A stretch of 64,000 nt of DNA from a virus. The notes under the pieces are model-generated. The model was not told where the DNA came from and did no database searches. It saw only the letters and a list, made by a program, of their open reading frames with translations. The stretch lies in IMG/VR virus record IMGVR_UViG_3300024348_000005, positions 1 to 64,000 of that record. One strand, given 5' to 3'. Both the position numbers and the translations under genes were made by a program. The number at the start of each line of letters is the position of its first letter. Positions within the stretch are counted from its first letter, which is position 1. Of this stretch, positions 1-64,000 are shown piece by piece.

Positions 1-477
1 CAAATCAACCCTACCTTTGCACTAACCGCAATTAGTGGTTTAACCACAACAAGTGATGTGAATGTTGGCGGAAACTTAAATGTTACAGGTACAGGTGGTA
101 ATGTTCTAACAAAAACGACAGGAACATGGACAGTACCAACCGGTGCTTCTACACAAAGTTTTACAGTAGAAAGTGGACATAGTTATTCAATGTGGGTAAA
201 TGGTAATATTCCAAATGGTATTATAACTTGGAACGCGACTGTAACAACATCAAATACAAATGTTCCGGCAGTTGGTTCTCAATATGGTTGGTATTACACA
301 CCGGGTAATGCATTAGTTTTAACTGCAATGCCTGACCAAATTATAGGAACAAATGGTAGTATTTCAAATACACCAACATCATACGTACCAAATACTTCAA
401 ATGTATTTAGTTTCGGTATAACAAATAATAGTGGAACATCACAAACAATTAATTACGGTTACACAAAATTATCATAA
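1..477 (+). CDS. 5'-truncated virion structural/tail-fibre-like protein (C-terminal part)
   Basis: Frame 1 is open from nt 1 to TAA at 477. The product is Thr/Ser/Gly/Asn-rich and beta-strand-like, so the GTG at 58 is probably internal. Confidence 0.6.
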   Translation, partial: QINPTFALTAISGLTTTSDVNVGGNLNVTGTGGNVLTKTTGTWTVPTGASTQSFTVESGHSYSMWVNGNIPNGIITWNATVTTSNTNVPAVGSQYGWYYTPGNALVLTAMPDQIIGTNGSISNTPTSYVPNTSNVFSFGITNNSGTSQTINYGYTKLS

Positions 478-488
478 TATTATAACAC

Positions 489-857
489 ATGGAATTCTTT
501 ATAAGACAAGGGTCGTCGGACCCAATATTAAAATTAAGGTTATTAGATGATGGTAAAAACGACAAATCATCATTTAATGACTTGCTTGAAAATTCTGATA
601 TTACATTTGAAATGTCGGATACAAAAACAGGGGTTCCTTATATTCTTAATAGTGAATGTTTAATCACAACAAGGAATAAAAGGTATGATCAAACAACCGA
701 TGAATATTATATCACACATAGATTTACAGAATCACAAACATCTGAAATTGGAAAATTTGAAGGGAAAATAACTGTTCAATTTTTAGACACGAACGGAAAC
801 CCAACAACAAAACTTATACTTCCGGTTAAGGAAAAATTATTCATTAATATTTTTTAA
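489..857 (+). CDS. BppU N-terminal-like (baseplate/fibre adaptor) protein
   Basis: 122 aa. The pattern MEFFIRQG..P.LK.RL ... T.EIG.FEG.I.V.F ... LP....L.I.I resembles the BppU_N beta-sandwich. Confidence 0.5.
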   Translation: MEFFIRQGSSDPILKLRLLDDGKNDKSSFNDLLENSDITFEMSDTKTGVPYILNSECLITTRNKRYDQTTDEYYITHRFTESQTSEIGKFEGKITVQFLDTNGNPTTKLILPVKEKLFINIF

Positions 858-948
858 TTACCCATTTTTTTTCTTATATTTATAAATGTAACAAGGCAAA
901 CTGTGGATTTTCCACAAGAAAATACGTCACATTTAAAAAAATCATAAG

Positions 949-3846
949 ATGAAAGAAGTTATCTCTCAGGAAGTTATCGAAAACTTCCTTAACGGTGGTG
1001 ACCCAGAAGAATTCATTGTCGGAGTTGAATACGACTACCCCACCAACACAATTTACAAAATAATTCAAGACCCTGAAAAGGGAAAAATCATTAAATCAGA
1101 TTCATTTACTCCATTTATGTGGGTTGGTGATTTAACGGATTTAAATTTTTATAACAATTCCAAAGCCATGCAAAAAAGACGTATGGGTGAGTTTGGAATT
1201 ATCATTGAGAAGTTAGAAACTCATGGTGATGAAAGACTTGAATCTGGTATGAAATTCTTAGTTAAAAGTATTAAATCATATACCGATTTGATTTCATTTT
1301 TTAGAATGGGTGGTTTAAATCCATGGGACGAAAAAGTTAGACATAATTTTACCGTTTTATCACCAGTGGAACAATATCTTGTTCAAACTAAAAAAAGATT
1401 ATTTAAGGGTATTGATGAATATTCAGGTGTTAATAGATTTGTATTTGATATTGAGACCACAGGTCTTGACCCTGAAACTTGTATTATCATATTGATTGGG
1501 GTTAAAGATAATCGTGGTTTAAACATAACAATTCCGGCCTTTGGGGAAGATGGTGAAAAAAAATGTATTGAGAGATTTTTTCAATATATAAAGGATTTAA
1601 AGCCAACAATTATTTCAGGATATAACTCCGCATTTTTCGATTGGCCATTCATATTAAAACGAGCTCAAATTCTTGGTGTGGATGTTAATGGACTTACTCA
1701 AATCTTTACTACTCAAGGTATTAAAGAAAAAGAAGGAATGTTAAAACTTGCCAATGAGGTTGAACCTTATACACAACATGTTATATGGGGGTTCAATATT
1801 ATTGATATTGCTCATTCGGTTAGAAGAGCACAGGCAATTAACTCAGAGATTAAATCGTGGGGTTTGAAATACATTACAACATATTTGGAGAAAGAAAAAC
1901 CTAATCGTGTGTACGTTGAGGGTAGTAAAATATCTAAAATTTATTTGGATAATGAAAGTTACTATGTAAATCCTAAGACGGGAAATTACAAACAAATAGG
2001 AGAACCCGGTACAGAAGATTTATTAAAAAAATATCCAGGTAAATTTGAAATATGGCCAGGTAGAAAAATTGTAGAACAATATCTTGACGATGACTTGTAT
2101 GAAACTATGATTGTGGACGATTCATTCTCCCAATCAACATTCTTACTTTCTAAATTGGTACCGACAACCTATGAAAGAATTTCAACAATGGGTACGGCAA
2201 CATTATGGAAGATTATAATGTTAGCATGGTCGTATGAAAATAATTTAGCAATTCCATCTAAAGACGCGAAACGAGCATTTACTGGTGGATTATCTCGTTT
2301 ATTAAATGTTGGTTATGCAAAGAACATTGTTAAGTTTGACTACTCATCACTCTATCCGTCAATTCAATTGGTATATGATGTGTTTCCCGCGTGTGATGTT
2401 ATGGGTGTACAAAAATCGATGTTAAAATATTTCCGTAATATTCGTATTAAATACAAACATTTAGCCGGTGAACTAAAAGATAGTGACCCTGTTGCTGCGG
2501 AAATGTATGACCGTAAACAATTACCAATTAAGATTTTTATTAACGCATATTTTGGTTCATTGTCTGCACCTCACGTGTTCCCATGGGGAGAAATGGATTC
2601 GGGTGAAACTATTACTTGTATTGGTCGTCAGTGTTTACGTATGATGATTATGTTCTACATGAAGAAGGGTTATAAACCACTTGTAATGGACACGGATGGT
2701 GTTAACTTTGAAACACCTGATAGTGCTAAAGATGATGTTTATATTGGTAAGGGTTTAAATGAATTAGTAACCGAAGGAAAAGAATATAAAGGTATTGAAG
2801 CACACACTGCGGAGTTTAATGATATATTCATGAGAAATGAAATGGGTTTAGATATTGATTATACCGCTCCATCTTGTATAAATGTTTCTCGTAAAAATTA
2901 CATTATTAAATTAATTAAGAAAGGTAAAGAAAAAATTAAATTAACAGGTAACACAATTAAATCTAAAAAATTACAGACATATGTCGTTGAATTCTTAGAT
3001 GAGGGATTTAAATATTTGTTAAATGGTGATGGACATTCATTTGTGGAATTATACTATGATTATGTTGAGAAAATTTATAACAAGGAAATACCATTATCAA
3101 AAATAGCAAATAAGGCTCGTGTTAAACAAGGTATTAATGATTATAAAAAATATGTAACCAAAACAACAAAGGCGGGTTCATTAATGTCAAGACAAGCACA
3201 TATGGAATTAATCATATTAAATGATTATCCTGCCGGTTTGGGTGATACAATTTATTACATTAATAATGGTACAAAAAAATCTTCTGGTGATGTTCAAAAA
3301 ATAACAAAACCAACAAAGAAACAACAAGAAGAATTTACCGCAAAAAATGGGTATCCAATGCCAGACGGTTATATTGAAGTTAATTGTTACATGATTGACG
3401 AAAAAGAAATTACAAATAATCCTGATTTAAAAGGTGATTATAATGTTTCTCGTTATCTTAATAATTTTAATAAAAGAGTGGAACCTTTATTAGTTGCTTT
3501 TAATCCGAATATTCGTGAAGATATATTAGTGGAGGACCCAAAGGATAGACAATATTTTACCAAATCACAATGTGAACTTGTTAATGGTTATCCATTAAAA
3601 GAAGGTGGTCAAGATAAATTCGATGAAGTTATGACTTTATCTGATAGTGAAGTTATATTTTGGAATAGAGTACAAAGAGACCCTTACTTTATGTATGTGG
3701 AAGATAGTTTAAAATTGGTTGACCAACATTGGGTTGAACACAATAGAAAGGTAGTAAATCTACAAGCGGAAAGTACTATCAGTAATGAAGATGAGATTAT
3801 TGAAAATAATAATCATGATTACGCTTATCACGCCATTGAGGTTTAA
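949..3846 (+). CDS. Family B DNA polymerase (T4 gp43-like) with 3'-5' exonuclease
   Basis: ExoI FDIETTG, ExoII GYNSAFFDWPFI, ExoIII YLDDD, motif A FDYSSLYPSI, motif B KIFINAYFG, motif C MDTDG. Confidence 0.95.
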   Translation: MKEVISQEVIENFLNGGDPEEFIVGVEYDYPTNTIYKIIQDPEKGKIIKSDSFTPFMWVGDLTDLNFYNNSKAMQKRRMGEFGIIIEKLETHGDERLESGMKFLVKSIKSYTDLISFFRMGGLNPWDEKVRHNFTVLSPVEQYLVQTKKRLFKGIDEYSGVNRFVFDIETTGLDPETCIIILIGVKDNRGLNITIPAFGEDGEKKCIERFFQYIKDLKPTIISGYNSAFFDWPFILKRAQILGVDVNGLTQIFTTQGIKEKEGMLKLANEVEPYTQHVIWGFNIIDIAHSVRRAQAINSEIKSWGLKYITTYLEKEKPNRVYVEGSKISKIYLDNESYYVNPKTGNYKQIGEPGTEDLLKKYPGKFEIWPGRKIVEQYLDDDLYETMIVDDSFSQSTFLLSKLVPTTYERISTMGTATLWKIIMLAWSYENNLAIPSKDAKRAFTGGLSRLLNVGYAKNIVKFDYSSLYPSIQLVYDVFPACDVMGVQKSMLKYFRNIRIKYKHLAGELKDSDPVAAEMYDRKQLPIKIFINAYFGSLSAPHVFPWGEMDSGETITCIGRQCLRMMIMFYMKKGYKPLVMDTDGVNFETPDSAKDDVYIGKGLNELVTEGKEYKGIEAHTAEFNDIFMRNEMGLDIDYTAPSCINVSRKNYIIKLIKKGKEKIKLTGNTIKSKKLQTYVVEFLDEGFKYLLNGDGHSFVELYYDYVEKIYNKEIPLSKIANKARVKQGINDYKKYVTKTTKAGSLMSRQAHMELIILNDYPAGLGDTIYYINNGTKKSSGDVQKITKPTKKQQEEFTAKNGYPMPDGYIEVNCYMIDEKEITNNPDLKGDYNVSRYLNNFNKRVEPLLVAFNPNIREDILVEDPKDRQYFTKSQCELVNGYPLKEGGQDKFDEVMTLSDSEVIFWNRVQRDPYFMYVEDSLKLVDQHWVEHNRKVVNLQAESTISNEDEIIENNNHDYAYHAIEV

Positions 3847-4961
3847 ATAACAACAATAGGTGCTGGCATTGCTCTAAACTTCAGAGACTTATTTAAATTC
3901 TCCGCTTCGTTAGCCTTTCTTTCAAGGATTTTATCGGGGCGGAGTCTTTCAAGTCTTTGCATTAATTCCTCAACTAATTTAGATTTTTCATCTTTAGCTT
4001 CAGTTAATAATGAAGAGTAATCTAATTTAACAGAACTGTCAGGTACTTGTAAATCACCTGAGAATTTACCCCATATTCTTGCAAGACCTTCTTTTGAAAA
4101 TGCAATCAAATATTTTCTAACCCAGTTTTGTGCTGGCTTATTCAACGAATCCCAAGTTAATTGTTCCGTTTCAACATCGGACGGTAATTTAATAACATCT
4201 TTATTTTTATCTAAACAAGTATCTCTATCTGTGGTATCATAATACCAATACCAAACTTGGTAATTATTACTAGTAATAGAACCAAAATCAAATTTACCAC
4301 CGGGTACATTATGAAGATGTACTAATTTAGTACCATTAGGACCTGCAGTAATTCTATATGTTAATTCACCACCAATAAGACGGTTTTTTATATTTCTATC
4401 CTGCATTCTCAATAATAAATCAAATGCTGGTAACATGAAATATGAACCAGATGCACCAACTTGAGCAAATCCACCAACACCACCAAAACCAACACCACCA
4501 AGACCTCCAAATCCACCGATAAATGGATCTACAATTGAATCTGTTAATTCTGCTCTTGTGAACCATAATAACTCATTAATCTCACGTCCTGCGGGAATTT
4601 CATATGTTTGGGTTCCTCCGGTAAGTGTTATGTAATCTTTTTTCATTTCATTATCACCACCAGCTTGTAAACCTACAATTTTTGAATAGGCGTATGTGTA
4701 TTGAGTCTCGTAATCAATACTTCTTGTTGTAAACGCTCTTGTTAATGATTGTGTGTCCACATTTAATCCGGCCAATGCTGACCATTGTGATTCTATTAAC
4801 CAATCTGATACATATTGTTCATATTCAGATAAGGATAACTCCATAAAGGTGTCCATCTGTTCTTCGGTTAATTCAATTCCACGAACAGGCATACCTAAAA
4901 GGTGCATTACCTGTGTATATAATTTTTCTTTTTCTGGTTGTGAAATGATAGTTGCTGCCAT
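3843..4961 (-). CDS. Neck protein (T4 gp13-like head-tail adaptor)
   Basis: N-terminal LLGMPVRGIELTEEQMD..MELSL.EY and C-terminal NWVRKYLIAFSKE.L.RIWGKFSG.L.VP...V.LD match the gp13 family pattern. Confidence 0.8.
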   Translation of the reverse strand: MAATIISQPEKEKLYTQVMHLLGMPVRGIELTEEQMDTFMELSLSEYEQYVSDWLIESQWSALAGLNVDTQSLTRAFTTRSIDYETQYTYAYSKIVGLQAGGDNEMKKDYITLTGGTQTYEIPAGREINELLWFTRAELTDSIVDPFIGGFGGLGGVGFGGVGGFAQVGASGSYFMLPAFDLLLRMQDRNIKNRLIGGELTYRITAGPNGTKLVHLHNVPGGKFDFGSITSNNYQVWYWYYDTTDRDTCLDKNKDVIKLPSDVETEQLTWDSLNKPAQNWVRKYLIAFSKEGLARIWGKFSGDLQVPDSSVKLDYSSLLTEAKDEKSKLVEELMQRLERLRPDKILERKANEAENLNKSLKFRAMPAPIVVI

Positions 4962-4999
4962 ATTTGATTTATTCCTATAAATACTTTATATTTAGGATT

Positions 5000-5209
5000 A
5001 TGACCATATCTGATAAACTTAATCATCTGTTTACTATATGTGGAATCAACGATTTCGAGTTCGTCTTTCAAAAAGAGGGGGATAAAAACTATGTTGATTT
5101 TTCCACATCCCCAAACAAAAAAATAGTAATAAACATTATTAACGAGGAAGATAAAGAATTAGAAAATCTTTTAACCAATAAAATTAACGAATTAGAGGAG
5201 TTGTTTTAA
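5000..5209 (+). CDS. Hypothetical protein (69 aa)
   Basis: Open frame from ATG at 5000 fills the gap between two minus-strand genes. Composition is protein-like; no motif recognised. Confidence 0.5.
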   Translation: MTISDKLNHLFTICGINDFEFVFQKEGDKNYVDFSTSPNKKIVINIINEEDKELENLLTNKINELEELF

Positions 5210-6943
5210 TAAATCCTTACTAAAGGATTCCGAATATTCACCATCACCCATTACTTGGTCAATGATACCCTTTTTCTTTTGTAAGATATTATAAATAATC
5301 TTTTCAACGGTATTTTCAAATACAGGATAGTAAACCAAAACACTATTTTTTTGTCCGTATCTATATGCTCGGTCTTCCCCTTGTGAATGGTCGGCTGGAA
5401 CAAATGATAAGTCATTCATAATAACAACTTCAGCTGCGGTTAATGTAATACCAACACCGGCAGCTTTAATATTACCAATGAATACTTTTATTTTATCGTC
5501 GTTTTGGAATCTATCTACATTTTCTTGACGTCTATCTTTATTCATTCGACCATCAAGTGTAACAGAGTTCTTTTTATATTTTTCGTGTAACATATCAAGA
5601 CTCATTGTAAAGTTTGTAAATACAATTACCTTTTTACCTTGTTCTAAACATTTATCAATTAACTCACAAGTGTATGAAATTTTTTCATATGCAATAAGTT
5701 GTCGAATTTTCATTAACCGATTTAATGTTACAGTAATAGTTTCGTCATTTTTCTTATCATTACTAATACGTGTAAATTCTTCTAACTCTTCATCGTACAT
5801 CTTGCTTGTTAATTCAACAAACACCGGTGTCACAATTTTTTCAGGTAAATCAAGAATGTCAGTTTTCATTCTACGAAGAACAAGATTTTTAGTTCGTTCA
5901 CGAAGTTCATCTAAATTACTTGCTCCACTTGTATTCCAAACTTTACGATTACCAACATTGAATTGATACCCCTTACAATATCTACGAACATACGCTTGCC
6001 AATTTAATGCTAATGGTGACTCAACAATCTTTAATAAATTGAAATAATTTATTGGTCTTGATGTCATCGGTGTACCAGTTAATAACCAAACTTTTGGTAT
6101 GGTCTCAAGAACATCATTTAATAGACGAGTTCTGTTTGCGGTTGCGTTTGAAATGTAGTGAGCCTCATCTACGATTGCCAAGTCAAAATTGGCATTAACC
6201 AATAATTTATAATCGTCGCTATCTTCACTCTTGTCTGTAGTGTGGTAGTTTTTAATAATATCATAATTAATAATGTAGAAATCAAAAGTAGAACCCCATT
6301 TACGTCCTTCGACAATTAAAACTTTTCTGTCCGAATAGTTTTTTATTTCCCTCTGCCAATTTATTTTTAGAGATGCGGGACACACTATAAGTATCTTCCT
6401 TGCTTTACTTTCCAATGATGCAATTATTGCGGACGTGGTTTTACCTAAACCCATATCATCTGCCAATATAAATTTATCATTCGCTAATAATTTTTCAACC
6501 GCAATTTTTTGGTGTTCCATTGGCGGTCTTGTACTATATGGAGAATAATCGATAACTCTATTTAATTTCTTTTCCTCTTGTACTATCGCCGACTTAGGTA
6601 ACCACATTGCATTTAATTGGTCACTTTCTAAAACCTTACCCCATATGTGGAACGCTTTATCCGATTCACATAATAATTTTTCACACCAAATTTTAGTTGG
6701 TGGTATAGGAAGTAATCTTTCTTCCATTATCTTCTCACCAAATGTACTAACTATATTGATGTGTTTTCTTGCAACTTTTGGGGTGACGTCTTTAAATTTA
6801 AAAACATACTCTGATTGAGGTCTTGTTAATTTAAAATTTTTAACCTCAACAAACTTTCTTTTCCATTCCAATAATTGATTATTAGAACCCTCATATGTCG
6901 ATAAAATGTTACGAGCCTCAACTTCGGGAATTTTTGTTTCCAT
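5192..6943 (-). CDS. SNF2-family (HARP/SMARCAL1-like) helicase/translocase
   Basis: ILADDMGLGKT, IVCPASLKINW, DEAH, LLTGTP, AAGVGITLT, QGEDRAYRYGQ. Confidence 0.93.
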   Translation of the reverse strand: METKIPEVEARNILSTYEGSNNQLLEWKRKFVEVKNFKLTRPQSEYVFKFKDVTPKVARKHINIVSTFGEKIMEERLLPIPPTKIWCEKLLCESDKAFHIWGKVLESDQLNAMWLPKSAIVQEEKKLNRVIDYSPYSTRPPMEHQKIAVEKLLANDKFILADDMGLGKTTSAIIASLESKARKILIVCPASLKINWQREIKNYSDRKVLIVEGRKWGSTFDFYIINYDIIKNYHTTDKSEDSDDYKLLVNANFDLAIVDEAHYISNATANRTRLLNDVLETIPKVWLLTGTPMTSRPINYFNLLKIVESPLALNWQAYVRRYCKGYQFNVGNRKVWNTSGASNLDELRERTKNLVLRRMKTDILDLPEKIVTPVFVELTSKMYDEELEEFTRISNDKKNDETITVTLNRLMKIRQLIAYEKISYTCELIDKCLEQGKKVIVFTNFTMSLDMLHEKYKKNSVTLDGRMNKDRRQENVDRFQNDDKIKVFIGNIKAAGVGITLTAAEVVIMNDLSFVPADHSQGEDRAYRYGQKNSVLVYYPVFENTVEKIIYNILQKKKGIIDQVMGDGEYSESFSKDLLKQLL

Positions 6944-6996
6944 AATATAATATAATATAACTAAATAGATTGTAACATTAAACTATTTATTAGGAT

Positions 6997-7509
6997 ATGA
7001 ATAATAAGGTCCCAATTACAAGACTTAGTAAATTCTTCTCACAGGATGATTTTGACATCAATATACAAATGGGTCAAGAGTATCTTCACGGGGATTTAAA
7101 TATGAAATTAGTACTTTATCGTGTTGATAGACAAAACACGGTAACGGACGACATTTATGCCGAAGTGGGAAAAGACCAAGTGAAATATCTACCTCCAATT
7201 GAATTTAATGCGTTGGTTAAAATAGATGAACCCAAAAACTCATCATATAAAAATGGGTTAAATCGTTACGCCGAGCCGGGTAATTTAACATTATCCGTTT
7301 ATATTACTCACTTGGAAGAGTTAAAAATTGATATTAGATATGGTGATTTTATTGGATATTCAGACAGTGAAGAAAAATTAAGATATTACACAGTGTCAAA
7401 TGATGGAAGAGTAACATCCGATAATAAACATAAAATGTTTGGTTTCAAACCTCATTATAGAACCATAACATGTGTACCGGCACAGGAATCCGAATTTAGA
7501 GGCGTATAA
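6997..7509 (+). CDS. Neck/head-closure protein (T4 gp14-like)
   Basis: 170 aa with DDIYAE...Y..PIEF and ...GDFI... head-closure pattern; lies between gp13-like and gp15-like genes; late motif upstream. Confidence 0.6.
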   Translation: MNNKVPITRLSKFFSQDDFDINIQMGQEYLHGDLNMKLVLYRVDRQNTVTDDIYAEVGKDQVKYLPPIEFNALVKIDEPKNSSYKNGLNRYAEPGNLTLSVYITHLEELKIDIRYGDFIGYSDSEEKLRYYTVSNDGRVTSDNKHKMFGFKPHYRTITCVPAQESEFRGV

Positions 7510-7510
7510 T

Positions 7511-8764
7511 ATGGGTGTACCTAAAAGAAAAAATAATATAGATGTATACGGAGGTGGGGAAACCTATCAAGGTAAACAGGTAATTGAGAGAAGACAAGAG
7601 TTATTAGATAGGATAACTAAATCAGACTCATACTTACCTGATTCTATATTACATGAGGATTTAGATGGGGGAATGTTGGACTTTGTTAAAACTAATTTTA
7701 AGGTGGTTAGTGACGGTAATACAATTCCTATTATACCGAGAATATTGACAATACAAAGATGGGGAGAGTTTTCAAATAATTGGGAATTCTCAGATGACGA
7801 CGGTAATATGAAATTACCTTTTGTTTCTGTTGTTAGAAGACCGGAGGTTCAACCCGGAACTAATCCCGTTGTACAAAGAACCATACCTGATAGAAGTACC
7901 TTTTATTATGCCTCGGTACCAACTTGGAATGGTAATCAATTAGGTGCGGACGTTTATAAAATGCCACAACCTGTCGCTATTGATATCACATATGAAATTA
8001 ATATTGTATGTACTAAAATTAGAGATTTAAATAAATTCAATAAAATCGTTTTACAAAAATTCTCATCTAGACAAGCGTACACCACCGTTAAGGGTCACTA
8101 TGTTCCATTAATATTGGATAGTATTGAGGATAATACACCAATGGAACTTATAGATGGTCGTAGATTTTATTTACAAAACTATAAATTTACAATGTTAGGT
8201 TTCCTTATTGATTCAGAAGAATTTGAGGTAAAACCGGCCATTAGTAGAATGATATTATTAAATGAATTCATTGAACCGAAGGGTTACCAAAAGAAATTTG
8301 TTAATAAAATTATTGATATTACAGTAATGTCATTTACTGGTGATGGAATGCAAACTCAATTTAGTGTTGGTGAAAGTATTGGTATTTTATTTAATGTTTC
8401 TGTTAACGGTCTATTACAGGAAAGAGATGTTGATTATTTTCATGTTTCTACCACATCAAAAATTACCTTTAGTTCTCCTCCATTAGAAGGTAGTACTATT
8501 ATCATAACTTATTATAAAGGAAGAAATAATATCATTGTTGACACTTACGGTAAGACAATTCAAGTTTCGACAGAATATTACACATACAATGGTAGTTCTT
8601 TATCGTTTACTTTGTTAAATTCAATAGACGCGATTGTTACCTTAGACATCAACGGTCTTGTAGAAGAGGAGGGTGAGGGATTTGATATTACAGGTTCTAA
8701 TGTGGTAACAATATTAGGTGTACCTGTTATTGGTTCAGTAATTGGTATTACATACTTACACTAA
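7511..8764 (+). CDS. Tail terminator/completion protein (T4 gp15-like) with two C-terminal beta-sandwich repeats
   Basis: MKLPFVSVVR, PQPVAIDITYEINI and F.M.GFL are gp15-like. The C-terminus holds two ~75 aa repeats (F.GDG....F / V.VNGL.Q..G.D.....ITF..PP..GS.I.ITY). ATG at 7511 is preferred as start. Confidence 0.7.
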   Translation: MGVPKRKNNIDVYGGGETYQGKQVIERRQELLDRITKSDSYLPDSILHEDLDGGMLDFVKTNFKVVSDGNTIPIIPRILTIQRWGEFSNNWEFSDDDGNMKLPFVSVVRRPEVQPGTNPVVQRTIPDRSTFYYASVPTWNGNQLGADVYKMPQPVAIDITYEINIVCTKIRDLNKFNKIVLQKFSSRQAYTTVKGHYVPLILDSIEDNTPMELIDGRRFYLQNYKFTMLGFLIDSEEFEVKPAISRMILLNEFIEPKGYQKKFVNKIIDITVMSFTGDGMQTQFSVGESIGILFNVSVNGLLQERDVDYFHVSTTSKITFSSPPLEGSTIIITYYKGRNNIIVDTYGKTIQVSTEYYTYNGSSLSFTLLNSIDAIVTLDINGLVEEEGEGFDITGSNVVTILGVPVIGSVIGITYLH

Positions 8765-8919
8765 CTTTCACCGTAAATGTCTTTCTTTTTAGGTTTACAA
8801 GTGTCCTCTATAAATTTTTCTAAGACTTTATAGATTTTTAATCCACTTTTTTCACAATGTATTTTTAACATTTCGTGGTGTTTATCACTGATTTTTACGT
8901 TTTTCTGTTTGTTTTCCAT
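8761..8919 (-). CDS. Small ribbon-helix-helix DNA-binding protein (52 aa, not in ORF track)
   Basis: Hand translation: MENKQKNVKISDKHHEMLKIHCEKSGLKIYKVLEKFIEDTCKPKKKDIYGES. Strand KNVKI, helix, SG turn, helix gives an RHH pattern. Confidence 0.7.
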   Translation of the reverse strand: MENKQKNVKISDKHHEMLKIHCEKSGLKIYKVLEKFIEDTCKPKKKDIYGES

Positions 8920-9045
8920 ATAGAAGGATAATAAAAGATAATAAAAGATATAAATATATCTTTTTTAAAAAAGTAGGGAAATCTTTGGTAAAAACAAAGA
9001 TATTTATTAGATAACTAATAAAAAAAATTAACCAAACAAAAATCG

Positions 9046-11919
9046 ATGGCAAATTCAAACAGAGTATTCGTTTCTCCAGGTGTCTACACATCTGAGAAGG
9101 ATCTAACATTCGTAGCACAAAGCGTCGGAGTAACAACATTGGGTTTAGTGGGTGAGACATTAAAAGGTCCAGCATTCGAACCAATTTTGATTACAGATTT
9201 CGACGAATTTAAAACATATTTTGGTGGTACTTCTCCTGAAAAGGATGGTAATTTAAACCCAAAATATGAACTTCCTTATGTTGCTAAATCTTACTTACAA
9301 GAGTCTAACCAATTATTCGTAACAAGAGTATTAGGTAAGACAGGATATAAACCAGAAAAAACTTTCGGAATTAAAACAATCGGAGGTATTACATTAGGGT
9401 CGTACAGTGGAGTGACAACAGGGTTATCTATGTCGGGTAACACCTTAGCAAATTTAACAGGTAGTACACTTTATTCTGAATTATCGGGTAAAACATCAAT
9501 AGACGGAGATTCAATCACTGACTATATTTTCAAAACATTCAGTGGATTTACAAGTGCAAACCATAACAATTGGTTTATCATGGGTGCTTTACCAACTGGA
9601 CAATCTGAACCAACAGGAACTGAATTGGTTTCACCTTTAACGGGTAAACAATACGCTGACAATGTTAATGGTAAAGAATGGTATAATTCATTAGTGTCAA
9701 GTAATAATAATGAAGTTTATTCATATAAATTTATTTACAATAGTGGAACAACTAAATTTGATGTAACAAAATATACATTTAATTCGAGTTTAAACGCTAA
9801 TTATAATGATGTAGTAGTTGCCGCGTTAAGACCAAGAGGTTATTATAGTGGTAATACTTTATTACATGAAGTAACAACAAATGGTTATTTTTCAGTAACA
9901 GAAGATGTTGATAATATTGAAATAAATCCAATGGGTGAGTTTGTAATTAATGTTACAGGTTCTACAGGAGGAGCTAAATCATACACATGTTCTTTAAATA
10001 CGACATCAACAAAATACATTACTAAAGTATTAGGTATTGATGTTTTTGATAAAAACAGAGGTGATTTCCCACTTTATGTACATGAGGTTTATCCTAAATT
10101 TTTAAAAGAATCTTTCGCAAGAGGATTGGTTAGAGGATTAAGTTTAACTGAAGTTTATGAAAGTGATGGTGATAATTTTATAAAATCTTGGGATACTACA
10201 TTATCACCAACGGTAGTTTCTGAAGTACGTGGTGGTAGAGTTTCTGATTTATTTGATGTTATTACAATATCAGATGGAGAAGCGGCAAACTTTCAAGTAA
10301 AATTAATGATTCAAAACATTAATATTGAGACGGGAGAATTTGATATCTTGGTTCGTGATTTTAACGATACTGACGAAAATCAAGTTATACTTGAGAAATA
10401 TTCAAGATGTTCTATGAATCCTGATTTACCGGGTTATGTTGCAAGAAAGGTAGGTACATCAGATGGTGAATATGAGTTACGTTCAAAGTATATCATGTTA
10501 TCTATGTATAGTAGTCACCCTACAGATGCATTTCCTGCAGGTTTTAAGGGTTTTAAAACAAATTCAAATTTCGGAGCGGGAGCTCAATTAGGTGATTTAT
10601 TATACAAAACAGATTACTACGATGCTGGTGATGTTATTACATACGATGCTGATGGTTCTGAAAATGTAGAAGCTGGAGATAAAATAAGAAAAGTTTCTTT
10701 AGGTCTTTCTTCTAAGATTGGTTTCGATAGAGATTTACTTAAAAATAAAGGATTAGGTGGTGACGGTGTAACACATGGTTTTCACTTATCAACAAACGCA
10801 TCTACAATAACAGGAGCAACCAATTCAGGTTTTGAATTTAAAACAACCCCTTATGATTTAGAGGGTCAATCAGGTACCGGTAATAAACTTACCACATTAG
10901 CAAACCGTAAATTCACGTTTGCAGTTTGTGGTGGATTTGATGGTTGGGATATCTACAGAAACGTAAGAACTTACGGTGATGGTTACATCTTTGGTAAATC
11001 AACATACACAAGTAACAACACAGATAATAGTGGTGTATTTAATGCAGATGTTGCCAACTCTGATTATTACGCTTACTTAGAAGGTATTGAAACATTTGCT
11101 AACCCTGAAGCTGTTGATATTAACGTATTCGCAACTCCGGGTATCGACTTTTTGAACCACAGTTCATTAGTTAATCAAGCAATCGATATGGTAGAAAACG
11201 AAAGAGCGGATTCATTATATATTATGAACGCTCCGGGACCTGAATTTATCACAACGGCGGACGATATTTCTGCAGAGGTTGATAACTTAGGTTTAGATTC
11301 TAACTATTCAGCAACATATTGGCCTTGGATTCAAGTAAGAGACACAGATAATGCAACACAACTTTACATCCCACCAACTGCGGAGGTTGTAAGAAACATT
11401 GCATTGACAGATAATGTATCATATCCTTGGTTCGCAGTAGCGGGTTATTCAAGAGGTATTGTTAACTCAATCAAAGCGTATAAGAAATTAACACTTGATG
11501 AAAGAGATAATTTATACAAAAACAGAATAAACCCAATCGCAACATTCTCTGATACGGGTACTATTATATGGGGTAACAAAACCTTACAAGTTAAAGAATC
11601 TGCACTTGATAGAATAAATGTAAGAAGATTGTTACTAAGAGCTAGAAAATTAATTTCTGCGGTAGCAATTAGATTATTATTTGAACAAAATGACGAACAG
11701 GTTAGAAATGAGTTCTTGAGATTGGTAAACCCAATTTTGGAATCAATTAAGAAGGAAAGAGGTCTTTACGAGTTCCGTGTATCAGTGTCCAATGACCCTG
11801 AAGATATAGATGCTAACACATTAAGAGGTAAGATTTATATCAAACCAACTCGTTCTCTTGAATTTATTGATGTGGAGTTCGTAATTACACCGACAGGTGC
11901 TTCATTTGAGAATATCTAA
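9046..11919 (+). CDS. Contractile tail sheath protein (gp18-like)
   Basis: FVSPGVYTSEKD, GETLKGPAFEP, YSATYWPW, PWFAVAGYSRG, RINPI, IWGNKTLQ, LDRINVRRLL, FEQND, IKPTRSLEFI. Confidence 0.97.
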   Translation: MANSNRVFVSPGVYTSEKDLTFVAQSVGVTTLGLVGETLKGPAFEPILITDFDEFKTYFGGTSPEKDGNLNPKYELPYVAKSYLQESNQLFVTRVLGKTGYKPEKTFGIKTIGGITLGSYSGVTTGLSMSGNTLANLTGSTLYSELSGKTSIDGDSITDYIFKTFSGFTSANHNNWFIMGALPTGQSEPTGTELVSPLTGKQYADNVNGKEWYNSLVSSNNNEVYSYKFIYNSGTTKFDVTKYTFNSSLNANYNDVVVAALRPRGYYSGNTLLHEVTTNGYFSVTEDVDNIEINPMGEFVINVTGSTGGAKSYTCSLNTTSTKYITKVLGIDVFDKNRGDFPLYVHEVYPKFLKESFARGLVRGLSLTEVYESDGDNFIKSWDTTLSPTVVSEVRGGRVSDLFDVITISDGEAANFQVKLMIQNINIETGEFDILVRDFNDTDENQVILEKYSRCSMNPDLPGYVARKVGTSDGEYELRSKYIMLSMYSSHPTDAFPAGFKGFKTNSNFGAGAQLGDLLYKTDYYDAGDVITYDADGSENVEAGDKIRKVSLGLSSKIGFDRDLLKNKGLGGDGVTHGFHLSTNASTITGATNSGFEFKTTPYDLEGQSGTGNKLTTLANRKFTFAVCGGFDGWDIYRNVRTYGDGYIFGKSTYTSNNTDNSGVFNADVANSDYYAYLEGIETFANPEAVDINVFATPGIDFLNHSSLVNQAIDMVENERADSLYIMNAPGPEFITTADDISAEVDNLGLDSNYSATYWPWIQVRDTDNATQLYIPPTAEVVRNIALTDNVSYPWFAVAGYSRGIVNSIKAYKKLTLDERDNLYKNRINPIATFSDTGTIIWGNKTLQVKESALDRINVRRLLLRARKLISAVAIRLLFEQNDEQVRNEFLRLVNPILESIKKERGLYEFRVSVSNDPEDIDANTLRGKIYIKPTRSLEFIDVEFVITPTGASFENI

Positions 11920-11943
11920 TCTTAAAGGAGATATATAAAAAGA

Positions 11944-11975
11944 AAAGGGTTCCCAACGGGACCCTTTCTTATTTT
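11944..11975 (+). terminator. Intrinsic terminator after sheath
   Basis: AAAGGGTTCC-CAAC-GGGACCCTTT followed by CTTATTTT. Confidence 0.75.
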
Positions 11976-12244
11976 CAATATGTTCCACGTAGAAACATAT
12001 TTTATAATTTTTATACAATTATACCCAATCCAGTATACTAGAACTAGTTAAACTAGTATTTATATTTAATGATAGATAATTAGAGAAATTTTATACTGGA
12101 ACTGGTAATACTGGGACTTGTAAAAAACTACGAAAAATTATTGATAAAAACAACTATTTCTAATATATAATCCTAAAAAAAATTATTTCTAATTGTAGTA
12201 TATTTATTAGAAGGTAAAATAACTAAAAACTTAACAAATACAAA

Positions 12245-12733
12245 ATGGCAGATTTATTAATGAAAATGCCGGTTCCTTACGAACCGAAAAGAGTAAACCG
12301 ATTTATCGTTAGATTCCCATCATCTTTGGGTATTAATGAATGGTATGTAACATCGGCAGCTAGACCTTCAGCAAAAATAAACTCAGTTGCGATTCCTTTC
12401 TTGAACACCTCAACATATGTTGCTGGTAGATTTGAGTGGAATGAAATCAGAATGACATTTAAAGACCCAATTGGTCCTTCAGCTTCTCAAGCCTTAATGG
12501 AGTGGTTCCGTTTACATGCGGAATCAGTTACAGGTAGAATGGGTTATGCTGCTGGATATAAAAAAGATATTGAATTGGAAATGCTTGACCCAACGGGAGT
12601 TGTGGTTGAAAAATGGATTCTACAAGGAACATTTATAACCGATTTGAACTTCAACGAATTAGACTACTCAAGAGATGATTTAGCTTCTATCACATGTTCT
12701 TTAAGAATGGATAGATGTATTCAAGTTTACTAA
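12245..12733 (+). CDS. Tail tube protein (gp19-like)
   Basis: YEPKRVNRF, AGRFEWNEI.MTF.DP, GYKKDIELEMLDPTG.VVEKW.LQG.FI, LDYS; directly follows the sheath. Confidence 0.92.
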   Translation: MADLLMKMPVPYEPKRVNRFIVRFPSSLGINEWYVTSAARPSAKINSVAIPFLNTSTYVAGRFEWNEIRMTFKDPIGPSASQALMEWFRLHAESVTGRMGYAAGYKKDIELEMLDPTGVVVEKWILQGTFITDLNFNELDYSRDDLASITCSLRMDRCIQVY

Positions 12734-12759
12734 TATTATAAAAATAATCTGCAGGTACT

Positions 12760-12794
12760 GGAGTGTTGTTTCGACGACACTCCTTTATTTTTTT
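12760..12794 (+). terminator. Intrinsic terminator after tube
   Basis: GGAGTGTTGT-TTCG-ACGACACTCC followed by TTTATTTTTTT. Confidence 0.85.
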
Positions 12795-12836
12795 AAAAAT
12801 ACTTTACTTTGGTATAGTTATTAGTTAAATTATACT

Positions 12837-13586
12837 ATGGAAGAATTTAGAATAGACCCAACAATCGCATACGACGTGGTTGAATTACCTAGTAAAGGAA
12901 TTCATTACCAAAATAAAAAGAAATCATTACGAGTTGCATATCTTACCGCGGCGGATGAGAATATCCTATCGTCACCAAATTTAGTGGCAACCAATACGGT
13001 TGTTGATGAACTACTCAAAAGAAAAATTTTAGATAAGGATATTAATATTGATGATATTGTTGATGAGGATAGACAGGCAATTCTTATTTTCTTAAGAAAT
13101 ACTGCATTTGGGTCAGAATACAAAATTACAACAAGTGACCCAAAAACGGGAGAATCCTTTACGTTTGAAATTGATTTATCAACATTAAAAATTAAAGATT
13201 TTAATTTACCTGAAGATACAAACGGAGAATATTCTTATTTTATGGAAAAATCGAAGGTAGGAGTTACTTTTAAATTTATATCACAAAAACAAGAAAACGA
13301 TTTAGAACAAATTAAGGTTAGTTGGAACGGTAATGGTGTTGCACCTGTCGTAACAAAAAGACTTGAAATGATGATTAAATCAGTACAAGGTAATAAAGAC
13401 CAAATGAATATTAGAAATTTTATTGAGAATCTACCAATTAAAGATTCACAAGATTTTCAAAAATTTGTAAGAGATAACAAACCCGGATTAGATTTAGTCC
13501 AAACAACAACCACCCCGTCAGGAGACACAATCCAAGTTAATATCGGATTCGGGGTTGAGTTTTTTCGCCCTTTCTATGGAATATAG
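12837..13586 (+). CDS. Tail/baseplate assembly chaperone (T4 gp26-like)
   Basis: VVELPSKG, YLTAADENIL, DRQAILIFLR..AFG.EY, C-terminal EFFRP; lies between tube and tape measure. Confidence 0.75.
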   Translation: MEEFRIDPTIAYDVVELPSKGIHYQNKKKSLRVAYLTAADENILSSPNLVATNTVVDELLKRKILDKDINIDDIVDEDRQAILIFLRNTAFGSEYKITTSDPKTGESFTFEIDLSTLKIKDFNLPEDTNGEYSYFMEKSKVGVTFKFISQKQENDLEQIKVSWNGNGVAPVVTKRLEMMIKSVQGNKDQMNIRNFIENLPIKDSQDFQKFVRDNKPGLDLVQTTTTPSGDTIQVNIGFGVEFFRPFYGI

Positions 13587-13716
13587 GAAAACTCAGCTTG
13601 ATGAGTTTTTATTTTTAATCAAAAAAGGTTTCAACTATAGTGAATTACTCACTATGCCAATTTATCTAAGAAGATACTATGTTAACTACATAATTGAAAT
13701 AGAAAACAAACAATAA
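13576..13716 (+). CDS. gp51-like small chaperone / frameshift extension (46 aa, not in ORF track)
   Basis: MEYRKTQLDEFLFLIKKGFNYSELLTMPIYLRRYYVNYIIEIENKQ in the +1 frame, overlapping the previous stop. F.YSEL..MP...R..Y is typical of G-T-type chaperone second halves. Confidence 0.7.
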   Translation: MEYRKTQLDEFLFLIKKGFNYSELLTMPIYLRRYYVNYIIEIENKQ

Positions 13717-13729
13717 TCTATTTATAGTT

Positions 13730-15649
13730 ATGGGATCAATATTAGAGGCACTTAGAAGTAGTGACCCAATTGGGGAATTACAGAAGATTAAAAATACTTA
13801 CGGGAACCGAGAAGATCAATTCAGAACTGATGTTAGGTCCGCAGTAAATACTTTTGGTGGAAATCGTCAATCGTCAACAACATCTGCGTCACCCGGATCA
13901 GGTATAGGTGGTAGTATTGCTAGTGGGCTAGCAGGGGCAATAAGTGCTTTTTCTTCCCAACAAACATCTCAATTTAATGAAAACGAAATCGTAGGTATTA
14001 GTAACCTATTAGAAATTATCAAAAAAGACGGTTTTAGTATAAAATCTATTTTTGAAACACTAAAATTAGGTGCGGTAGAAGTTGGAAATCAATTAAAAAG
14101 AGAGTCACAACTTAGAACCGATATTAATGAAAGTATTGGTATTGCCGGTAGGTTATCAAAAAGTTTAACAGACGATATTAATGATTCAGTTGCTGCGGGA
14201 ATTAGATTTGGTTATGGTATAGATCAAGTGAGAGACATGATTAAAGGTGTCATGGAGGAATCGGGTCGTTTTAATTTAATATCACAAAAAACTATTGAGA
14301 GTACATATGCAACCGCACGTGCATTTATTGGTGATTTGAAAGGTATGGGTCAAGCCATATCAGAATTTGAAAAAATTGGTATTGGTGCAAGTTCAGCAAC
14401 CAAAGCAATTGAAAGAGCGGGAAAGGGTTCTTTAGAATTAGGACTTTCAGGTAAAAAAACAACATCAGATTTAAGAGCAAATATTGAGAAACTAAATGAA
14501 TTTGGATTTAAAAATGGTATTCAAGGGTTAGCGGAAATGTCAAGAAAGGCAACCGAATTTAGAATTAATATGAGTGAAGCGTTTAAGATTGCAGAAAATG
14601 TTATGGACCCCGATAAAGCGATTGAATTAACGGCAAATTTACAAGTATTAGGTGGTGCAATTGGAGATTTTAACGACCCACTTAAGTTAATGTATATGGC
14701 AACAAACAATGTTGAAGGTTTACAAGATGCGTTAATTGAAGCTGCGGGTAGTTTAGCGGTTTATAATAGTGAACAAGGTAGGTTTGAAATAACAGGGATT
14801 AATTTAAGAAGAGCAAGAGAGATGGCAAAAACTCTTGGTATTGATTATAAAGAATTAACAAGAACGGCAATTGCATCACAAGAAAGACTTGCGGCAAGTA
14901 CCGCATTAATGGGTAAAGGTTTAAATTTAAAACCTGAAGATCAAGAATTCTTAACTAACCTATCAAGAATGGATGGTGGTAAAATTATTATTGACGTTCC
15001 AGAAAGTATACAGAAAAAATTAGGTATAGATACACAAGGTAAAGCGATAGAAGACTTATCAGAAGCTACCTTAAAATCTTTATTATTAAATAGAGAACAG
15101 TTTAAAGAAATGAGTGTTGAAGATATTGCAAGAGATCAATTAGATAATGTTGAAAACATTAGAAGGGACGTTGGAGCGTTAGTACAAATGCAGTTAAGAA
15201 ATGCCTCAAGATTAATTAGGGGAGGTATGGATGGTGAAAGTGGACTTGATAATATTACTAAAACGGCATTAGATAAACTTGAAAAATTTACTGCCGACAC
15301 ATTTAAAGAAAATCCCGATTTAATTAAATCAGGTATTGAAGGTGCACAAAAGTTAGTTAATGAATTTTTAAAGGACAATCCATTAATCGATGCAGCGGCA
15401 GAATATTTAGGAGACAAAGGAAAAGCTATAAAAACGGCCATTGATGAACAAATGAAAAAATATTTTGGTGGGGAATCTCCAACCACACAAACTCAAACAA
15501 CACAACCAACAACAACCACAAAAAATGTTAATTTAAACGTTGTCGTAGGAAATATCGGTGACCAACTAACAAATGAAATAATGAGAAGTCAAGGTGTTTG
15601 GAAAGATGTGCTAGGAAAATCTGATGCTAAAGACTATTTAACTCTTTAA
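13730..15649 (+). CDS. Tape measure protein
   Basis: 639 aa, helical and Ala/Gly/Leu-rich; AIELTANLQVLGG...DPLKLMY motif; follows the chaperone genes. Confidence 0.75.
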   Translation: MGSILEALRSSDPIGELQKIKNTYGNREDQFRTDVRSAVNTFGGNRQSSTTSASPGSGIGGSIASGLAGAISAFSSQQTSQFNENEIVGISNLLEIIKKDGFSIKSIFETLKLGAVEVGNQLKRESQLRTDINESIGIAGRLSKSLTDDINDSVAAGIRFGYGIDQVRDMIKGVMEESGRFNLISQKTIESTYATARAFIGDLKGMGQAISEFEKIGIGASSATKAIERAGKGSLELGLSGKKTTSDLRANIEKLNEFGFKNGIQGLAEMSRKATEFRINMSEAFKIAENVMDPDKAIELTANLQVLGGAIGDFNDPLKLMYMATNNVEGLQDALIEAAGSLAVYNSEQGRFEITGINLRRAREMAKTLGIDYKELTRTAIASQERLAASTALMGKGLNLKPEDQEFLTNLSRMDGGKIIIDVPESIQKKLGIDTQGKAIEDLSEATLKSLLLNREQFKEMSVEDIARDQLDNVENIRRDVGALVQMQLRNASRLIRGGMDGESGLDNITKTALDKLEKFTADTFKENPDLIKSGIEGAQKLVNEFLKDNPLIDAAAEYLGDKGKAIKTAIDEQMKKYFGGESPTTQTQTTQPTTTTKNVNLNVVVGNIGDQLTNEIMRSQGVWKDVLGKSDAKDYLTL

Positions 15650-15688
15650 TATTTCTCGTTCATACCTATTTATAGATAAAAGAAAATA

Positions 15689-18600
15689 ATGCCAAGTTAC
15701 TTAGATTTTGATTCCACAAAAAAGTTCAGAGATTTTATCTTAGGTAAGACCTTAAATCAACCTAATATACCTGACATATATCAAAATGTAACTATACAAC
15801 CCAATATTGATCCGGGTGATGTTGATGACAATAGAAGAGAAACATTAGTTAAGGTACAAAATAACAACATGTTTGGTCCACTTGATTATATTATCAGGGA
15901 AAACTTGGACATTTTACCCATATCAAGAAATTTAGGATTATATCCTTATTTTCCTACAAATTCTCCAAATTATAATCTAATTGGAATAATGGGTTCATCA
16001 TCATACGATACTGAATCTGAGTTATTTAAATTTGCAGCAAACACTATAAAAAACGATAGACAGGGACCTGTTTTATCGAGAATACAAAGAAATTTAGAAA
16101 CGGCAACCACAGGTAGAATTAGATTACTTGATGCATTAGATGGAAATACCGCCACATTATCAAATATACTAACAGGTAAAGAACCACTTGTTGAATCTAA
16201 CAACAAGATTACGGTAGCAAAAACATTACCCGGAAAGGCAATTGATTTTTTACAAACTTTAAGTGGTACACAGTTACCATTTAGTGAAATACCTGGTGAT
16301 TACTTAACAAACCCATTAAACCCAACACCCAATTTTAGACCAGAGGCAAAAACTGCGGTGGGTGGATTATTACGGGATATTACAGGAGCAATTGGTTCAT
16401 TAATTGGTATACAAAGAAGACCTAAACCATCAAGAAAACCTTCCGATTTATTCATTGAATATATGGGTGAAGGTCAAAAACAAAGATTATTTGATGGTTT
16501 AACATTTAATACATACGCACCAAATTACACAACAACCGCAAGATCACAAAACAGTAGTAAAATTTTTAATTTTGTTGATAGAGTTGCTCAAGGTGTAAGA
16601 AATTTATTAGGAACCGAAGCACCGGCAAGTAGGGCGTACATTGGTGATGATAGAGGTGATGATGTTAAAAGAGCGATGAGTGATTTTAACGACAGACCAG
16701 TTAAAAGTCCATATTATTTAAGTGTAATGTTTGACGATGTTGCGGCTAACCTATTTAATAACCCAACCAAAACAAGACCAATTTCACAAGGAGGTAATAT
16801 TGGTGGAAATTTAACATGGTATAGTTCAAATTCTCAAAATAAATTAGGATATAACAATAATGAGTATGCTTCTGAAAGTTCAAAATTAGAAGAAAGTCTA
16901 TCAACAAAATATAAATTTAGAGAAGACTCTATTTTAGGGTTAACACAAGAGATTTTAAATTCAATGCCAAAAGATGGTTCAAGATTTGACCATATTGGTA
17001 ATGTTATAGATCAAACAAGTCGGGCGTTTAAAGACGGTAATATACAAATTTCTAGAGGTTCAGCGGTTAAATACCTTGATGGTAAGGGGGAGGATGTTGG
17101 TGTTGAGTATTGTAGGGTATGGACGAAGGATAGGTCTTATATGAACTATGGTGACATAATGCCGTTACATGGTGAACCACTTGATAGAAAGTTCTATCAG
17201 AGGTCAACAAGACCATATAGAAGAACTAATATAAGAAAGTTTGACGCAAGTGTTATGTCTGACACGTGGAACCTTAATATAGCACCAATGTCAAATGGTA
17301 ATAAAGACTTTGCAGGTTCAACCAATATTGTTGATGGTTATCCATTTGGAAGAGATAAAGACGGAAAGGGTTTTTACGCTAAAAAATATATGTTTTCAAT
17401 TGAAAACTTGGCATGGAAAACATCTACATTACAAGGATTTACGGTATTGGATTTACCGTACTGTGAAAGAGGACCAAATGGTGGTAGAGTAATGTGGTTT
17501 CCACCATACGATTTAAAGGTTTCAGAACAGAACAACGCGAGATGGGAATCTAATACATTTTTAGGTAGACCTGAACCAATTTATACATATCAAAATACGG
17601 AAAGAAGTGGACAGGTTTCCTTTAAAGTAGTTGTGGATCACCCAAGTATATTGAATTTATTAACAAGAGACCATTTTAAAGGAATGTCTGACGATGCTGC
17701 GGATGATTATATTAATTCATTTTTTGCGGGTTGTAAAGATATTGATTTTTATAGTTTAATAAGAACATATACAACACTTGACGGTAGTGATGTTGATTTA
17801 ATAAAACAATATTTGGATGAAGGTGGACCAATTAATGAAATACCTCAATTCAAATTAGAAATTCCACCAACAGAAATACCAGCACCTGGTGGTGAAGATC
17901 CCGGTAAATCATCACAATCAAAACCAATTAAATTAGATATTAATTTAAAATTCCCTAACGATTTTCCTAAAGGTAATGATTATATTTCAGGACAATCATA
18001 TAAAACATTTTACGATTCATTAATAAGTTCAAAAGACACATTTAAATTTAATTTAGGTAAAGATATTGAAGCTGTATTTAACTCAGGTAATCCAACTGCA
18101 AATGGTAAAAAGGATTTAGAACAATTAGGGAATAAAAATTTAACGTCAGGAGATTTAGAAGGTTTTAAAACACAACAAAAATTAATTCTTGAGGAATCCT
18201 ACACCAAACTAACAACTGGATATACAGACTTCAATACTAAACTTGATACACTTAAAATTGATATATCAGGTAAAACTGTTGACGATGTAGTAATTACAAT
18301 TTTATCATCAACTTCTGCAATTGCCGATAATAACTATAACTTTAAGTTGTCGTTAAGAAGAACACACGCAATATTACAAGAAATAATTTCTAAGATATCA
18401 AATGATGTAACAATTGGGAAAGCCTCATTAGATAAGAAATGGAAACTTGATTCAAATAAAATATCGTCCGCAAAGGGAAAAGAAAAGGCATTAAAAGAGA
18501 TTGAATTTACATATAAAGAATTAGGTTACGAGAGAGATGGTAAACTCAAAATTAATACCACAAGTGTGGGTGAATTTATTCCAAACGAATCAGGTAAAGA

Positions 18601-20515
18601 TTGTAGTGCCGCAAATTTTAATTATGTTGATTTACGTATCAACTCACCAATTGCATTTGGTTGTAGACAATCTTATGTTAAGATGGAATATGCTCAATTA
18701 CCTAAACCTGAGGAACTTAAGAAAGAAACCTCAAATTCAACAGATATACCGGGAGAACCACCAAAAACAAAATTGGTACAAATTGAACCAATAAGTGTGG
18801 GAAGAATTGCTAAAAAACCTCCAATTGACGTGATGAAAAGAATCATCATGAAGACTTTATCTGAATGCTACTATTTTAAAAAATTAGAAGAAGATTCACC
18901 ACTTGCATTTGGTTCATTAAGAGAGAAATTAAGATATTTTCATCCCGCATTTCACTCAACAACACCTGAAGGATTAAACGCTCGACTTACATTCTTACAA
19001 CAATGCATTAGACCTGGCGATACAATACCATTAAAAGGTATTGCGGACGATACAGATTTAAACGCAAGAAATACTTCATTTGGTCCACCACCTATTTGTG
19101 TATTAAGAATAGGTGATTTTTATCATTCCAAAGTTATTATACGTGATGTTAACATAACGTTTGATGATAACGTGTGGGATTTAAACCCTGAGGGTATTGG
19201 TGTACAACCAATGATTGCAAACGTATCGTTACAAGTAAACTTTATTGGTGGACAAGGTTTAGAAAAACCTGTATCAAGATTACAAAATGCGTTGTCATCT
19301 AATTTTTATGCAAATACTGAAATGTATGATGAGAGATCAATAACAACCAATTCTAAAATGGGTGGAATGGATACGTCTGGTTTTACTAAAACATTCTTAG
19401 AGGAATTATTGAATAGATATATACCACCCGAAGAAGCGAATGACCAAAACAGAAACAAACTAACCAAAGAAAAATATTTAGGTGATTTATCTAACGAAAT
19501 TTTAGACTATACCACCATTGTTGATAATTTATTTAAAAAGACACAATCTTATGTTGAATCTTTTGGTGTAACACGTATACAAACAGATGGACAATTTGGT
19601 CCTATATTGGCTGGATTAGCATTACATCCAAATTATAGAAAAATAACGGGATATACTGCTAACACAGATGCGACGGATGAAACACTTTCATTATTTGGGT
19701 TATATGAAAAAAGTAAAGATTTATCATATTACACAAGAATACTTAAAGAAAAATTATTAGAAAAAGTTGATACCACATCAATGTATAGTATTTTTCTCAG
19801 TTACGATTTAAATTTTTTAGGTAACGATGATATAAGATTTAACGGTACAGAAGATAGGTTAAGTGAATTTACAAAAACAAAATTAGTTGAGAAGATAGAC
19901 GAGTTCATGGATAGTAAATTATTCGTAGAATTAGAAGATAAGATGCAAGAACTTATTAGTGAATTAGATAAACTTAATTTCATAACTAAAAATGGGTTTG
20001 ATATTAAACTAGAAGATGTGTTAGGTATTAAATCAGGACTTTCTGGATTTACACCAACAAATTTCTATAATAACTATAAAAGTTGTGTTAACTACATTAA
20101 AGATAACAGTTCTAAATTCTATGAAAGAATGGATGTAACGACTATTGATTTTAATAATATTGATTTACAAGATGAACAGTTTGGTGAGTTATTATCAGAA
20201 TTATTTGCGGGAGAGTTAAAAAATATAATGGCAACATTTGAAGATGACCCCGAATTATTTGATTCAAGATTCTTAAATCAACTTGAGGAAGCAATTGATA
20301 TTTTCTTAGATTATAAAGTTGTGGTTACTGAAGATTTAATAACCAAAGAAACCGCGTCGTTTAAATTTACTAAATTTTTACCAAGACCAAACAGTAAAAA
20401 AATTAGTTATAAAATGATACTTCCTGAAACTAATGAAACTGTAACTGACGACATAAAAAAGTTATTTTCAAGTAAAGTACCACCAACAGATAAATTAAAC
20501 TATTATAAAAGATGA
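15689..20515 (+). CDS. Large baseplate/tube-initiator-like protein with internal OmpA-like domain
   Basis: Tube-fold motifs WESNTFLGRPEPIYTYQNTERS and PPICVLRIGDFY..VII.DVNITFD...WDLNPEG flank SSTSA.A...YNFKLSLRR (OmpA C-terminal-like). Confidence 0.6.
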   Translation: MPSYLDFDSTKKFRDFILGKTLNQPNIPDIYQNVTIQPNIDPGDVDDNRRETLVKVQNNNMFGPLDYIIRENLDILPISRNLGLYPYFPTNSPNYNLIGIMGSSSYDTESELFKFAANTIKNDRQGPVLSRIQRNLETATTGRIRLLDALDGNTATLSNILTGKEPLVESNNKITVAKTLPGKAIDFLQTLSGTQLPFSEIPGDYLTNPLNPTPNFRPEAKTAVGGLLRDITGAIGSLIGIQRRPKPSRKPSDLFIEYMGEGQKQRLFDGLTFNTYAPNYTTTARSQNSSKIFNFVDRVAQGVRNLLGTEAPASRAYIGDDRGDDVKRAMSDFNDRPVKSPYYLSVMFDDVAANLFNNPTKTRPISQGGNIGGNLTWYSSNSQNKLGYNNNEYASESSKLEESLSTKYKFREDSILGLTQEILNSMPKDGSRFDHIGNVIDQTSRAFKDGNIQISRGSAVKYLDGKGEDVGVEYCRVWTKDRSYMNYGDIMPLHGEPLDRKFYQRSTRPYRRTNIRKFDASVMSDTWNLNIAPMSNGNKDFAGSTNIVDGYPFGRDKDGKGFYAKKYMFSIENLAWKTSTLQGFTVLDLPYCERGPNGGRVMWFPPYDLKVSEQNNARWESNTFLGRPEPIYTYQNTERSGQVSFKVVVDHPSILNLLTRDHFKGMSDDAADDYINSFFAGCKDIDFYSLIRTYTTLDGSDVDLIKQYLDEGGPINEIPQFKLEIPPTEIPAPGGEDPGKSSQSKPIKLDINLKFPNDFPKGNDYISGQSYKTFYDSLISSKDTFKFNLGKDIEAVFNSGNPTANGKKDLEQLGNKNLTSGDLEGFKTQQKLILEESYTKLTTGYTDFNTKLDTLKIDISGKTVDDVVITILSSTSAIADNNYNFKLSLRRTHAILQEIISKISNDVTIGKASLDKKWKLDSNKISSAKGKEKALKEIEFTYKELGYERDGKLKINTTSVGEFIPNESGKDCSAANFNYVDLRINSPIAFGCRQSYVKMEYAQLPKPEELKKETSNSTDIPGEPPKTKLVQIEPISVGRIAKKPPIDVMKRIIMKTLSECYYFKKLEEDSPLAFGSLREKLRYFHPAFHSTTPEGLNARLTFLQQCIRPGDTIPLKGIADDTDLNARNTSFGPPPICVLRIGDFYHSKVIIRDVNITFDDNVWDLNPEGIGVQPMIANVSLQVNFIGGQGLEKPVSRLQNALSSNFYANTEMYDERSITTNSKMGGMDTSGFTKTFLEELLNRYIPPEEANDQNRNKLTKEKYLGDLSNEILDYTTIVDNLFKKTQSYVESFGVTRIQTDGQFGPILAGLALHPNYRKITGYTANTDATDETLSLFGLYEKSKDLSYYTRILKEKLLEKVDTTSMYSIFLSYDLNFLGNDDIRFNGTEDRLSEFTKTKLVEKIDEFMDSKLFVELEDKMQELISELDKLNFITKNGFDIKLEDVLGIKSGLSGFTPTNFYNNYKSCVNYIKDNSSKFYERMDVTTIDFNNIDLQDEQFGELLSELFAGELKNIMATFEDDPELFDSRFLNQLEEAIDIFLDYKVVVTEDLITKETASFKFTKFLPRPNSKKISYKMILPETNETVTDDIKKLFSSKVPPTDKLNYYKR

Positions 20516-20838
20516 GTAGAGATTATTTTGACAGATATGAGTTTTTTATAGACGACGGTAGTTTTAGAATGGTTCCCGGTATTGAATTACCAATTAAAGG
20601 AACAGACAAATACATACAGTTTAAAAAGGGTAAAGATAGATTGGATAAAATATCCCAAGACTATTATGGTACCCCCTTGTTTGGTTGGATAATCTTACAA
20701 GCGAATCCACTTGCTGGTAGCATTGAATTCGAAATACCAAATAATTTCTTAATCAGAATACCTTTTCCATTAATTAGTACTTTACAAGATTACAAAAGAG
20801 GTGTAGAATTGTATAATCTATATTATGGCGAAAAGTAA
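20512..20838 (+). CDS. LysM-type baseplate wedge protein (T4 gp53/P2 gpX-like)
   Basis: KGKDRLDKISQDYYG.P..GWIILQANP...I.IP. Confidence 0.8.
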   Translation: MSRDYFDRYEFFIDDGSFRMVPGIELPIKGTDKYIQFKKGKDRLDKISQDYYGTPLFGWIILQANPLAGSIEFEIPNNFLIRIPFPLISTLQDYKRGVELYNLYYGEK

Positions 20839-23800
20839 ATCAAATAGTGAAAATATATTAGTTAAGGTCGATCAAAACAATTTAATATACATCGACCCCA
20901 ATAGTACTATTTCAAGTGATGGTACAATATCACCAAGAAATATTGAACATGAAAAATTGGTAATGTATGCCAATTTAGAGGCGGATATTATACCAAGAAC
21001 AACTTTTTATTCAACAGGTGACCAAAATACAATGACTTCCATCGCAAAAGGAACATTTAATTTTTTAGGTAACGGTAAAGACTATACTAGTGATTGGACA
21101 GAAGAATTTTCAAAAGTAAAAACGGGAATAAACAGTAAAGGAGAAGAGTATAATTTTCAAAACGATTCAACTGGTGAGTCATTTGGAATTGATAGTATTA
21201 ATATACAGGTTAGAGGTACGAATTTTGTTCCACAAGTTAATATTACATTCATTGACATAAGAGGTAAAACCTTATTTAGTGCACCTGAGGATTCACCATA
21301 TAAGGCGTTCTTCCACGTACCTTGGCCGATATTCTATTTAACAATTAAAGGATATTATGGTAAGGCCATAAGATATAGATTACACTTAGTTAAGTTTAGT
21401 ACAAAATTTAATGATTCAAACGGTAACTTTGAAGTATCAACAACATTCGTTGGGTCAACATATGCGTATCTTAATGACATTCCATTAAAGGGTATCATGA
21501 ATGCCCCATACATGTTTGCAATAGAAAACGCAACCGAAGCAAAGTTTAATGAAAAAAAAGGAGAATATACACAAAGTATATCGAAGTCCTCAAGGGGATA
21601 TCAAATGTTAAAAAGTGTTTATGCCGAATATAAAAGAAAAAAGTTAATACCAAAAAACTTTCCAATTAAAACACTTAGAGAAGTTTGTACAGTTGCACAG
21701 AGTTTAGATAAAATATTAGAACAACAAATATATGACCAAGTGGTTAACATGAAAGTGTTTACCGCAATAAAGGATTTTGAAGAGACAATTACAACTTTTG
21801 AAAAAGAAGTAAAAGCATGGGGTAAAATTAGATTAACTGATGAGGTTGTTAAAATAGGAGACGATGATTATTATTACCAAAGTAATAAAGATAAAACATC
21901 AACTGAGTTTGTTATAGGAGATAAGTCTGTTAGTACATTAGAAAAATTACTTGAAAACGGTAAAAAGAGACTAAAAGAAAGTGAGTTATTTAACAATGCC
22001 GTTTTAAACGATAAGACAAACAAAACAAAATCATCATTTAGTAGGGAAAAAATAGTTTCACAAAATTTAGGAGTGATAAAGGACTACTATACTGAAAACC
22101 CTTCAAATAAATTCGTGGTTGTCGCATTTGACAAACTTGTTAATCAAATCTATAGTATCATTAAGAAATTTAATGAACAAAAAGAAAGATTACAGAATGA
22201 GGTTGAGAAACAAATGAACGAAATTATTAAGGATAGTACAAGAGGTGGAATTGGTTTCGAACCCACAATTAGAAATCTATTTGCGGTAATCTTAGCAAAT
22301 GCGGACGTTTATATTAGATTATTAAAAGATGTTCATAAAAGAGCAATTGATGTTTCTAACGAAAGAAAGAATATTATAAAAAACTTTTCAAGTGATTCAA
22401 TCGGTGACAATATATATCCTTGGCCTGAAATTAAAAAAAGTGCATCAGAAGATAGACAAAAAGTTATAGCGTATCCTGGAGAACAAGATTTAGAATTAAA
22501 ACTTAATTCCAGTAACCCAATTTTATGGCCTGAGGTTGAATTCGTGGAGAAATTTATTAGAGTAGCATCTAATAGGGAAGATACAACAACTCAATCGGAA
22601 GGCGGAGTCAATAAAGTTTCATATGTGTTTGAGGGAGATTTAGATACTTCTAAAATTAAAACAATTAGTCCTCTTGAAATCGTATCGGGTAATGTTCCAT
22701 ATATTGAAAAATCACACACCGGTTTTTTATATGAAATTTGGGAACGTGCTTATAACTTTACATTATTAGAATCATATAAGAATGAGACAATAAAAGAACT
22801 AGCCAATTTAGAGTTTGATAACATAAAAGAAAGTATCAAAGAGGACGACGACTTACTTGGTATTTTATTTAACAATGTAAAAAATGAAGTTGATTTAAGA
22901 ACATTATTACAATCATTGTCACCATTTGAAAGATATTCATATTACAAAGATCAATTATCAACAACACAATATATTTCAGATGTTTTAAGTGAATCGTTTA
23001 AGATTGAACAATATACAAGTATTTCTGATATAAAGGTTGATAATGGTGTCTATCCTAAACTTAATGACGAATTATTAAATTACACACCTGAGTCATATAG
23101 AAAAGATATATATCCATTTAATTCATCCACATATCTTTCATACTTAAACAAGGATAAATTTACTGATGATAATTTTAAATTTGGGGGTGTATTACAAGTT
23201 AATACTAAAGACGGTTTAGTAACGGGTCCGATAAGTCCAAGTACATGGGTAAGAACGGAAGAAGGTAAACTTAATATATTTTCACAGAAATTAACCATAA
23301 CTGGCACCACAACTGAAAACATTTTAAACACACCATATTTTCATAATCAATTATATAGTGATTTTGGAAAGTCAGGTTCGGCATACGGAAGATACGCAGG
23401 TTCTGCTTATCTATTATTAAATTCTTTACCATTTGTGGAGTTACAAGATTATGTTAACTTTAAAAATGGTGATTACGAGAAACCGGTTTTAGTTTCTTCT
23501 TTATTTAGAGAAGTTGGGTCAACACAATTTGTACCATATCATTTAGTTTTAAAATGGGGATCACAATATCACAGATATAAAAAATATTTGTTAGACCGTG
23601 AAGATATTTTAAGTGGATGTTCAACAAATAATGTAACTAAAAATATTGATACGTCAGATTTTTTCAATTTTGGTAACACCGATAGTAACTTTACCGGATT
23701 CACTTTCAGTGGTGGAACGATAGTATCGGGAAGTACCGCAAAAACAGATGTTGGAGTTCATCCTTTTTATGATGGTATATTTCATCAAATTATAAATGAC

Positions 23801-26590
23801 TACAATCATTTTAATTTATCCTCAGGTAATACATCGTTCTCTTATTATACAAACACAGGTGGTATTGTCGGTAGAAAAAGAGCTCAATCAAATAATATAA
23901 ATTATTGGACACAATATGTCGACAATTCAAAATATCCCGATAAGGTAGAAACATACACAACATTACCTTGCGATGGTGACAATGAGTATATTGGTAAAAA
24001 GGTTTTAACAAGTAATCCGGCAACCGCAAGGTTATTGGGAGTACTACCAAACATCGCATACCAAACATCGGCAACATACGAACAGGAAGAACAAAAATAT
24101 TTTAGACCTCTTTGGATTGATAGTCACTTAGACGACGATTTTAGTGGTAAGACAATTGCGTCGTATTCAGAATATAATAAAACAATTAGTGACATTTATT
24201 CTTTAACCACCGAAAATAAAAAAATAATAGATTTAATTGCAACATTTAGTCCAAAAATATTAGATGAATTTGAAACCATGTTTTTAGATTTTGCTACCGA
24301 AAAGGTAAATGTTGAAATTACTAATAGAAGATTTAACAAGGTAAAATATTATCAATTTCAAGACATATTAAAAGAAATATTCACAGTTAGAAAAGAAAGT
24401 GGAGATAGTACAAAAACCGTGGATGAAGTAATTGATGTAATAAAAGAAAGACAAACTGAAAAATTATTATCATCAACGACAAACATTTTATCGAACGATA
24501 GTTTAATAAAAATTACTATCGGTAATCCAAAAGAAATTGACCCACATGTATTTGATGGATTTAGTAAAATGTCTCAAGAAAATACGTTTTCATATAAAGG
24601 ATATGGTGACACACAATTAACAACAGGTGACACAAAAGACTATATAGAATTATACGTTGGAGAAGATATCGATAGTTACTATCAACAATTTTTCTCAACA
24701 CTTAACATTGAGGTTAGTGTAGACAATATCATTCAATTCAGACCTTTAATATTGATTTATGCGGGATATAGAAAAAATGGTGGAACAAACACGTTAACGG
24801 CATTTCAAACATATCTTAAAACAAACATATACGAAAAGGGACCAAGTGAAAATAATGCGGCAGGTTCAGGATATAGATTTTCTTTATTTTTAAACATTTT
24901 AACTTCTAATTTTAAAACACTTAGGACACAGTCTAAGAATAAAAAAACTAAAATAGATAACGGATATAATAATAGAGATTTAAAAATTGAATTATATAAT
25001 ACATTTAAATCATTTAACGATAAATGGATTGCAGGTAACTCTATTGGACAAAGATTATTATTAGAGGAGTTTTTATTTTTAGATAAAGCAAATAAAGATA
25101 TTGGAGACCAATATTATTTAAATCTTACAAAATTTATTGACCTTGCAGATTCTAAAAATAATAAGATTAACCTATATGGTGCGATTTCTGATTTAATAAA
25201 CGGAACGGGATTTGATATGAGAGCATTACCAGCGTATATTAATTTTTACGGAACCAATTTTTCAACTAAAACAAAAATAACACCATCCAAAAAAGTTGCA
25301 GAGAATATATTTGGAACATTCTTAGATGTGGATTATCAAGAGTCATCACCCAAAGTTATTATTCAATATGTTACAGGACCCGTATCTAAACATCCGGCGG
25401 TCGAAAACAAGAAATATAAATTTGCTGACGATAGTTTAAACATTTCTAACGTTAATAATAACCCATATATTATAACACTACCTAAAGTGTTCACCGATGA
25501 AGATTTATCCAAATCTAATAAAGTGGTTGCGTTCGAGGTTAGTTTTGGTGATCAGAATCAATCAATATTTAAAGGGGTACAGTTAGACCAAAGTACGTTA
25601 AGAAACACCTCGGAATCATTTGTAGTTTTAGAAAACTTAGCAAGGTCTGAATCTGGTTCAGGTGTATATAATGTTGATATTTCATTATTTGATTATTATA
25701 GACAAGCGTCATATAGTTGTGAAGTCACGATGATGGGTAACGTAATGATACAACCAACCATGTTCTTCTACCTTAAAAATATACCAATTTTTAAAGGTTC
25801 ATATTTGATTACCGAAGTGTCTCACAATATTAAAGGTAATAATATAACCACAACGTTCAAAGGATATAGAATACCATATGCATCTTTACCTAATCCTAAA
25901 GATTCGTTTATGTCGAACTATAGGGCATTATTTGATAAGATTATGAACACCGCGGTTGCAAAAACCAAAGCGATTGATAAACAAACCAAAACAACTCTAA
26001 CTATATCAACACCTGAGGGTAACTTTAGATACGACCCAGGTTCCAAAGTTATACAAGGTGAGAAAGTTGTACCAAGTGCTGGTATTACCAAATACGGGGT
26101 ACCTTATAATGGATATAACAATGAACTTTATATACAAAAAGTAATATATGATGGTAAGGAGTGGTTTAGAGCTGTAGTTGTTAAAATGGGAATGGAAAAG
26201 ATATATGAAATATCTGACGATACCACAATGAGTTTATTTAATAAAATAAATTCTAAAAAATACACACTTAATCCTAAATCGGTTAAATGGTCAGCAATTA
26301 AGAATAGTGATATGAAATTCTATTCAACAAAATTTCAAGTATCATCATCCACACCAGCAGATAAAATAATCGACGCTAACACGGAATTCTTTAATCCACA
26401 AACTAAAGCATCACATACACTAACTCCCGATTATCAATTGGATACAACTATTGGTAATATAAGAGTAAATGGACCTATTAACGAAGGACCAAATTTGGAA
26501 GGATATGGTATAGCGATGTCATCCAAGTTAATGGACACATTAGGGTTATATAATGGTGATGTGGTTTATTTTTGGGTTGGGGAAAGATAA
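20825..26590 (+). CDS. Large baseplate hub protein (gp27/P2 gpD/VgrG-like)
   Basis: N-terminal FGIDSINIQV...PQVNITFIDIRG and C-terminal SCEVTMMGN.MIQP.MFFYL.NIP.FKGSYLITEVSHNI.....TTTFKG hub motifs; follows the LysM gene. Confidence 0.7.
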   Translation: MAKSKSNSENILVKVDQNNLIYIDPNSTISSDGTISPRNIEHEKLVMYANLEADIIPRTTFYSTGDQNTMTSIAKGTFNFLGNGKDYTSDWTEEFSKVKTGINSKGEEYNFQNDSTGESFGIDSINIQVRGTNFVPQVNITFIDIRGKTLFSAPEDSPYKAFFHVPWPIFYLTIKGYYGKAIRYRLHLVKFSTKFNDSNGNFEVSTTFVGSTYAYLNDIPLKGIMNAPYMFAIENATEAKFNEKKGEYTQSISKSSRGYQMLKSVYAEYKRKKLIPKNFPIKTLREVCTVAQSLDKILEQQIYDQVVNMKVFTAIKDFEETITTFEKEVKAWGKIRLTDEVVKIGDDDYYYQSNKDKTSTEFVIGDKSVSTLEKLLENGKKRLKESELFNNAVLNDKTNKTKSSFSREKIVSQNLGVIKDYYTENPSNKFVVVAFDKLVNQIYSIIKKFNEQKERLQNEVEKQMNEIIKDSTRGGIGFEPTIRNLFAVILANADVYIRLLKDVHKRAIDVSNERKNIIKNFSSDSIGDNIYPWPEIKKSASEDRQKVIAYPGEQDLELKLNSSNPILWPEVEFVEKFIRVASNREDTTTQSEGGVNKVSYVFEGDLDTSKIKTISPLEIVSGNVPYIEKSHTGFLYEIWERAYNFTLLESYKNETIKELANLEFDNIKESIKEDDDLLGILFNNVKNEVDLRTLLQSLSPFERYSYYKDQLSTTQYISDVLSESFKIEQYTSISDIKVDNGVYPKLNDELLNYTPESYRKDIYPFNSSTYLSYLNKDKFTDDNFKFGGVLQVNTKDGLVTGPISPSTWVRTEEGKLNIFSQKLTITGTTTENILNTPYFHNQLYSDFGKSGSAYGRYAGSAYLLLNSLPFVELQDYVNFKNGDYEKPVLVSSLFREVGSTQFVPYHLVLKWGSQYHRYKKYLLDREDILSGCSTNNVTKNIDTSDFFNFGNTDSNFTGFTFSGGTIVSGSTAKTDVGVHPFYDGIFHQIINDYNHFNLSSGNTSFSYYTNTGGIVGRKRAQSNNINYWTQYVDNSKYPDKVETYTTLPCDGDNEYIGKKVLTSNPATARLLGVLPNIAYQTSATYEQEEQKYFRPLWIDSHLDDDFSGKTIASYSEYNKTISDIYSLTTENKKIIDLIATFSPKILDEFETMFLDFATEKVNVEITNRRFNKVKYYQFQDILKEIFTVRKESGDSTKTVDEVIDVIKERQTEKLLSSTTNILSNDSLIKITIGNPKEIDPHVFDGFSKMSQENTFSYKGYGDTQLTTGDTKDYIELYVGEDIDSYYQQFFSTLNIEVSVDNIIQFRPLILIYAGYRKNGGTNTLTAFQTYLKTNIYEKGPSENNAAGSGYRFSLFLNILTSNFKTLRTQSKNKKTKIDNGYNNRDLKIELYNTFKSFNDKWIAGNSIGQRLLLEEFLFLDKANKDIGDQYYLNLTKFIDLADSKNNKINLYGAISDLINGTGFDMRALPAYINFYGTNFSTKTKITPSKKVAENIFGTFLDVDYQESSPKVIIQYVTGPVSKHPAVENKKYKFADDSLNISNVNNNPYIITLPKVFTDEDLSKSNKVVAFEVSFGDQNQSIFKGVQLDQSTLRNTSESFVVLENLARSESGSGVYNVDISLFDYYRQASYSCEVTMMGNVMIQPTMFFYLKNIPIFKGSYLITEVSHNIKGNNITTTFKGYRIPYASLPNPKDSFMSNYRALFDKIMNTAVAKTKAIDKQTKTTLTISTPEGNFRYDPGSKVIQGEKVVPSAGITKYGVPYNGYNNELYIQKVIYDGKEWFRAVVVKMGMEKIYEISDDTTMSLFNKINSKKYTLNPKSVKWSAIKNSDMKFYSTKFQVSSSTPADKIIDANTEFFNPQTKASHTLTPDYQLDTTIGNIRVNGPINEGPNLEGYGIAMSSKLMDTLGLYNGDVVYFWVGER

Positions 26591-26629
26591 TAACTAAATT
26601 AATGATATTTATACTTATAACTTAATATT

Positions 26630-26833
26630 ATGGATAATAATAAATTAAACAACACAATGGATCAATTTTTAAGTCCTAAACAGACTAAAAGAACATCTAA
26701 CGACGGCATGGAAAGAGAGGAATGTGATTTGGTAACTGGAGAATGTTATACAATTAGAGAAAAAGACGGAATCGTTGAAAGAATAAATAAAAAGTATATC
26801 ACAAATGATGGTAGACAACTATTACAAGACTAA
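26630..26833 (+). CDS. Hypothetical late protein (67 aa)
   Basis: Clean ORF with a late motif upstream; ECDLVTGEC...DGIVER.NKK.IT.DGRQLL. Confidence 0.7.
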   Translation: MDNNKLNNTMDQFLSPKQTKRTSNDGMEREECDLVTGECYTIREKDGIVERINKKYITNDGRQLLQD

Positions 26834-26837
26834 AGCT

Positions 26838-27482
26838 ATGTTAGAGAAAAAATTACAAGAAGAATTAAATCGTTACAGAGCCATTAACAAATATGGTACT
26901 AAAATGATTATGGAACAAGATGCACCTGCACTTGATGCTCCTGCGGGAGATTTACCACCGGCCGACCCTGCGTTGGACGCACCGGCGGGAGATATACCAC
27001 CAGCAGAACCGGCATTAGACGCACCGGCGGGAGATTTACCACCGGCAGATGGTATGGATACAGAAGAAATTGATATTACAGATTTAGTTAATATGACTAA
27101 AAATATCAAAAACGATTTAGAAAATAATAAAACAGATAACGCATCGGTTATTGGTAAAATGGACGACGTTTTCACTAAATTAGGTGACTTAGAACAAAAA
27201 CTTGCTCAAATGGATGCTGTTATGGCTAAAATTGATGAGTTAGGTGCTAAGGTTGAGGCGTCAAAACCAAAAACTGGTGTTGAGAAACTTGAAATGAGAT
27301 CTTTAGACTCATATCCATTTAATGAAAAACCACAAGAGTTTTTCGCACACAAACAAGGTGAAATGGCGGCAAGTGGTAAGAATGAGTATGTATTAACTAA
27401 AGATGAGGTTAACAACTACCCCACCGATATTATAAAAACATCATTTAACCCAGACCAACAAGAAGATGAATATCAATTCTAA
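26838..27482 (+). CDS. Acidic coiled-coil protein with Pro/Ala/Asp repeats (possible head-internal/scaffold-like)
   Basis: ATG at 26838 preferred. N-terminal LQEELNRYRAINKY..IMEQ, three PALDAPAGD(L/I)PPA(D/E) repeats, then a heptad coiled coil. Confidence 0.6.
   Translation: MLEKKLQEELNRYRAINKYGTKMIMEQDAPALDAPAGDLPPADPALDAPAGDIPPAEPALDAPAGDLPPADGMDTEEIDITDLVNMTKNIKNDLENNKTDNASVIGKMDDVFTKLGDLEQKLAQMDAVMAKIDELGAKVEASKPKTGVEKLEMRSLDSYPFNEKPQEFFAHKQGEMAASGKNEYVLTKDEVNNYPTDIIKTSFNPDQQEDEYQF
26926..27051 (+). repeat. Three in-frame 42-bp tandem repeats (PALDAPAGD(L/I)PPA(D/E))
   Basis: Visible in both DNA and translation. Confidence 0.85.
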
Positions 27483-27837
27483 TATAAATTTTTTATTAGG
27501 GTTAAGTGCTCAGTTAAGAGTAATGCATTGGCAAACCAAAGGTTATTCAAGACATCAAGCTTTTGGTAACACATATGATACTTTGAGTGATTTAACGGAT
27601 ACTTTTGTAGAAGCTGCCATGGGAAAATATGGTCGTTTTAAGTTAGATGATGAGACAAATACAATAACGTTAGTAAATTTATCAGAATTAAAACCTGAGG
27701 AAATGATTAACACTGTAAAAAACGCTCTTAATCAATATAGCGAACAATTTGAACCAACCGATACTGATATTTTAAACATTAGAGACGAAATGTTGGGTTT
27801 ATTTAATAAATTATCATATCTTCTAACTTTAGAATAA
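27466..27837 (+). CDS. Ferritin/Dps-like four-helix bundle protein (DUF5856-like)
   Basis: HWQTKGYSRHQAFG.TYD.L..L.D.FVE and NIRDEML...NKL.YLL match the Dps-like ferroxidase pattern. Confidence 0.8.
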   Translation: MNINSNINFLLGLSAQLRVMHWQTKGYSRHQAFGNTYDTLSDLTDTFVEAAMGKYGRFKLDDETNTITLVNLSELKPEEMINTVKNALNQYSEQFEPTDTDILNIRDEMLGLFNKLSYLLTLE

Positions 27838-27864
27838 GACCTAAAAATATTTTTAAAAATAATT

Positions 27865-27897
27865 GAACCGGATTTTTTAATTCGGTTTTTTTTATTT
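27865..27897 (+). terminator. Intrinsic terminator after Dps-like gene
   Basis: GAACCGGATT-TTTT-AATTCGGTTT followed by a T run. Confidence 0.65.
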
Positions 27898-27938
27898 ATA
27901 CTTTATCTATAACAGTTTTATAACTTAAATCAATTATT

Positions 27939-28781
27939 ATGTCAACATTCGACGCAGTACTGGCTCAGTACGAGAAAAACAAAAACGCCGCAAGCGGTAA
28001 CAACAACAAGATGTCCTCCGAGGACAGATTAAAACGTTATTTCACAACTGTATTACCTAAGGGTTCTAAGGGTGAAGAAAGACGTATTCGTATTTTACCT
28101 ACAAAAGATGGTAGTTCACCATTTGTTGAGGTATACTTCCATGAAGTTCAAGTGGATGGTAAGTGGGTTAAATTATATGACCCTAAACAAGAAGGTAAAC
28201 GTTCTCCATTACATGAAGTTTACGAAGGATTAATGATGACTGGTGTCGATACCGATAAGGAATTGGCTCGTTCATATCGTTCTCGTAAATTCTACATTGT
28301 AAAGGTGATTGACCGTGACCACGAACAAGACGGTGTTAAATTTTGGAGATTCAAACACAACCATAAAGGTGATGGTGTTATTGACAAGATTTTTCCAGTT
28401 TTCCGTAACAAAGGAGATGTAACCAGTCCAGAAAATGGTCGTGATTTAATCCTTTCCTTAGCTTTAACTAAAGCGGGAACGGGTAAAGAGTACACGGTTA
28501 TCAACTCTGTATTAAATGATGACCCAAGTGCATTACATTCAGATGCTGACGTTGCAAAAACGTGGTTAGAAAATGATTTAACTTGGTCGGATGTTTACTC
28601 TAAAAAGGGTGAGGATTATTTAGAAATGGTTGCTAAAGGTGAAGTTCCACGTTGGGATTCAAACAGTAGCAAATGGGTTTCTAACTCAACCTCAGAAGAA
28701 GTAATTTCATCACCAAAATCGTCAACACCTACGGTAGACCCACAGGCAGAAGACGAGGCAGATGAAGAACTTCCTTTTTAA
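27939..28781 (+). CDS. Single-stranded DNA-binding protein (T4 gp32-like)
   Basis: RIRILP...SPFVEVYFH, YIVKVIDRD, GVKFWRF, GRDLIL; acidic C-terminal tail ending DEELPF. Confidence 0.85.
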   Translation: MSTFDAVLAQYEKNKNAASGNNNKMSSEDRLKRYFTTVLPKGSKGEERRIRILPTKDGSSPFVEVYFHEVQVDGKWVKLYDPKQEGKRSPLHEVYEGLMMTGVDTDKELARSYRSRKFYIVKVIDRDHEQDGVKFWRFKHNHKGDGVIDKIFPVFRNKGDVTSPENGRDLILSLALTKAGTGKEYTVINSVLNDDPSALHSDADVAKTWLENDLTWSDVYSKKGEDYLEMVAKGEVPRWDSNSSKWVSNSTSEEVISSPKSSTPTVDPQAEDEADEELPF

Positions 28782-28839
28782 TTAATTCACAATATGTTCC
28801 CGACAACAATGTCGGGAACATCTCTTCAAACAACAAATT

Positions 28840-29820
28840 ATGGCAGGTATTAAAAAAACAGATTTTTCAGCAATCAAGAAGAAATTCTCGAAAGAAGCTG
28901 AATATAAGGCTGACCGTTTCTTTGATTTAGGTGACGCCTTCTTGGATGCAACGGGTCTTCCGGGTCCTGCGATGGGACACATCAATATGTTATTAGGACA
29001 TAGTGATACGGGTAAAACAACCGCACTTGTAAAGTCAGCGGTAGATGCACAAAAGAAAGGAGTAGTTCCTGTGTTTGTCATTACTGAACAAAAATGGAGT
29101 TGGGACCACGCGGAGTTAATGGGATTTGATAAGAACGGAGATTATCTTTTCAATAGTGATTTTGAATATATCGAACAAATTACTGAGTATATCAATGAAT
29201 TATTAGATGCACAAGAAAAGGGAGATATACCTCACGATTTATTAATCCTTTGGGATTCGGTAGGTTCGGTTCCATGTAAGATGACTTACGACGGTAAAGG
29301 TGGTAAACAACACAATGCATCGGTATTAGCCGACAAAATTGGTATGGGTATCAACCAACGTATTTCAGGGTCAAGAAGGACAGATAAACCTTATACAAAC
29401 ACATTAATCATTGTTAACCAACCTTGGGTAGAATTACCCGATAATCCTTTTGGACAACCAAAGATTAAAGCAAAAGGTGGAGAGGCAATTTGGTTAAACT
29501 CAAGTATTGTGTTCTTATTTGGTAATCAAAAAGGAGCGGGAACAACGAAAATCTCTATCACAAAAGATAAGAGAAAAGTTAAAATAGCAACGAGAACAAA
29601 AATCTCTATAATGAAAAACCACATTAATGGTTCAGGTTATGAAGATGGACGTATCTTAATTACAGCCCACGGGTTTATGTCAGCAAAGGAAGATTCAGAA
29701 GAGAAGAAATCAATTGAGGATTATAAAAAAGAACAGGGTGATTACATCGGTAAGATGTTAGGTGTTAATGTTACAGACATCTCAGACGTAGAAGTTGTAA
29801 CAGAAGAGAGTGATCTATAA
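28840..29820 (+). CDS. uvsX: RecA/UvsX-like recombinase
   Basis: Walker A GHSDTGKTT, Walker B LILWDSVG, IIVNQ, KGGEA. Confidence 0.88.
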   Translation: MAGIKKTDFSAIKKKFSKEAEYKADRFFDLGDAFLDATGLPGPAMGHINMLLGHSDTGKTTALVKSAVDAQKKGVVPVFVITEQKWSWDHAELMGFDKNGDYLFNSDFEYIEQITEYINELLDAQEKGDIPHDLLILWDSVGSVPCKMTYDGKGGKQHNASVLADKIGMGINQRISGSRRTDKPYTNTLIIVNQPWVELPDNPFGQPKIKAKGGEAIWLNSSIVFLFGNQKGAGTTKISITKDKRKVKIATRTKISIMKNHINGSGYEDGRILITAHGFMSAKEDSEEKKSIEDYKKEQGDYIGKMLGVNVTDISDVEVVTEESDL

Positions 29821-29830
29821 ATAATATTAA

Positions 29831-30850
29831 ATGTCGGTTTTACTTGTTGACGGAGATAATTTACTTACGATTGGTTTTTATGGTGTCAAGAATATGTTCT
29901 ATAAAGGAACACACATTGGAGGCATTTACCATTTTCTTAATACTCTTAGGAGAGCGTTTGAGACATATCATTTAGACAAAATAGTTGTTTTTTGGGATGG
30001 TTTAGAAGGTTCATCTACTCGTAGAAAAATTTATGTTCATTACAAGGAAAACCGACGTCAAAGAGTTAGGTCGGAAGAAGAATTAAATTCATATCAATAC
30101 CAAAGGGGGAGAATAAAACAATACCTTGAAGAACTTTACGTAAGACAAGGAGAGTTTGAATATTGTGAAACCGATGATTGTATTGCATACTACACACAAA
30201 ACTCACCCAACGAAAACAAAATTGTGTATTCATCGGACGGTGATTTAACTCAATTGGTTTCTGAAAATACACAAATTTTCAACCCTTCTCATCAAAAACT
30301 TTACAAACAAAACGACTCCATAGTTTACGACCATGAGGAAATTTTAATTGAGAATGTAAAATTAGTTAAGATGTTATGTGGTGATTCCTCTGATAATATT
30401 GCGGGAATAAAAGGTATGGGTATTAAAAGATTTTTATCTATTTTCCCCGAACTTAAAACCGAACATTTATCTATCGAACAAATTAAGGATAAAACCAATG
30501 AGATGTTCCTACAAGATAAACACAATAAATTACTTGCAAATTTACTAACTGGAGTAACCAAACATGGTGTATTTGGTGAAGAATTTTTTGATGTAAACAG
30601 TCGTATAGTTAGTTTAGATTCTCCATTTCTAACCGATGAGGCAAAAGAAAATGTTGATTTACTAATAAACGAAAAATTAGATCAAGAAGGAAGGTCATAT
30701 AAAAACGCCATGAAAATGATGACTGAAGATGGTTTATTCAATGTGTTACCAAAATCAGATGACTCTTGGATAAAATTTATAAACCCATTTTTACGATTAA
30801 CAAGAAAAGAAAAAAATAAAAGAACAATCAAAATTAAAAACAATGAGTAA
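29831..30850 (+). CDS. 5'-3' exonuclease / RNase H (FEN/PIN family, T4 rnh-like)
   Basis: LLVDGDNL, VFWDG, YKENR, ETDDCIAY, SSDGDLTQL, GDSSDNIAGIKGMG. Confidence 0.92.
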   Translation: MSVLLVDGDNLLTIGFYGVKNMFYKGTHIGGIYHFLNTLRRAFETYHLDKIVVFWDGLEGSSTRRKIYVHYKENRRQRVRSEEELNSYQYQRGRIKQYLEELYVRQGEFEYCETDDCIAYYTQNSPNENKIVYSSDGDLTQLVSENTQIFNPSHQKLYKQNDSIVYDHEEILIENVKLVKMLCGDSSDNIAGIKGMGIKRFLSIFPELKTEHLSIEQIKDKTNEMFLQDKHNKLLANLLTGVTKHGVFGEEFFDVNSRIVSLDSPFLTDEAKENVDLLINEKLDQEGRSYKNAMKMMTEDGLFNVLPKSDDSWIKFINPFLRLTRKEKNKRTIKIKNNE

Positions 30851-31298
30851 TTACCAAAACCAAGACAATATCACTAAATTTGAGTTCCTGTTGTCGTTAG
30901 AAGGACATATTGTATGTCAAAGATTTTTCAATGTTAGAGATTACAACCCTCAAGCAAGAAGAAGTATGGATCTCCACTATTATGTAAAAAATATTTGTGA
31001 GGATATGGCTGAAGATTTAAAAATAAAATGTTCCAATTATCTATGTGAAAATCTGAATTTTTTCCTCAATTCAGAGAGTGTGGAAGACGAGGCAAGTAAG
31101 TCAAAAGAACATTTTTTATTGGAAATTAAGATAGGTGACGATGTATTTATTCAAAGGATATTCCCAGCATATCTCTATCATCCAAAGGTTAGATACACTG
31201 TTGACATTCGTCCAAAACTAAAGATAATTTTGTCAGATTTAACTGACATCTTATCATCTGATGAATTGGAAACGGCATATCTACAATACGAACTATAA
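30843..31298 (+). CDS. Hypothetical protein (151 aa) in replication operon
   Basis: Overlaps the upstream stop in an operon-like arrangement; no motif recognised. Confidence 0.7.
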   Translation: MSNYQNQDNITKFEFLLSLEGHIVCQRFFNVRDYNPQARRSMDLHYYVKNICEDMAEDLKIKCSNYLCENLNFFLNSESVEDEASKSKEHFLLEIKIGDDVFIQRIFPAYLYHPKVRYTVDIRPKLKIILSDLTDILSSDELETAYLQYEL

Positions 31299-31323
31299 TT
31301 TAAAAACATATATAACAATTACA

Positions 31324-32697
31324 ATGGAAGAAAGGAATTTTGGGCATTTGGGATTTTCATTTCAACAATCCCTAATTAAAGCAATTATTGAAGACAAAAA
31401 GTACGGAGAAACAATCATAGATGTATTAGAAAGTAAGTTCTTTGAAAATAATTCATTCAGATTTATCATGGAGAACGTAAAAGAGTTGTACAAAACTTAT
31501 AATAAAATTCCCGATTACAATACCGTAGCACAAAAAATCATGTCAGAGGGAGGAAATAAAGACTCCTCTAAAGTTCATGTCGATACGTTGGACTCCATTA
31601 AAAATAACGAACAACAAATAGAATATGTTAAGGATACTGCACTTAATTTTTGTAAACAACAGAATTTAAAAAAGGAACTTAAAGGTGTTCAAAGTATTAT
31701 TGATAACGGTGATTTTGAATCTTACAATAAGATTGAACAAATCATTCAAAAAGCATTACAAGTCGGTATTTCTAATGACGAGGCTACCGATGTGTTTTTC
31801 GATATCGAAGGTGCCTTGGAAAAGGATAATAGACAACCAATAGCGACTGGTATTGTGGGTGTGGATAACTTATTAAATGGAGGTTTAGGAAGAGGAGAAT
31901 TAGGTATTGTATTAGCACCAACAGGAACGGGTAAAACAACTTTACTTACTAAATTTGCTAATACCGCATATAATTTAGGATTTAATGTTGTACAAATATT
32001 TTTCGAGGATAACCCTGGAAATATTAAAAGAAAACACTATACAATTTGGACGGAAATCTCACCAAATGAACAACCTAACTATAAGGATGAGGTTCAAAAA
32101 AAGGTTAAAGAGATTCAATTAAATTCAAAAGGATTTCTGAAACTATTGAAATTATCTAGCGATAATGTGACCGTTTCCGAAATAAAGAATAAAATTAGAA
32201 AGATGAATTCTGAAGGTGAAAAAGTTGACCTATTAGTTATTGACTACGTTGATTGTATTTCATCTGAAAAATCCGCAAATGGTGAAGAATGGAAAGGTGA
32301 GGGTTCAATTATGAGAAGTTTAGAATCAATGACAAATGAGTTTGAAATTGCTGTTTGGACTGCAACTCAGGGTAATAGAGAATCAATCTCTTCTGAAGTT
32401 GTAAACAGTGATCAAATGGGAGGGTCAATTAAAAAAGCACAAATTGCACACGTTATATTATCAATTGGTAAAACGTTAGAACAAAAGGAAAATAATTTGG
32501 CAACACTTACATTACTTAAATCTCGTATCGGTAGAGATGGTGTTGTTTTCCAAAATTGTAAATTCAACAATGAATTCCTATTCATTGATACCGAAACACA
32601 AAATACCCTATTGGGTCATGAAGAACAAAAAGTTCAAATAAATGCTAACAGAGCCGCTGAAGCATTTAAAAGAAGACAAGAATTGGCTAAAAAATAA
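31324..32697 (+). CDS. dnaB: Replicative DnaB-like helicase (gp41-like)
   Basis: GGLGRGELGIVLAPTGTGKT, LLVIDYVDCI, WTATQGNR, KSRIG; ATG at 31324 preferred. Confidence 0.92.
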   Translation: MEERNFGHLGFSFQQSLIKAIIEDKKYGETIIDVLESKFFENNSFRFIMENVKELYKTYNKIPDYNTVAQKIMSEGGNKDSSKVHVDTLDSIKNNEQQIEYVKDTALNFCKQQNLKKELKGVQSIIDNGDFESYNKIEQIIQKALQVGISNDEATDVFFDIEGALEKDNRQPIATGIVGVDNLLNGGLGRGELGIVLAPTGTGKTTLLTKFANTAYNLGFNVVQIFFEDNPGNIKRKHYTIWTEISPNEQPNYKDEVQKKVKEIQLNSKGFLKLLKLSSDNVTVSEIKNKIRKMNSEGEKVDLLVIDYVDCISSEKSANGEEWKGEGSIMRSLESMTNEFEIAVWTATQGNRESISSEVVNSDQMGGSIKKAQIAHVILSIGKTLEQKENNLATLTLLKSRIGRDGVVFQNCKFNNEFLFIDTETQNTLLGHEEQKVQINANRAAEAFKRRQELAKK

Positions 32698-32712
32698 AAA
32701 AATAAAAAAACT

Positions 32713-33684
32713 ATGACGGAGAAGATTTTACAAGATAACCCCGGACGCTTTGTCCTTTTTCCAATCGAACACCATGACTTATGGAGGTTCTATAAACAAT
32801 CAGAAGCGTCTTTTTGGACCGCTGAGGAAATTGATTTAGGTCAAGATATATCAGATTGGGAAAACAAATTAAACGATGATGAACAACATTTTGTTAAACA
32901 CGTGTTGGCATTTTTCGCAGCATCTGACGGAATCGTAAACGAAAACTTAGCGATTAACTTCGTTAATGAAGTACAATATACTGAAGCAAAATTCTTTTAT
33001 GGTTTTCAAATCATGATGGAAAATATCCATAGTGAAACGTATTCACTTTTAATTGATACCTTAGTTAAAGATAAAGAAGAACAACATCAGTTATTTAATG
33101 CTATTGACACAATACCGGCAATTAAAAAGAAAGCGGATTGGGCACTTAAATGGATTAACTCAGAATCTTTTGTTGATAGATTATTGGCATTTGCGGCAGT
33201 AGAAGGAATATTCTTTTCAGGTTCTTTTTGTTCAATCTTTTGGTTAAAGAAAAGAGGTTTATTACCAGGTTTAACATTTTCTAATGAATTGATATCAAGA
33301 GACGAAGGAATGCATTGTGATTTTGCTTGTCATCTTTATAACAATCATATTCAAAATAAAATCTCACCAGAAAGAATTAAAGAAATTATCTGTGGAGCAT
33401 TAGAAATTGAAAAAGAATTTATTCTCGAGGCATTACCCGTTCGTTTAATTGGTATGAATTCAGAATTAATGTCACAATATCTTGAATTCGTAACAGATAG
33501 ATTATTGGTTGCGTTAGGAGTATCTAAAGTATATAATTCTGAGAACCCATTCGATTTTATGCAAAACATTGCATTACAAGGTAAAACTAATTTCTTTGAA
33601 AAGAGAGTTGCGGAATATCAAAAGGCGGGAGTTAATAATGTATCAGAAGATTTAGATTCTGCATTTGGAGACGTAGATTTTTAA
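32713..33684 (+). CDS. nrdB: Ribonucleotide reductase class Ia beta subunit
   Basis: [56 protein letters not shown]. Confidence 0.97.
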
Positions 33685-33699
33685 AATTATAATAAGAAG

Positions 33700-36129
33700 A
33701 TGAAAGTTAAAAAGAGAGATGGTTCCTTAGAGGAAATGAGATATGATAAAATCACACGTAGAATTAGTGTTTTCTGTAGTGATTTGAATTTAGAATATAT
33801 TGACCCAACATATGTTACCTTAAAAGTAACTCAAGGAATTTATGATGGTATATCAACAACAGAGTTAGATGTATTAGCAGCGGAAACCGCCGCGGCAATG
33901 GTTACAACTCACCCTGATTATGCGAAATTATCAGGTCGATTAGCGGTATCTAATTTACATAAGACGACACATAAAAAGTTTTCTCAATGTATTAAAGAAT
34001 TATATTCTTTTGTTGAACCAAAAACCGGTAAAGAATCTTCATTAATTGATGAAGGTGTTTATAAATTTGTAATGGAAAATAGAGAATCTTTAGATGGAGC
34101 AATTCACCAAGAAAGAGATTTGGATTTTGATTACTTTGGATATAAAACATTGGAACGTTCTTACCTTTTAAAGATTGGAAATAGAGTGGTTGAAAGACCT
34201 CAATACATGTATATGAGAGTTGCCGTTGGTATTTGTAAAGGTAATTTAGATATGGCGTTAAGAATTTATGACGACTTATCTCAACACTTCTACACTCATG
34301 CAACTCCAACATTATTTAATGCGGGTACACGTAAATCTCAAATGTCATCTTGTTTCTTGATTGGTAACAAGGGTGACGATATTGACGGTTTATTTGATAC
34401 AATTAAAGATGTTGCGAAAATTTCTAAATGGGCAGGAGGAATTGGACTTCATGTTCATGATGTTCGAGCGAAAGGTTCTTACATTAAAGGGACTGGTGGA
34501 CAATCAGATGGTTTACTACCAATGATGAAAACCTATAACGAAGTTGCTCGTTGGATTAACCAAGGAGGAAAACGTAAAGGGTCTTTTGCGGTTTATCTTG
34601 AACCTTGGCATTCCGATATTTTTGAATTTATTGACTTAAGAAAGAATCATGGTAAAGAGGAAATGAGAGCGAGAGATTTATTCTTAGCTATGTGGACACC
34701 TGACTTATTTATGAAACGAGTTGAGGAGGATGGTGATTGGTCATTATTTTCACCTGACGAGGCACCAGGATTATCTGACGTTTATGATGACCCAATTAAT
34801 CCCACACAAGAGTTTACGGAGTTATATGAAAAATATGAAAAGGAAGGTAGGGCAAGAAAAGTTGTCAAAGCGAGAAAATTAATGGATGCAATCCTTACCG
34901 CACAAATTGAAACAGGAACTCCTTATATGTTATATAAGGATCCCGCTAACTACAAATCAAATCAAAAGAATTTAGGTACAATCAAATCTTCAAATTTATG
35001 TACTGAAATTATTGAGTATAGTTCACCGACAGAACAAGCGGTTTGTAATTTAGCATCAATAGCATTACCGAAGTATATTATTAATGGTGAGTTTAATCAC
35101 GATTTATTATATGAGAACACATATCAAGTTGTAAAGAATTTAAATAATGTAATTGACTTAAACTACTATCCAACTGAAGAAACTAAACGTTCAAACTTTA
35201 AACATCGACCAGTAGGACTTGGTATTCAAGGATTGGCTGATGTATTCTGTATATTAGGTTTACCATTTGAAAGTGAAGATGCAGATAAATTACAAATAGA
35301 TATTTTTGAAACAATATACTTTGCTGCGATGACATCTTCTAAAGATTTATCTAAAGAATTTGGTCCATATGAATCTATTGTAGGTTCACCAATTGAAAAT
35401 GGTGTATTCCAATTCGAAATGTGGGGTAAAAAAGATAAAGATTTATCTGGTCGTTGGGATTGGAAATCATTAAGAAAAGAAGTAAAATCTTTTGGTGTTA
35501 GAAACTCACTATTAGTTGCACCAATGCCAACCGCATCTACCGCACAGATTTTAGGTAACAATGAAGCGTTTGAACCATTTACAACTAACCTTTATTCAAG
35601 AAGAACATTAAGTGGTGAATTTGTTATGATTAACAAACACCTAGTTAAAGATTTATTGAAATTAGGTTTATGGAATGATACCATAAAGAATAAATTAATA
35701 ATGGAAAATGGTTCAGTTCAAAACATACCTGAAATTCCAACCGAGATGAAAGAGGTTTATAAAACAGTTTGGGAAATGTCTCAAAAACGTGTTTTACAAA
35801 TGGCAGCGAATAGGAGTATATTTATTGACCAATCACAATCATTAAATTTATTTATTGATAATGCAACTAAACCTAAATTATTAGCAGCACATTTATTCGG
35901 ATGGAAATTAGGTTTGAAAACGGGAATGTATTATTTAAGAACGAGAGCGGCGGTTGATGCACTTAAAGGATTAGGTGTTGATACCTCAACCTCTAAACCT
36001 ATTGAAATACCACAAAAAATGGCGACACCAACCAATAACCAAATCATTAGTGAAAATACACCTGAATTGGTAATGATGGGTGAAAAACCCACAGATTCCC
36101 CATTTGATTGTGAGGGTTGTGGGTCATAA
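33700..36129 (+). CDS. nrdA: Ribonucleotide reductase class Ia alpha subunit with ATP cone
   Basis: KKRDG ATP cone, TPTLFNAG, SSCFL, SNLCTEI, VCNLAS, APMPTAST, KTGMYYLR, C-terminal CEGCGS. Confidence 0.97.
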   Translation: MKVKKRDGSLEEMRYDKITRRISVFCSDLNLEYIDPTYVTLKVTQGIYDGISTTELDVLAAETAAAMVTTHPDYAKLSGRLAVSNLHKTTHKKFSQCIKELYSFVEPKTGKESSLIDEGVYKFVMENRESLDGAIHQERDLDFDYFGYKTLERSYLLKIGNRVVERPQYMYMRVAVGICKGNLDMALRIYDDLSQHFYTHATPTLFNAGTRKSQMSSCFLIGNKGDDIDGLFDTIKDVAKISKWAGGIGLHVHDVRAKGSYIKGTGGQSDGLLPMMKTYNEVARWINQGGKRKGSFAVYLEPWHSDIFEFIDLRKNHGKEEMRARDLFLAMWTPDLFMKRVEEDGDWSLFSPDEAPGLSDVYDDPINPTQEFTELYEKYEKEGRARKVVKARKLMDAILTAQIETGTPYMLYKDPANYKSNQKNLGTIKSSNLCTEIIEYSSPTEQAVCNLASIALPKYIINGEFNHDLLYENTYQVVKNLNNVIDLNYYPTEETKRSNFKHRPVGLGIQGLADVFCILGLPFESEDADKLQIDIFETIYFAAMTSSKDLSKEFGPYESIVGSPIENGVFQFEMWGKKDKDLSGRWDWKSLRKEVKSFGVRNSLLVAPMPTASTAQILGNNEAFEPFTTNLYSRRTLSGEFVMINKHLVKDLLKLGLWNDTIKNKLIMENGSVQNIPEIPTEMKEVYKTVWEMSQKRVLQMAANRSIFIDQSQSLNLFIDNATKPKLLAAHLFGWKLGLKTGMYYLRTRAAVDALKGLGVDTSTSKPIEIPQKMATPTNNQIISENTPELVMMGEKPTDSPFDCEGCGS

Positions 36130-36148
36130 AAATAATTATAGAGTATCT

Positions 36149-36177
36149 AAACCCATCTTCGGATGGGTTTTTTATTT
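36149..36177 (+). terminator. Intrinsic terminator after nrdA
   Basis: AAACCCATC-TTCG-GATGGGTTT (cUUCGg tetraloop) followed by a T tract. Confidence 0.9.
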
Positions 36178-36210
36178 ATTACCATTTTAGTATTGTTTAT
36201 ATTTATAGAT

Positions 36211-36663
36211 ATGGCGATAAAATACGGAATAGATTTTCCATTCAGAGATAGTCAAATTGGGGATTTCGTTAAAATGACGGAAACACCCGAAAGAGAAGTT
36301 AGAGCAAATCTAATTCACCTTCTTTTAACTAAGAAGGGTAGTAGATACTTTTTACCAGATTTTGGTACAAGAATTTATGAATATATTTTCGACCAAAATG
36401 ACATGGTTACATTTAATTTAATCGAAGAAGAAATAAGAGACGGTGTAAAAAAGTATATTCCAAATTTAGACATTAATTCAATTAATATCATGTCGGCAGA
36501 AAATGACCCCGATGAAACAACATCATTTAGTCAAGAAGAAGATGAAAGATTATTTAGGGTTTCAGAACAGGCAAATAAACCATATACTGCTAAAGTAAAA
36601 ATCGATTATACGGTTAATAATGGAGCATTTTCATCCTCTGACTTTATTATAATAAACATTTAA
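36211..36663 (+). CDS. Baseplate wedge/sheath initiator (gp25-like)
   Basis: GIDFPF, NLIHLLLTKKGSRYFLPDFGT.IYEYIFD; ATG at 36211. Confidence 0.9.
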   Translation: MAIKYGIDFPFRDSQIGDFVKMTETPEREVRANLIHLLLTKKGSRYFLPDFGTRIYEYIFDQNDMVTFNLIEEEIRDGVKKYIPNLDINSINIMSAENDPDETTSFSQEEDERLFRVSEQANKPYTAKVKIDYTVNNGAFSSSDFIIINI

Positions 36664-36664
36664 A

Positions 36665-38497
36665 ATGGCGAAAAAAATATCATACGCAACTAGAGATTTT
36701 GCGGGACTAAGACAAGAATTAGTTAATTTAACAAACGATTATTATCCCGATTTGGTAAAAAACACCAATGACGCATCAATATTTTCTGTGTTGTTAGATT
36801 TAAATGCTGCGGTTGCGGATAACTTACATTTTCATATTGACAGAGTTTTTCAGGAAACGATTTTAGATTTTGCACAACAAAGACAATCTTTATTTCATAT
36901 TGCTAAAACATATGGTATTAGAATACCAGGTGTAAGACCATCGGTGGCACTATGTGATTTTTCAGTTAATGTTCCGGTTCGTGGTGATAAAGAAGATGAA
37001 AGATATTTGGGAATTTTAAAAGGTGGAGCTCAAGTGTCAGGCGGAGGTCAGATATTTGAAACAATAGAAGATATAGATTTTTCTAATCCATTTAACAGTA
37101 AAGGAGAACCAAATAGATTAAAGATTCCAAATTTTGATAGTAACAATAGTTTAATATCATATACAATTACAAAAAGAGAGGCGGTAGTAAACGGAGTAAC
37201 AAGAATTTACAGAAGAGTAATCAATCAAGTTGACCAAAAACCATTTTTAAAACTTTTTTTACCAGAACAAAATGTTTTAGGTGTTGTTTCTATAATACAT
37301 AAAGATGGTACCACATTTGGAGCTAATCCAACATCAACAGAATTTACAACGTCAACCAATAAATGGTACGAAGTAAAATCGTTAATGCAAGATAAAGTGT
37401 TTATACCAAACACCACAAGTGTTTCAGATAAAAACAATTTCAAGGCAGGAGATTATGTACCAGTATCAAATAAGTTTTTAACCGAATATACTCCTGAAGG
37501 TTATTTTTCATTAACCTTTGGTTCAGGAACGGTTGACCCATTAGATAACTTGGATAACTACATTACTAGCAACATGAAAGTAAACATTGCTAGTTTTTTA
37601 AATAACATGTCGTTAGGTACAGTACCTAAAGTAAACTCAACAATATTCGTGAAATATCGAATTGGTGGGGGTAAAGATTCCAATTTAGGAGTTAATGTTA
37701 TAACAAGTGTGGATAGTGTCGAATTTAACATACAAGGTCCAAATTCAACTATTAACACACAGGTTGAGGATTCATTATCTGTGACAAATATCACACCAGC
37801 AATTGGTGGGGCGGACCAACCAACAATAGAAGAAATAAGAAATATGGTTGCTTATAATTTTGCAGCACAAAACAGAGCTGTAACGTTAAATGACTATAAA
37901 TCTTTAATAGAAACAATGCCATCTACATTCGGAGCACCGGCAAAGGTAAATGTGATGGAAGAAGATAATAAGGTAAGAATCAAATTATTATCATATGACG
38001 AAAATGGTAGTTTAACTGACACTGTATCCAATACATTAAAAAATAATATTTTAAATTATCTTTCTGAGTTTAGAATGATTAACGATTATTTGGATATTGT
38101 GAGTGGTGAGGTTATTGATATGGGTTTAGAAGTTGATTTAGTTATAGATAAAAATACATCACAAACAGACGTTATTAAGACGGCAATCGAAAATATTGTA
38201 GATTTCTTTGCAATTGAAAAACGTAAAATGGGAGATCCACTATTTGTTGGAGATTTGTCAAAATCCATTGGTAATGTGTCGGGAGTTGTGAACGTTGTAG
38301 ATTTAAGAGTTTTTGGAAAAATTGGTGGAGAATACTCATCATCCGAGGTTTCACAAAGTTACAAAGACAACGCAACGAAAGAAATACAACAAAGCGACAA
38401 CACTATATTCATGAAGTCAAATCAAATATTCCAAATTAGATTCCCTAATAAGGACATTAAGATAAGAATTAAAACCTTAGGAACGACTACATTTTAA
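36665..38497 (+). CDS. Baseplate wedge protein (T4 gp6/P2 gpJ-like)
   Basis: RDFAGLRQEL, LTFGSG, YRIGGG..SN, GGADQPTIEEIR, QNRAVTLNDY. Confidence 0.9.
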   Translation: MAKKISYATRDFAGLRQELVNLTNDYYPDLVKNTNDASIFSVLLDLNAAVADNLHFHIDRVFQETILDFAQQRQSLFHIAKTYGIRIPGVRPSVALCDFSVNVPVRGDKEDERYLGILKGGAQVSGGGQIFETIEDIDFSNPFNSKGEPNRLKIPNFDSNNSLISYTITKREAVVNGVTRIYRRVINQVDQKPFLKLFLPEQNVLGVVSIIHKDGTTFGANPTSTEFTTSTNKWYEVKSLMQDKVFIPNTTSVSDKNNFKAGDYVPVSNKFLTEYTPEGYFSLTFGSGTVDPLDNLDNYITSNMKVNIASFLNNMSLGTVPKVNSTIFVKYRIGGGKDSNLGVNVITSVDSVEFNIQGPNSTINTQVEDSLSVTNITPAIGGADQPTIEEIRNMVAYNFAAQNRAVTLNDYKSLIETMPSTFGAPAKVNVMEEDNKVRIKLLSYDENGSLTDTVSNTLKNNILNYLSEFRMINDYLDIVSGEVIDMGLEVDLVIDKNTSQTDVIKTAIENIVDFFAIEKRKMGDPLFVGDLSKSIGNVSGVVNVVDLRVFGKIGGEYSSSEVSQSYKDNATKEIQQSDNTIFMKSNQIFQIRFPNKDIKIRIKTLGTTTF

Positions 38498-38551
38498 TTA
38501 GTTTTTTGTTTATAATAATAGAAAATCCACCTCTTTCTATTTATTATAAGA

Positions 38552-41500
38552 ATGCTACAAAAACACAGAATATACACAGATATTGGTAAAGACCAAAACA
38601 TCACAGTCGAATTAAAACAAGACTATGATTTATTGGAAATCTTATCTTTAAAGTTTACACAGAAAGACACGTATACTTCACTTTGTTCAGATTACGGTGT
38701 TGTGTGTGGTAGAATCATTGTTAATAATGGTTTTGGGGTACCAAACGCAAGAGTTTCTATATTTGTCCCATTATCGGACGAAGATTCGACAGACCCCGTA
38801 ATTTCGGCTTTATATCCATATAAAGACCCATCAGAAAGAAACGAAGAAACAAATTACAGATATAATTTATTACCGGCAAGAAAACAACACGGAGGACACG
38901 AACCAACTGGAACATTTCCCGACCAATTAGAAGTTCTCAATAGAGAAGAGGTATTGGAAGTTTATGAGAAATATTATAAGTACACGGTTAAGACTAATGA
39001 ATCTGGTGACTTTATGATATGGGGAGTTCCGTTAGGATTACAAAAACTTCATGTTGATTTGGATTTATCGGACATGGGTTGTTTTTCACTAAGACCCGAC
39101 GATTTCATTAGACAAGGAGTTGGATTAGACCAATTTAAAACATCATACGCATTTAAAGCATCTGAAGATATTGATTCATTACCCCAAATCGTTTCATTTG
39201 ATAAGACGGTTGAGGTTGTTCCATTTTGGGGTAATGTTGACTTATGTCAAATAGGAATTACAAGAACGGATTTTGATTTATCAGATAAGGGAGTAAAAAT
39301 TGAACCAAAGGCAATTTTATTAGGGTCAGTATTTTCCGACCAAGGAAACAACACGGTTAATAAAAATTGTACACCAAGAGGTGGTATGGGTAATAAGTGT
39401 GGTCTTATTACCGAACCGGCAACAGTAGAAATATTAAGATTTACAAACAAGAAAGATAGTAACAATCGACCAATATTGGAACTAATGGAAACTAGTGAAG
39501 ATGTTGATGATAGTGGTTCATTTATGATTTCGGTTCCTATGAACATGGAGTTTGTTTACACAAATGAATTCGGTGAGAACGAAATTACAAACGACCCAAA
39601 TAAGGGTATTCCAACATCTGCATGTTATAGATTTAGAGTATCCACAAAAAATGAGTCATTAGGTAGAGTAAGAACAATCGGTTCTTATTTAATACCAAAT
39701 ATTAGGGAATATGCAACTACCGATTCGGAAATTGATAAGTCATATACTTGGTCAACAAATTGGAATGATTATCCATTGGGAGCGTTAAATGATAATATTC
39801 TTTTTAATAACGTCAACGGATCATATTATCCACAAGATTATTTTTATAGATTTAATTATAATAAAATTTATAGTGTATCGTCATTTCTTGGTTCACACAG
39901 TAATGGGAATTTAGGAATCACACAAATTGCACCAAAGGAGGAAGACGATTGTCAAAATAATTCACTAACCCCACCAATTAATCACGCGGTACAAACAATT
40001 ACTTTTGCCATTTTATTGGCAATAATATTAAACACGTTTGAAAGATTAATTTATTATGCGTTTATCGCTGCGGTACAGGTTTTAATATTACCGTTTCAAA
40101 CGTTTTATAATTTTAGAATTTATGTAAAACATATTATCGATTGGAGACCGTTTGATTTTTTTGATAAGTTAGTTATCGAACCATTACAAAGATTTGGTAC
40201 GGTTAGATTAGGTATTGCTATATATCCCGAATGTGAAACATGTGATAACTTGGATTATTCAAATGATTTACCAAATACAAGTACCAATCCAGCCGATTTA
40301 TATAATGAAATTGCTACAGGAAGTGCAATTCCGGATAGTTTTATGACAACATATGGTTGTTCAAGTTATACAGATGGAGACGGGGATACAACTAGACTTT
40401 ATTTTAATATACCATCAACCGCATGTTCAGGAACAACAGTTACACCATCCATTATAAGCGGTTATACTTTATCTCAAATATTAACCGATTACACGGGTAG
40501 ATTTATTGTTAAATTTAATAATTCAGGAGAACATACCACATTAAATTTATTTACTGAATCAATAAATGGTATTGATACGTATTATTATGATGATACACAA
40601 ACAGTTAGTTATAGTGGAGGAAATCCACCAACAGGACCACAGGGTTACAAAATATATGATTCACAATCAAGTTTAACTGGAGGTTCAAATACATCAGGAT
40701 TAAGTAGTGAATTAGAAGGTGGATGTCAACAATATGTTACCGTTTATAAAGAATCTATTGTCTATGGAACATATTGTGTTGGTAATGCATCCACACCATA
40801 TAGTGGATTAACATCCACAAACATAACAGCAGGTACTGTTTGTGGTTCTGGTAAAATTGCTGTTGGTCAAGTTATTAGAAATGTTAATAGTAATCCTTGT
40901 GGTACATGTGGTACACACAGTGGTTATTCTGAATTTAGATATGGTTTATTTACAATTATACCGGCCGCAGCAACTCTTAATTGGGGAGATAATTTTGATG
41001 CAATAACTGAATATGCTAGAAGAAAACTTGTTGCTAAAGTATTTTGTGGTGGTATTGCAAATTATAAATTTATTGACAACTGGTTAACAGGTTCATTGTA
41101 TATGTTTCCATTTAAAGCAAAGGTTAGATGGGACGACGAGGCAACATTAGATTTAAATGTTAGAAGAACAAAATATTGTCCTGATTTAGTTTATTTTAAA
41201 GCGGGAACTGTAGAAAATCCAGACAAAAGATTTTACTATAGATCAACATATTTTAATGGTAGTACATTTAGTAGAAGTGATAGAGAAGGATTGGGTCATC
41301 CAACCACCATTGTTGATTTAGGACCAAGAGATGAGTTTATAAAAGAAATATGTACTGACCCATCATTAGACCCAAATTGTTCAGTTGTTAGAGATATTGG
41401 ACCAACATCTTATCAAAATTTTAAAGAGATGTTAGGTTTATACATTAATTATAAATTAGATTATTTGGCAACAGATGGTAGTACAAGTGGTAATTACAAT

Positions 41501-42337
41501 TCGTTTTTTGAAAACAACGGATATAGTGGTTTTGGTACTGTAATGAATGGTGATATCCTTCAACTAATATCAATAAATAATGAAGTTGGTATTGAAGAAT
41601 TCGATTTACAAAATAGAAATTATGCCGCATATAATCCACAAGTGTTAGATGTTGAATCTTATCCAGGATTATTAAATGGTGGACCACTACCGATAAATTT
41701 AGTACTAGACGATGGTGAGGGATATCGAGTTAGAGCTTGTTTAAATGAGCCCGGAAGATTAACAGAATCATCACAAGAAGTTCCATTTTATTTATGGGAA
41801 AAGGGCGGTGACGGAACAAATGGATTCGGTGCTGGAGTTAGTCAACATTGGGATTATGGTAATATTGAAGTACAACCATTACAAGGAATGACTAAAAATT
41901 ACAAGTATACAGGTGATTCCACACACAAATATTTGTTATTACCGATGACAAAACAATATAGTGGTGATACGTTTACATATACTGGTGTAACATATAATGA
42001 TGTGTATGCGGATATTGAAACAACAGGTACAACACATACAACTTATAATAATCAAGAAGAAGGATTCACGGTACTTGAAATTGCTACAGGTACATTAGAT
42101 AATCCATTGACAGGAACACTATGGATTAGAACTGGAGAAACGAGTAATTGGGCATCAAAGGCATGGACAAACGACCTCGACTTTATGGTAAAACCAACAT
42201 CAACAAATTATAACGGAACAAAACAAATACTATCAACACCATTCTTATTTTATTTTGGATTAAGACCCGGTAAGACTGCGATAGATAAACTAATAGAAAA
42301 ATACGGACCAAAGGGTGCGTTCCCATCTGCTGAATAA
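38552..42337 (+). CDS. Large Cys-rich baseplate-associated structural protein
   Basis: N-terminal YGVVCGRI....GVPNARVSIF (transthyretin/carboxypeptidase-regulatory-like); central hydrophobic segment; C-terminal PFLFYFGLRPGKTAID; late motif upstream. Confidence 0.6.
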   Translation: MLQKHRIYTDIGKDQNITVELKQDYDLLEILSLKFTQKDTYTSLCSDYGVVCGRIIVNNGFGVPNARVSIFVPLSDEDSTDPVISALYPYKDPSERNEETNYRYNLLPARKQHGGHEPTGTFPDQLEVLNREEVLEVYEKYYKYTVKTNESGDFMIWGVPLGLQKLHVDLDLSDMGCFSLRPDDFIRQGVGLDQFKTSYAFKASEDIDSLPQIVSFDKTVEVVPFWGNVDLCQIGITRTDFDLSDKGVKIEPKAILLGSVFSDQGNNTVNKNCTPRGGMGNKCGLITEPATVEILRFTNKKDSNNRPILELMETSEDVDDSGSFMISVPMNMEFVYTNEFGENEITNDPNKGIPTSACYRFRVSTKNESLGRVRTIGSYLIPNIREYATTDSEIDKSYTWSTNWNDYPLGALNDNILFNNVNGSYYPQDYFYRFNYNKIYSVSSFLGSHSNGNLGITQIAPKEEDDCQNNSLTPPINHAVQTITFAILLAIILNTFERLIYYAFIAAVQVLILPFQTFYNFRIYVKHIIDWRPFDFFDKLVIEPLQRFGTVRLGIAIYPECETCDNLDYSNDLPNTSTNPADLYNEIATGSAIPDSFMTTYGCSSYTDGDGDTTRLYFNIPSTACSGTTVTPSIISGYTLSQILTDYTGRFIVKFNNSGEHTTLNLFTESINGIDTYYYDDTQTVSYSGGNPPTGPQGYKIYDSQSSLTGGSNTSGLSSELEGGCQQYVTVYKESIVYGTYCVGNASTPYSGLTSTNITAGTVCGSGKIAVGQVIRNVNSNPCGTCGTHSGYSEFRYGLFTIIPAAATLNWGDNFDAITEYARRKLVAKVFCGGIANYKFIDNWLTGSLYMFPFKAKVRWDDEATLDLNVRRTKYCPDLVYFKAGTVENPDKRFYYRSTYFNGSTFSRSDREGLGHPTTIVDLGPRDEFIKEICTDPSLDPNCSVVRDIGPTSYQNFKEMLGLYINYKLDYLATDGSTSGNYNSFFENNGYSGFGTVMNGDILQLISINNEVGIEEFDLQNRNYAAYNPQVLDVESYPGLLNGGPLPINLVLDDGEGYRVRACLNEPGRLTESSQEVPFYLWEKGGDGTNGFGAGVSQHWDYGNIEVQPLQGMTKNYKYTGDSTHKYLLLPMTKQYSGDTFTYTGVTYNDVYADIETTGTTHTTYNNQEEGFTVLEIATGTLDNPLTGTLWIRTGETSNWASKAWTNDLDFMVKPTSTNYNGTKQILSTPFLFYFGLRPGKTAIDKLIEKYGPKGAFPSAE

Positions 42338-44106
42338 TGGAAAAGAAAAAAATAATATTACCAACCAAGAGATTCTTCAAGGCAGAAGAGGAAGACTTAG
42401 ATTTAAGATTAAATTTAGATTCTTCTGAAAATTTAATGCGTCTTGGTGACAGAGATGTTGTTTTAGATATTGCACAATTATTTAGTGATGAAAGAAACGA
42501 TAGTAAGAATTATAAAATATATGGTAAATTAAAAATGATTTTCAGAAATATGTATTCTGGAAGTACAACATACGAACCATTACAAAAAAATCTTTATTTA
42601 AGTGGTGATGGAAGTGATAATAATTTCGATGGATTTTTACCTTATAATGAATTAGCGTTTTTAAGAAACGATGTTTTAAGAGAAATATACGTACCGTTAA
42701 GTGGAACATCACCAACTTTTGGTGTAACAACAATTTTAACAGGAACAACTAATACAGGTCATACGGTTACCACATCGATTACGGCACCATATAAAAATTG
42801 GAACATATATCTAAGTTATGTACAAAGTCACAATAGTTTGTTCCCAATGAAATATAGTTTATCAGGATCAACTGCGGGTGAAACAATAAGTTTTACATCG
42901 GGTGATGGTATTCCATTTAGATTATCATATTCAGGTGGTTCTTATTATGAATTAACTTCACCTGTTGAACATGGAATGAAATCTGGGGAGTTTGTTGTAT
43001 TATCAGGAACAACATTAACAGGAAACGTTAGTGGTAGAACATTTACAATTGATAGTGTTGGTAATGAGGTTCACAATTCAGAAAAATATGTAATTAATTT
43101 ATTAAAGAGTCAAATTTTAACAGGAACAACAATACCATTATTAACTGTTGGTAAAAGATGTTTAAATAGAAATGATATTACAGGTACAACATCACAATAT
43201 TATGTTCATCAACATAAAACATTAACAGATTCTACGAATTATATTTTAGATAAAATTGGTTTTGAAACCCCAATATGGGAAGACGAAAGAAAACTATTAA
43301 TTGAAAATTCAAATGGTGATAATGACGTATTAGTTGAAAGAAATAGAATGGAATCTTTAATATATGATTTTAAAGAACCATTAATATTAACAGGAATAAC
43401 AAATAATTTAGGATACACACCAACAGATGTTTATTTAACTGTTATATATAGAAACTCAAACGGATTTTTTAATTACCCACCAAAAGTTGGATGGAAATTT
43501 AATTTTCACAATACTTGGATTGATAAACATTTTAGTGGTACGACATCAAATGAAACTAAAATAACTACAACGTCTTTTACTAAATCAGGTTTTACATTTT
43601 ATAGTGGAAATTCAATCACAATAGGTACTACCGGATTAACGGGTGCATATGTTGAATATAATAAAACCGAATTAAAGGAAAGAATTATAAGTGAAGCATA
43701 TCATAAGATATCAAATCCAATAGCAACATTTGACCACAATCAAGATGGTAATGTTGATGGATTTTCAGGAGCAACCGCCGAAAATCTATTTGGTTTATAT
43801 TATCAACCATATCATAAGGTAAAATTAAAAGAATTGTCTCCATATGTTGAAACATCAAAAACAAACGACATTATAAACTTACCTGAAAATACAATGTATT
43901 TTGAAAAGGAAGGGTTATGGAAATGGAGAGATTTATATGACCATGGATATATTGACCCCGATGGTTATGGTGTTAATCATCCATTTATAAACAATATTCA
44001 TTATGTAAAAAATGATATTAATTTCTATTTAAGAAATGAGAGATTATACCAAAATAAAACTGACGGATTGACAAACTTCAACGATAAAACAATAACCGAC
44101 TGTTAA
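42337..44106 (+). CDS. Virion structural protein (589 aa)
   Basis: Translationally coupled within the baseplate operon; Thr/Gly/Ser-rich; WKWRDLYDHGYID motif. Confidence 0.6.
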   Translation: MEKKKIILPTKRFFKAEEEDLDLRLNLDSSENLMRLGDRDVVLDIAQLFSDERNDSKNYKIYGKLKMIFRNMYSGSTTYEPLQKNLYLSGDGSDNNFDGFLPYNELAFLRNDVLREIYVPLSGTSPTFGVTTILTGTTNTGHTVTTSITAPYKNWNIYLSYVQSHNSLFPMKYSLSGSTAGETISFTSGDGIPFRLSYSGGSYYELTSPVEHGMKSGEFVVLSGTTLTGNVSGRTFTIDSVGNEVHNSEKYVINLLKSQILTGTTIPLLTVGKRCLNRNDITGTTSQYYVHQHKTLTDSTNYILDKIGFETPIWEDERKLLIENSNGDNDVLVERNRMESLIYDFKEPLILTGITNNLGYTPTDVYLTVIYRNSNGFFNYPPKVGWKFNFHNTWIDKHFSGTTSNETKITTTSFTKSGFTFYSGNSITIGTTGLTGAYVEYNKTELKERIISEAYHKISNPIATFDHNQDGNVDGFSGATAENLFGLYYQPYHKVKLKELSPYVETSKTNDIINLPENTMYFEKEGLWKWRDLYDHGYIDPDGYGVNHPFINNIHYVKNDINFYLRNERLYQNKTDGLTNFNDKTITDC

Positions 44107-45665
44107 TGAAAATTTTATCTAATACAAATGATTTAACAATATCCATGAACATGGAACAAGATTTTAAAACAGATCTTGGTTGGGAAGAAGGTGCTCTTCA
44201 AATGGAAGAACAAATTCTAAGTGAAATCATTAATCCAATTGAAAATTATGAGACCGTTAGATATATTCACAAACCTTATGATGTAACAAAAAGTGGTACA
44301 ACATTTCAACAAACCGACATATGGTTTAGTTTTTATTTTTTAAATGGGTCAACATATGTTAACGATTATGAACCAACGGGTCTTTCTAATAAAGAAAATG
44401 CTTTAATGTTAAAACAAACCGTTAAAAGTTTTTTTAGATTAGAATTTTTTAAAACGCCAAATAGTGTAAAACCAGATAGAACAAATAGAAAATTAGTTTT
44501 TGCTAAAAATTTATCGTTACCATTGGGAGAAAAATATTTCCACACCACACTCAACGATTACATATTCTTACCTGTTTTTATGGGATCAAACTATAGAAAT
44601 AAAGAAAACATGTATTTGTTTTGGTTTCAGGATGAGAGTCCATTTAGTGGAACAACAATAACAGGAAACACATTTTGGATGACCGCAAAGTTTTATAATG
44701 CGGAAGATGGTAGTATAAGTGATTTTGTTAATAAACCAAATTTTACAGATGTGGTTTCTGATGGTAGAATTGGTAAGAGTGGAAACCCAATTAAGTTTTA
44801 TGAAAAAAATAGTATATCGGGTTATACTGAATATGAAGATTTATATTATAAAGTAACAATTGATAAAAGTGATTATTCATATATGGTTGAAAGGGATGTT
44901 CAGAATGACATAACCCTTACCCCAACACCAACACCTGCAACCCCTACCCCCACACCAACAACCGGAGGTGGAGGAGCAACAAACACCCCAACACCAACAG
45001 CAACCCCTACACCGACACCAACAGCAACCCCTACACCGACACCAACAGCAACCCCTACACCGACACCAACAGAAATAACTTTAATATTTACCGCAACTGT
45101 TGATAATACACAATACGGTGAGCAACCACCAAATAATATTGTAACGGTTACAGTAGAATCAAGTAGTAGTGCGGTAGGAACATATCTTTGGTGGGGTAAA
45201 AAATCTGGAACCGCCACAACAGCAGAGTTTACTAACCTTAATACCGCAATGTTAATTACCGCATCTACGGGACATACCTTTGAATTAGTAATAGATGACG
45301 ATGAAACTACTGAAACAGATCAAACATTTTCTGTTGCCATCTTTACAGGGTCATCAACCAACGCTGGTGGAGAAGTTGCATATACATCCACATTTACAAT
45401 ACTTGATGATTCTATAGCCCCACAATATAGATATGCAATATTAGAAAGAATAAAAGATTATAATGGAGGCCCTTGTGATTTGGCTGGCAATAATTTAACA
45501 AATTATTATTGGGATCAAGTAAATGACGGTATCCTTGATGGTAGTGACCAGTTATGGAGTGGTGCGGGATATTGTTATAGAGTTGTTTCATTTACCAACG
45601 ACACTAACGAATTAGGTAATACTCAAATTAGCGATGCGTCAAAAAATAACTGTCCATCATGTTAA
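44106..45665 (+). CDS. Structural protein with Pro/Thr linker, Calx-beta-like domain and Cys-rich tip
   Basis: PT repeats ~44915-45070; TFELVIDDDETTETDQTFSV...TFTILDD is a Calx-beta-like signature. Confidence 0.65.
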   Translation: MKILSNTNDLTISMNMEQDFKTDLGWEEGALQMEEQILSEIINPIENYETVRYIHKPYDVTKSGTTFQQTDIWFSFYFLNGSTYVNDYEPTGLSNKENALMLKQTVKSFFRLEFFKTPNSVKPDRTNRKLVFAKNLSLPLGEKYFHTTLNDYIFLPVFMGSNYRNKENMYLFWFQDESPFSGTTITGNTFWMTAKFYNAEDGSISDFVNKPNFTDVVSDGRIGKSGNPIKFYEKNSISGYTEYEDLYYKVTIDKSDYSYMVERDVQNDITLTPTPTPATPTPTPTTGGGGATNTPTPTATPTPTPTATPTPTPTATPTPTPTEITLIFTATVDNTQYGEQPPNNIVTVTVESSSSAVGTYLWWGKKSGTATTAEFTNLNTAMLITASTGHTFELVIDDDETTETDQTFSVAIFTGSSTNAGGEVAYTSTFTILDDSIAPQYRYAILERIKDYNGGPCDLAGNNLTNYYWDQVNDGILDGSDQLWSGAGYCYRVVSFTNDTNELGNTQISDASKNNCPSC

Positions 45666-45681
45666 TCTCAATAATAGTTAA

Positions 45682-46863
45682 ATGAAAAAGAATAGATACG
45701 AAATATTAAGAAAAAACATTGTTAGTGGATCTTTAGTGTCAACAACAAGTCAAAATTGGTATGACAGCAATGGTGATTTAACACCGTGGTCAGGTAGTAT
45801 TTACATCGGACCAAACATCGGAGATGGTATATATAATTTCACGGGTAGTGTTGATAATAAATATTCAAGTAACGTTACCCAAGGTCATTACAAATGGAAC
45901 GGAACTACTTGGATTTCAACACCACTGAGTGGATTATCTGAAAGTTATAATCTACCGGTATTTTTAGAAAGTACGGTAGATGAGATGGGCGTTATGGTTG
46001 GATTTGACGGTGCAATTGAACAAATGGAACAACTTGTTAATTTCTCATATACTCAAACAGGTTCCACAATACAAGTTTATAGTACGGTTAATCCCGATAA
46101 ACTTAGAAAAATTGTTGAACAAACATATACAATTAATTGGGGTGATGGATTAATTTCAGGACTAACAGTTAATGGTGGTGTTGTTGGACAATCTTTGCCA
46201 TCACTTTCACACATATACGCAGCACCTTCAGGATACACTATAACAATAACATTAGATGCACCGTGGACTAAACAAAAATTAAGTAAAAAGATTACAGTTC
46301 CAAGAAATACCACAATAACAAACTCATTAGGTTCTTTTACAGGAACAACGGTACCAGCATATTCAAACCTAACAGGACAAACTCAAAATTACCTAAATGA
46401 CCTTGATATTACAAACAACACGGGTTATACTACAACAGGTTTCACATATATGGCGGTTGGTGGTAGTAGGTTAGATGAATTAAAAAAATACGGTTCAACG
46501 GGATATACCCAAACTTTAACAAGCGGTTCTTCTCCCGACTTAGTTAAATTTACGGGTTACACATTTACATACACCGGTAATACAACTGGTACCACCACAT
46601 TACAATATAGAGACTATGAGGATGGTTATACCATGATAACAGGGTCAACAACAGGATTTACAAAAGAAGAAGTATTCAATAAGATTTTAACAAGAAACGA
46701 ACATTTTTTAGGATTTATTGATGAACCAACAATTTATTCTGATTTATTTGTTGAAAGGGGTAAACAAGGTGTTATGGAAATTAACCTCAGATTGGGTGAA
46801 ATTGATAACGTTGGTGAATTGGATATCTATGGAAATGGATATTTTAACGTAAGAAAACAATAA
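45682..46863 (+). CDS. Structural protein with PKD-like domain
   Basis: YTINWGDG....SHIYAAPSGYTITITL PKD motif. Confidence 0.65.
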   Translation: MKKNRYEILRKNIVSGSLVSTTSQNWYDSNGDLTPWSGSIYIGPNIGDGIYNFTGSVDNKYSSNVTQGHYKWNGTTWISTPLSGLSESYNLPVFLESTVDEMGVMVGFDGAIEQMEQLVNFSYTQTGSTIQVYSTVNPDKLRKIVEQTYTINWGDGLISGLTVNGGVVGQSLPSLSHIYAAPSGYTITITLDAPWTKQKLSKKITVPRNTTITNSLGSFTGTTVPAYSNLTGQTQNYLNDLDITNNTGYTTTGFTYMAVGGSRLDELKKYGSTGYTQTLTSGSSPDLVKFTGYTFTYTGNTTGTTTLQYRDYEDGYTMITGSTTGFTKEEVFNKILTRNEHFLGFIDEPTIYSDLFVERGKQGVMEINLRLGEIDNVGELDIYGNGYFNVRKQ

Positions 46864-46888
46864 AAATTATATTTATTATTAAAAGTAT

Positions 46889-47806
46889 ATGGCAGTAGGT
46901 AGTTACGGAATAATTAGACCCGCAGATGTGTCACCAGATGATGTAGAAATATTTTATCACTACGTTTCAGGAAGAACGTCAACCGCACCGGTTTCTCTAA
47001 AAACTTTAAACAGTTCTAGTGTTTTGACACCAGTTTATCATGGTAATGATACTACAGATGATACAAACGCCCCAAATTTGGAAGTTTTAGGAGGATTATA
47101 TAATTTAAAATTAGAATCTGCGGATTTCACGGACTTAGGAATATATACACTTCATGTAAGACCAAAACAAATAAGAACTACAATTACAGATTGTGGTGTG
47201 TTGGCGTCATTACCTTCAGTAAGAGGTTTAGTTATAGATTTAAGTAATGTTCCTTCTGGTGACAGAAGTAAATTTACCCCTCAAGGATTAATTGGATATA
47301 GAATAGAATATATAAACACTGAGAACAAAAAAGTAACAAACTTCTATAGATTAGTTACTTCATCGTTTTATTGTACACCTGTGGTTTCTAATTTATCTAG
47401 TACAACACAAAAGGCGATTAGATATCAATATAGTGATGCTGCAACGAATATGTTGTTTTTAACAGTAACACCATCGTCCGCACCATCAAGTAAACCAAAC
47501 ACAATTCCATTTATCGGTACACCGGGTCAAAAAATTATTTTTACCAATACATTTTTTAACCCAACAACGATTGAGGTTGAAATGGTTGAACATGACGCAT
47601 CAACATTGGCACATGCATTATATGGTAATCAAAGTAAGGCGGTTACACCGGGTATTTACACAATTTACGATAACAATAACAATATCTATAAACAATACAA
47701 CTTATACGAAATCAAAGACGACGTTAACGAAACATTATACGAAGTTAGAGAGAAGAGAACAGATATTGATGAAACTTTAAATTTTGATACAATTACCGAA
47801 TTATAA
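46889..47806 (+). CDS. Virion structural protein (305 aa)
   Basis: Late motif upstream; coupled to the next gene; beta-rich. Confidence 0.6.
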
Positions 47807-50800
47807 TGGCAAAATATAAAGTTCCAAGTCAGGCGGCTAATGGATCACAAACTTTTAGTGACAACTTAATCGGAGTTCAAATCACCGATGGTACTAGCCA
47901 ATTGACCAATACGAACTTTGCTCTTGATAAAACAATACCTGAAAGGGACGCTAAAAATTTTAAAACAAATCCGTTTTCGGATTTTTTAACTTTAGACGAT
48001 TTAAAAATTGAAGAGTCCGCTCCAATCACACAATCTAAATTAGAAAAAAATCAATCAGTTAAATTTAGAGATTCAAAAAAAGATTCAGGAAAATCATTAT
48101 ATGGTTCATTAAAAAGTAGAATTGGAGTCGCGGTTACAAAAATTATTAAGTTTTTTCCTGCCTCGGTTATGGTTGATATCGACTCACCAAAGAGTCAAAG
48201 TGGTCTAACTGCGTATAACATAACATATAATCAAAATACAAAAAGAACTAGATTAGATATTGAATTAGGAATGTTTTACAATCCATTCGATATTCTTTTT
48301 ACAAAACCAAATACAAACACAGTTGTTACTGTTGATAACCCAATTAGAAATTTCTATTCATCATATAAAAAATATGTAATTGAATTAAGTGGTGTTACAT
48401 ATAATATTGTTAGTTATGTTGAACCTAATACAAAAAATAAAATAACTCTAACGGTTTTAGGTAATCCATTCAATGGACAAACAACAACCACTAAAAATAT
48501 TTTAATTAGACCAAACGATGGTGTAAAGGAAGAATTTTTTATAGGACTTGATGATTTAGAATCATCATTATTAAATAGAGAAACACTACCAATTTACCAA
48601 TCAACATTTAAAGTACCAAGAGATATTAAGAATGGTTCGGTAACGAGTTTGTTAGATGTAAAATACAATTGGCCAATATCAAAAGACAATTACAATTTAC
48701 AAATTGTAGGTATTGGATATGATGAATATATTAATAATTTAATTGATGTTGCAGATGAAATTGATGAATATAAGTCTAACTTATTAGTTAGATTTTTATC
48801 TTCACCACAATTATTTGAATTTGATAGTGATGACAAAAAAGCGGAGTCTGTATTTCAATTATATGGACAAAGTTTTGACAAGGTAAAAAAATATATAGAC
48901 AATATTGCTTACATGAGAAATGTAAGTTATGATGGAGTTAATAACCTACCCGACATATTATTAAAAAATTTATCTAACACTTTAGGTTTAAGTACAATTA
49001 ATCTTTTTGATGAAAAGGATTTAAATGAACTTTTATATACAAGAACAGATACACAATATTCAGGATTAACGGTAGGAACCACTATCGTTGACGCAGAAAA
49101 TGAATTTTACAGAAGATTATTAGTTAATCTTTCATACATATACAAATCAAAAGGTACAAGGTCTTCAATTGAATTCTTTTTGAAATTCTTAGGAGCACCC
49201 GAACCTTTAATTAAGATTGATGAGTACGTCTATAATATAGTTTCATTACCAAAGTCATTTAACATTGATAGTGAAATTAGAAGTGTGATTATGGGTGATA
49301 AAACTGATTTAATAATTTCAGGATTCACACCGTCAACATATTCATACTCAACAGGTACAACATTAGCATCAACAACATACACTAGAGAGGAATACCCTGT
49401 TACAACTGACGGTTTACCAAGAGGATACAGTAGTGTTACTAATAATAATTTCTTTCAACAAGGTTCTGGTTGGTACGACATGACGTTAGACCATAGGTCT
49501 TCAACAACGTTAGATATTGAAAACTCAACAACAACAGGTAGAACAAAAACAATAAAAACAAAAAACAAACCATACACATATGGTGAAGAATATTTTGATA
49601 TTTTTAGATCATTACCGGGTTTAGATACGGGATTTGAAATCGTAAGTAAAGTTGACAACAATCAAAAACAAATTGTCAACAACAATTCAACTTTAATTCT
49701 TAATAGAAAAAATATTAGTGTTTATCTTTCATCCGCTAATGTGATGGATTTTGACATATATCGTAAATCTAGAGATTTGGAATTGTCATTTGGTTCTAAC
49801 ACATTGTTACCACAAACAGGTTATACGTTTGCTGAGTATGTTGATAGAATGTTACATGACCAAATTAGAAATTCACATGTAATAAAGTACAAAAAGAATT
49901 ACATCACCTTAGAGGATATACACCAAGATTATATTACTAATAGTAATTTTACTCCATATAATTTTCCAAGTGTAAATGAATTTGTAAATAAAATAGGACC
50001 ATATTGGACGCAGGTTTTAGACCAAGTAATCCCATCAACTACTTTATGGACAGGTGGTAACCTAATTCAAAATGGTATTTTTGGTAGACCAAAATATTCT
50101 TATAGATTTGGATGTAAACCAAAAGAAATTATTGAGAATGTTTATCCGAAACCAATTACATCGGGATATCAACCATTTCAAGATGAAATTGAACAATTTG
50201 ACGAATATTATGAATTTTCAACAGAAATAGATGAAACGGGTGAATCATCACATGATGGATATATAAGATTTTTTCCAACGTTTGAATTAGATGGTGTTTT
50301 GTTTAGTGGTAGTTCAAATAACTCAAGTACATATGTTTTAATATCAGGTAGCACACCAACAGCGACAAGTGCAAGGTTATATACAGGTAATGGAAATGAA
50401 ATTATTACAAATAATCCAAGTTTATACTCAAATGACTTTAATCAAATAAAACAATTATGGAAAAATGCAATAACAGGAACAACCGAATATATTAATACAT
50501 GTACCGATTGTTTATATTCTAGTTATACAACGGATTTATTTGGTAGAAACAATGAATATGCTGACGAAATTAGTTATTCAGGAATTTCAGGTTCAACACA
50601 GTATTTTAATGATTTTGGATATAGTCAAGGGTATGTTCCACTTCTAAAAAGTATTCGTAAAAAATTATTAACAGTTTCTTTTTTTACCGATAATAATGGT
50701 GAAGAAAAAATGAAAGTGACTTCGTTTTCGTATGGTCCAAATGATGGTACAATATGTAAAAGTTTTGTATTTGGTTTAGATGGTTTTGGTGATAATGATG

Positions 50801-53019
50801 CGTTTGATTGTAGATTTAGTGGTGGTACCGCGGTATATATTCCTGGACCAACTCCTACACCAACTGCAACTCCTACTCCTACCCCAACACCAACACCTAC
50901 TGCGACACCAACGGCAACACCAACACCAACCCCAACCCCTACACCGACTCCTACCGCAACACCAACGGCAACACCAACACCTACCGCAACACCAACGGTA
51001 ACTCCTACCCCTACACCTACTCCAGAATGTAACTTCGATGTTGAAGTAATTGTTGTAACGAATACACCAACACCAACTCCTACACCAACGCCAAATTGTA
51101 ACTTTGATGTAGAGGTAATTGTAGTAACTAACACCCCTACACCGACTCCTACTCCAACGCCAGATTGTAACTTCGATGTGGAGGTAGTTATTGTTACCAA
51201 CACACCAACACCAACCCCAACCCCTACACCAGATTGTAACTTCGATGTGGAAGTCGTTGTAGTAACGAACACCCCTACACCTACACCAACCCCTACACCA
51301 GATTGTAACTTCGATGTTGAAGTAATTGTTGTAACGAATACACCAACACCAACCGCAACACCTACGGAGACGCCAACTCCGACACCAACCGCAACACCAG
51401 ATTGTAACTTCGATGTTGAGGTAATTGTGGTTACAAATACCCCTACACCAACACCAACCCCAACTGAAACTCCTTTGGATTGTAATTTCGATGTTGAAGT
51501 AATTGTTGTAACAAATACCCCGACACCTACTCCAACCGCAACACCTACGGAAACACCAACACCAACCCCAACAGTAACACCTACACCAACTGCAACTCCT
51601 ACACCGACTCCTACACCAACTGCAACCCCAACTGCAACCCCTACTCCTACACCAGATTGTAACTTCGATGTTGAGGTAATTGTGGTTACAAATACACCAA
51701 CTCCAACTCCAACACCAACTGCAACTCCTTTGGATTGTAACTTCGATGTTAAGGTAATTGTGGTTACAAATACGCCAACTCCTACACCGACTCCGACGCC
51801 TGAAACACCTACTCCAACCCCTACCGCAACACCTACACCTACGCCAACACCTGAGACCCCAACTCCTACACCTACACCAACCGCAACTCCAACTGCAACA
51901 CCAACTGCAACACCTACCCCTACACCAACCGCAACTCCAACTGCAACACCAACTGCAACACCTACCCCTACTCCGGAATGTAATTTTAATGTTGAGGTAA
52001 TTATTGTTACAAATACTCCTACCCCAACTCCTACACCTACACCAACCGCAACACCAACTGCAACTCCTACACCTACACCAACCGCAACACCAACTGCTAC
52101 ACCGACACCTACACCAACTGCGACCCCAACTCCTACACCAACACCGGCAACACCGACACCTACACCGACTCCTACACCAACTGCAACCCCTACACCAACA
52201 CCAACAGTGGACGCTAATTTCTATTTCTTAGCAGAAAGATATGAGTGTTTAGAAAATGGTAGTTGTAGTTACGTTGAGGATGTGATTGTAATGAACCCTA
52301 TAGATTTATCAATTCACCCATCGTCGCCTCGTTACAGGTTAGACCCTACAACAGGATATATTTTAAGAATAATAACAGAGGTGTCGCCACAAATTGCATT
52401 AATTACAAATATGTCAGGAGGAGGTAGTGCAATCTGTAGTGCTTATTGTGATCAACCAACCCCAACTCCTACCCCAACACCTACACCTGCTACTCCTACC
52501 CCAACTCCTACACCTGCAACGCCTACCCCAACACCAACACCATTACCTGGTTCAGGGTATTATAATGGCGGATATGGTTGTCAATTCTATACTTATGACC
52601 CTGGATTCCCAACTTGTGATCCAAATGCCACTCCAACACCAACACCAACATTAACTCCGATATCACAATGTACACAATTAAATTGGTCATTTAGTGAAAT
52701 GAACGGAGCACAGGGTGTATTTGAGTTATATGTAAACTCAATACTTGTAGAAAGTAGAGCGTCAACTTCAAATGGAAGTTACACGGTTTGTCTTAATGAT
52801 ACAATAGAAGTTGAGGTGTTCTGTAATGCATGTGAAGATTCACCAAATGTACATTCAAACGCGTATTCAACATCTGATAAATTTGTATTAACAGACGCCG
52901 CGTGTACTCAGAATGGTACTGCATCTATGATAACAGGAACTTATACTGTGGTATCGGGTGATATTGGAACACCGTTTAGTGTAAATACATTCGCCGAATG
53001 TGAATATGGATGTTTATAA
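47806..53019 (+). CDS. Baseplate wedge/fibre-attachment protein (P2 gpI/T4 gp7-like) with long Pro/Thr and [10 protein letters not shown] repeat arm
   Basis: [13 protein letters not shown] and [28 protein letters not shown] (gpI-like); repeat arm ~50850-52660; Cys-rich C-terminal domains. Confidence 0.7.
50848..52660 (+). repeat. In-frame low-complexity array: (PT/PTA)n linkers interrupted by 10 copies of CNF(D/N)V(E/K)V(I/V)(V/I)VTNT
   Basis: Counted in the translation. DNA copies vary mainly at third codon positions. Confidence 0.95.
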
Positions 53020-53108
53020 AATACATTATCAATAAAAAATATAGAAAACTCTTTTTCCATAAAAAATAAAACAAAATAAACAGATATTTATAATAAAAAA
53101 AAGAAAAC

Positions 53109-53639
53109 ATGCAAGTAACATTTTATCTAACTCAGGCGTCAGCAAATACCGCCGCTGGACCTTTTAACATATCAGGAACAACATCGGGAGGTGCTGCGAA
53201 TACTGTAGAAATACAGGCGGGAGTGTCAAAGTCAACATTACTAGCGGGTTATACCGAAGAAATTGCCAATAACATAACAGGAGGTACCGTTACAAGTACA
53301 GGTGCAACATGTAACACAACTGATACATGGAGTATTAATGAATTGTATGTTACACCAACCCCAACCCCATCACCTGTACCATATGCTGAATATACCGGTT
53401 CTGGTTATGGAAGTAATGTTGGATCCGCATGTAACGATGCATCAACGGCCAATGGTGGTCTTGGTAGAACATTATATTCAGATTGTGAATCTTCCGAATT
53501 TGGTGTTAATTGTTATGTTTATTCAGACGATTTCGGTAATGCATTAACTGGATACAATAATGTATTCATGCACGCATCAAATTGGGATATTAGTTCGGTG
53601 ACAGGAAGGATAACCGCACTATCGTCAGAGCAATGTTAA
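53109..53639 (+). CDS. Small modular fibre/decoration protein (N-domain, PT linker, Cys-bounded domain)
   Basis: Own late motif at 53085; TPTPTPSP linker; ends in Cys. Confidence 0.7.
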   Translation: MQVTFYLTQASANTAAGPFNISGTTSGGAANTVEIQAGVSKSTLLAGYTEEIANNITGGTVTSTGATCNTTDTWSINELYVTPTPTPSPVPYAEYTGSGYGSNVGSACNDASTANGGLGRTLYSDCESSEFGVNCYVYSDDFGNALTGYNNVFMHASNWDISSVTGRITALSSEQC

Positions 53640-53665
53640 TTGGTGATTTAAAACTATACAATTTT

Positions 53666-53697
53666 AAAACCCCTTTATTATAAGGGGTTTTTTATTT
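53666..53697 (+). terminator. Intrinsic terminator (possibly bidirectional)
   Basis: AAAACCCCTT-TATTAT-AAGGGGTTTT followed by more T. Confidence 0.8.
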
Positions 53698-53725
53698 AAT
53701 TTATATCTAACAGTATTTATAGTAT

Positions 53726-55093
53726 ATGTCATTTTCAGTTAGAATAAGTGGAGTTACAATTGGGTTGTCGATATTAAACGTCAACATACAAGCCTGTTCC
53801 GATATAAACGGTTCAGTTGGATGTACAACCGTTGTAACAAACGTTCCGAGAGCGGGATTTCCGATGTTTGTTGATGTACCCGATAATACATATTCAGTAA
53901 AATTAGTTGCGTCGAATATTAATGATGGGGAAGATAGTAATGGAAATCTTTGTTCACCATCACCATTGGTAATTGCATTAAATAACAGACCAACACCGAC
54001 ACCTACAGCAACACCAACACCTACACCAACACCTACACCAACAGCAACACCAACACCAACAGCAACACCTACACCAACAGCAACACCAACAGCAACACCA
54101 ACAGCAACAGCAACCCCTACACCAACCCCAACACCAACGGCAACTCCTACACCAACACCTACGCCAACACCTACACCAACAGCAACGCCAACACCAACAG
54201 CAACTGAAACACCATATTATTTACAATTAAGTCGTTGTGATTCTGCACCAAACACAGTTACTGGTTGGACACTGAATACTTATACACAATCACAAATAAT
54301 GGTTGGTAATATATTCTTATCAGCCGGTGGTTACTATTATCAAGTTATTAACTATCAAACAGCACAACCAAACCCAGCGGGAATTATAGATGGTACTAAA
54401 GCGGGAGCACAATATCAAACATGTTCCGACACGCCTGGAGCCTATGTGGAACCACCAGATAATCCTGGTGTTAGTTTATTAATACATACTGGTCAAACAT
54501 TCAATAATAGTAGTACACCTTGTGCTATGTACGAGTCATCAATTGCAACAAATAGTGGTACAGTATACTTAAGTGGGCATACAATACCAGCAAATGGTGA
54601 CTACGCGTACACAACTGCGGTTTGTAATGAAACATATGCCGGAGATTCAAACTATTATGCTTCTCTTGCGAATAGTAGTAGATATGCGTTTACAATTGGA
54701 AGTGGTGGATATATTAATAACGTTGTTCAATGTGGTGTAATACCAACCGCAACGCCAACGCCAACCCCTAGTCCAACACCTACATCGGTAGTGTTATATG
54801 GAATATTTAGATCTACAGGATTATCGACTTTTAATGGTCATTGTAATAACAACTATGTAACCAATGCTCAATTCTATGGTCAAACAACATCACCTAATAG
54901 TTTATATGGAACCATTGTGTATGCAGATACAGAATATACACCATTTGACGGTGGTAGTTTATGGTATGCTTTAGGTAATGATAGTCAATCTAATACAAAT
55001 GATTTACCATACTATTCAATACAAATCATTAGTACTGGTGAGGTAACTAGTGTACAATATTTAACAAGTTGTTCTAGTGGTTCTCAAGCATAA
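53726..55093 (+). CDS. Modular fibre/adhesin protein with PT linkers and Cys-bounded domains
   Basis: N-domain, ~70 aa PT tract, then three small Cys-bounded domains; own late motif at 53714. Confidence 0.7.
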
Positions 55094-55118
55094 AATAAAA
55101 AAAAGATATTTATAACAT

Positions 55119-57266
55119 ATGAGTTTTTTAAACAATAACAATTCAGAATTCTTATCCGCAAGGATAACCCAAAAGGGTAGAAATGCCATTGCTAAAGGTA
55201 GTTTCAATATAGAATATTTTCAAATTGGTGATTCTGAATTTGATTATAACACAGTGTTCTCAACACTAACAGGTCAAACGACACATCAAAAAGTAATGTC
55301 ACCTTTTGACAAAGAAAGTGGTATAAAGTATCCTATTAAATTAGACTCATCAACAAATACGACAACATATGGTGTACCTGTTTTAAATCCAAACAACGAA
55401 CCAACACCAATAAGAAATGACATGGGACCGGCTGGGTTTGTCACAAATTATAGTGGAGGAACCCCAAGTGTTGAATGTAAAACACAATCAATATCCTATA
55501 CAAAATTAAGTGGATCAACAGGTTTAGATGTATTAACTGGTAGTACCTTTCAAAATTGTGAATATATCACTTTAGTGTTTGATACATTTGGAACAAATAA
55601 TGTTATTACAGGTAAAACAAATAGTTTAGTTTACAAAGTTCTTAGTATTAGTGGTAACACATTAAACTTAGACAGAAACATAATTAACCTTTCAACATTA
55701 AGTGGTAACGTTCAAGTTGTCTGTAATAATTGTGAACAAGAATACCCAATTGAATTGGACATATATGATGTGAGTGGTTACATGTTAGAACCAATTAATC
55801 AAACACAACAATTAAATTCGTGGACAATGAATACCGTTTGGACACAAAAACCAATCGGTGCAGATTATAACGGTACAGATGAAACATTAGCGGGATATGA
55901 CGGTAATCAATATGTTTCAACAAAAGAATTATTAGGATATACCTCAACAGGACAAACGTTCGTTCCTTTTAATGGTTTATCAACAAGTGGAATTACAATT
56001 ACAGGGACAACATACAAAAATTCATTTGATGAATTAATAGAAGTGACACCATCAGAACAAAGATGTATAGCAATAATTCATTATTCTGAGTTGGGTGATT
56101 TAAGATACGATACAGAAAGATTTTATAAGTACGATGATTATATAAGTCACAAAACAGGAACCACAAGTTCTGATATATCAATTGTAGAAGATTATGATAG
56201 AGAAAATGATTTAAGAGATTTAAGTGATAGTGAATATTTTGAAATTTATATTCCTTTCATTTATTATCATAGAAATACGGGTACAACAATGGGTGCAAGA
56301 TTCTTTATGGATACCACAGACTATTATGTAAAATCAACAAAGAACGCCAAACATCAATTACTATTTAGATTTTTAGTTGACGAACAAAACAACAAAGTAG
56401 GTAAGGTATTTGTAAAAAATAAAATCGTTGTTTTTGATGACCAAGAATTAGTTGCAATATTAGATTACAGGTCTAACAGAAAATATACATTACCCGCACC
56501 AAAAATATCGACAGTTCCAAGTGATACTGTAACCGCAAACTCATTATTAACATCAACAGGACAAACCGCCTACGTTACTTATGTTTTTGCCAATACAAGT
56601 GGAACAACGATGAATGCTTTACCTTGTAATTATTATTCTAAAATTACAGGAACAACAACACCTTCACAGGTTACAATGAAATTTAGTGGAAACACTTCCT
56701 TTAATACTTTAAAAACTTCATTTTCAGGTGTTACTGACGGATTTGTTGCGGATAAATTTTATGCCTTAGTTCAAGTTTCAACAGGAACAACAACTAATAG
56801 TTCAGATTGGAAGGCAATTGATTTAACAACAAGTGCAATTAAAACAAATGGTTTTATAGATCCGTCGAAAATTACAGGAACAACATTCACATTATATTAT
56901 TCAGGTTACACGGCAGCATCTATCTTCGATTTGGAAGATCATATGTCGGGAGTTAGTTCTAATTATTTAGGAACCTCAGGAGCAACTGACTATAACGTAA
57001 CAACACCACAATTTGGTGACGAACAACCATTCCCCGGTAGTATTAGATTTGTAAGGGCGACGGATGTTGAACAACTTAACTTTTTAGTTAATCTACCCTC
57101 AAGTACATTTACCACATCACAAAACCCATCTTACACAAGTGGATATCCGGTGATTACAGAAATTGCTTTATTAGATTCCAATAAAGAACCTTTGGTTGTT
57201 GGAAAACCATCATATCCAGTTAAAAGAATTGGAGCTCAAGTATTTGCTATCAAATTAGACTTCTAA
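55119..57266 (+). CDS. Tail-collar/fibre attachment protein (P2 gpH N-terminal/gp8-like)
   Basis: ARITQKGRNAIAKG.F.IEYFQIGDSE.DY and C-terminal VITEIALLDSNKE.LVVGK.S.PVKR. Confidence 0.65.
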   Translation: MSFLNNNNSEFLSARITQKGRNAIAKGSFNIEYFQIGDSEFDYNTVFSTLTGQTTHQKVMSPFDKESGIKYPIKLDSSTNTTTYGVPVLNPNNEPTPIRNDMGPAGFVTNYSGGTPSVECKTQSISYTKLSGSTGLDVLTGSTFQNCEYITLVFDTFGTNNVITGKTNSLVYKVLSISGNTLNLDRNIINLSTLSGNVQVVCNNCEQEYPIELDIYDVSGYMLEPINQTQQLNSWTMNTVWTQKPIGADYNGTDETLAGYDGNQYVSTKELLGYTSTGQTFVPFNGLSTSGITITGTTYKNSFDELIEVTPSEQRCIAIIHYSELGDLRYDTERFYKYDDYISHKTGTTSSDISIVEDYDRENDLRDLSDSEYFEIYIPFIYYHRNTGTTMGARFFMDTTDYYVKSTKNAKHQLLFRFLVDEQNNKVGKVFVKNKIVVFDDQELVAILDYRSNRKYTLPAPKISTVPSDTVTANSLLTSTGQTAYVTYVFANTSGTTMNALPCNYYSKITGTTTPSQVTMKFSGNTSFNTLKTSFSGVTDGFVADKFYALVQVSTGTTTNSSDWKAIDLTTSAIKTNGFIDPSKITGTTFTLYYSGYTAASIFDLEDHMSGVSSNYLGTSGATDYNVTTPQFGDEQPFPGSIRFVRATDVEQLNFLVNLPSSTFTTSQNPSYTSGYPVITEIALLDSNKEPLVVGKPSYPVKRIGAQVFAIKLDF

Positions 57267-57305
57267 GACTTTACATTACTAGAAATATTATTTATATATT
57301 ATTAT

Positions 57306-57923
57306 ATGAGTATAGATGTAAATTTTAAAAACAAACCAAAAATTCTAGGTCTTGACATTAGTACCAAGACAATAGGTTTTGCATTATTTGACATGAGTGG
57401 TTCTAAATTATTAGAGTTGACTCATTTCTCACCAAAAATTAAACCTCAACCTGAAGATAAGATTGAGGAGTTAATAAAAAAGGCAGACGCTTTCAAAAAA
57501 CATTTAGAGGGTTATAAAGATATGGGTATTGTTAAAGTGGTAATTGAAGAACCACTTTTACAATCAAACAACATTTACACCATTGGAACTTTACTAAGAT
57601 ATAACACATTAATTCTTAAAAATTGTTATGATGTATTGGGGGTCTTACCAACATTTATATCAACTTACAACTCAAGAAAATTCGCATTCCCCGATTTAGT
57701 GGGTCCAAATGACAAGGGACGTAATGTTTTATTTGGTGGTTATCCAAAAGACATAGATAAAAAACACGTAATATGGGAACATGTTAACAGTGTGTGTCCT
57801 GATATTGAATGGTTATATGGTAAAACCGGTAACCTTAGAAAAGAAAATTATGACATGGCAGATGCCGCGTGTTGTGTGATTGGATATGTTAATATGAATA
57901 AATTAGAAAAATCCGGCAACTAA
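57306..57923 (+). CDS. ruvC: RuvC-like Holliday junction resolvase
   Basis: ILGLDISTKTIGFA, VVIEEP, YDMADAAC (RNase H-fold acidic residues). Confidence 0.85.
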   Translation: MSIDVNFKNKPKILGLDISTKTIGFALFDMSGSKLLELTHFSPKIKPQPEDKIEELIKKADAFKKHLEGYKDMGIVKVVIEEPLLQSNNIYTIGTLLRYNTLILKNCYDVLGVLPTFISTYNSRKFAFPDLVGPNDKGRNVLFGGYPKDIDKKHVIWEHVNSVCPDIEWLYGKTGNLRKENYDMADAACCVIGYVNMNKLEKSGN

Positions 57924-57926
57924 CAT

Positions 57927-57955
57927 TTTACATTAACGATTAGTTAGTGTATACT
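57927..57955 (+). promoter_or_regulatory. Sigma70-like promoter TTTACA-N17-TATACT
   Basis: Exact 17-nt spacing; lies directly upstream of a structured GC-rich segment. Confidence 0.7.
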
Positions 57956-57961
57956 TATAGT

Positions 57962-58036
57962 ACAGGACGGGACTTGTAGAAATACAAGTTGAGTTGGTAC
58001 GGGAGTCGAGGTGGTGTTCGGCTCCCATTTTTTTTT
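57962..58036 (+). ncRNA. Candidate ~75-nt small RNA (two hairpins, intrinsic terminator)
   Basis: GACTTGTA-GAAA-TACAAGTT hairpin, then GGGAGTCGAG-GTGGTG-TTCGGCTCCC hairpin plus A and T9; no ATG-initiated ORF inside; own promoter. Confidence 0.6.
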
Positions 58037-58065
58037 ATAACATTTTTTTCGTATTATTCATTAAT

Positions 58066-59007
58066 ATGGACACTCAAGAAATAGATTACACACCGGTTTT
58101 TGAAATTTTAGAAGATATTTTTGGGGATTATAAAAACCACAATGACTACCGATGTCAGGTTTCATTCGATTGTCCAGTATGTTCATACGACATTAAAAAT
58201 TTAGAAAGGGGAGACGGGAAGGGGAATTTAGAAGTCAATTACAGATACGGTGTTTATAAATGTTGGGTGTGCGCTGAGACACATGAGACACACGGTTCAA
58301 TATTCAAGTTAATAAAAAAATACGGAACACCAAAACAACTTAAGAAATACGAATTACTTAGACCGGACGATACCGAAGATTCAACAAAGAGAGTTTACAA
58401 ACAAGTAAGATTACCAAAAGAATTTATCCCATTTAAAGATGCTAGTATGGGGTTAAAATTAACTCCACAATATAAACAAGCACTTGCATATATAAAGAAA
58501 AGAAATATAACTGACCTAATGTTACAAATATATAACATTGGTTTTTGTTATAATGGATTATATGAAAACAGAATAATTATCCCTTCATATGATGAAGAAA
58601 AAAGATTAAATTATTTTGTTGCTCGCTCTTACCTATCTAAAACAAAATTAAAGTATAAAAACCCTGAAGCTCAAAAAGAAATTATCATATTCAATGAAAA
58701 CCTTATTAATTGGGATGAAACGATTTATATTGTTGAAGGGGCTTTCGATAGTATATTCATACCAAATGCAATACCTATGTTGGGTAAGTTTATGAGTGAC
58801 CATTTATTCAAAAAACTTTATGAAAATGCAAAGAAAATTGTAATAGTATTAGACCCCGATGCGTGGGATGATGCTGAACGATTATATCACAGGGTTAATT
58901 GTGGTAAATTAATGGGTAAAGTTTGGATTGTTAAATTAGAAGGTGACAAAGATATTGCCGATTTGAAGGGGGATTTAAGTGAATATAAAATAAAACAAAT
59001 AGATTAA
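58066..59007 (+). CDS. dnaG: DNA primase (Zn-binding + TOPRIM; gp61/DnaG-like)
   Basis: CPVC...CWVC zinc motif, RIIIPSYD, YFVARSY, KYKNP, IVEGAFD, LDPDA, KDIAD; ATG at 58066. Confidence 0.9.
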   Translation: MDTQEIDYTPVFEILEDIFGDYKNHNDYRCQVSFDCPVCSYDIKNLERGDGKGNLEVNYRYGVYKCWVCAETHETHGSIFKLIKKYGTPKQLKKYELLRPDDTEDSTKRVYKQVRLPKEFIPFKDASMGLKLTPQYKQALAYIKKRNITDLMLQIYNIGFCYNGLYENRIIIPSYDEEKRLNYFVARSYLSKTKLKYKNPEAQKEIIIFNENLINWDETIYIVEGAFDSIFIPNAIPMLGKFMSDHLFKKLYENAKKIVIVLDPDAWDDAERLYHRVNCGKLMGKVWIVKLEGDKDIADLKGDLSEYKIKQID

Positions 59008-59008
59008 T

Positions 59009-59869
59009 ATGAATTTAAACGACATCTCATTAGAGATTAATGAGTTATTAGAAGAGAGAAGAAAACAATTAGAGTTAACCTTTATTGAAGACGAACACAT
59101 ATATTACATGAAAGATTTGGATGGACAAGTCAAAAGAAATTTTCCGTCTGTTTCTAAAATTATAAAAAAATTCCACAAACCATTTGATGCCGAGGGTATG
59201 GCATTAAAGATGTCCAAAGGTGATCCTGAAGGTCAATCACAATTACTTGCGGAGTGGAAACAAGCCGGTGATTTATCCACTAATATGGGTAGTAGGGTTC
59301 ACTTTGAATTGGAATCTGATACTATCAGTCGTTTTGGTAACTATAAAGAAGTAAGACAACCTATATTTGAAATTAACGAAGAACAACAACGTAAGAGTGA
59401 TAACATGATTATTGCAGGAAAACAATTCCTTGATTTAATGTTAGAACGAGGTGGTGTTTTATTGGATACAGAAATTGTATTAGGTGACCCTGAAGAACAA
59501 TATACAGGACAACCAGATAAAGTATGGTTGATGCAAAACAAAGAGAAGGACGGATTTGGTTTTGTTATTACAGATTGGAAAACAAATCAACCAAAAAACT
59601 TTGAGGTACATCATTATACAGGTAGATTATATCCACCATTTAACAACTATCACGATAACGCTTTAGGTCATTATTTTTTACAACTTCCACTATACGGTAG
59701 ATTATTACGTAAGATGTTAGAAGGTACAAAATATAGTGACACTAAATTATTAGGTAACGTTGTAGTTTTATTAAAAGACGATGCAACATTTGTGGAATAT
59801 AAAGTCCCAACACAAATTAATAACGCAATCCTTTCGATGGACCTATCAAATTATATTAAAAGATGGTAA
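59009..59869 (+). CDS. PD-(D/E)XK exonuclease (RecB/Cas4-like)
   Basis: PSVSKII, GSRVH, TEIVL, GQPDKV, TDWKTN, YFLQLPLY. Confidence 0.85.
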   Translation: MNLNDISLEINELLEERRKQLELTFIEDEHIYYMKDLDGQVKRNFPSVSKIIKKFHKPFDAEGMALKMSKGDPEGQSQLLAEWKQAGDLSTNMGSRVHFELESDTISRFGNYKEVRQPIFEINEEQQRKSDNMIIAGKQFLDLMLERGGVLLDTEIVLGDPEEQYTGQPDKVWLMQNKEKDGFGFVITDWKTNQPKNFEVHHYTGRLYPPFNNYHDNALGHYFLQLPLYGRLLRKMLEGTKYSDTKLLGNVVVLLKDDATFVEYKVPTQINNAILSMDLSNYIKRW

Positions 59870-60687
59870 AAAAAATTATACATATTGCGGACTTACACAT
59901 TCGTACAATTCAAATGCACGATTTGTATAAAGAACAATTCGAAATATTATTAAATGAATTAAGTATAAAATTTTTAGAATGGGCGGATGAAAATATATCA
60001 CATAACGAAATTAGAATTGTTATTGCGGGTGATATCGCACATCAAAAAATTAATATCTCAAATGAACAATTATTATTAACGAGTTGGTTTTTAAAAGAGT
60101 TAACTCGTTTTGGTAAGGTTGTAATCATACCGGGTAATCACGATTTCTTGGAGAATAATACACAACGTATGGATAGTATAACACCAGTCGTTCAATTATT
60201 AGACAATCAACACATCACATACCTAAAAGATAGTGGTGATTATGTTGATACCGATGGTAGCGTTCAATGGGTTGTTTATTCATTATATCAACACAACGTA
60301 AGACCTGAATTTACAAAACAAGAAGGTTTATTAACGGTTGGACTGTTCCATGGACCGATTATGGGGTTATCGACAGACTTAGGTTTTGAGTTTGAAGATG
60401 CGTATGACCAATTAAACTTTGTTGATTTGGATTTATTGTTATGTGGTGACATTCATAAGAGACAACAATTCACATTACCTAGTGGTGGTAAAGCAATTAT
60501 GGTTGGTAGTCTTATTCAGCAAAACTTTGGTGAAACGGTTAAACATCATGGTTACGGAGTTTATGACGTAGAGACAGATGAATATACATTTCACGATTTA
60601 CCAAATGAACAATCGTTTCTTCATTTTACAATAAACGATATTAAAGACATAGAAAATGGAGAAGAAGTTCACGTTAACATTGGATAA
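59863..60687 (+). CDS. sbcD: SbcD/Mre11 (gp47-like) metallophosphoesterase nuclease, nuclease domain only
   Basis: HIADLH, AGDIAH, PGNHD, FHGP, CGDIHKRQ, GSLIQQNFGE. Confidence 0.88.
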   Translation: MVKKIIHIADLHIRTIQMHDLYKEQFEILLNELSIKFLEWADENISHNEIRIVIAGDIAHQKINISNEQLLLTSWFLKELTRFGKVVIIPGNHDFLENNTQRMDSITPVVQLLDNQHITYLKDSGDYVDTDGSVQWVVYSLYQHNVRPEFTKQEGLLTVGLFHGPIMGLSTDLGFEFEDAYDQLNFVDLDLLLCGDIHKRQQFTLPSGGKAIMVGSLIQQNFGETVKHHGYGVYDVETDEYTFHDLPNEQSFLHFTINDIKDIENGEEVHVNIG

Positions 60688-61150
60688 TGAATTTTCACAG
60701 TATTGTCAGTTAAATAACATAGACAATATAGAAAAACTTGCTAGTGAAACATTTAATAGAGGATTTGCTATATTAAAATATGGTGAAACACCTAACTCTA
60801 ACGTTACAGAAAAAATCGTGGAGGTAATAAAAGAAGTTATTATTGAAAAAATAATAGAGGTTCCAGTTGAAGTTATAAGGGAAATAATAAAAGAGGTACC
60901 CGTTGAGGTTATTAAAGAAGTTAAGGTAAAGGGTAAGAACACAACTAAAGAGATAATCAAAGAAGTGCCGGTTACAACTATTGTTTCTGATGTTAAGAAA
61001 GAAACCGAACTTAAAACTCAGATTGATGATTTGAAAAAAAAGAACGAAGAATTACAATTAGAGTTGGATAAACTAAACAATGCTTTAGGTAAATTAAATA
61101 AGGGAACCTATATGAAAAATAGTAACCTATCAAATTTATATGATGAATAA
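60656..61150 (+). CDS. Hypothetical protein with VEVIKE/EKIIEVP repeats and coiled coil
   Basis: EKIVEVIKEVIIEKIIEVPVEVIREIIKEVPVEVIKEV followed by a heptad region. Confidence 0.7.
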   Translation: MEKKFTLTLDNEFSQYCQLNNIDNIEKLASETFNRGFAILKYGETPNSNVTEKIVEVIKEVIIEKIIEVPVEVIREIIKEVPVEVIKEVKVKGKNTTKEIIKEVPVTTIVSDVKKETELKTQIDDLKKKNEELQLELDKLNNALGKLNKGTYMKNSNLSNLYDE

Positions 61151-61197
61151 TTTCATTTTCAAAAATTTATTTGTTATATTATATAAAATATAAAAAC

Positions 61198-61509
61198 ATG
61201 GGAATATTATTATTATGGGCAATCACAGCCTACGGAATGACAAGTATACTCGTTTGGGGAGCAATTTTTGAAAACCAACGTATATGGATAAAAGCACGTT
61301 CAAAATTTTTTGGTGATTTAATTGGTTGTACTTTATGTACTAGTACATGGGTTGGATTTTTTATGTCACTAATTTTAGGTAGTATTACTAATAGATTTTT
61401 TGATACCTTTTGGTTTATCAATTTATTTTTTGATGGTATGTTTACCGCGGGATCAGTTTGGGCAATTAATGCCATAATCGAGTTTTTTGAAGAAAATAGA
61501 ATTAAATAA
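61198..61509 (+). CDS. Small membrane protein with CxxC (DUF1360-like)
   Basis: Three hydrophobic segments; GDLIGCTLCTSTWVG. Confidence 0.7.
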   Translation: MGILLLWAITAYGMTSILVWGAIFENQRIWIKARSKFFGDLIGCTLCTSTWVGFFMSLILGSITNRFFDTFWFINLFFDGMFTAGSVWAINAIIEFFEENRIK

Positions 61510-61510
61510 T

Positions 61511-62167
61511 ATGGCACAAAAAAGAAAATTTAGATACATTAGAATTAATGGTAAGGTAATCCAAGACCCATTTGATGATGAGGATATGAGACAACTTTTC
61601 ATATCATTTGCGGAAAAAGTATTAGGGATGAAATTCATTAGTGGAACCCAATTTGGTATTGATTTAGTAAGTGTTGATGACCCAACATATGGTGCTGAGG
61701 GTGAAAATGGTTCATTTCAGGGAGATAGATGGGTAGGTAATCAACAAGATATTTTTAATCTTGGGTTTTCAGGACTTAATATACAGAATTGGAAATGGTT
61801 TTATTGGGGAATGGGTGAATTTTCTGAAAGAAATTATGGTAAATATTTGATATCACATTTAGGTCATGAAAATAATATTTATTTTAGAGTCAATGCACAA
61901 TTTGACCAAATTTGTATGGTAGATGCAAGTGTAATTAAAGATTATAATAAAATCAAATTTGCTTTTAATAGGAAAGTTAGTAATAGTGATGAACCGGAAG
62001 ATTGGATTGTGATACCAAAAGAGTTTGTACGTACATTTAATAAACAACCTAATGGTGAATGGTTAGAAAATGGGCCATATTGTGGACCAACACAAAAAGA
62101 ATTAGCGGACATGGAAAGAGAATTTACCCAACAAAGAGTAAGAGAAGTTATGTTTGCAAATAATTAA
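61511..62167 (+). CDS. Hypothetical protein, possible restriction-like PD-(D/E)XK nuclease
   Basis: FGIDLV.....YGAEGE acidic motif; ATG at 61511. Confidence 0.5.
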   Translation: MAQKRKFRYIRINGKVIQDPFDDEDMRQLFISFAEKVLGMKFISGTQFGIDLVSVDDPTYGAEGENGSFQGDRWVGNQQDIFNLGFSGLNIQNWKWFYWGMGEFSERNYGKYLISHLGHENNIYFRVNAQFDQICMVDASVIKDYNKIKFAFNRKVSNSDEPEDWIVIPKEFVRTFNKQPNGEWLENGPYCGPTQKELADMEREFTQQRVREVMFANN

Positions 62168-62174
62168 ACAATTA

Positions 62175-64000
62175 ATGAGTTATAACAATCCATTTATAAA
62201 AGTAACTTGGCAGGATGTTCCCGAAAATTTTACCGCGGAGAAAATCAGGAGAGTCAAAACATATTTCGAACAAAAGTACAATAGTAAAAATGTAAAAATT
62301 GTTACTAAAACTTTAACCAACGTTCAAAATACAAGACTTGAATCTTTAGAGGTAACGGATAACATACTTGACAATCAGTATCAAAAGATTTTAATGAAAG
62401 ATTTCATTAAGGACAATGCTATTGATGTTAAATGGGAACTTGTTGAAAGATTAGATAATAGGGTAAATGGAGAAATTGACAAATTAAATCAAAACAAGGT
62501 ACGATATAATCGTTGGTTTGTTAAGAAAGTTGAGTTCTCCAATTTCTTATCTTTTGGTGAAAACAACATAATTGATTTTACCACATTAGATGGTATTACG
62601 GTTATCGAGTCAACACCAAAAAACTTTGGGGGAAAGTCAACATCATCTGTTGATCTTCTAATGTTTTTATTTTTCAACACAACTACTAAGACTAAAACAA
62701 ATGGTGAAATCTTTAATAGATTCACAGAGAACAACGAAGTAAGTGTTCGTGGGGAAATTACAATTGATGGTGATGATTACGTCATAGAACGTAAAACATT
62801 ACGTAAAATGAGTAAGTCCGGTGAGTATACCGTTACCAACAAACTTGAATTCTATAAACGTAAAGAAGATGGTACAATTGAAAATCTTTCTGGTGAACAA
62901 AGAAGAGAGACAGAGGCATTCATTGCGTCAGCAATTGGTACCGAAGAGGATTTCCTATCAACAATTTTAACCACCGGTAATAATCTTGAAGAGTTAATTG
63001 AATCTAAACCAACTGCAAGAGGACAAATCCTTACTAAATTTTTAGGGTTAGAAAGTCTTAAACAAAAAGAAGAATTTGCCAAGGAGATTTATAATGATTG
63101 GAGTAAGAAATTAGTATCCAACACATATAACATCACCCAATTAGAAACTGATAATACAAATTTCAATGAAAGTATTGTTAATTCTGAAAATGAAATTGTT
63201 AGGTTAGGTGAGTCGTTAGAAAAATTTAAAAAAGATTTAAAAAAATTAGAGGAAAGAAGAGACGATGCATTATCCTCAAGAAATAATGATGTTGATAGGG
63301 AGTTAATTAACACTAATCCAGTTTTACTTGAAAGAGAAATCAATGAACTTAAAAAATTAAAAGCGGCAAGTCAAACAAACGCAAATTTAATTTCAGTAAC
63401 GGAACCATCACAATATTACCATGAGGACCAACACAAAGAATTGAGAGGTGAGATGGCGAATCTTCAAGGAATTGATGTTGTATGTAAACACGAAAAAAGT
63501 GACAGAGAAAAACTAATAAAGAAATTTGAAGAAGGAACTGTTTGTCCAACTTGTAATAGAGCATTAGATGAGGTCGACCACACAGATGAAATCAATAAGA
63601 TTAAAAAAGAAATTGAAGACATTATCAAGTCAATTGAAGAAAATAAAATTGAATTTGATTTATTAAAAGTACAATCCGAATCGTTTGACACCTTAAAGAT
63701 AGAGTTTGAAACATATGAAAGAAACAAACTTCGTAAAGAAAGATATGAATTAGAAGTTGAACAAAAACAACTTGAGATTGACACAAAACAATTAAGATTA
63801 GATAACTACGAGAATAACAAAAAGAAATTAGAAGACAATCAAAAAATTGATTCCGAGGTTATTGCACTTAGAACTAAAATTGAAACGGCAAACGGAGACA
63901 TCAGACAAACAAATAGTAGTATCGAAAAACACACCAATAACATTTCTAATTTAAAAGATAAGATAGGAACTAATGAGGAGTTAATTAAAAAAATTAAATC
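62175..64000 (+). CDS. sbcC: SbcC/Rad50 (gp46-like) ATPase, 3'-truncated, with ~112 aa N-terminal extension (not in ORF track)
   Basis: Hand translation from ATG at 62175: WFVKKVEFSNFLSFG at aa 114, Walker A variant STPKNFGGKST, long coiled coil, zinc hook CPTC at 63543; frame appears open to the window end. Confidence 0.92.
   Translation, partial: MSYNNPFIKVTWQDVPENFTAEKIRRVKTYFEQKYNSKNVKIVTKTLTNVQNTRLESLEVTDNILDNQYQKILMKDFIKDNAIDVKWELVERLDNRVNGEIDKLNQNKVRYNRWFVKKVEFSNFLSFGENNIIDFTTLDGITVIESTPKNFGGKSTSSVDLLMFLFFNTTTKTKTNGEIFNRFTENNEVSVRGEITIDGDDYVIERKTLRKMSKSGEYTVTNKLEFYKRKEDGTIENLSGEQRRETEAFIASAIGTEEDFLSTILTTGNNLEELIESKPTARGQILTKFLGLESLKQKEEFAKEIYNDWSKKLVSNTYNITQLETDNTNFNESIVNSENEIVRLGESLEKFKKDLKKLEERRDDALSSRNNDVDRELINTNPVLLEREINELKKLKAASQTNANLISVTEPSQYYHEDQHKELRGEMANLQGIDVVCKHEKSDREKLIKKFEEGTVCPTCNRALDEVDHTDEINKIKKEIEDIIKSIEENKIEFDLLKVQSESFDTLKIEFETYERNKLRKERYELEVEQKQLEIDTKQLRLDNYENNKKKLEDNQKIDSEVIALRTKIETANGDIRQTNSSIEKHTNNISNLKDKIGTNEELIKKIK

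What the first reader, a model, noticed from the sequence alone, without database searches (positions are those of the whole stretch)
9400..57266. Virion-wide [ST]-G-x-T motif: candidate glycosylation/modification sequon
Seen (hand counts): [ST]GxT occurs 20 times in the 715-aa collar protein, 13 in the 393-aa PKD protein, 13 in the 589-aa protein and 9 in the sheath, with further copies in the 1737, 1261, 1608 and 1921-aa proteins. It occurs only twice in the 965-aa polymerase, never in the 809-aa NrdA, and only as the Walker A in UvsX and DnaB. In the 393-aa protein, 13 of 18 S/T-G dipeptides have T at the fourth position. In the sheath, 8 of 9 copies fall in nt ~9400-9970, outside the conserved core, i.e. 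the likely surface-exposed insertion. Codons vary, so this is not a DNA repeat. Inference: unrelated folds have converged on a recognition sequon, plausibly for a phage-encoded O-glycosyltransferase that coats the virion. It differs from the Bacteroidota host sequon D-(S/T)-(A/I/L/V/M/T).
Basis: partly seen in the sequence, partly recalled or inferred. Interest (0 to 1): 0.8.

Follow-up and report, generated by a model that had tools for sequence, protein, structure and literature searches.

The report
Ser/Thr-Gly-x-Thr motif on phage tail
The outer tail, baseplate and sheath-surface proteins of this uncultured giant T4-like lake phage carry the four-residue motif Ser/Thr-Gly-x-Thr about six times too often; it most likely marks turns and element starts in these proteins, and a role as a sugar-attachment signal is possible but unproven.

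Summary
[ST]GxT occurs 20, 13, 13 and 9 times in the 715-, 589-, 393-aa proteins and the sheath. Composition predicts 0.9-1.5 each. Twelve peripheral virion proteins hold 98 copies against 16.7 expected; the other 30 ORFs hold 8 against 5.7. An unbiased scan ranks SG.T and TG.T first after Pro/Thr linker patterns.

The three richest proteins share no sequence similarity. Related lake-phage contigs carry the motif too; T4 and a Microcystis phage do not. Many sites are invariant in relatives, while others appear in lineage-specific insertions.

In the confident parts of two AlphaFold models, 17 of about 19 copies lie at boundaries of secondary-structure elements: hairpin turns, strand starts and helix N-caps.

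A 96%-identical relative encodes a genuine TibC/Aah-type protein O-heptosyltransferase. Its published acceptor geometry (strand-loop-strand, acceptor at loop start) fits the hairpin copies. However, that gene sits beside a collagen-like fibre gene, and relatives without it keep the same motif density.

I therefore read the motif mainly as a structural building habit (about 0.5). A modification sequon remains a live rival (about 0.3). The scan noted similar motifs in other uncultured phages.

The parts
9046..11919 (+). Tail sheath (957 aa). It has 9 motif copies, 8 of them at nt 9406-9967 inside the outer insertion domain (residues ~105-373).
   Evidence: Pfam Phage_sheath_1 and 1C; counts. The AlphaFold model is confident only for residues 105-373. 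That part aligns with the outer domains of solved sheaths, Z 7.2. The region is absent or shorter in the Mel-JY01 sheath.
15689..20515 (+). 1608-aa virion protein, no family match; 5 copies (1.15 expected).
20825..26590 (+). 1921-aa virion protein, no family match; 7 copies (1.45 expected), three of them in a 5-6-residue tandem run.
38552..42337 (+). 1261-aa protein directly after the gp25- and gp6-like baseplate genes; 7 copies (1.6 expected).
42337..44106 (+). 589-aa baseplate or fibre-module protein, no known family; 13 copies (0.9 expected).
44106..45665 (+). 519-aa protein (phrog_15511 domain); 5 copies (1.1 expected).
45682..46863 (+). 393-aa protein; 13 copies (1.4 expected). Of its 18 [ST]G dipeptides, 13 have T at position 4.
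   Evidence: Alignment A2 shows G232, T234, T247, G248, T250, T320, G321, T323, G325 and T327 invariant in 12 homologues of 54-85% identity.
47806..53019 (+). 1737-aa baseplate protein with Pro/Thr linkers and CNFDV repeats; 11 copies (3.5 expected).
53109..53639 (+). 176-aa protein; 3 copies (0.7 expected).
53726..55093 (+). 455-aa protein (phrog_15511 domain); 4 copies (1.6 expected, not significant alone).
55119..57266 (+). 715-aa last protein of the tail module, unnamed family; 20 copies (1.4 expected).
   Evidence: Alignment A1 shows sites 131, 178, 277, 387 and 480 kept in most homologues; 131, 277, 480 and 586 are still kept at 34% identity. Model.

Best explanation
[ST]-G-x-T, usually preceded by a hydrophobic residue, is a protein-level punctuation mark used by a clade of freshwater giant T4-like phages (hundreds of matching metagenome contigs) to build the outer, fast-evolving, beta-rich domains of the virion. 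These are the peripheral baseplate and fibre proteins, the sheath's outer insertion domain, and probably the capsid protein's insertion.

The hydrophobic residue and the Ser/Thr close one strand or helix. Gly-x makes the tight turn. The Thr opens the next strand or N-caps the next helix.

The motif is inherited at many sites within each protein family. It is also created again in lineage-specific insertions, often as short tandem runs 4-9 residues apart. This explains why it recurs in proteins with no sequence similarity.

Shown here: the enrichment, its restriction to peripheral virion proteins, its conservation, and its position at element boundaries in predicted models. Inferred: that this geometry, rather than an enzyme, is what selection maintains.
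For: - Enrichment over composition shuffles, specific to peripheral virion proteins.
- No similarity among the three richest proteins.
- In the confident parts of the two models, 17 of about 19 copies lie at element boundaries. Two-residue hairpins: S178-G-N-T181 and S268-G-N-T271. Four-residue loop: S233-G-T-T236. T483 and T589 are the first residues of strands. T133, T141 and T169 precede helices.
- G and T4 are invariant at many sites across 47-91% identity.
- The replacements seen by eye are S/T/N/D at position 1 and S or N at position 4, which are the classical capping residues.
- The excess in the syntenic tail module is similar in relatives with and without the TibC-like enzyme. L002 has 38 matches and L003 43; L010 has 39 (16.2 expected) and L012-L015 have 44 (13.9 expected).
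- A cultured Flavobacterium phage shows a milder excess that partly sits in Ig-like and LamG-like beta-sandwich domains.
Against: - The local structures are heterogeneous (2- and 4-residue hairpins, helix N-caps, one copy inside a strand) while the sequence is uniform. A single turn type would not predict that.
- Beta-rich tail proteins of T4 show no strand bias toward the coding strand, and those of Microcystis phage Mel-JY01 show no excess at all. The fold class alone does not demand the motif.
- In the 715-aa family the two genomes with the TibC-like gene have about 17-20 copies and the two without have about 6-7. These are by-eye counts and are confounded by phylogeny.
- Both models are poor overall (mean pLDDT 49 and 44.5), and solvent exposure could not be computed.
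- The script machine was lost, so relatives and controls were tested only at DNA level.
Confidence: 0.5

Rival explanations
1. Modification sequon. The tetrapeptide, or the strand-[ST]G-loop-strand it forms, is the acceptor site for a phage-encoded cytoplasmic O-glycosyltransferase. This could be the TibC/Aah-type heptosyltransferase or one of the GT2 enzymes. The enzyme would decorate the exposed parts of the tail and baseplate, giving a glycan coat.
For: - The copies lie in loops and caps of outer domains.
- The 96%-identical relative G001 encodes a TibC/Aah family member scoring 282 bits against a 200-bit cut-off. It aligns to PDB 4RAP at E 4e-55, with the catalytic Asp110, T226, K230, W305 and all four iron-finger Cys conserved.
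[quoted passage not shown] The hairpin copies have exactly that geometry.
- SgtA shows that a soluble GT-A enzyme can use Thr of G-x-T (PMC7157674).
- Four to six GT2 genes are present per genome.
- The motif is missing from T4 and Mel-JY01.
Against: - The TibC-like gene is directly upstream of a collagen-like fibre gene, its likelier substrate.
- It was not found in G003 and G006 (92-93% complete), nor in the less complete G005, G007, G008 and G009. The four of these whose modules were counted (G003, G005, G006, G009) carry the same excess.
- TibC's Arg286 is not conserved in the phage homologue.
- The two ~370-aa GT2 proteins examined have no TPR domain.
- Many sites are invariant like core residues, rather than turning over as glycosites often do.
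- There is no glycosyltransferase in the window and no chemistry.
Confidence: 0.3
2. Neutral by-product. Thr/Ser/Gly-rich local composition, plus old slippage-type duplications of short oligopeptides in rapidly evolving insertions, left many diverged copies without selection on the motif itself.
For: Copies often come in runs spaced 4-9 residues apart (sheath 121-150; 393-aa 247-256, 291-305 and 320-327; 1921-aa 957-971). The carriers are Thr-rich at 9-17%. The Flavobacterium phage excess is largely compositional or repeat-borne.
Against: Whole-protein shuffles leave a 6-15-fold excess. T at position 4 follows 13 of 18 [ST]G in the 393-aa protein, and local richness cannot give that. Isolated copies are invariant across 47-91% identity. 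Adjacent copies differ in codons.
Confidence: 0.1
3. Functional surface. The paired hydroxyls at hairpin tips form Thr/Ser-lined surfaces that bind host polysaccharide or water/ice-like lattices, or that serve as docking points between virion subunits.
For: The motif is restricted to distal, receptor-facing proteins, and Thr is strongly preferred at position 4.
Against: The motif is also abundant on the sheath's outer domain, which does not bind receptors. No ordered arrays are seen in the models. There is no direct evidence.
Confidence: 0.1

Closest known systems
Aah/TibC bacterial autotransporter heptosyltransferases and their strand-loop-strand acceptor motif (PMC4358343, PMC3835316)
   Same: These are cytoplasmic O-glycosylation enzymes acting on beta-rich surface proteins. 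The acceptor is defined by structure, with Ser/Thr at the start of a short loop between two strands. A true family member is encoded by the phage's 96%-identical relative.
   Different: The known substrates are beta-helical autotransporter passengers encoded next to the enzyme, and no linear sequon is known. Here the neighbour is a collagen-like fibre, and the motif excess persists in phages lacking the enzyme.
SgtA-BclA3 of Clostridioides difficile: O-GlcNAc on Thr of Gly-Pro-Thr collagen-like triplets (PMC7157674)
   Same: G-x-T is the acceptor context for a soluble GT-A enzyme, and Ser is also accepted. GT2 genes are present in every relative checked for that family.
   Different: In BclA3 the context is a long collagen-like repeat. 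Here the tetrapeptides are isolated within globular domains. The phage's own collagen-like fibres are G-[ST]-[SA] rather than G-x-T. No TPR domain was found on the two GT2 proteins examined.
Mycobacteriophage virion O-glycosylation (Freeman et al. 2023, as summarised in PMC12619734)
   Same: Phage-encoded glycosyltransferases modify structural proteins of the virion.
   Different: There the glycans sit on the C-termini of the capsid and tail-tube subunits. Here the motif is internal, the tube has none, and no modification has been shown.
Beta-hairpin turn and helix N-cap preferences (Gly in tight turns; Ser/Thr/Asn/Asp as capping residues; Thr favoured in strands) - own knowledge of protein structure
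   Same: Gly occupies the turn, Ser/Thr flank it, Thr starts the next element, and the substitutions are to Asn, Asp or Ser.
   Different: General turn statistics do not predict a 6-15-fold excess of one tetrapeptide confined to the outer virion proteins of one phage clade and absent from its enzymes and from T4.

Membership tests
Acceptor sites of a BAHT (Aah/TibC) O-heptosyltransferase | A BAHT enzyme is encoded by the same genome | tested here: met
TIGR04414 scores 282.5 bits (cut-off 200) in G001, the 96%-identical relative. The match to 4RAP has E 4e-55 and keeps Asp110, T226, K230, W305 and four Cys; R286 is not conserved. No whole genome is held for the window itself.
Acceptor sites of a BAHT (Aah/TibC) O-heptosyltransferase | Acceptor Ser/Thr at the start of a short loop between two beta-strands (PMC3835316) | tested here: inconclusive
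   True for S178, S233, S268 and T304 in the models. Other copies precede helices or lie in longer loops. The models have low overall confidence.
Acceptor sites of a BAHT (Aah/TibC) O-heptosyltransferase | Motif excess goes with presence of the enzyme among relatives | tested here: not met
   No BAHT was found in G003 (93% complete), G006 (92%), G005, G007, G008 or G009. Yet their tail modules have 39-44 pattern matches against 14-16 expected, as in the BAHT-carrying G001 and G002.
Acceptor sites of a BAHT (Aah/TibC) O-heptosyltransferase | Heptose (or other sugar) found on the residues | not testable with these tools
   This needs mass spectrometry of virions or co-expressed proteins.
SgtA-type O-GlcNAcylation of G-x-T | GT-A catalytic domain fused to TPR repeats, encoded next to the substrate gene (PMC7157674) | tested here: not met
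   The ~370-aa GT2 proteins of G002 and G003 have no TPR hit and lie among sugar-pathway genes (Glf, methyltransferase), not beside the tail module. Not all GT2 genes were examined.
SgtA-type O-GlcNAcylation of G-x-T | Acceptors lie in collagen-like G-x-T repeats | tested here: not met
   The motif copies are isolated or in short runs within globular domains. The phage's collagen-like fibres are G-[ST]-[SA] triplets.
Mycobacteriophage-type virion glycosylation | Acceptor tails at the C-termini of the capsid and tail-tube subunits (PMC12619734 citing Freeman 2023) | tested here: not met
   The tail tube has 0 copies. The copies are internal. The capsid protein of relative G002 has 3 internal copies and none at its C-terminus.
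Bacteroidota general O-glycosylation | Sequon D-[ST]-[AILVMT], acted on outside the cytoplasm (own knowledge) | tested here: not met
   The motif has Gly after the Ser/Thr and no Asp before it. Phage structural proteins assemble in the cytoplasm (established knowledge).
Tight-turn / capping motif | Gly in the turn, hydroxyl residues at the flanks, located at boundaries of secondary-structure elements | tested here: met
   17 of about 19 copies in confident model regions are at boundaries. This rests on predicted, not solved, structures.

The most novel reading that the evidence does not exclude
The tetrapeptide is a virion-wide modification code. A phage-encoded soluble transferase reads hydrophobic-[ST]-G-x-T turns on every exposed tail, baseplate, sheath-surface and capsid-insertion domain and covers the particle with sugars. 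The enzyme could be BAHT-like in some lineages and another enzyme in others. Related Gly-Thr and Ser/Thr-Gly signatures that this scan noted in several other uncultured phage clades would then be dialects of the same system.
Probability: 0.27. Interest if true: 0.85.

Novelty: new variant of a known kind. Interest (0 to 1): 0.5.

Why it matters
If the motif is structural, it is a simple sequence marker for outward-facing, fast-evolving domains in a very abundant group of lake phages (more than 590 sheath-matching stretches in IMG/VR). It would be useful for annotating their many unnamed tail proteins and for designing stable beta-hairpin-rich domains.

If it is a sequon, it would be the first defined acceptor motif for phage virion glycosylation outside mycobacteriophages. 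It would also mean that glycan-coated virions are common in freshwater, with consequences for host recognition, grazing, aggregation and immune recognition of phages. The same genome offers a testable enzyme candidate with matching acceptor geometry.

Tried and rejected
- DNA repeat or DNA-motif explanation: rejected. Codons vary and 86 of 100 pattern matches are in frame on the coding strand.
- Shared repeat domain or paralogy among the carriers: rejected for the 715-, 589- and 393-aa proteins, with BLASTP E of 0.03 or worse. Only phrog_15511 is shared, by the 519-, 455- and 1737-aa proteins.
- The motif as one unit of the genome's collagen-like fibres: rejected. Those are G-[ST]-[SA] triplets, which read SGTS or SGSS.
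- Naming the carriers: Pfam, PHROGs, PDB sequence and profile searches, Foldseek and the ESM Atlas gave nothing usable for the 715-, 589- and 393-aa proteins.
- The AlphaFold models were poor overall (pLDDT 49 and 44.5). The conserved sheath core failed while its insertion domain was confident.
- Whole genome: none is held.
- The Python machine was lost. As a result I could not run position-specific logos, local-window shuffles, protein-level tests on relatives and control phages, or phylogenetic contrasts. Relatives and controls were compared only by a DNA pattern with dinucleotide shuffles, which does not control for amino-acid composition.
- Literature searches for a described [ST]GxT sequon or phage tail glycoproteomics found nothing relevant.
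Full report
**What the window is.** The window has about 32% GC. It encodes T4-like replication genes: polymerase, gp32, UvsX, DnaB, NrdA/B, primase and SbcCD. It also encodes a tail module: sheath, tube, hub, two very large proteins, gp25- and gp6-like wedge proteins, and then nine unnamed proteins of 176-1737 aa ending with the 715-aa protein.

It has no close relative among deposited phages; the best sheath match is 33% identity. IMG/VR, however, holds 41 loci with the 715-aa protein at 30-96% identity and 69 with the 393-aa protein. More than 590 stretches match the sheath, and the 80 kept are at least 69% identical. Contigs reach 335 kb. This is an abundant clade of giant T4-like phages known only from metagenome contigs. 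The lake origin is taken from earlier scan notes, not from my own calls.

Summed over twelve peripheral virion proteins (10,636 aa) there are 98 copies against 16.7 expected. The other 30 ORFs (10,007 aa) hold 8 against 5.7, and two of those are Walker-A-like TGKT. The conserved inner parts have none or one: tube, gp25-like, gp6-like and the 639-aa protein have 0, and the hub has 1.

An unbiased scan of all three-residue gapped patterns ranked SG.T and TG.T first after the Pro/Thr-linker patterns of the 1737-aa protein. In the 393-aa protein, 13 of 18 [ST]G dipeptides have Thr at position 4 while Thr makes up 14% of the protein (sequence). Local Ser/Thr/Gly richness cannot explain this. Position -1 is hydrophobic in about two thirds of copies, and position 3 is free.

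**Independence of the carriers.** The three richest proteins have no detectable similarity to one another, so the motif is not carried by one repeated domain. It is also not a DNA feature: 86 of 100 matches to the back-translated pattern lie on the coding strand, and codons differ between neighbouring copies.

**Distribution among relatives and controls (DNA pattern against dinucleotide shuffles).**
- Window: 100 vs 28.7.
- Syntenic 22-kb modules of relatives: L012-L015 44 vs 13.9, L010 39 vs 16.2. L003 has 43 matches and L002 38 (counts only, no shuffles run). The 30%-identity group L035 gives 23 vs 10.6.
- T4 structural region: 28 vs 13.1, split 14/14 between the strands, so there is no bias toward the coding strand.
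- Microcystis phage Mel-JY01: 17 vs 17.1.
- Flavobacterium phage immuto: 48 vs 16.9. There much of the excess comes from a six-fold Ig-like repeat and Thr/Gly-rich beta-sandwich proteins.

The motif is therefore clade-wide rather than universal to phage tails. A caveat applies: this null does not control amino-acid composition. The proper protein-level test on relatives could not be run because the script machine was lost.

**Conservation.**
- 715-aa family: sites 131, 178, 277, 387 and 480 are kept in most homologues, and 131, 277, 480 and 586 persist even at 34% identity. Others are lineage-specific. By eye the counts fall from 20 (window) to about 17, 11, 6-7 and 4 with increasing distance.
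- 393-aa family: ten motif residues are invariant in 12 sequences of 54-85% identity.
- Sheath: S166-G167-x-T169 and T304-G305-x-T307 are invariant or nearly so (G167 and G305 in all sequences, the flanking S/T in at least 90%). The copies at 121-141 turn over, and some relatives have more copies than the window.
- Lineage-specific insertions bring new copies, for example in L009 and L034.
- Replacements are mostly S/T/N/D at position 1 and S or N at position 4. Gly is rarely replaced (by eye).

**Structural context.** Both AlphaFold models are poor overall. They are confident in the relevant parts: residues 120-200 and 460-600 of the 715-aa protein, and residues 105-373 of the sheath.

The sheath part aligns with the protruding outer domains of solved sheaths (Z 7.2 and 5.7). 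It is largely missing from the Mel-JY01 sheath.

Of about 19 copies in confident regions, 17 lie at boundaries of secondary-structure elements:
- Two-residue hairpins in which the Ser ends one strand and the Thr starts the next (S178...T181, S268...T271).
- A four-residue hairpin loop (S233-T236).
- Strand starts (T483, T589).
- Positions just before helices (T133, T141, T169).

Two copies lie inside regular elements. The motif is thus in turns and caps, probably exposed. It is not one single turn geometry.

**Glycosyltransferases.** None lies in the window. The 96%-identical relative G001 and three other relatives each carry two to six GT2 genes.

Following leads from earlier notes of this scan, I searched for the Aah/TibC family. 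G001 has a 705-aa protein whose C-terminal 320 residues are a genuine member. It scores 282 bits against a cut-off of 200 and matches TibC (4RAP) at E 4e-55. The catalytic Asp, T226, K230, W305 and all four iron-finger cysteines are kept; R286 is not conserved.

[quoted passage not shown] The hairpin copies fit that description.

Three findings argue against the link:
- The gene sits directly upstream of a collagen-like fibre gene. That is the usual enzyme-substrate arrangement of this family, and the fibres offer hundreds of G-[ST]-S triplets.
- The enzyme was not found in G003 and G006 (93% and 92% complete), nor in four less complete contigs.
- Tail modules from four of those six contigs (G003, G005, G006, G009) carry the same excess.

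The SgtA precedent (Thr of G-P-T triplets, GT-A plus TPR; PMC7157674) was also examined. The two ~370-aa GT2 proteins I inspected have no TPR and lie among sugar-pathway genes.

**Conclusion.** The signal is real, strong, protein-level, conserved, and confined to the outward-facing parts of the virion in one large phage clade. The simplest reading that fits all tests is a clade-specific way of punctuating beta-rich outer domains. The enrichment predates, and does not depend on, the one enzyme whose acceptor geometry matches.

The glycosylation reading is not excluded. The sites are accessible, a matching enzyme exists in this genome, fold class alone does not demand the motif, and in the 715-aa family the highest counts coincide with presence of the enzyme (four genomes, phylogenetically confounded). 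I put the structural reading at about 0.5, the sequon at about 0.3, and neutral or binding explanations at about 0.1 each.

Similar motifs have been noted by this scan in several other uncultured phages, with mixed conclusions.

Noticed in passing
L197:472-2586 (+) and L197:2655-4079 (+), record G001 (96%-identical relative); about 77-80 kb beyond the window's end: A 705-aa fusion whose C-terminal half is a genuine TibC/Aah-type protein O-heptosyltransferase. The catalytic Asp and the four-Cys iron finger are kept. It lies directly upstream of a collagen triple-helix repeat fibre gene. Its N-terminal ~385 residues have no family match.
   Followed up: partly
L194:8337-14429 (+) and L194:14539-16401 (+), record G001: Fibre proteins of 2030 and 620 aa, built largely of proline-free G-[ST]-[SA] collagen-like triplets. 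Their N-termini carry hydrophobic-[ST]-G-S-L type heptad-like repeats.
   Followed up: partly
window 50800-52100 (within the 1737-aa gene): Long Pro/Thr linker tracts (TPT 177 observed vs 11 expected across the structural set) separate repeated CNFDV-type peptides. This region also has negative GC skew on the coding strand.
   Followed up: no
window 9046-11919 (model m0b27daf599df): AlphaFold failed on the conserved sheath core (pLDDT below 50 for residues 1-104 and 374-957) but was confident for the lineage-specific outer insertion domain. This is the reverse of what one would expect.
   Followed up: no
L200:387-2577 (record G003): UDP-galactopyranose mutase lies immediately upstream of a 367-aa GT2. 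This suggests galactofuranose-containing glycans made by a relative that lacks the TibC-like enzyme.
   Followed up: no
G001:C1:278764-279141 and G002:C1:54094-54474: RfaE-domain-II-like nucleotidyltransferase genes (94-101 bits, below the family cut-off) are present in two of the three genomes that carry the TibC-like enzyme (G001, G002; not found in the 60%-complete G004). They were not found in the enzyme-less G003 and G006.
   Followed up: no
window, motif codons: About 70% of motif copies use NCA for the first Ser/Thr followed by GGA or GGT (ACAGGW, TCAGGW). I did not test whether this exceeds the genome's general codon preference.
   Followed up: no
L111 (T4, 76-112 kb): The back-translated pattern is about twofold over the dinucleotide-shuffle expectation in T4, equally on both strands. 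The shuffle null therefore underestimates chance matches in coding DNA, which is a caveat for all DNA-level comparisons here.
   Followed up: no
L202:595-2370 (record G002): The gp23-like major capsid protein of a 65%-identity relative has three motif copies (about 0.7 expected). Two of them lie in the stretch between the conserved blocks; I did not place the third.
   Followed up: partly

Follow-up and report, generated by a model that had tools for sequence, protein, structure and literature searches.

The 64,000-nucleotide window analyzed here (IMG/VR record IMGVR_UViG_3300024348_000005, positions 1 to 64,000) derives from a large uncultured phage with a contractile tail. The open reading frame at 47806-53019, on the plus strand, encodes what appears to be a structural protein of the baseplate region, 1737 residues long and built from a conserved body, a Pro-Thr stalk carrying an array of short beta-strands, and three distal modules. 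It has 201 relatives in IMG/VR. The body, about 1015 residues (47806-50850), shows 48-95% identity across relatives L001-L080. Its C-terminal end is a Cys-led strand, D-C-R-F-S-G-G..., placed directly before the stalk; a strand of the form D-C-x-[FL] is kept at this point in stalk-bearing homologues. Around the strand array (51028-52017, plus strand), segmentation delimits a first Pro-Thr linker of 56 residues with hexanucleotide-type repeats (50851-51018), a Pro-Thr linker of 61 residues 3' of the array (52018-52200), a distal module 1 of about 87 residues with four Cys (52201-52461), a mini-module of about 31 residues with two Cys (52540-52632), and a distal C-terminal module of 122 residues with seven Cys (52651-53016) that belongs to no Pfam family, all on the plus strand.

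Two genes follow on the same strand, with a GC-rich hairpin and T-run between them that reads in the sequence as terminator-like (53666-53693, plus strand). The first (53109-53639) encodes a 176-residue protein with a predicted FN3-like N-domain (residues 1-80) that has a lone conserved Cys68, a 10-residue Pro-Thr linker, and a C-domain with four Cys; in its 222 homologues the N-domain is kept and the C-domain varies. The second (53726-55093) encodes a 455-residue protein whose 88-residue N-domain (Cys 24, 33, and 76) is kept in L001, L010, L015, and L024, and is followed by a 75-residue Pro-Thr stalk (53990-54214) free of strand units and by Cys-containing modules. It belongs to PHROG 15511 and 21885, both of unknown function. 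A preliminary description of this DNA had read both products as modular, with an N-domain of about 80 residues containing one or three Cys, a Pro-Thr linker, and variable modules, and had given each gene its own late motif. Both points hold: the motif TATTTATA lies 24 nt upstream of the 53109 start and 12 nt upstream of the 53726 start.

The 1737-residue protein matches no Pfam family at E <= 0.1. Searches of Pfam, NCBIfam, PHROGs, and PDB profiles placed neither this protein, nor the 176-, 455-, and 715-residue proteins, in any named family, unnamed PHROGs aside; the 715-residue protein has a sub-threshold match to Prophage_tailD1. The same four sources showed no sequence or profile match between the 1737-residue protein and the T4 gp7/P2 gpI family, to which it had been likened, and its body has no DNA or protein match in the INPHARED phage collection. 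The two observations that suggest a place in the baseplate module are the position of the gene, in conserved synteny, downstream of a Baseplate_J gene (36665-38497), and a weak Atlas match, useful as a lead only, to a cluster with PF23786 in 17% of its members (score 0.86).

The array consists of ten copies of a 13-residue peptide, C-N-F-[DN]-V-[EK]-V-[IV]-[IV]-V-T-N-T, each spanning 39 nt. Their Cys codons lie at 51028, 51097, 51166, 51235, 51304, 51403, 51481, 51658, 51736, and 51979; the number of copies and the first and last positions are exactly those given in the preliminary description. Every copy reads as one strand with a single Cys, as had been proposed, and is amphipathic; the copies are set apart by Pro/Thr tracts that are indeed of irregular length, from 10 to 68 residues. 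Tandem Repeats Finder resolves a 69-bp (23-residue) unit and a 255-bp higher-order unit in the array. The first five strand units stand in exact 23-residue register, the remaining spacers measure 13-68 residues, and the last unit stands alone; two pair units are products of a 255-bp duplication. Positions are near-identical across the copies of the array. Over the 45 pairs of copies, 216 synonymous codon differences were counted vs. 50 non-synonymous, giving dN 0.041 and dS 1.00 by the NG86 method, for a dN/dS of about 0.04. This excess is far beyond chance and bears out the claim that the peptide is conserved while its DNA differs at synonymous sites. The strand peptide in the window is under strong purifying selection.

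Related phages carry the same unit. A total of 136 copies from 15 related viral contigs give the consensus pattern [DN]-C-x-F-x-V-x-V-x-V-V-T. The unit, about 11 residues long, has an invariant hydrophobic face made of C, F, V, V, V, and T at even positions, and an acidic, lineage-specific face that in some variants contains up to four Asp per strand. The Cys is invariant and is preceded by Asp or Asn in 131 of the 136 copies, while the Phe is near-invariant. Flanking Pro-Thr spacers of at least about 10 residues are always present. At least three families of body or anchor bear the unit in their stalks, and several unrelated stalk proteins in one genome share the same variant; two copies from one genome have a strand identity of 0.76-0.78, be they in the same or different genes, vs. 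0.53 for copies from different genomes. In L001-L004, where two genes of one genome were compared, the selection pattern of the window recurs both inside each gene and from one to the other, while the window body has a dS of only 0.31-0.40 to those of L001 and L004. Complete open reading frames hold 1 to 13 copies, odd and even numbers alike; the second gene of L008 has just one, stalks of a different body family have up to 18, and some stalks have none. The copy-number variation anticipated among related phages is therefore present, from 0 to 18, and because copy number varies from 1 to 18 and some stalks have none, the strand is an optional stalk element. Short body homologues terminate exactly at F-[DG]-C. 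A search of 596 Gb of cellular genomes did not find the strand pattern, and the unit is phage-specific. A literature search returned no relevant account of a phage stalk of Pro-Thr tracts and Cys-led strands, and the repeat is apparently undescribed so far.

Cys totals were compared over 68 stalk proteins. They are even in 27 and odd in many others, and since the counts show no even-number bias, pairwise intrachain disulfides are not the rule. The parity of these totals speaks neither for nor against pairing in trans.

A single-sequence AF2 model of the region 50980-51531, which spans seven units (pTM 0.66, pLDDT 67.5), folds every unit into a 7-residue strand within one compact stack, at pLDDT 71-77 over the five units in 23-residue register; the run used no alignment, and pLDDT is as low as 40-46 in three of its five models. 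The solved shapes nearest to the array model by VIA are beta-solenoids, namely the SufB/SufD type (Z 12.2), CsgA (11.5-11.8), and RTX (10.7), although repeats easily attain Z values of 9-12 to solenoids. AF2 is prone to over-predicting solenoids for repeats. The model, of modest confidence, suggests that the array may form a beta-solenoid-like rod.

The 176-residue protein was also modeled by AF2, with mean pLDDT 85.5, and residues 1-80 alone give six strands at pLDDT of about 75-88. By VIA, this 53109-type N-domain resembles many FN3 domains (Z 6.0-7.1, rmsd 2.5-3.4 A over 70-75 residues), in alignments that mostly omit the first 15 or so residues of the targets and so leave room for an open edge, and an Atlas structure row gives TM 0.62 to an fn3 cluster. 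The likeness is at the level of fold only, the 176-residue protein being unmatched by Pfam fn3; its model finds nothing by Foldseek vs. PDB at E <= 0.001. Compared with the N-terminal form of the domain, internal copies show a leading Cys instead of Met1 as the sole difference, and the 53109-type N-domain therefore probably misses no strand. As modeled, it would be an autonomous FN3-like sandwich with its own first strand. An extra Cys-led first strand confined to internal copies was considered and ruled out, as the HMM register shows this strand in both kinds. A search for longer proteins with a 53109-type N-domain found none, which is weak evidence.

The preliminary description interpreted the strands as docking sites for the N-domains of the separate adhesins encoded at 53109 and 53726, attached by strand addition plus a disulfide, so that a branched, cellulosome-like tree would arise with valency tuned by copy number. 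We now judge this arrangement unlikely. A more detailed version, in which the FN3-like N-domain would pair with the strand beside its own first strand and bond through the conserved lone Cys that opens its last strand, with strand-bearing adhesins providing the branching, is also improbable. Several features do recall strand donation: the pattern is donor-strand-like, its buried hydrophobics alternating and sharing their face with the Cys; in 35 of 37 cases, across several families, the N-domain has a conserved Cys that precedes the stalk by 3-16 residues and is unpaired in the single-Cys domains; many stalk proteins have odd Cys totals; and variants that are lineage-specific yet uniform along an array would fit co-evolution with a partner. 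The proposed co-occurrence of motif and N-domain stands in part. Within loci of +/-10 kb, the strand and the 53109-type domain are found together in 13, are both missing from 17, and occur one without the other in 4, in a comparison confounded by phylogeny and locus ends. However, records G001 and G002 (those behind L076 and L061; 234 and 233 kb) encode the 53109-type N-domain, with its Cys, and in scans of these whole records the strand pattern does not rise above the reversed-pattern control, and no array stands out. Donor and acceptor thus do not always go together. Sister records G006 and G007 likewise have the N-domain and no strand within their +/-10 kb loci. Because the 53109-type N-domain persists without a strand array, the failure of co-occurrence that would speak against docking is partly observed. 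Also against docking, the strand itself lies within Pro-Thr stalks of the supposed partner type, in proteins that bear such N-domains (L001 12043-13995, L003 8448-10094, L004 14684-16987, and others), as well as in those of other body families; the 455-residue protein has no strand in its own stalk; and the N-domain, modeled at pLDDT of about 80, is predicted to be complete and to supply its own first strand. Docking to the downstream N-domains is disfavored on these grounds.

The strands might instead meet the host directly, as multivalent surface elements that would form a beta-zipper with a host protein or would bind Ca2+ or polysaccharide through the acidic face, adding avidity before the distal modules engage. 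The exposed acidic face varies by lineage, with as many as four Asp, as would be expected of a surface that follows a host-specific ligand, the arrays are situated in a host-facing cassette of hypervariable adhesin genes, and the distal module of one relative matches the SprB adhesin repeat. We nevertheless give this possibility little weight, since the free Cys that each copy has on its buried face would not easily stay reduced on a virion outside the cell, and the 596 Gb of cellular genomes searched offer no such strand to indicate a homotypic host partner. That the strands are sites of covalent modification or processing, through a thiol cross-link, a thioether with the Thr-rich tract, or cleavage at [DN]-C, would fit both the near-invariance of that pair and the short body homologues that stop at F-[DG]-C, but it is very unlikely: no modifying enzyme was identified within the window, and conservation extends beyond [DN]-C to the whole 11-residue hydrophobic pattern. 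We disfavor, as highly improbable, an origin of the repeat as a by-product of slippage or recombination in DNA coding for Pro-Thr, with a role limited to spacing. Such DNA is highly repetitive, copy number differs among close relatives, and some stalks do without the unit, but the selection signal speaks against this origin: dN/dS is about 0.04 in several genomes and genes in which dS is saturating, and lineages with bodies of only about 50% identity share an invariant Cys and a near-invariant Phe.

We tentatively prefer, with a little less than even confidence, to regard the strands as a self-associating structural rung of the stalk rather than a docking rack for neighboring proteins. All ten peptides would represent one phage-specific unit, an amphipathic beta-strand led by a Cys, that serves as a building block for the Pro-Thr stalks of baseplate-attached adhesins in a clade of uncultured large myoviruses. 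We propose, from sequence comparison and an AF2 model of low to moderate confidence, that strands pair with one another, either neighboring copies in one chain or equal copies on sister chains or stalks. Their association would bury the hydrophobic face, could allow Cys cross-links, and would turn floppy stretches of Pro-Thr linker into a structured rod, solenoid-like or cross-beta-like. Recombination in the repetitive DNA could then quickly change copy number and spacer length and so tune the length and stiffness of the stalk. The 53109 and 53726 proteins would be separate, exchangeable adhesins, anchored by their conserved N-domains to a conserved baseplate site and not to the strands. The uniformity of strands within a genome is exactly what self-matching rungs would produce, and we counted the independence of the N-domains from the strands in favor of the rung reading. 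Some observations weigh on the other side. A common partner bound by all copies would predict the same uniformity within a genome just as well. Stacking in cis is impossible for solitary copies, such as the tenth in the window and the one in the second gene of L008, and across spacers of 46-80 residues. In-register ladders of Asp/Glu, with up to four Asp per strand, would repel unless cations bind. The finding that intrachain pairwise disulfides are not the rule also counts against structural rungs.

Host recognition by phages is usually explained by folded fibres and spikes. In this clade of large uncultured phages, the host-facing proteins are built from mucin-like Pro-Thr stalks dotted with a tiny, strongly selected strand found only in phages. 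If the strands self-assemble, these viruses would assemble rods whose length and stiffness can be adjusted, using a 23-residue unit that recombination expands and contracts, and protein engineering would gain a simple design principle. If docking were true, the array would represent a new route to branched adhesin arrays and a new principle of virion assembly. Either way, the strand unit is tractable for peptide biophysics and, being compact and easily spotted, can mark stalk proteins when phage genomes from metagenomes are annotated.

Comparison with known repeat and strand-exchange systems shows partial likeness to several. As in beta-solenoids (CsgA, 8c50 and 8enq; the RTX beta-roll; MpAFP, 3p4g), the unit is short, about 23 residues in the tight register, and its residue ladders would stack; the acidic positions recall Ca2+-dependent solenoids, and the array model, itself of low to moderate confidence, aligns to such folds at Z 9-12. 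Unlike these proteins, the window unit consists of one beta-strand with a Pro-Thr return path and irregular spacers of 10-68 residues, and sequence similarity is lacking. As in chaperone-usher pili (Fim, Pap, Saf), an amphipathic strand could fill a groove in an Ig-like acceptor, but the candidate acceptor here is modeled as self-sufficient with its own first strand and occurs without the donor array, and there is no chaperone or usher. The resemblance to a cellulosome scaffoldin lies in a long protein with repeats on Pro/Thr-rich linkers, adjoined by modular proteins with a conserved terminal domain. Cohesins, however, are folded domains of ~140 residues and dockerins are Ca2+-binding duplicated loop-helix elements, whereas the repeat here is a strand of 11-13 residues, and Pfam finds no cohesin in the 1737-residue protein and no dockerin in the 176- or 455-residue protein.

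Mucin PTS domains with CysD, and the Pro-Thr boxes of cellulases, contain Cys elements thought to cross-link or stiffen the polymer. The phage stalks share with mucins the long Pro/Thr tracts broken at intervals by Cys-containing elements, but CysD is folded, about 110 residues long, and rich in Cys, whereas each element in the window amounts to one strand with a lone Cys, of a type that occurs in phages only. Staphylococcal FnBPA binds the F1 modules of fibronectin through tandem beta-zipper repeats of 35-40 residues that lack Cys. These too are short repeated strands in a disordered region, adding to partner sheets for multivalent binding, but the window strand is 11-13 residues long and has a Cys, and the partner of FnBPA is a host protein.

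In modular phage receptor-binding proteins, a conserved N-terminal anchor is combined with exchangeable distal modules, and some are branched, as in CBA120 TSP1-4, G7C gp63.1/gp66, and phiKp24. To our knowledge, branching in such proteins occurs through contacts between folded domains, and we know of no case that uses short orphan strands in Pro-Thr linkers. Neither by sequence nor by profile was a match found to proteins of the CBA120/G7C/phiKp24 type. As in those systems, the hypervariable adhesin cassette adjoins baseplate genes, and conserved N-domains are joined to shuffled C-terminal modules. Visual inspection of the L004 tail suggested a vWA-like D-x-S-x-S motif, which Pfam did not confirm. 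Distal module 1 has a 49%-identical counterpart in the L024 homologue, and the mini-module is found again in the second genes of L001, L002, L003, and L004, shuffled among different stalk proteins of these relatives.

The window is part of the genome of a large contractile-tailed phage, with a tail sheath gene at 9046-11919 and a Baseplate_J/gp6-like gene at 36665-38497, and it also encodes DNA polymerase, helicases, and ribonucleotide reductase. A series of unnamed structural genes lies 3' of the Baseplate_J gene and ends in the 1737-residue ORF at 47806-53019 (+ strand); genes for proteins of 176, 455, and 715 residues follow, and then a RuvC-like gene. Searches with Pfam, NCBIfam, and PDB profiles returned no match for these unnamed structural genes or for the 176-, 455-, and 715-residue proteins, and the INPHARED phage collection held no similar entry. 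IMG/VR, by comparison with the first 1014 residues of the large protein, yielded 201 relatives, whose contigs reach 316 kb. Gene order is kept among them: 519-like, 393-like, and 305-like genes precede the large protein, which is followed by a variable set of genes encoding an N-domain, a Pro/Thr (PT) stalk, and modules, and then by a 715-like gene and RuvC.

The PT stalk of the large protein carries ten copies of a 13-residue, Cys-led beta-strand unit, every one found where the preliminary description had placed it, with the first Cys codon at 51028 and the last at 51979. Its accounts of the next two proteins, starting at 53109 (176 residues) and 53726 (455 residues), were likewise correct, whereas its gpI/gp7-like label for the large protein gained no support from the profile searches. 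Neighboring units lie 10 to 68 residues apart, with Pro/Thr spacers between them; units 1-5 keep an exact 69-bp register, and two "pair" units arose by a 255-bp duplication. Codon differences over the 45 pairs of copies are synonymous in 216 cases and non-synonymous in 50 (dN 0.041, dS 1.00), so that conservation is at the level of the peptide and not of the DNA, as had been proposed. The alternative reading frames and the opposite strand contain several ORFs of 70-215 residues that overlap this tract (50625-51272, minus; 50780-51001, 51758-52000, 52004-52231, and 52427-52654, plus), but these are almost certainly Gly/Val- or His/Gln/Leu-rich read-throughs of hexanucleotide repeats rather than genes.

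Diverged versions of the unit are present in relatives, and a consensus was taken from 136 copies in 15 loci. The Cys is invariant and is directly preceded by Asp or Asn in 131 copies. Position +2 is Phe in 132 of the 136, positions +4 and +8 are Val or Ile in 132 each, position +6 is Val or Ile in 118, and position +10 is Thr in 117. A single, strictly conserved hydrophobic face is formed by the even positions (C, F, V, V, V, T). Acidic or polar residues fill the odd positions and vary by lineage, with four Asp per strand in one of them. Copies within one genome share 76-78% identity, whether they come from the same gene or from two, against 53% between genomes. For copies from two different genes in L001-L004, four of the IMG/VR loci, dS reaches 0.8-1.6 (saturating) and dN only 0.04-0.12, with the peptide kept; body dS between these phages and the window is only 0.31-0.66. 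Uniformity within genomes, together with differences between lineages, implies a constraint that is both sequence-specific and lineage-specific, and such a pattern points to a specific contact of the unit, with itself or with a partner. Complete ORFs contain 1 to 13 copies, odd and even numbers alike; another body family reaches 18, and some stalks have none. A search of 596 Gb of bacterial and archaeal genomes gave no match to the family pattern, against 19 matching stretches in IMG/VR. The literature searched contained no apparent description of the unit, which fits best among the modular, PT-linked phage adhesins, as a new variation on them.

The repeat itself was confirmed and its interpretation supported in part, but the role proposed for it, docking of the N-domains of the 53109 and 53726 proteins by strand complementation and a disulfide, is disfavored, and we regard it as unlikely. 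Scaffold-type proteins are not its only location: the strand also occurs in stalks of smaller proteins that themselves start with an anchor-type N-domain (L001, L002, L003, L004, L008, and L016), and in other loci behind a quite different body. Within +/-10 kb loci, strand and 53109-type N-domain are both present in 13 and both absent from 17, an association that is mostly artefactual, reflecting phylogeny and loci that break off inside a giant stalk gene. A six-frame search recovered the N-domain from the parent records of L076, L061, L063, L064, and L030, with identities of 37-50%. For L076 (234 kb) and L061 (233 kb), whose completeness is estimated at 70-76%, a scan of the whole record found the strand pattern no more often than a reversed-pattern control; two records that do bear the strand gave 15 and 7 copies in the same scan. 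The expected co-occurrence thus failed in part, and the N-domain does not appear to need the strand. AlphaFold2 (AF2) with a 47-sequence alignment models residues 1-80 as a six-stranded sandwich (pLDDT about 75-88) that superposes on FN3 domains (Z 6-7 over about 75 residues) and looks self-sufficient. Its first strand is present in N-terminal and internal forms alike. A Cys lies 3-16 residues before the stalk in 35 of 37 anchor domains, strand-free genomes included; it probably has an intermolecular partner, which need not be the strand.

We tentatively prefer, as possible rather than probable, that the units are self-associating rungs of the stalk. Single-sequence AF2 folded each of seven units as a 7-residue strand, all packed in one body (pTM 0.66; pLDDT 71-77 for the five units in regular spacing, with lower values outside them). 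Among solved structures, this model comes closest in shape to beta-solenoids (SufB/SufD-type, curli CsgA, RTX, and a Ca2+-dependent antifreeze protein). This stack, the uniformity of copies within genomes, the buried-face pattern, and spacers never below about strand length all favor self-association. Against it count the weakness of the model (three of five models are poor), the long spacers and solitary copies, for which stacking in cis is not possible, the acidic ladders, which would require cations, and the Cys parity in stalk proteins, which does not favor pairing within a chain. Binding of the strands to the host or to cations is as improbable as docking; we give smaller weight to a modification site or a neutral by-product, and leave the remaining weight unassigned.

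Both small adhesin genes have their own upstream motif, as had been noted: TATTTATA lies 24 nt before the 53109 start and 12 nt before 53726. It occurs at 53085, 53714, 55107, 57289, 13719, 15667, and 27893, 11-46 nt upstream of seven plus-strand ORF starts (53109, 53726, 55119, and 57306 among them), and may be a late-promoter-like element; these are 7 of its 11 occurrences in the window, although 11 is itself near the shuffled expectation (8.3). Between the two genes, a GC-rich hairpin followed by a T-run (53666-53693) looks like an intrinsic terminator, so that they may be separate transcription units.

The FN3-like domain of the 176-residue protein also occurs inside PT stalks (L055, 16496-18604; L087, from sister record G006, 559-3120; minus strand). 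These internal copies are bounded by a conserved late Cys and by a leading Cys, straight after the PT linker, where N-terminal copies have Met1. The domain is therefore a mobile Cys-clamped module and not just an N-terminal anchor, with the lone conserved Cys68 the leftover half of a module-closing pair. A mini-module of about 31 residues with two Cys, starting L-P-G-S-G-Y-Y (window, 52540-52632; L001, 12043-13995; L003, 8448-10094; L004, 14684-16987), recurs with little change in stalk proteins of different kinds and in different genomes, which shows that modules are often shuffled across PT linkers. Farther off in the family (the clade of L045, L050, L053, and L058-L065), the homologue of the large protein ends at about 1413 residues, near locus position 14240, exactly at an F-[DG]-C equivalent to the stalk start in the window. 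About 90 nt 3' begins a giant ORF of 2700-2860 residues, with a 63-residue N-domain and then more than 1400 residues of Pro/Thr/Ser/Val stalk without Cys-led strands; together they could represent this architecture in split form. A distal stalk-protein module in L016 (15300-16115) has a Pfam match to the SprB repeat (PF13573) at E 8.7e-07, marginally above the cut-off; this repeat belongs to an adhesin of gliding Bacteroidota, and the match may hint at the host group.
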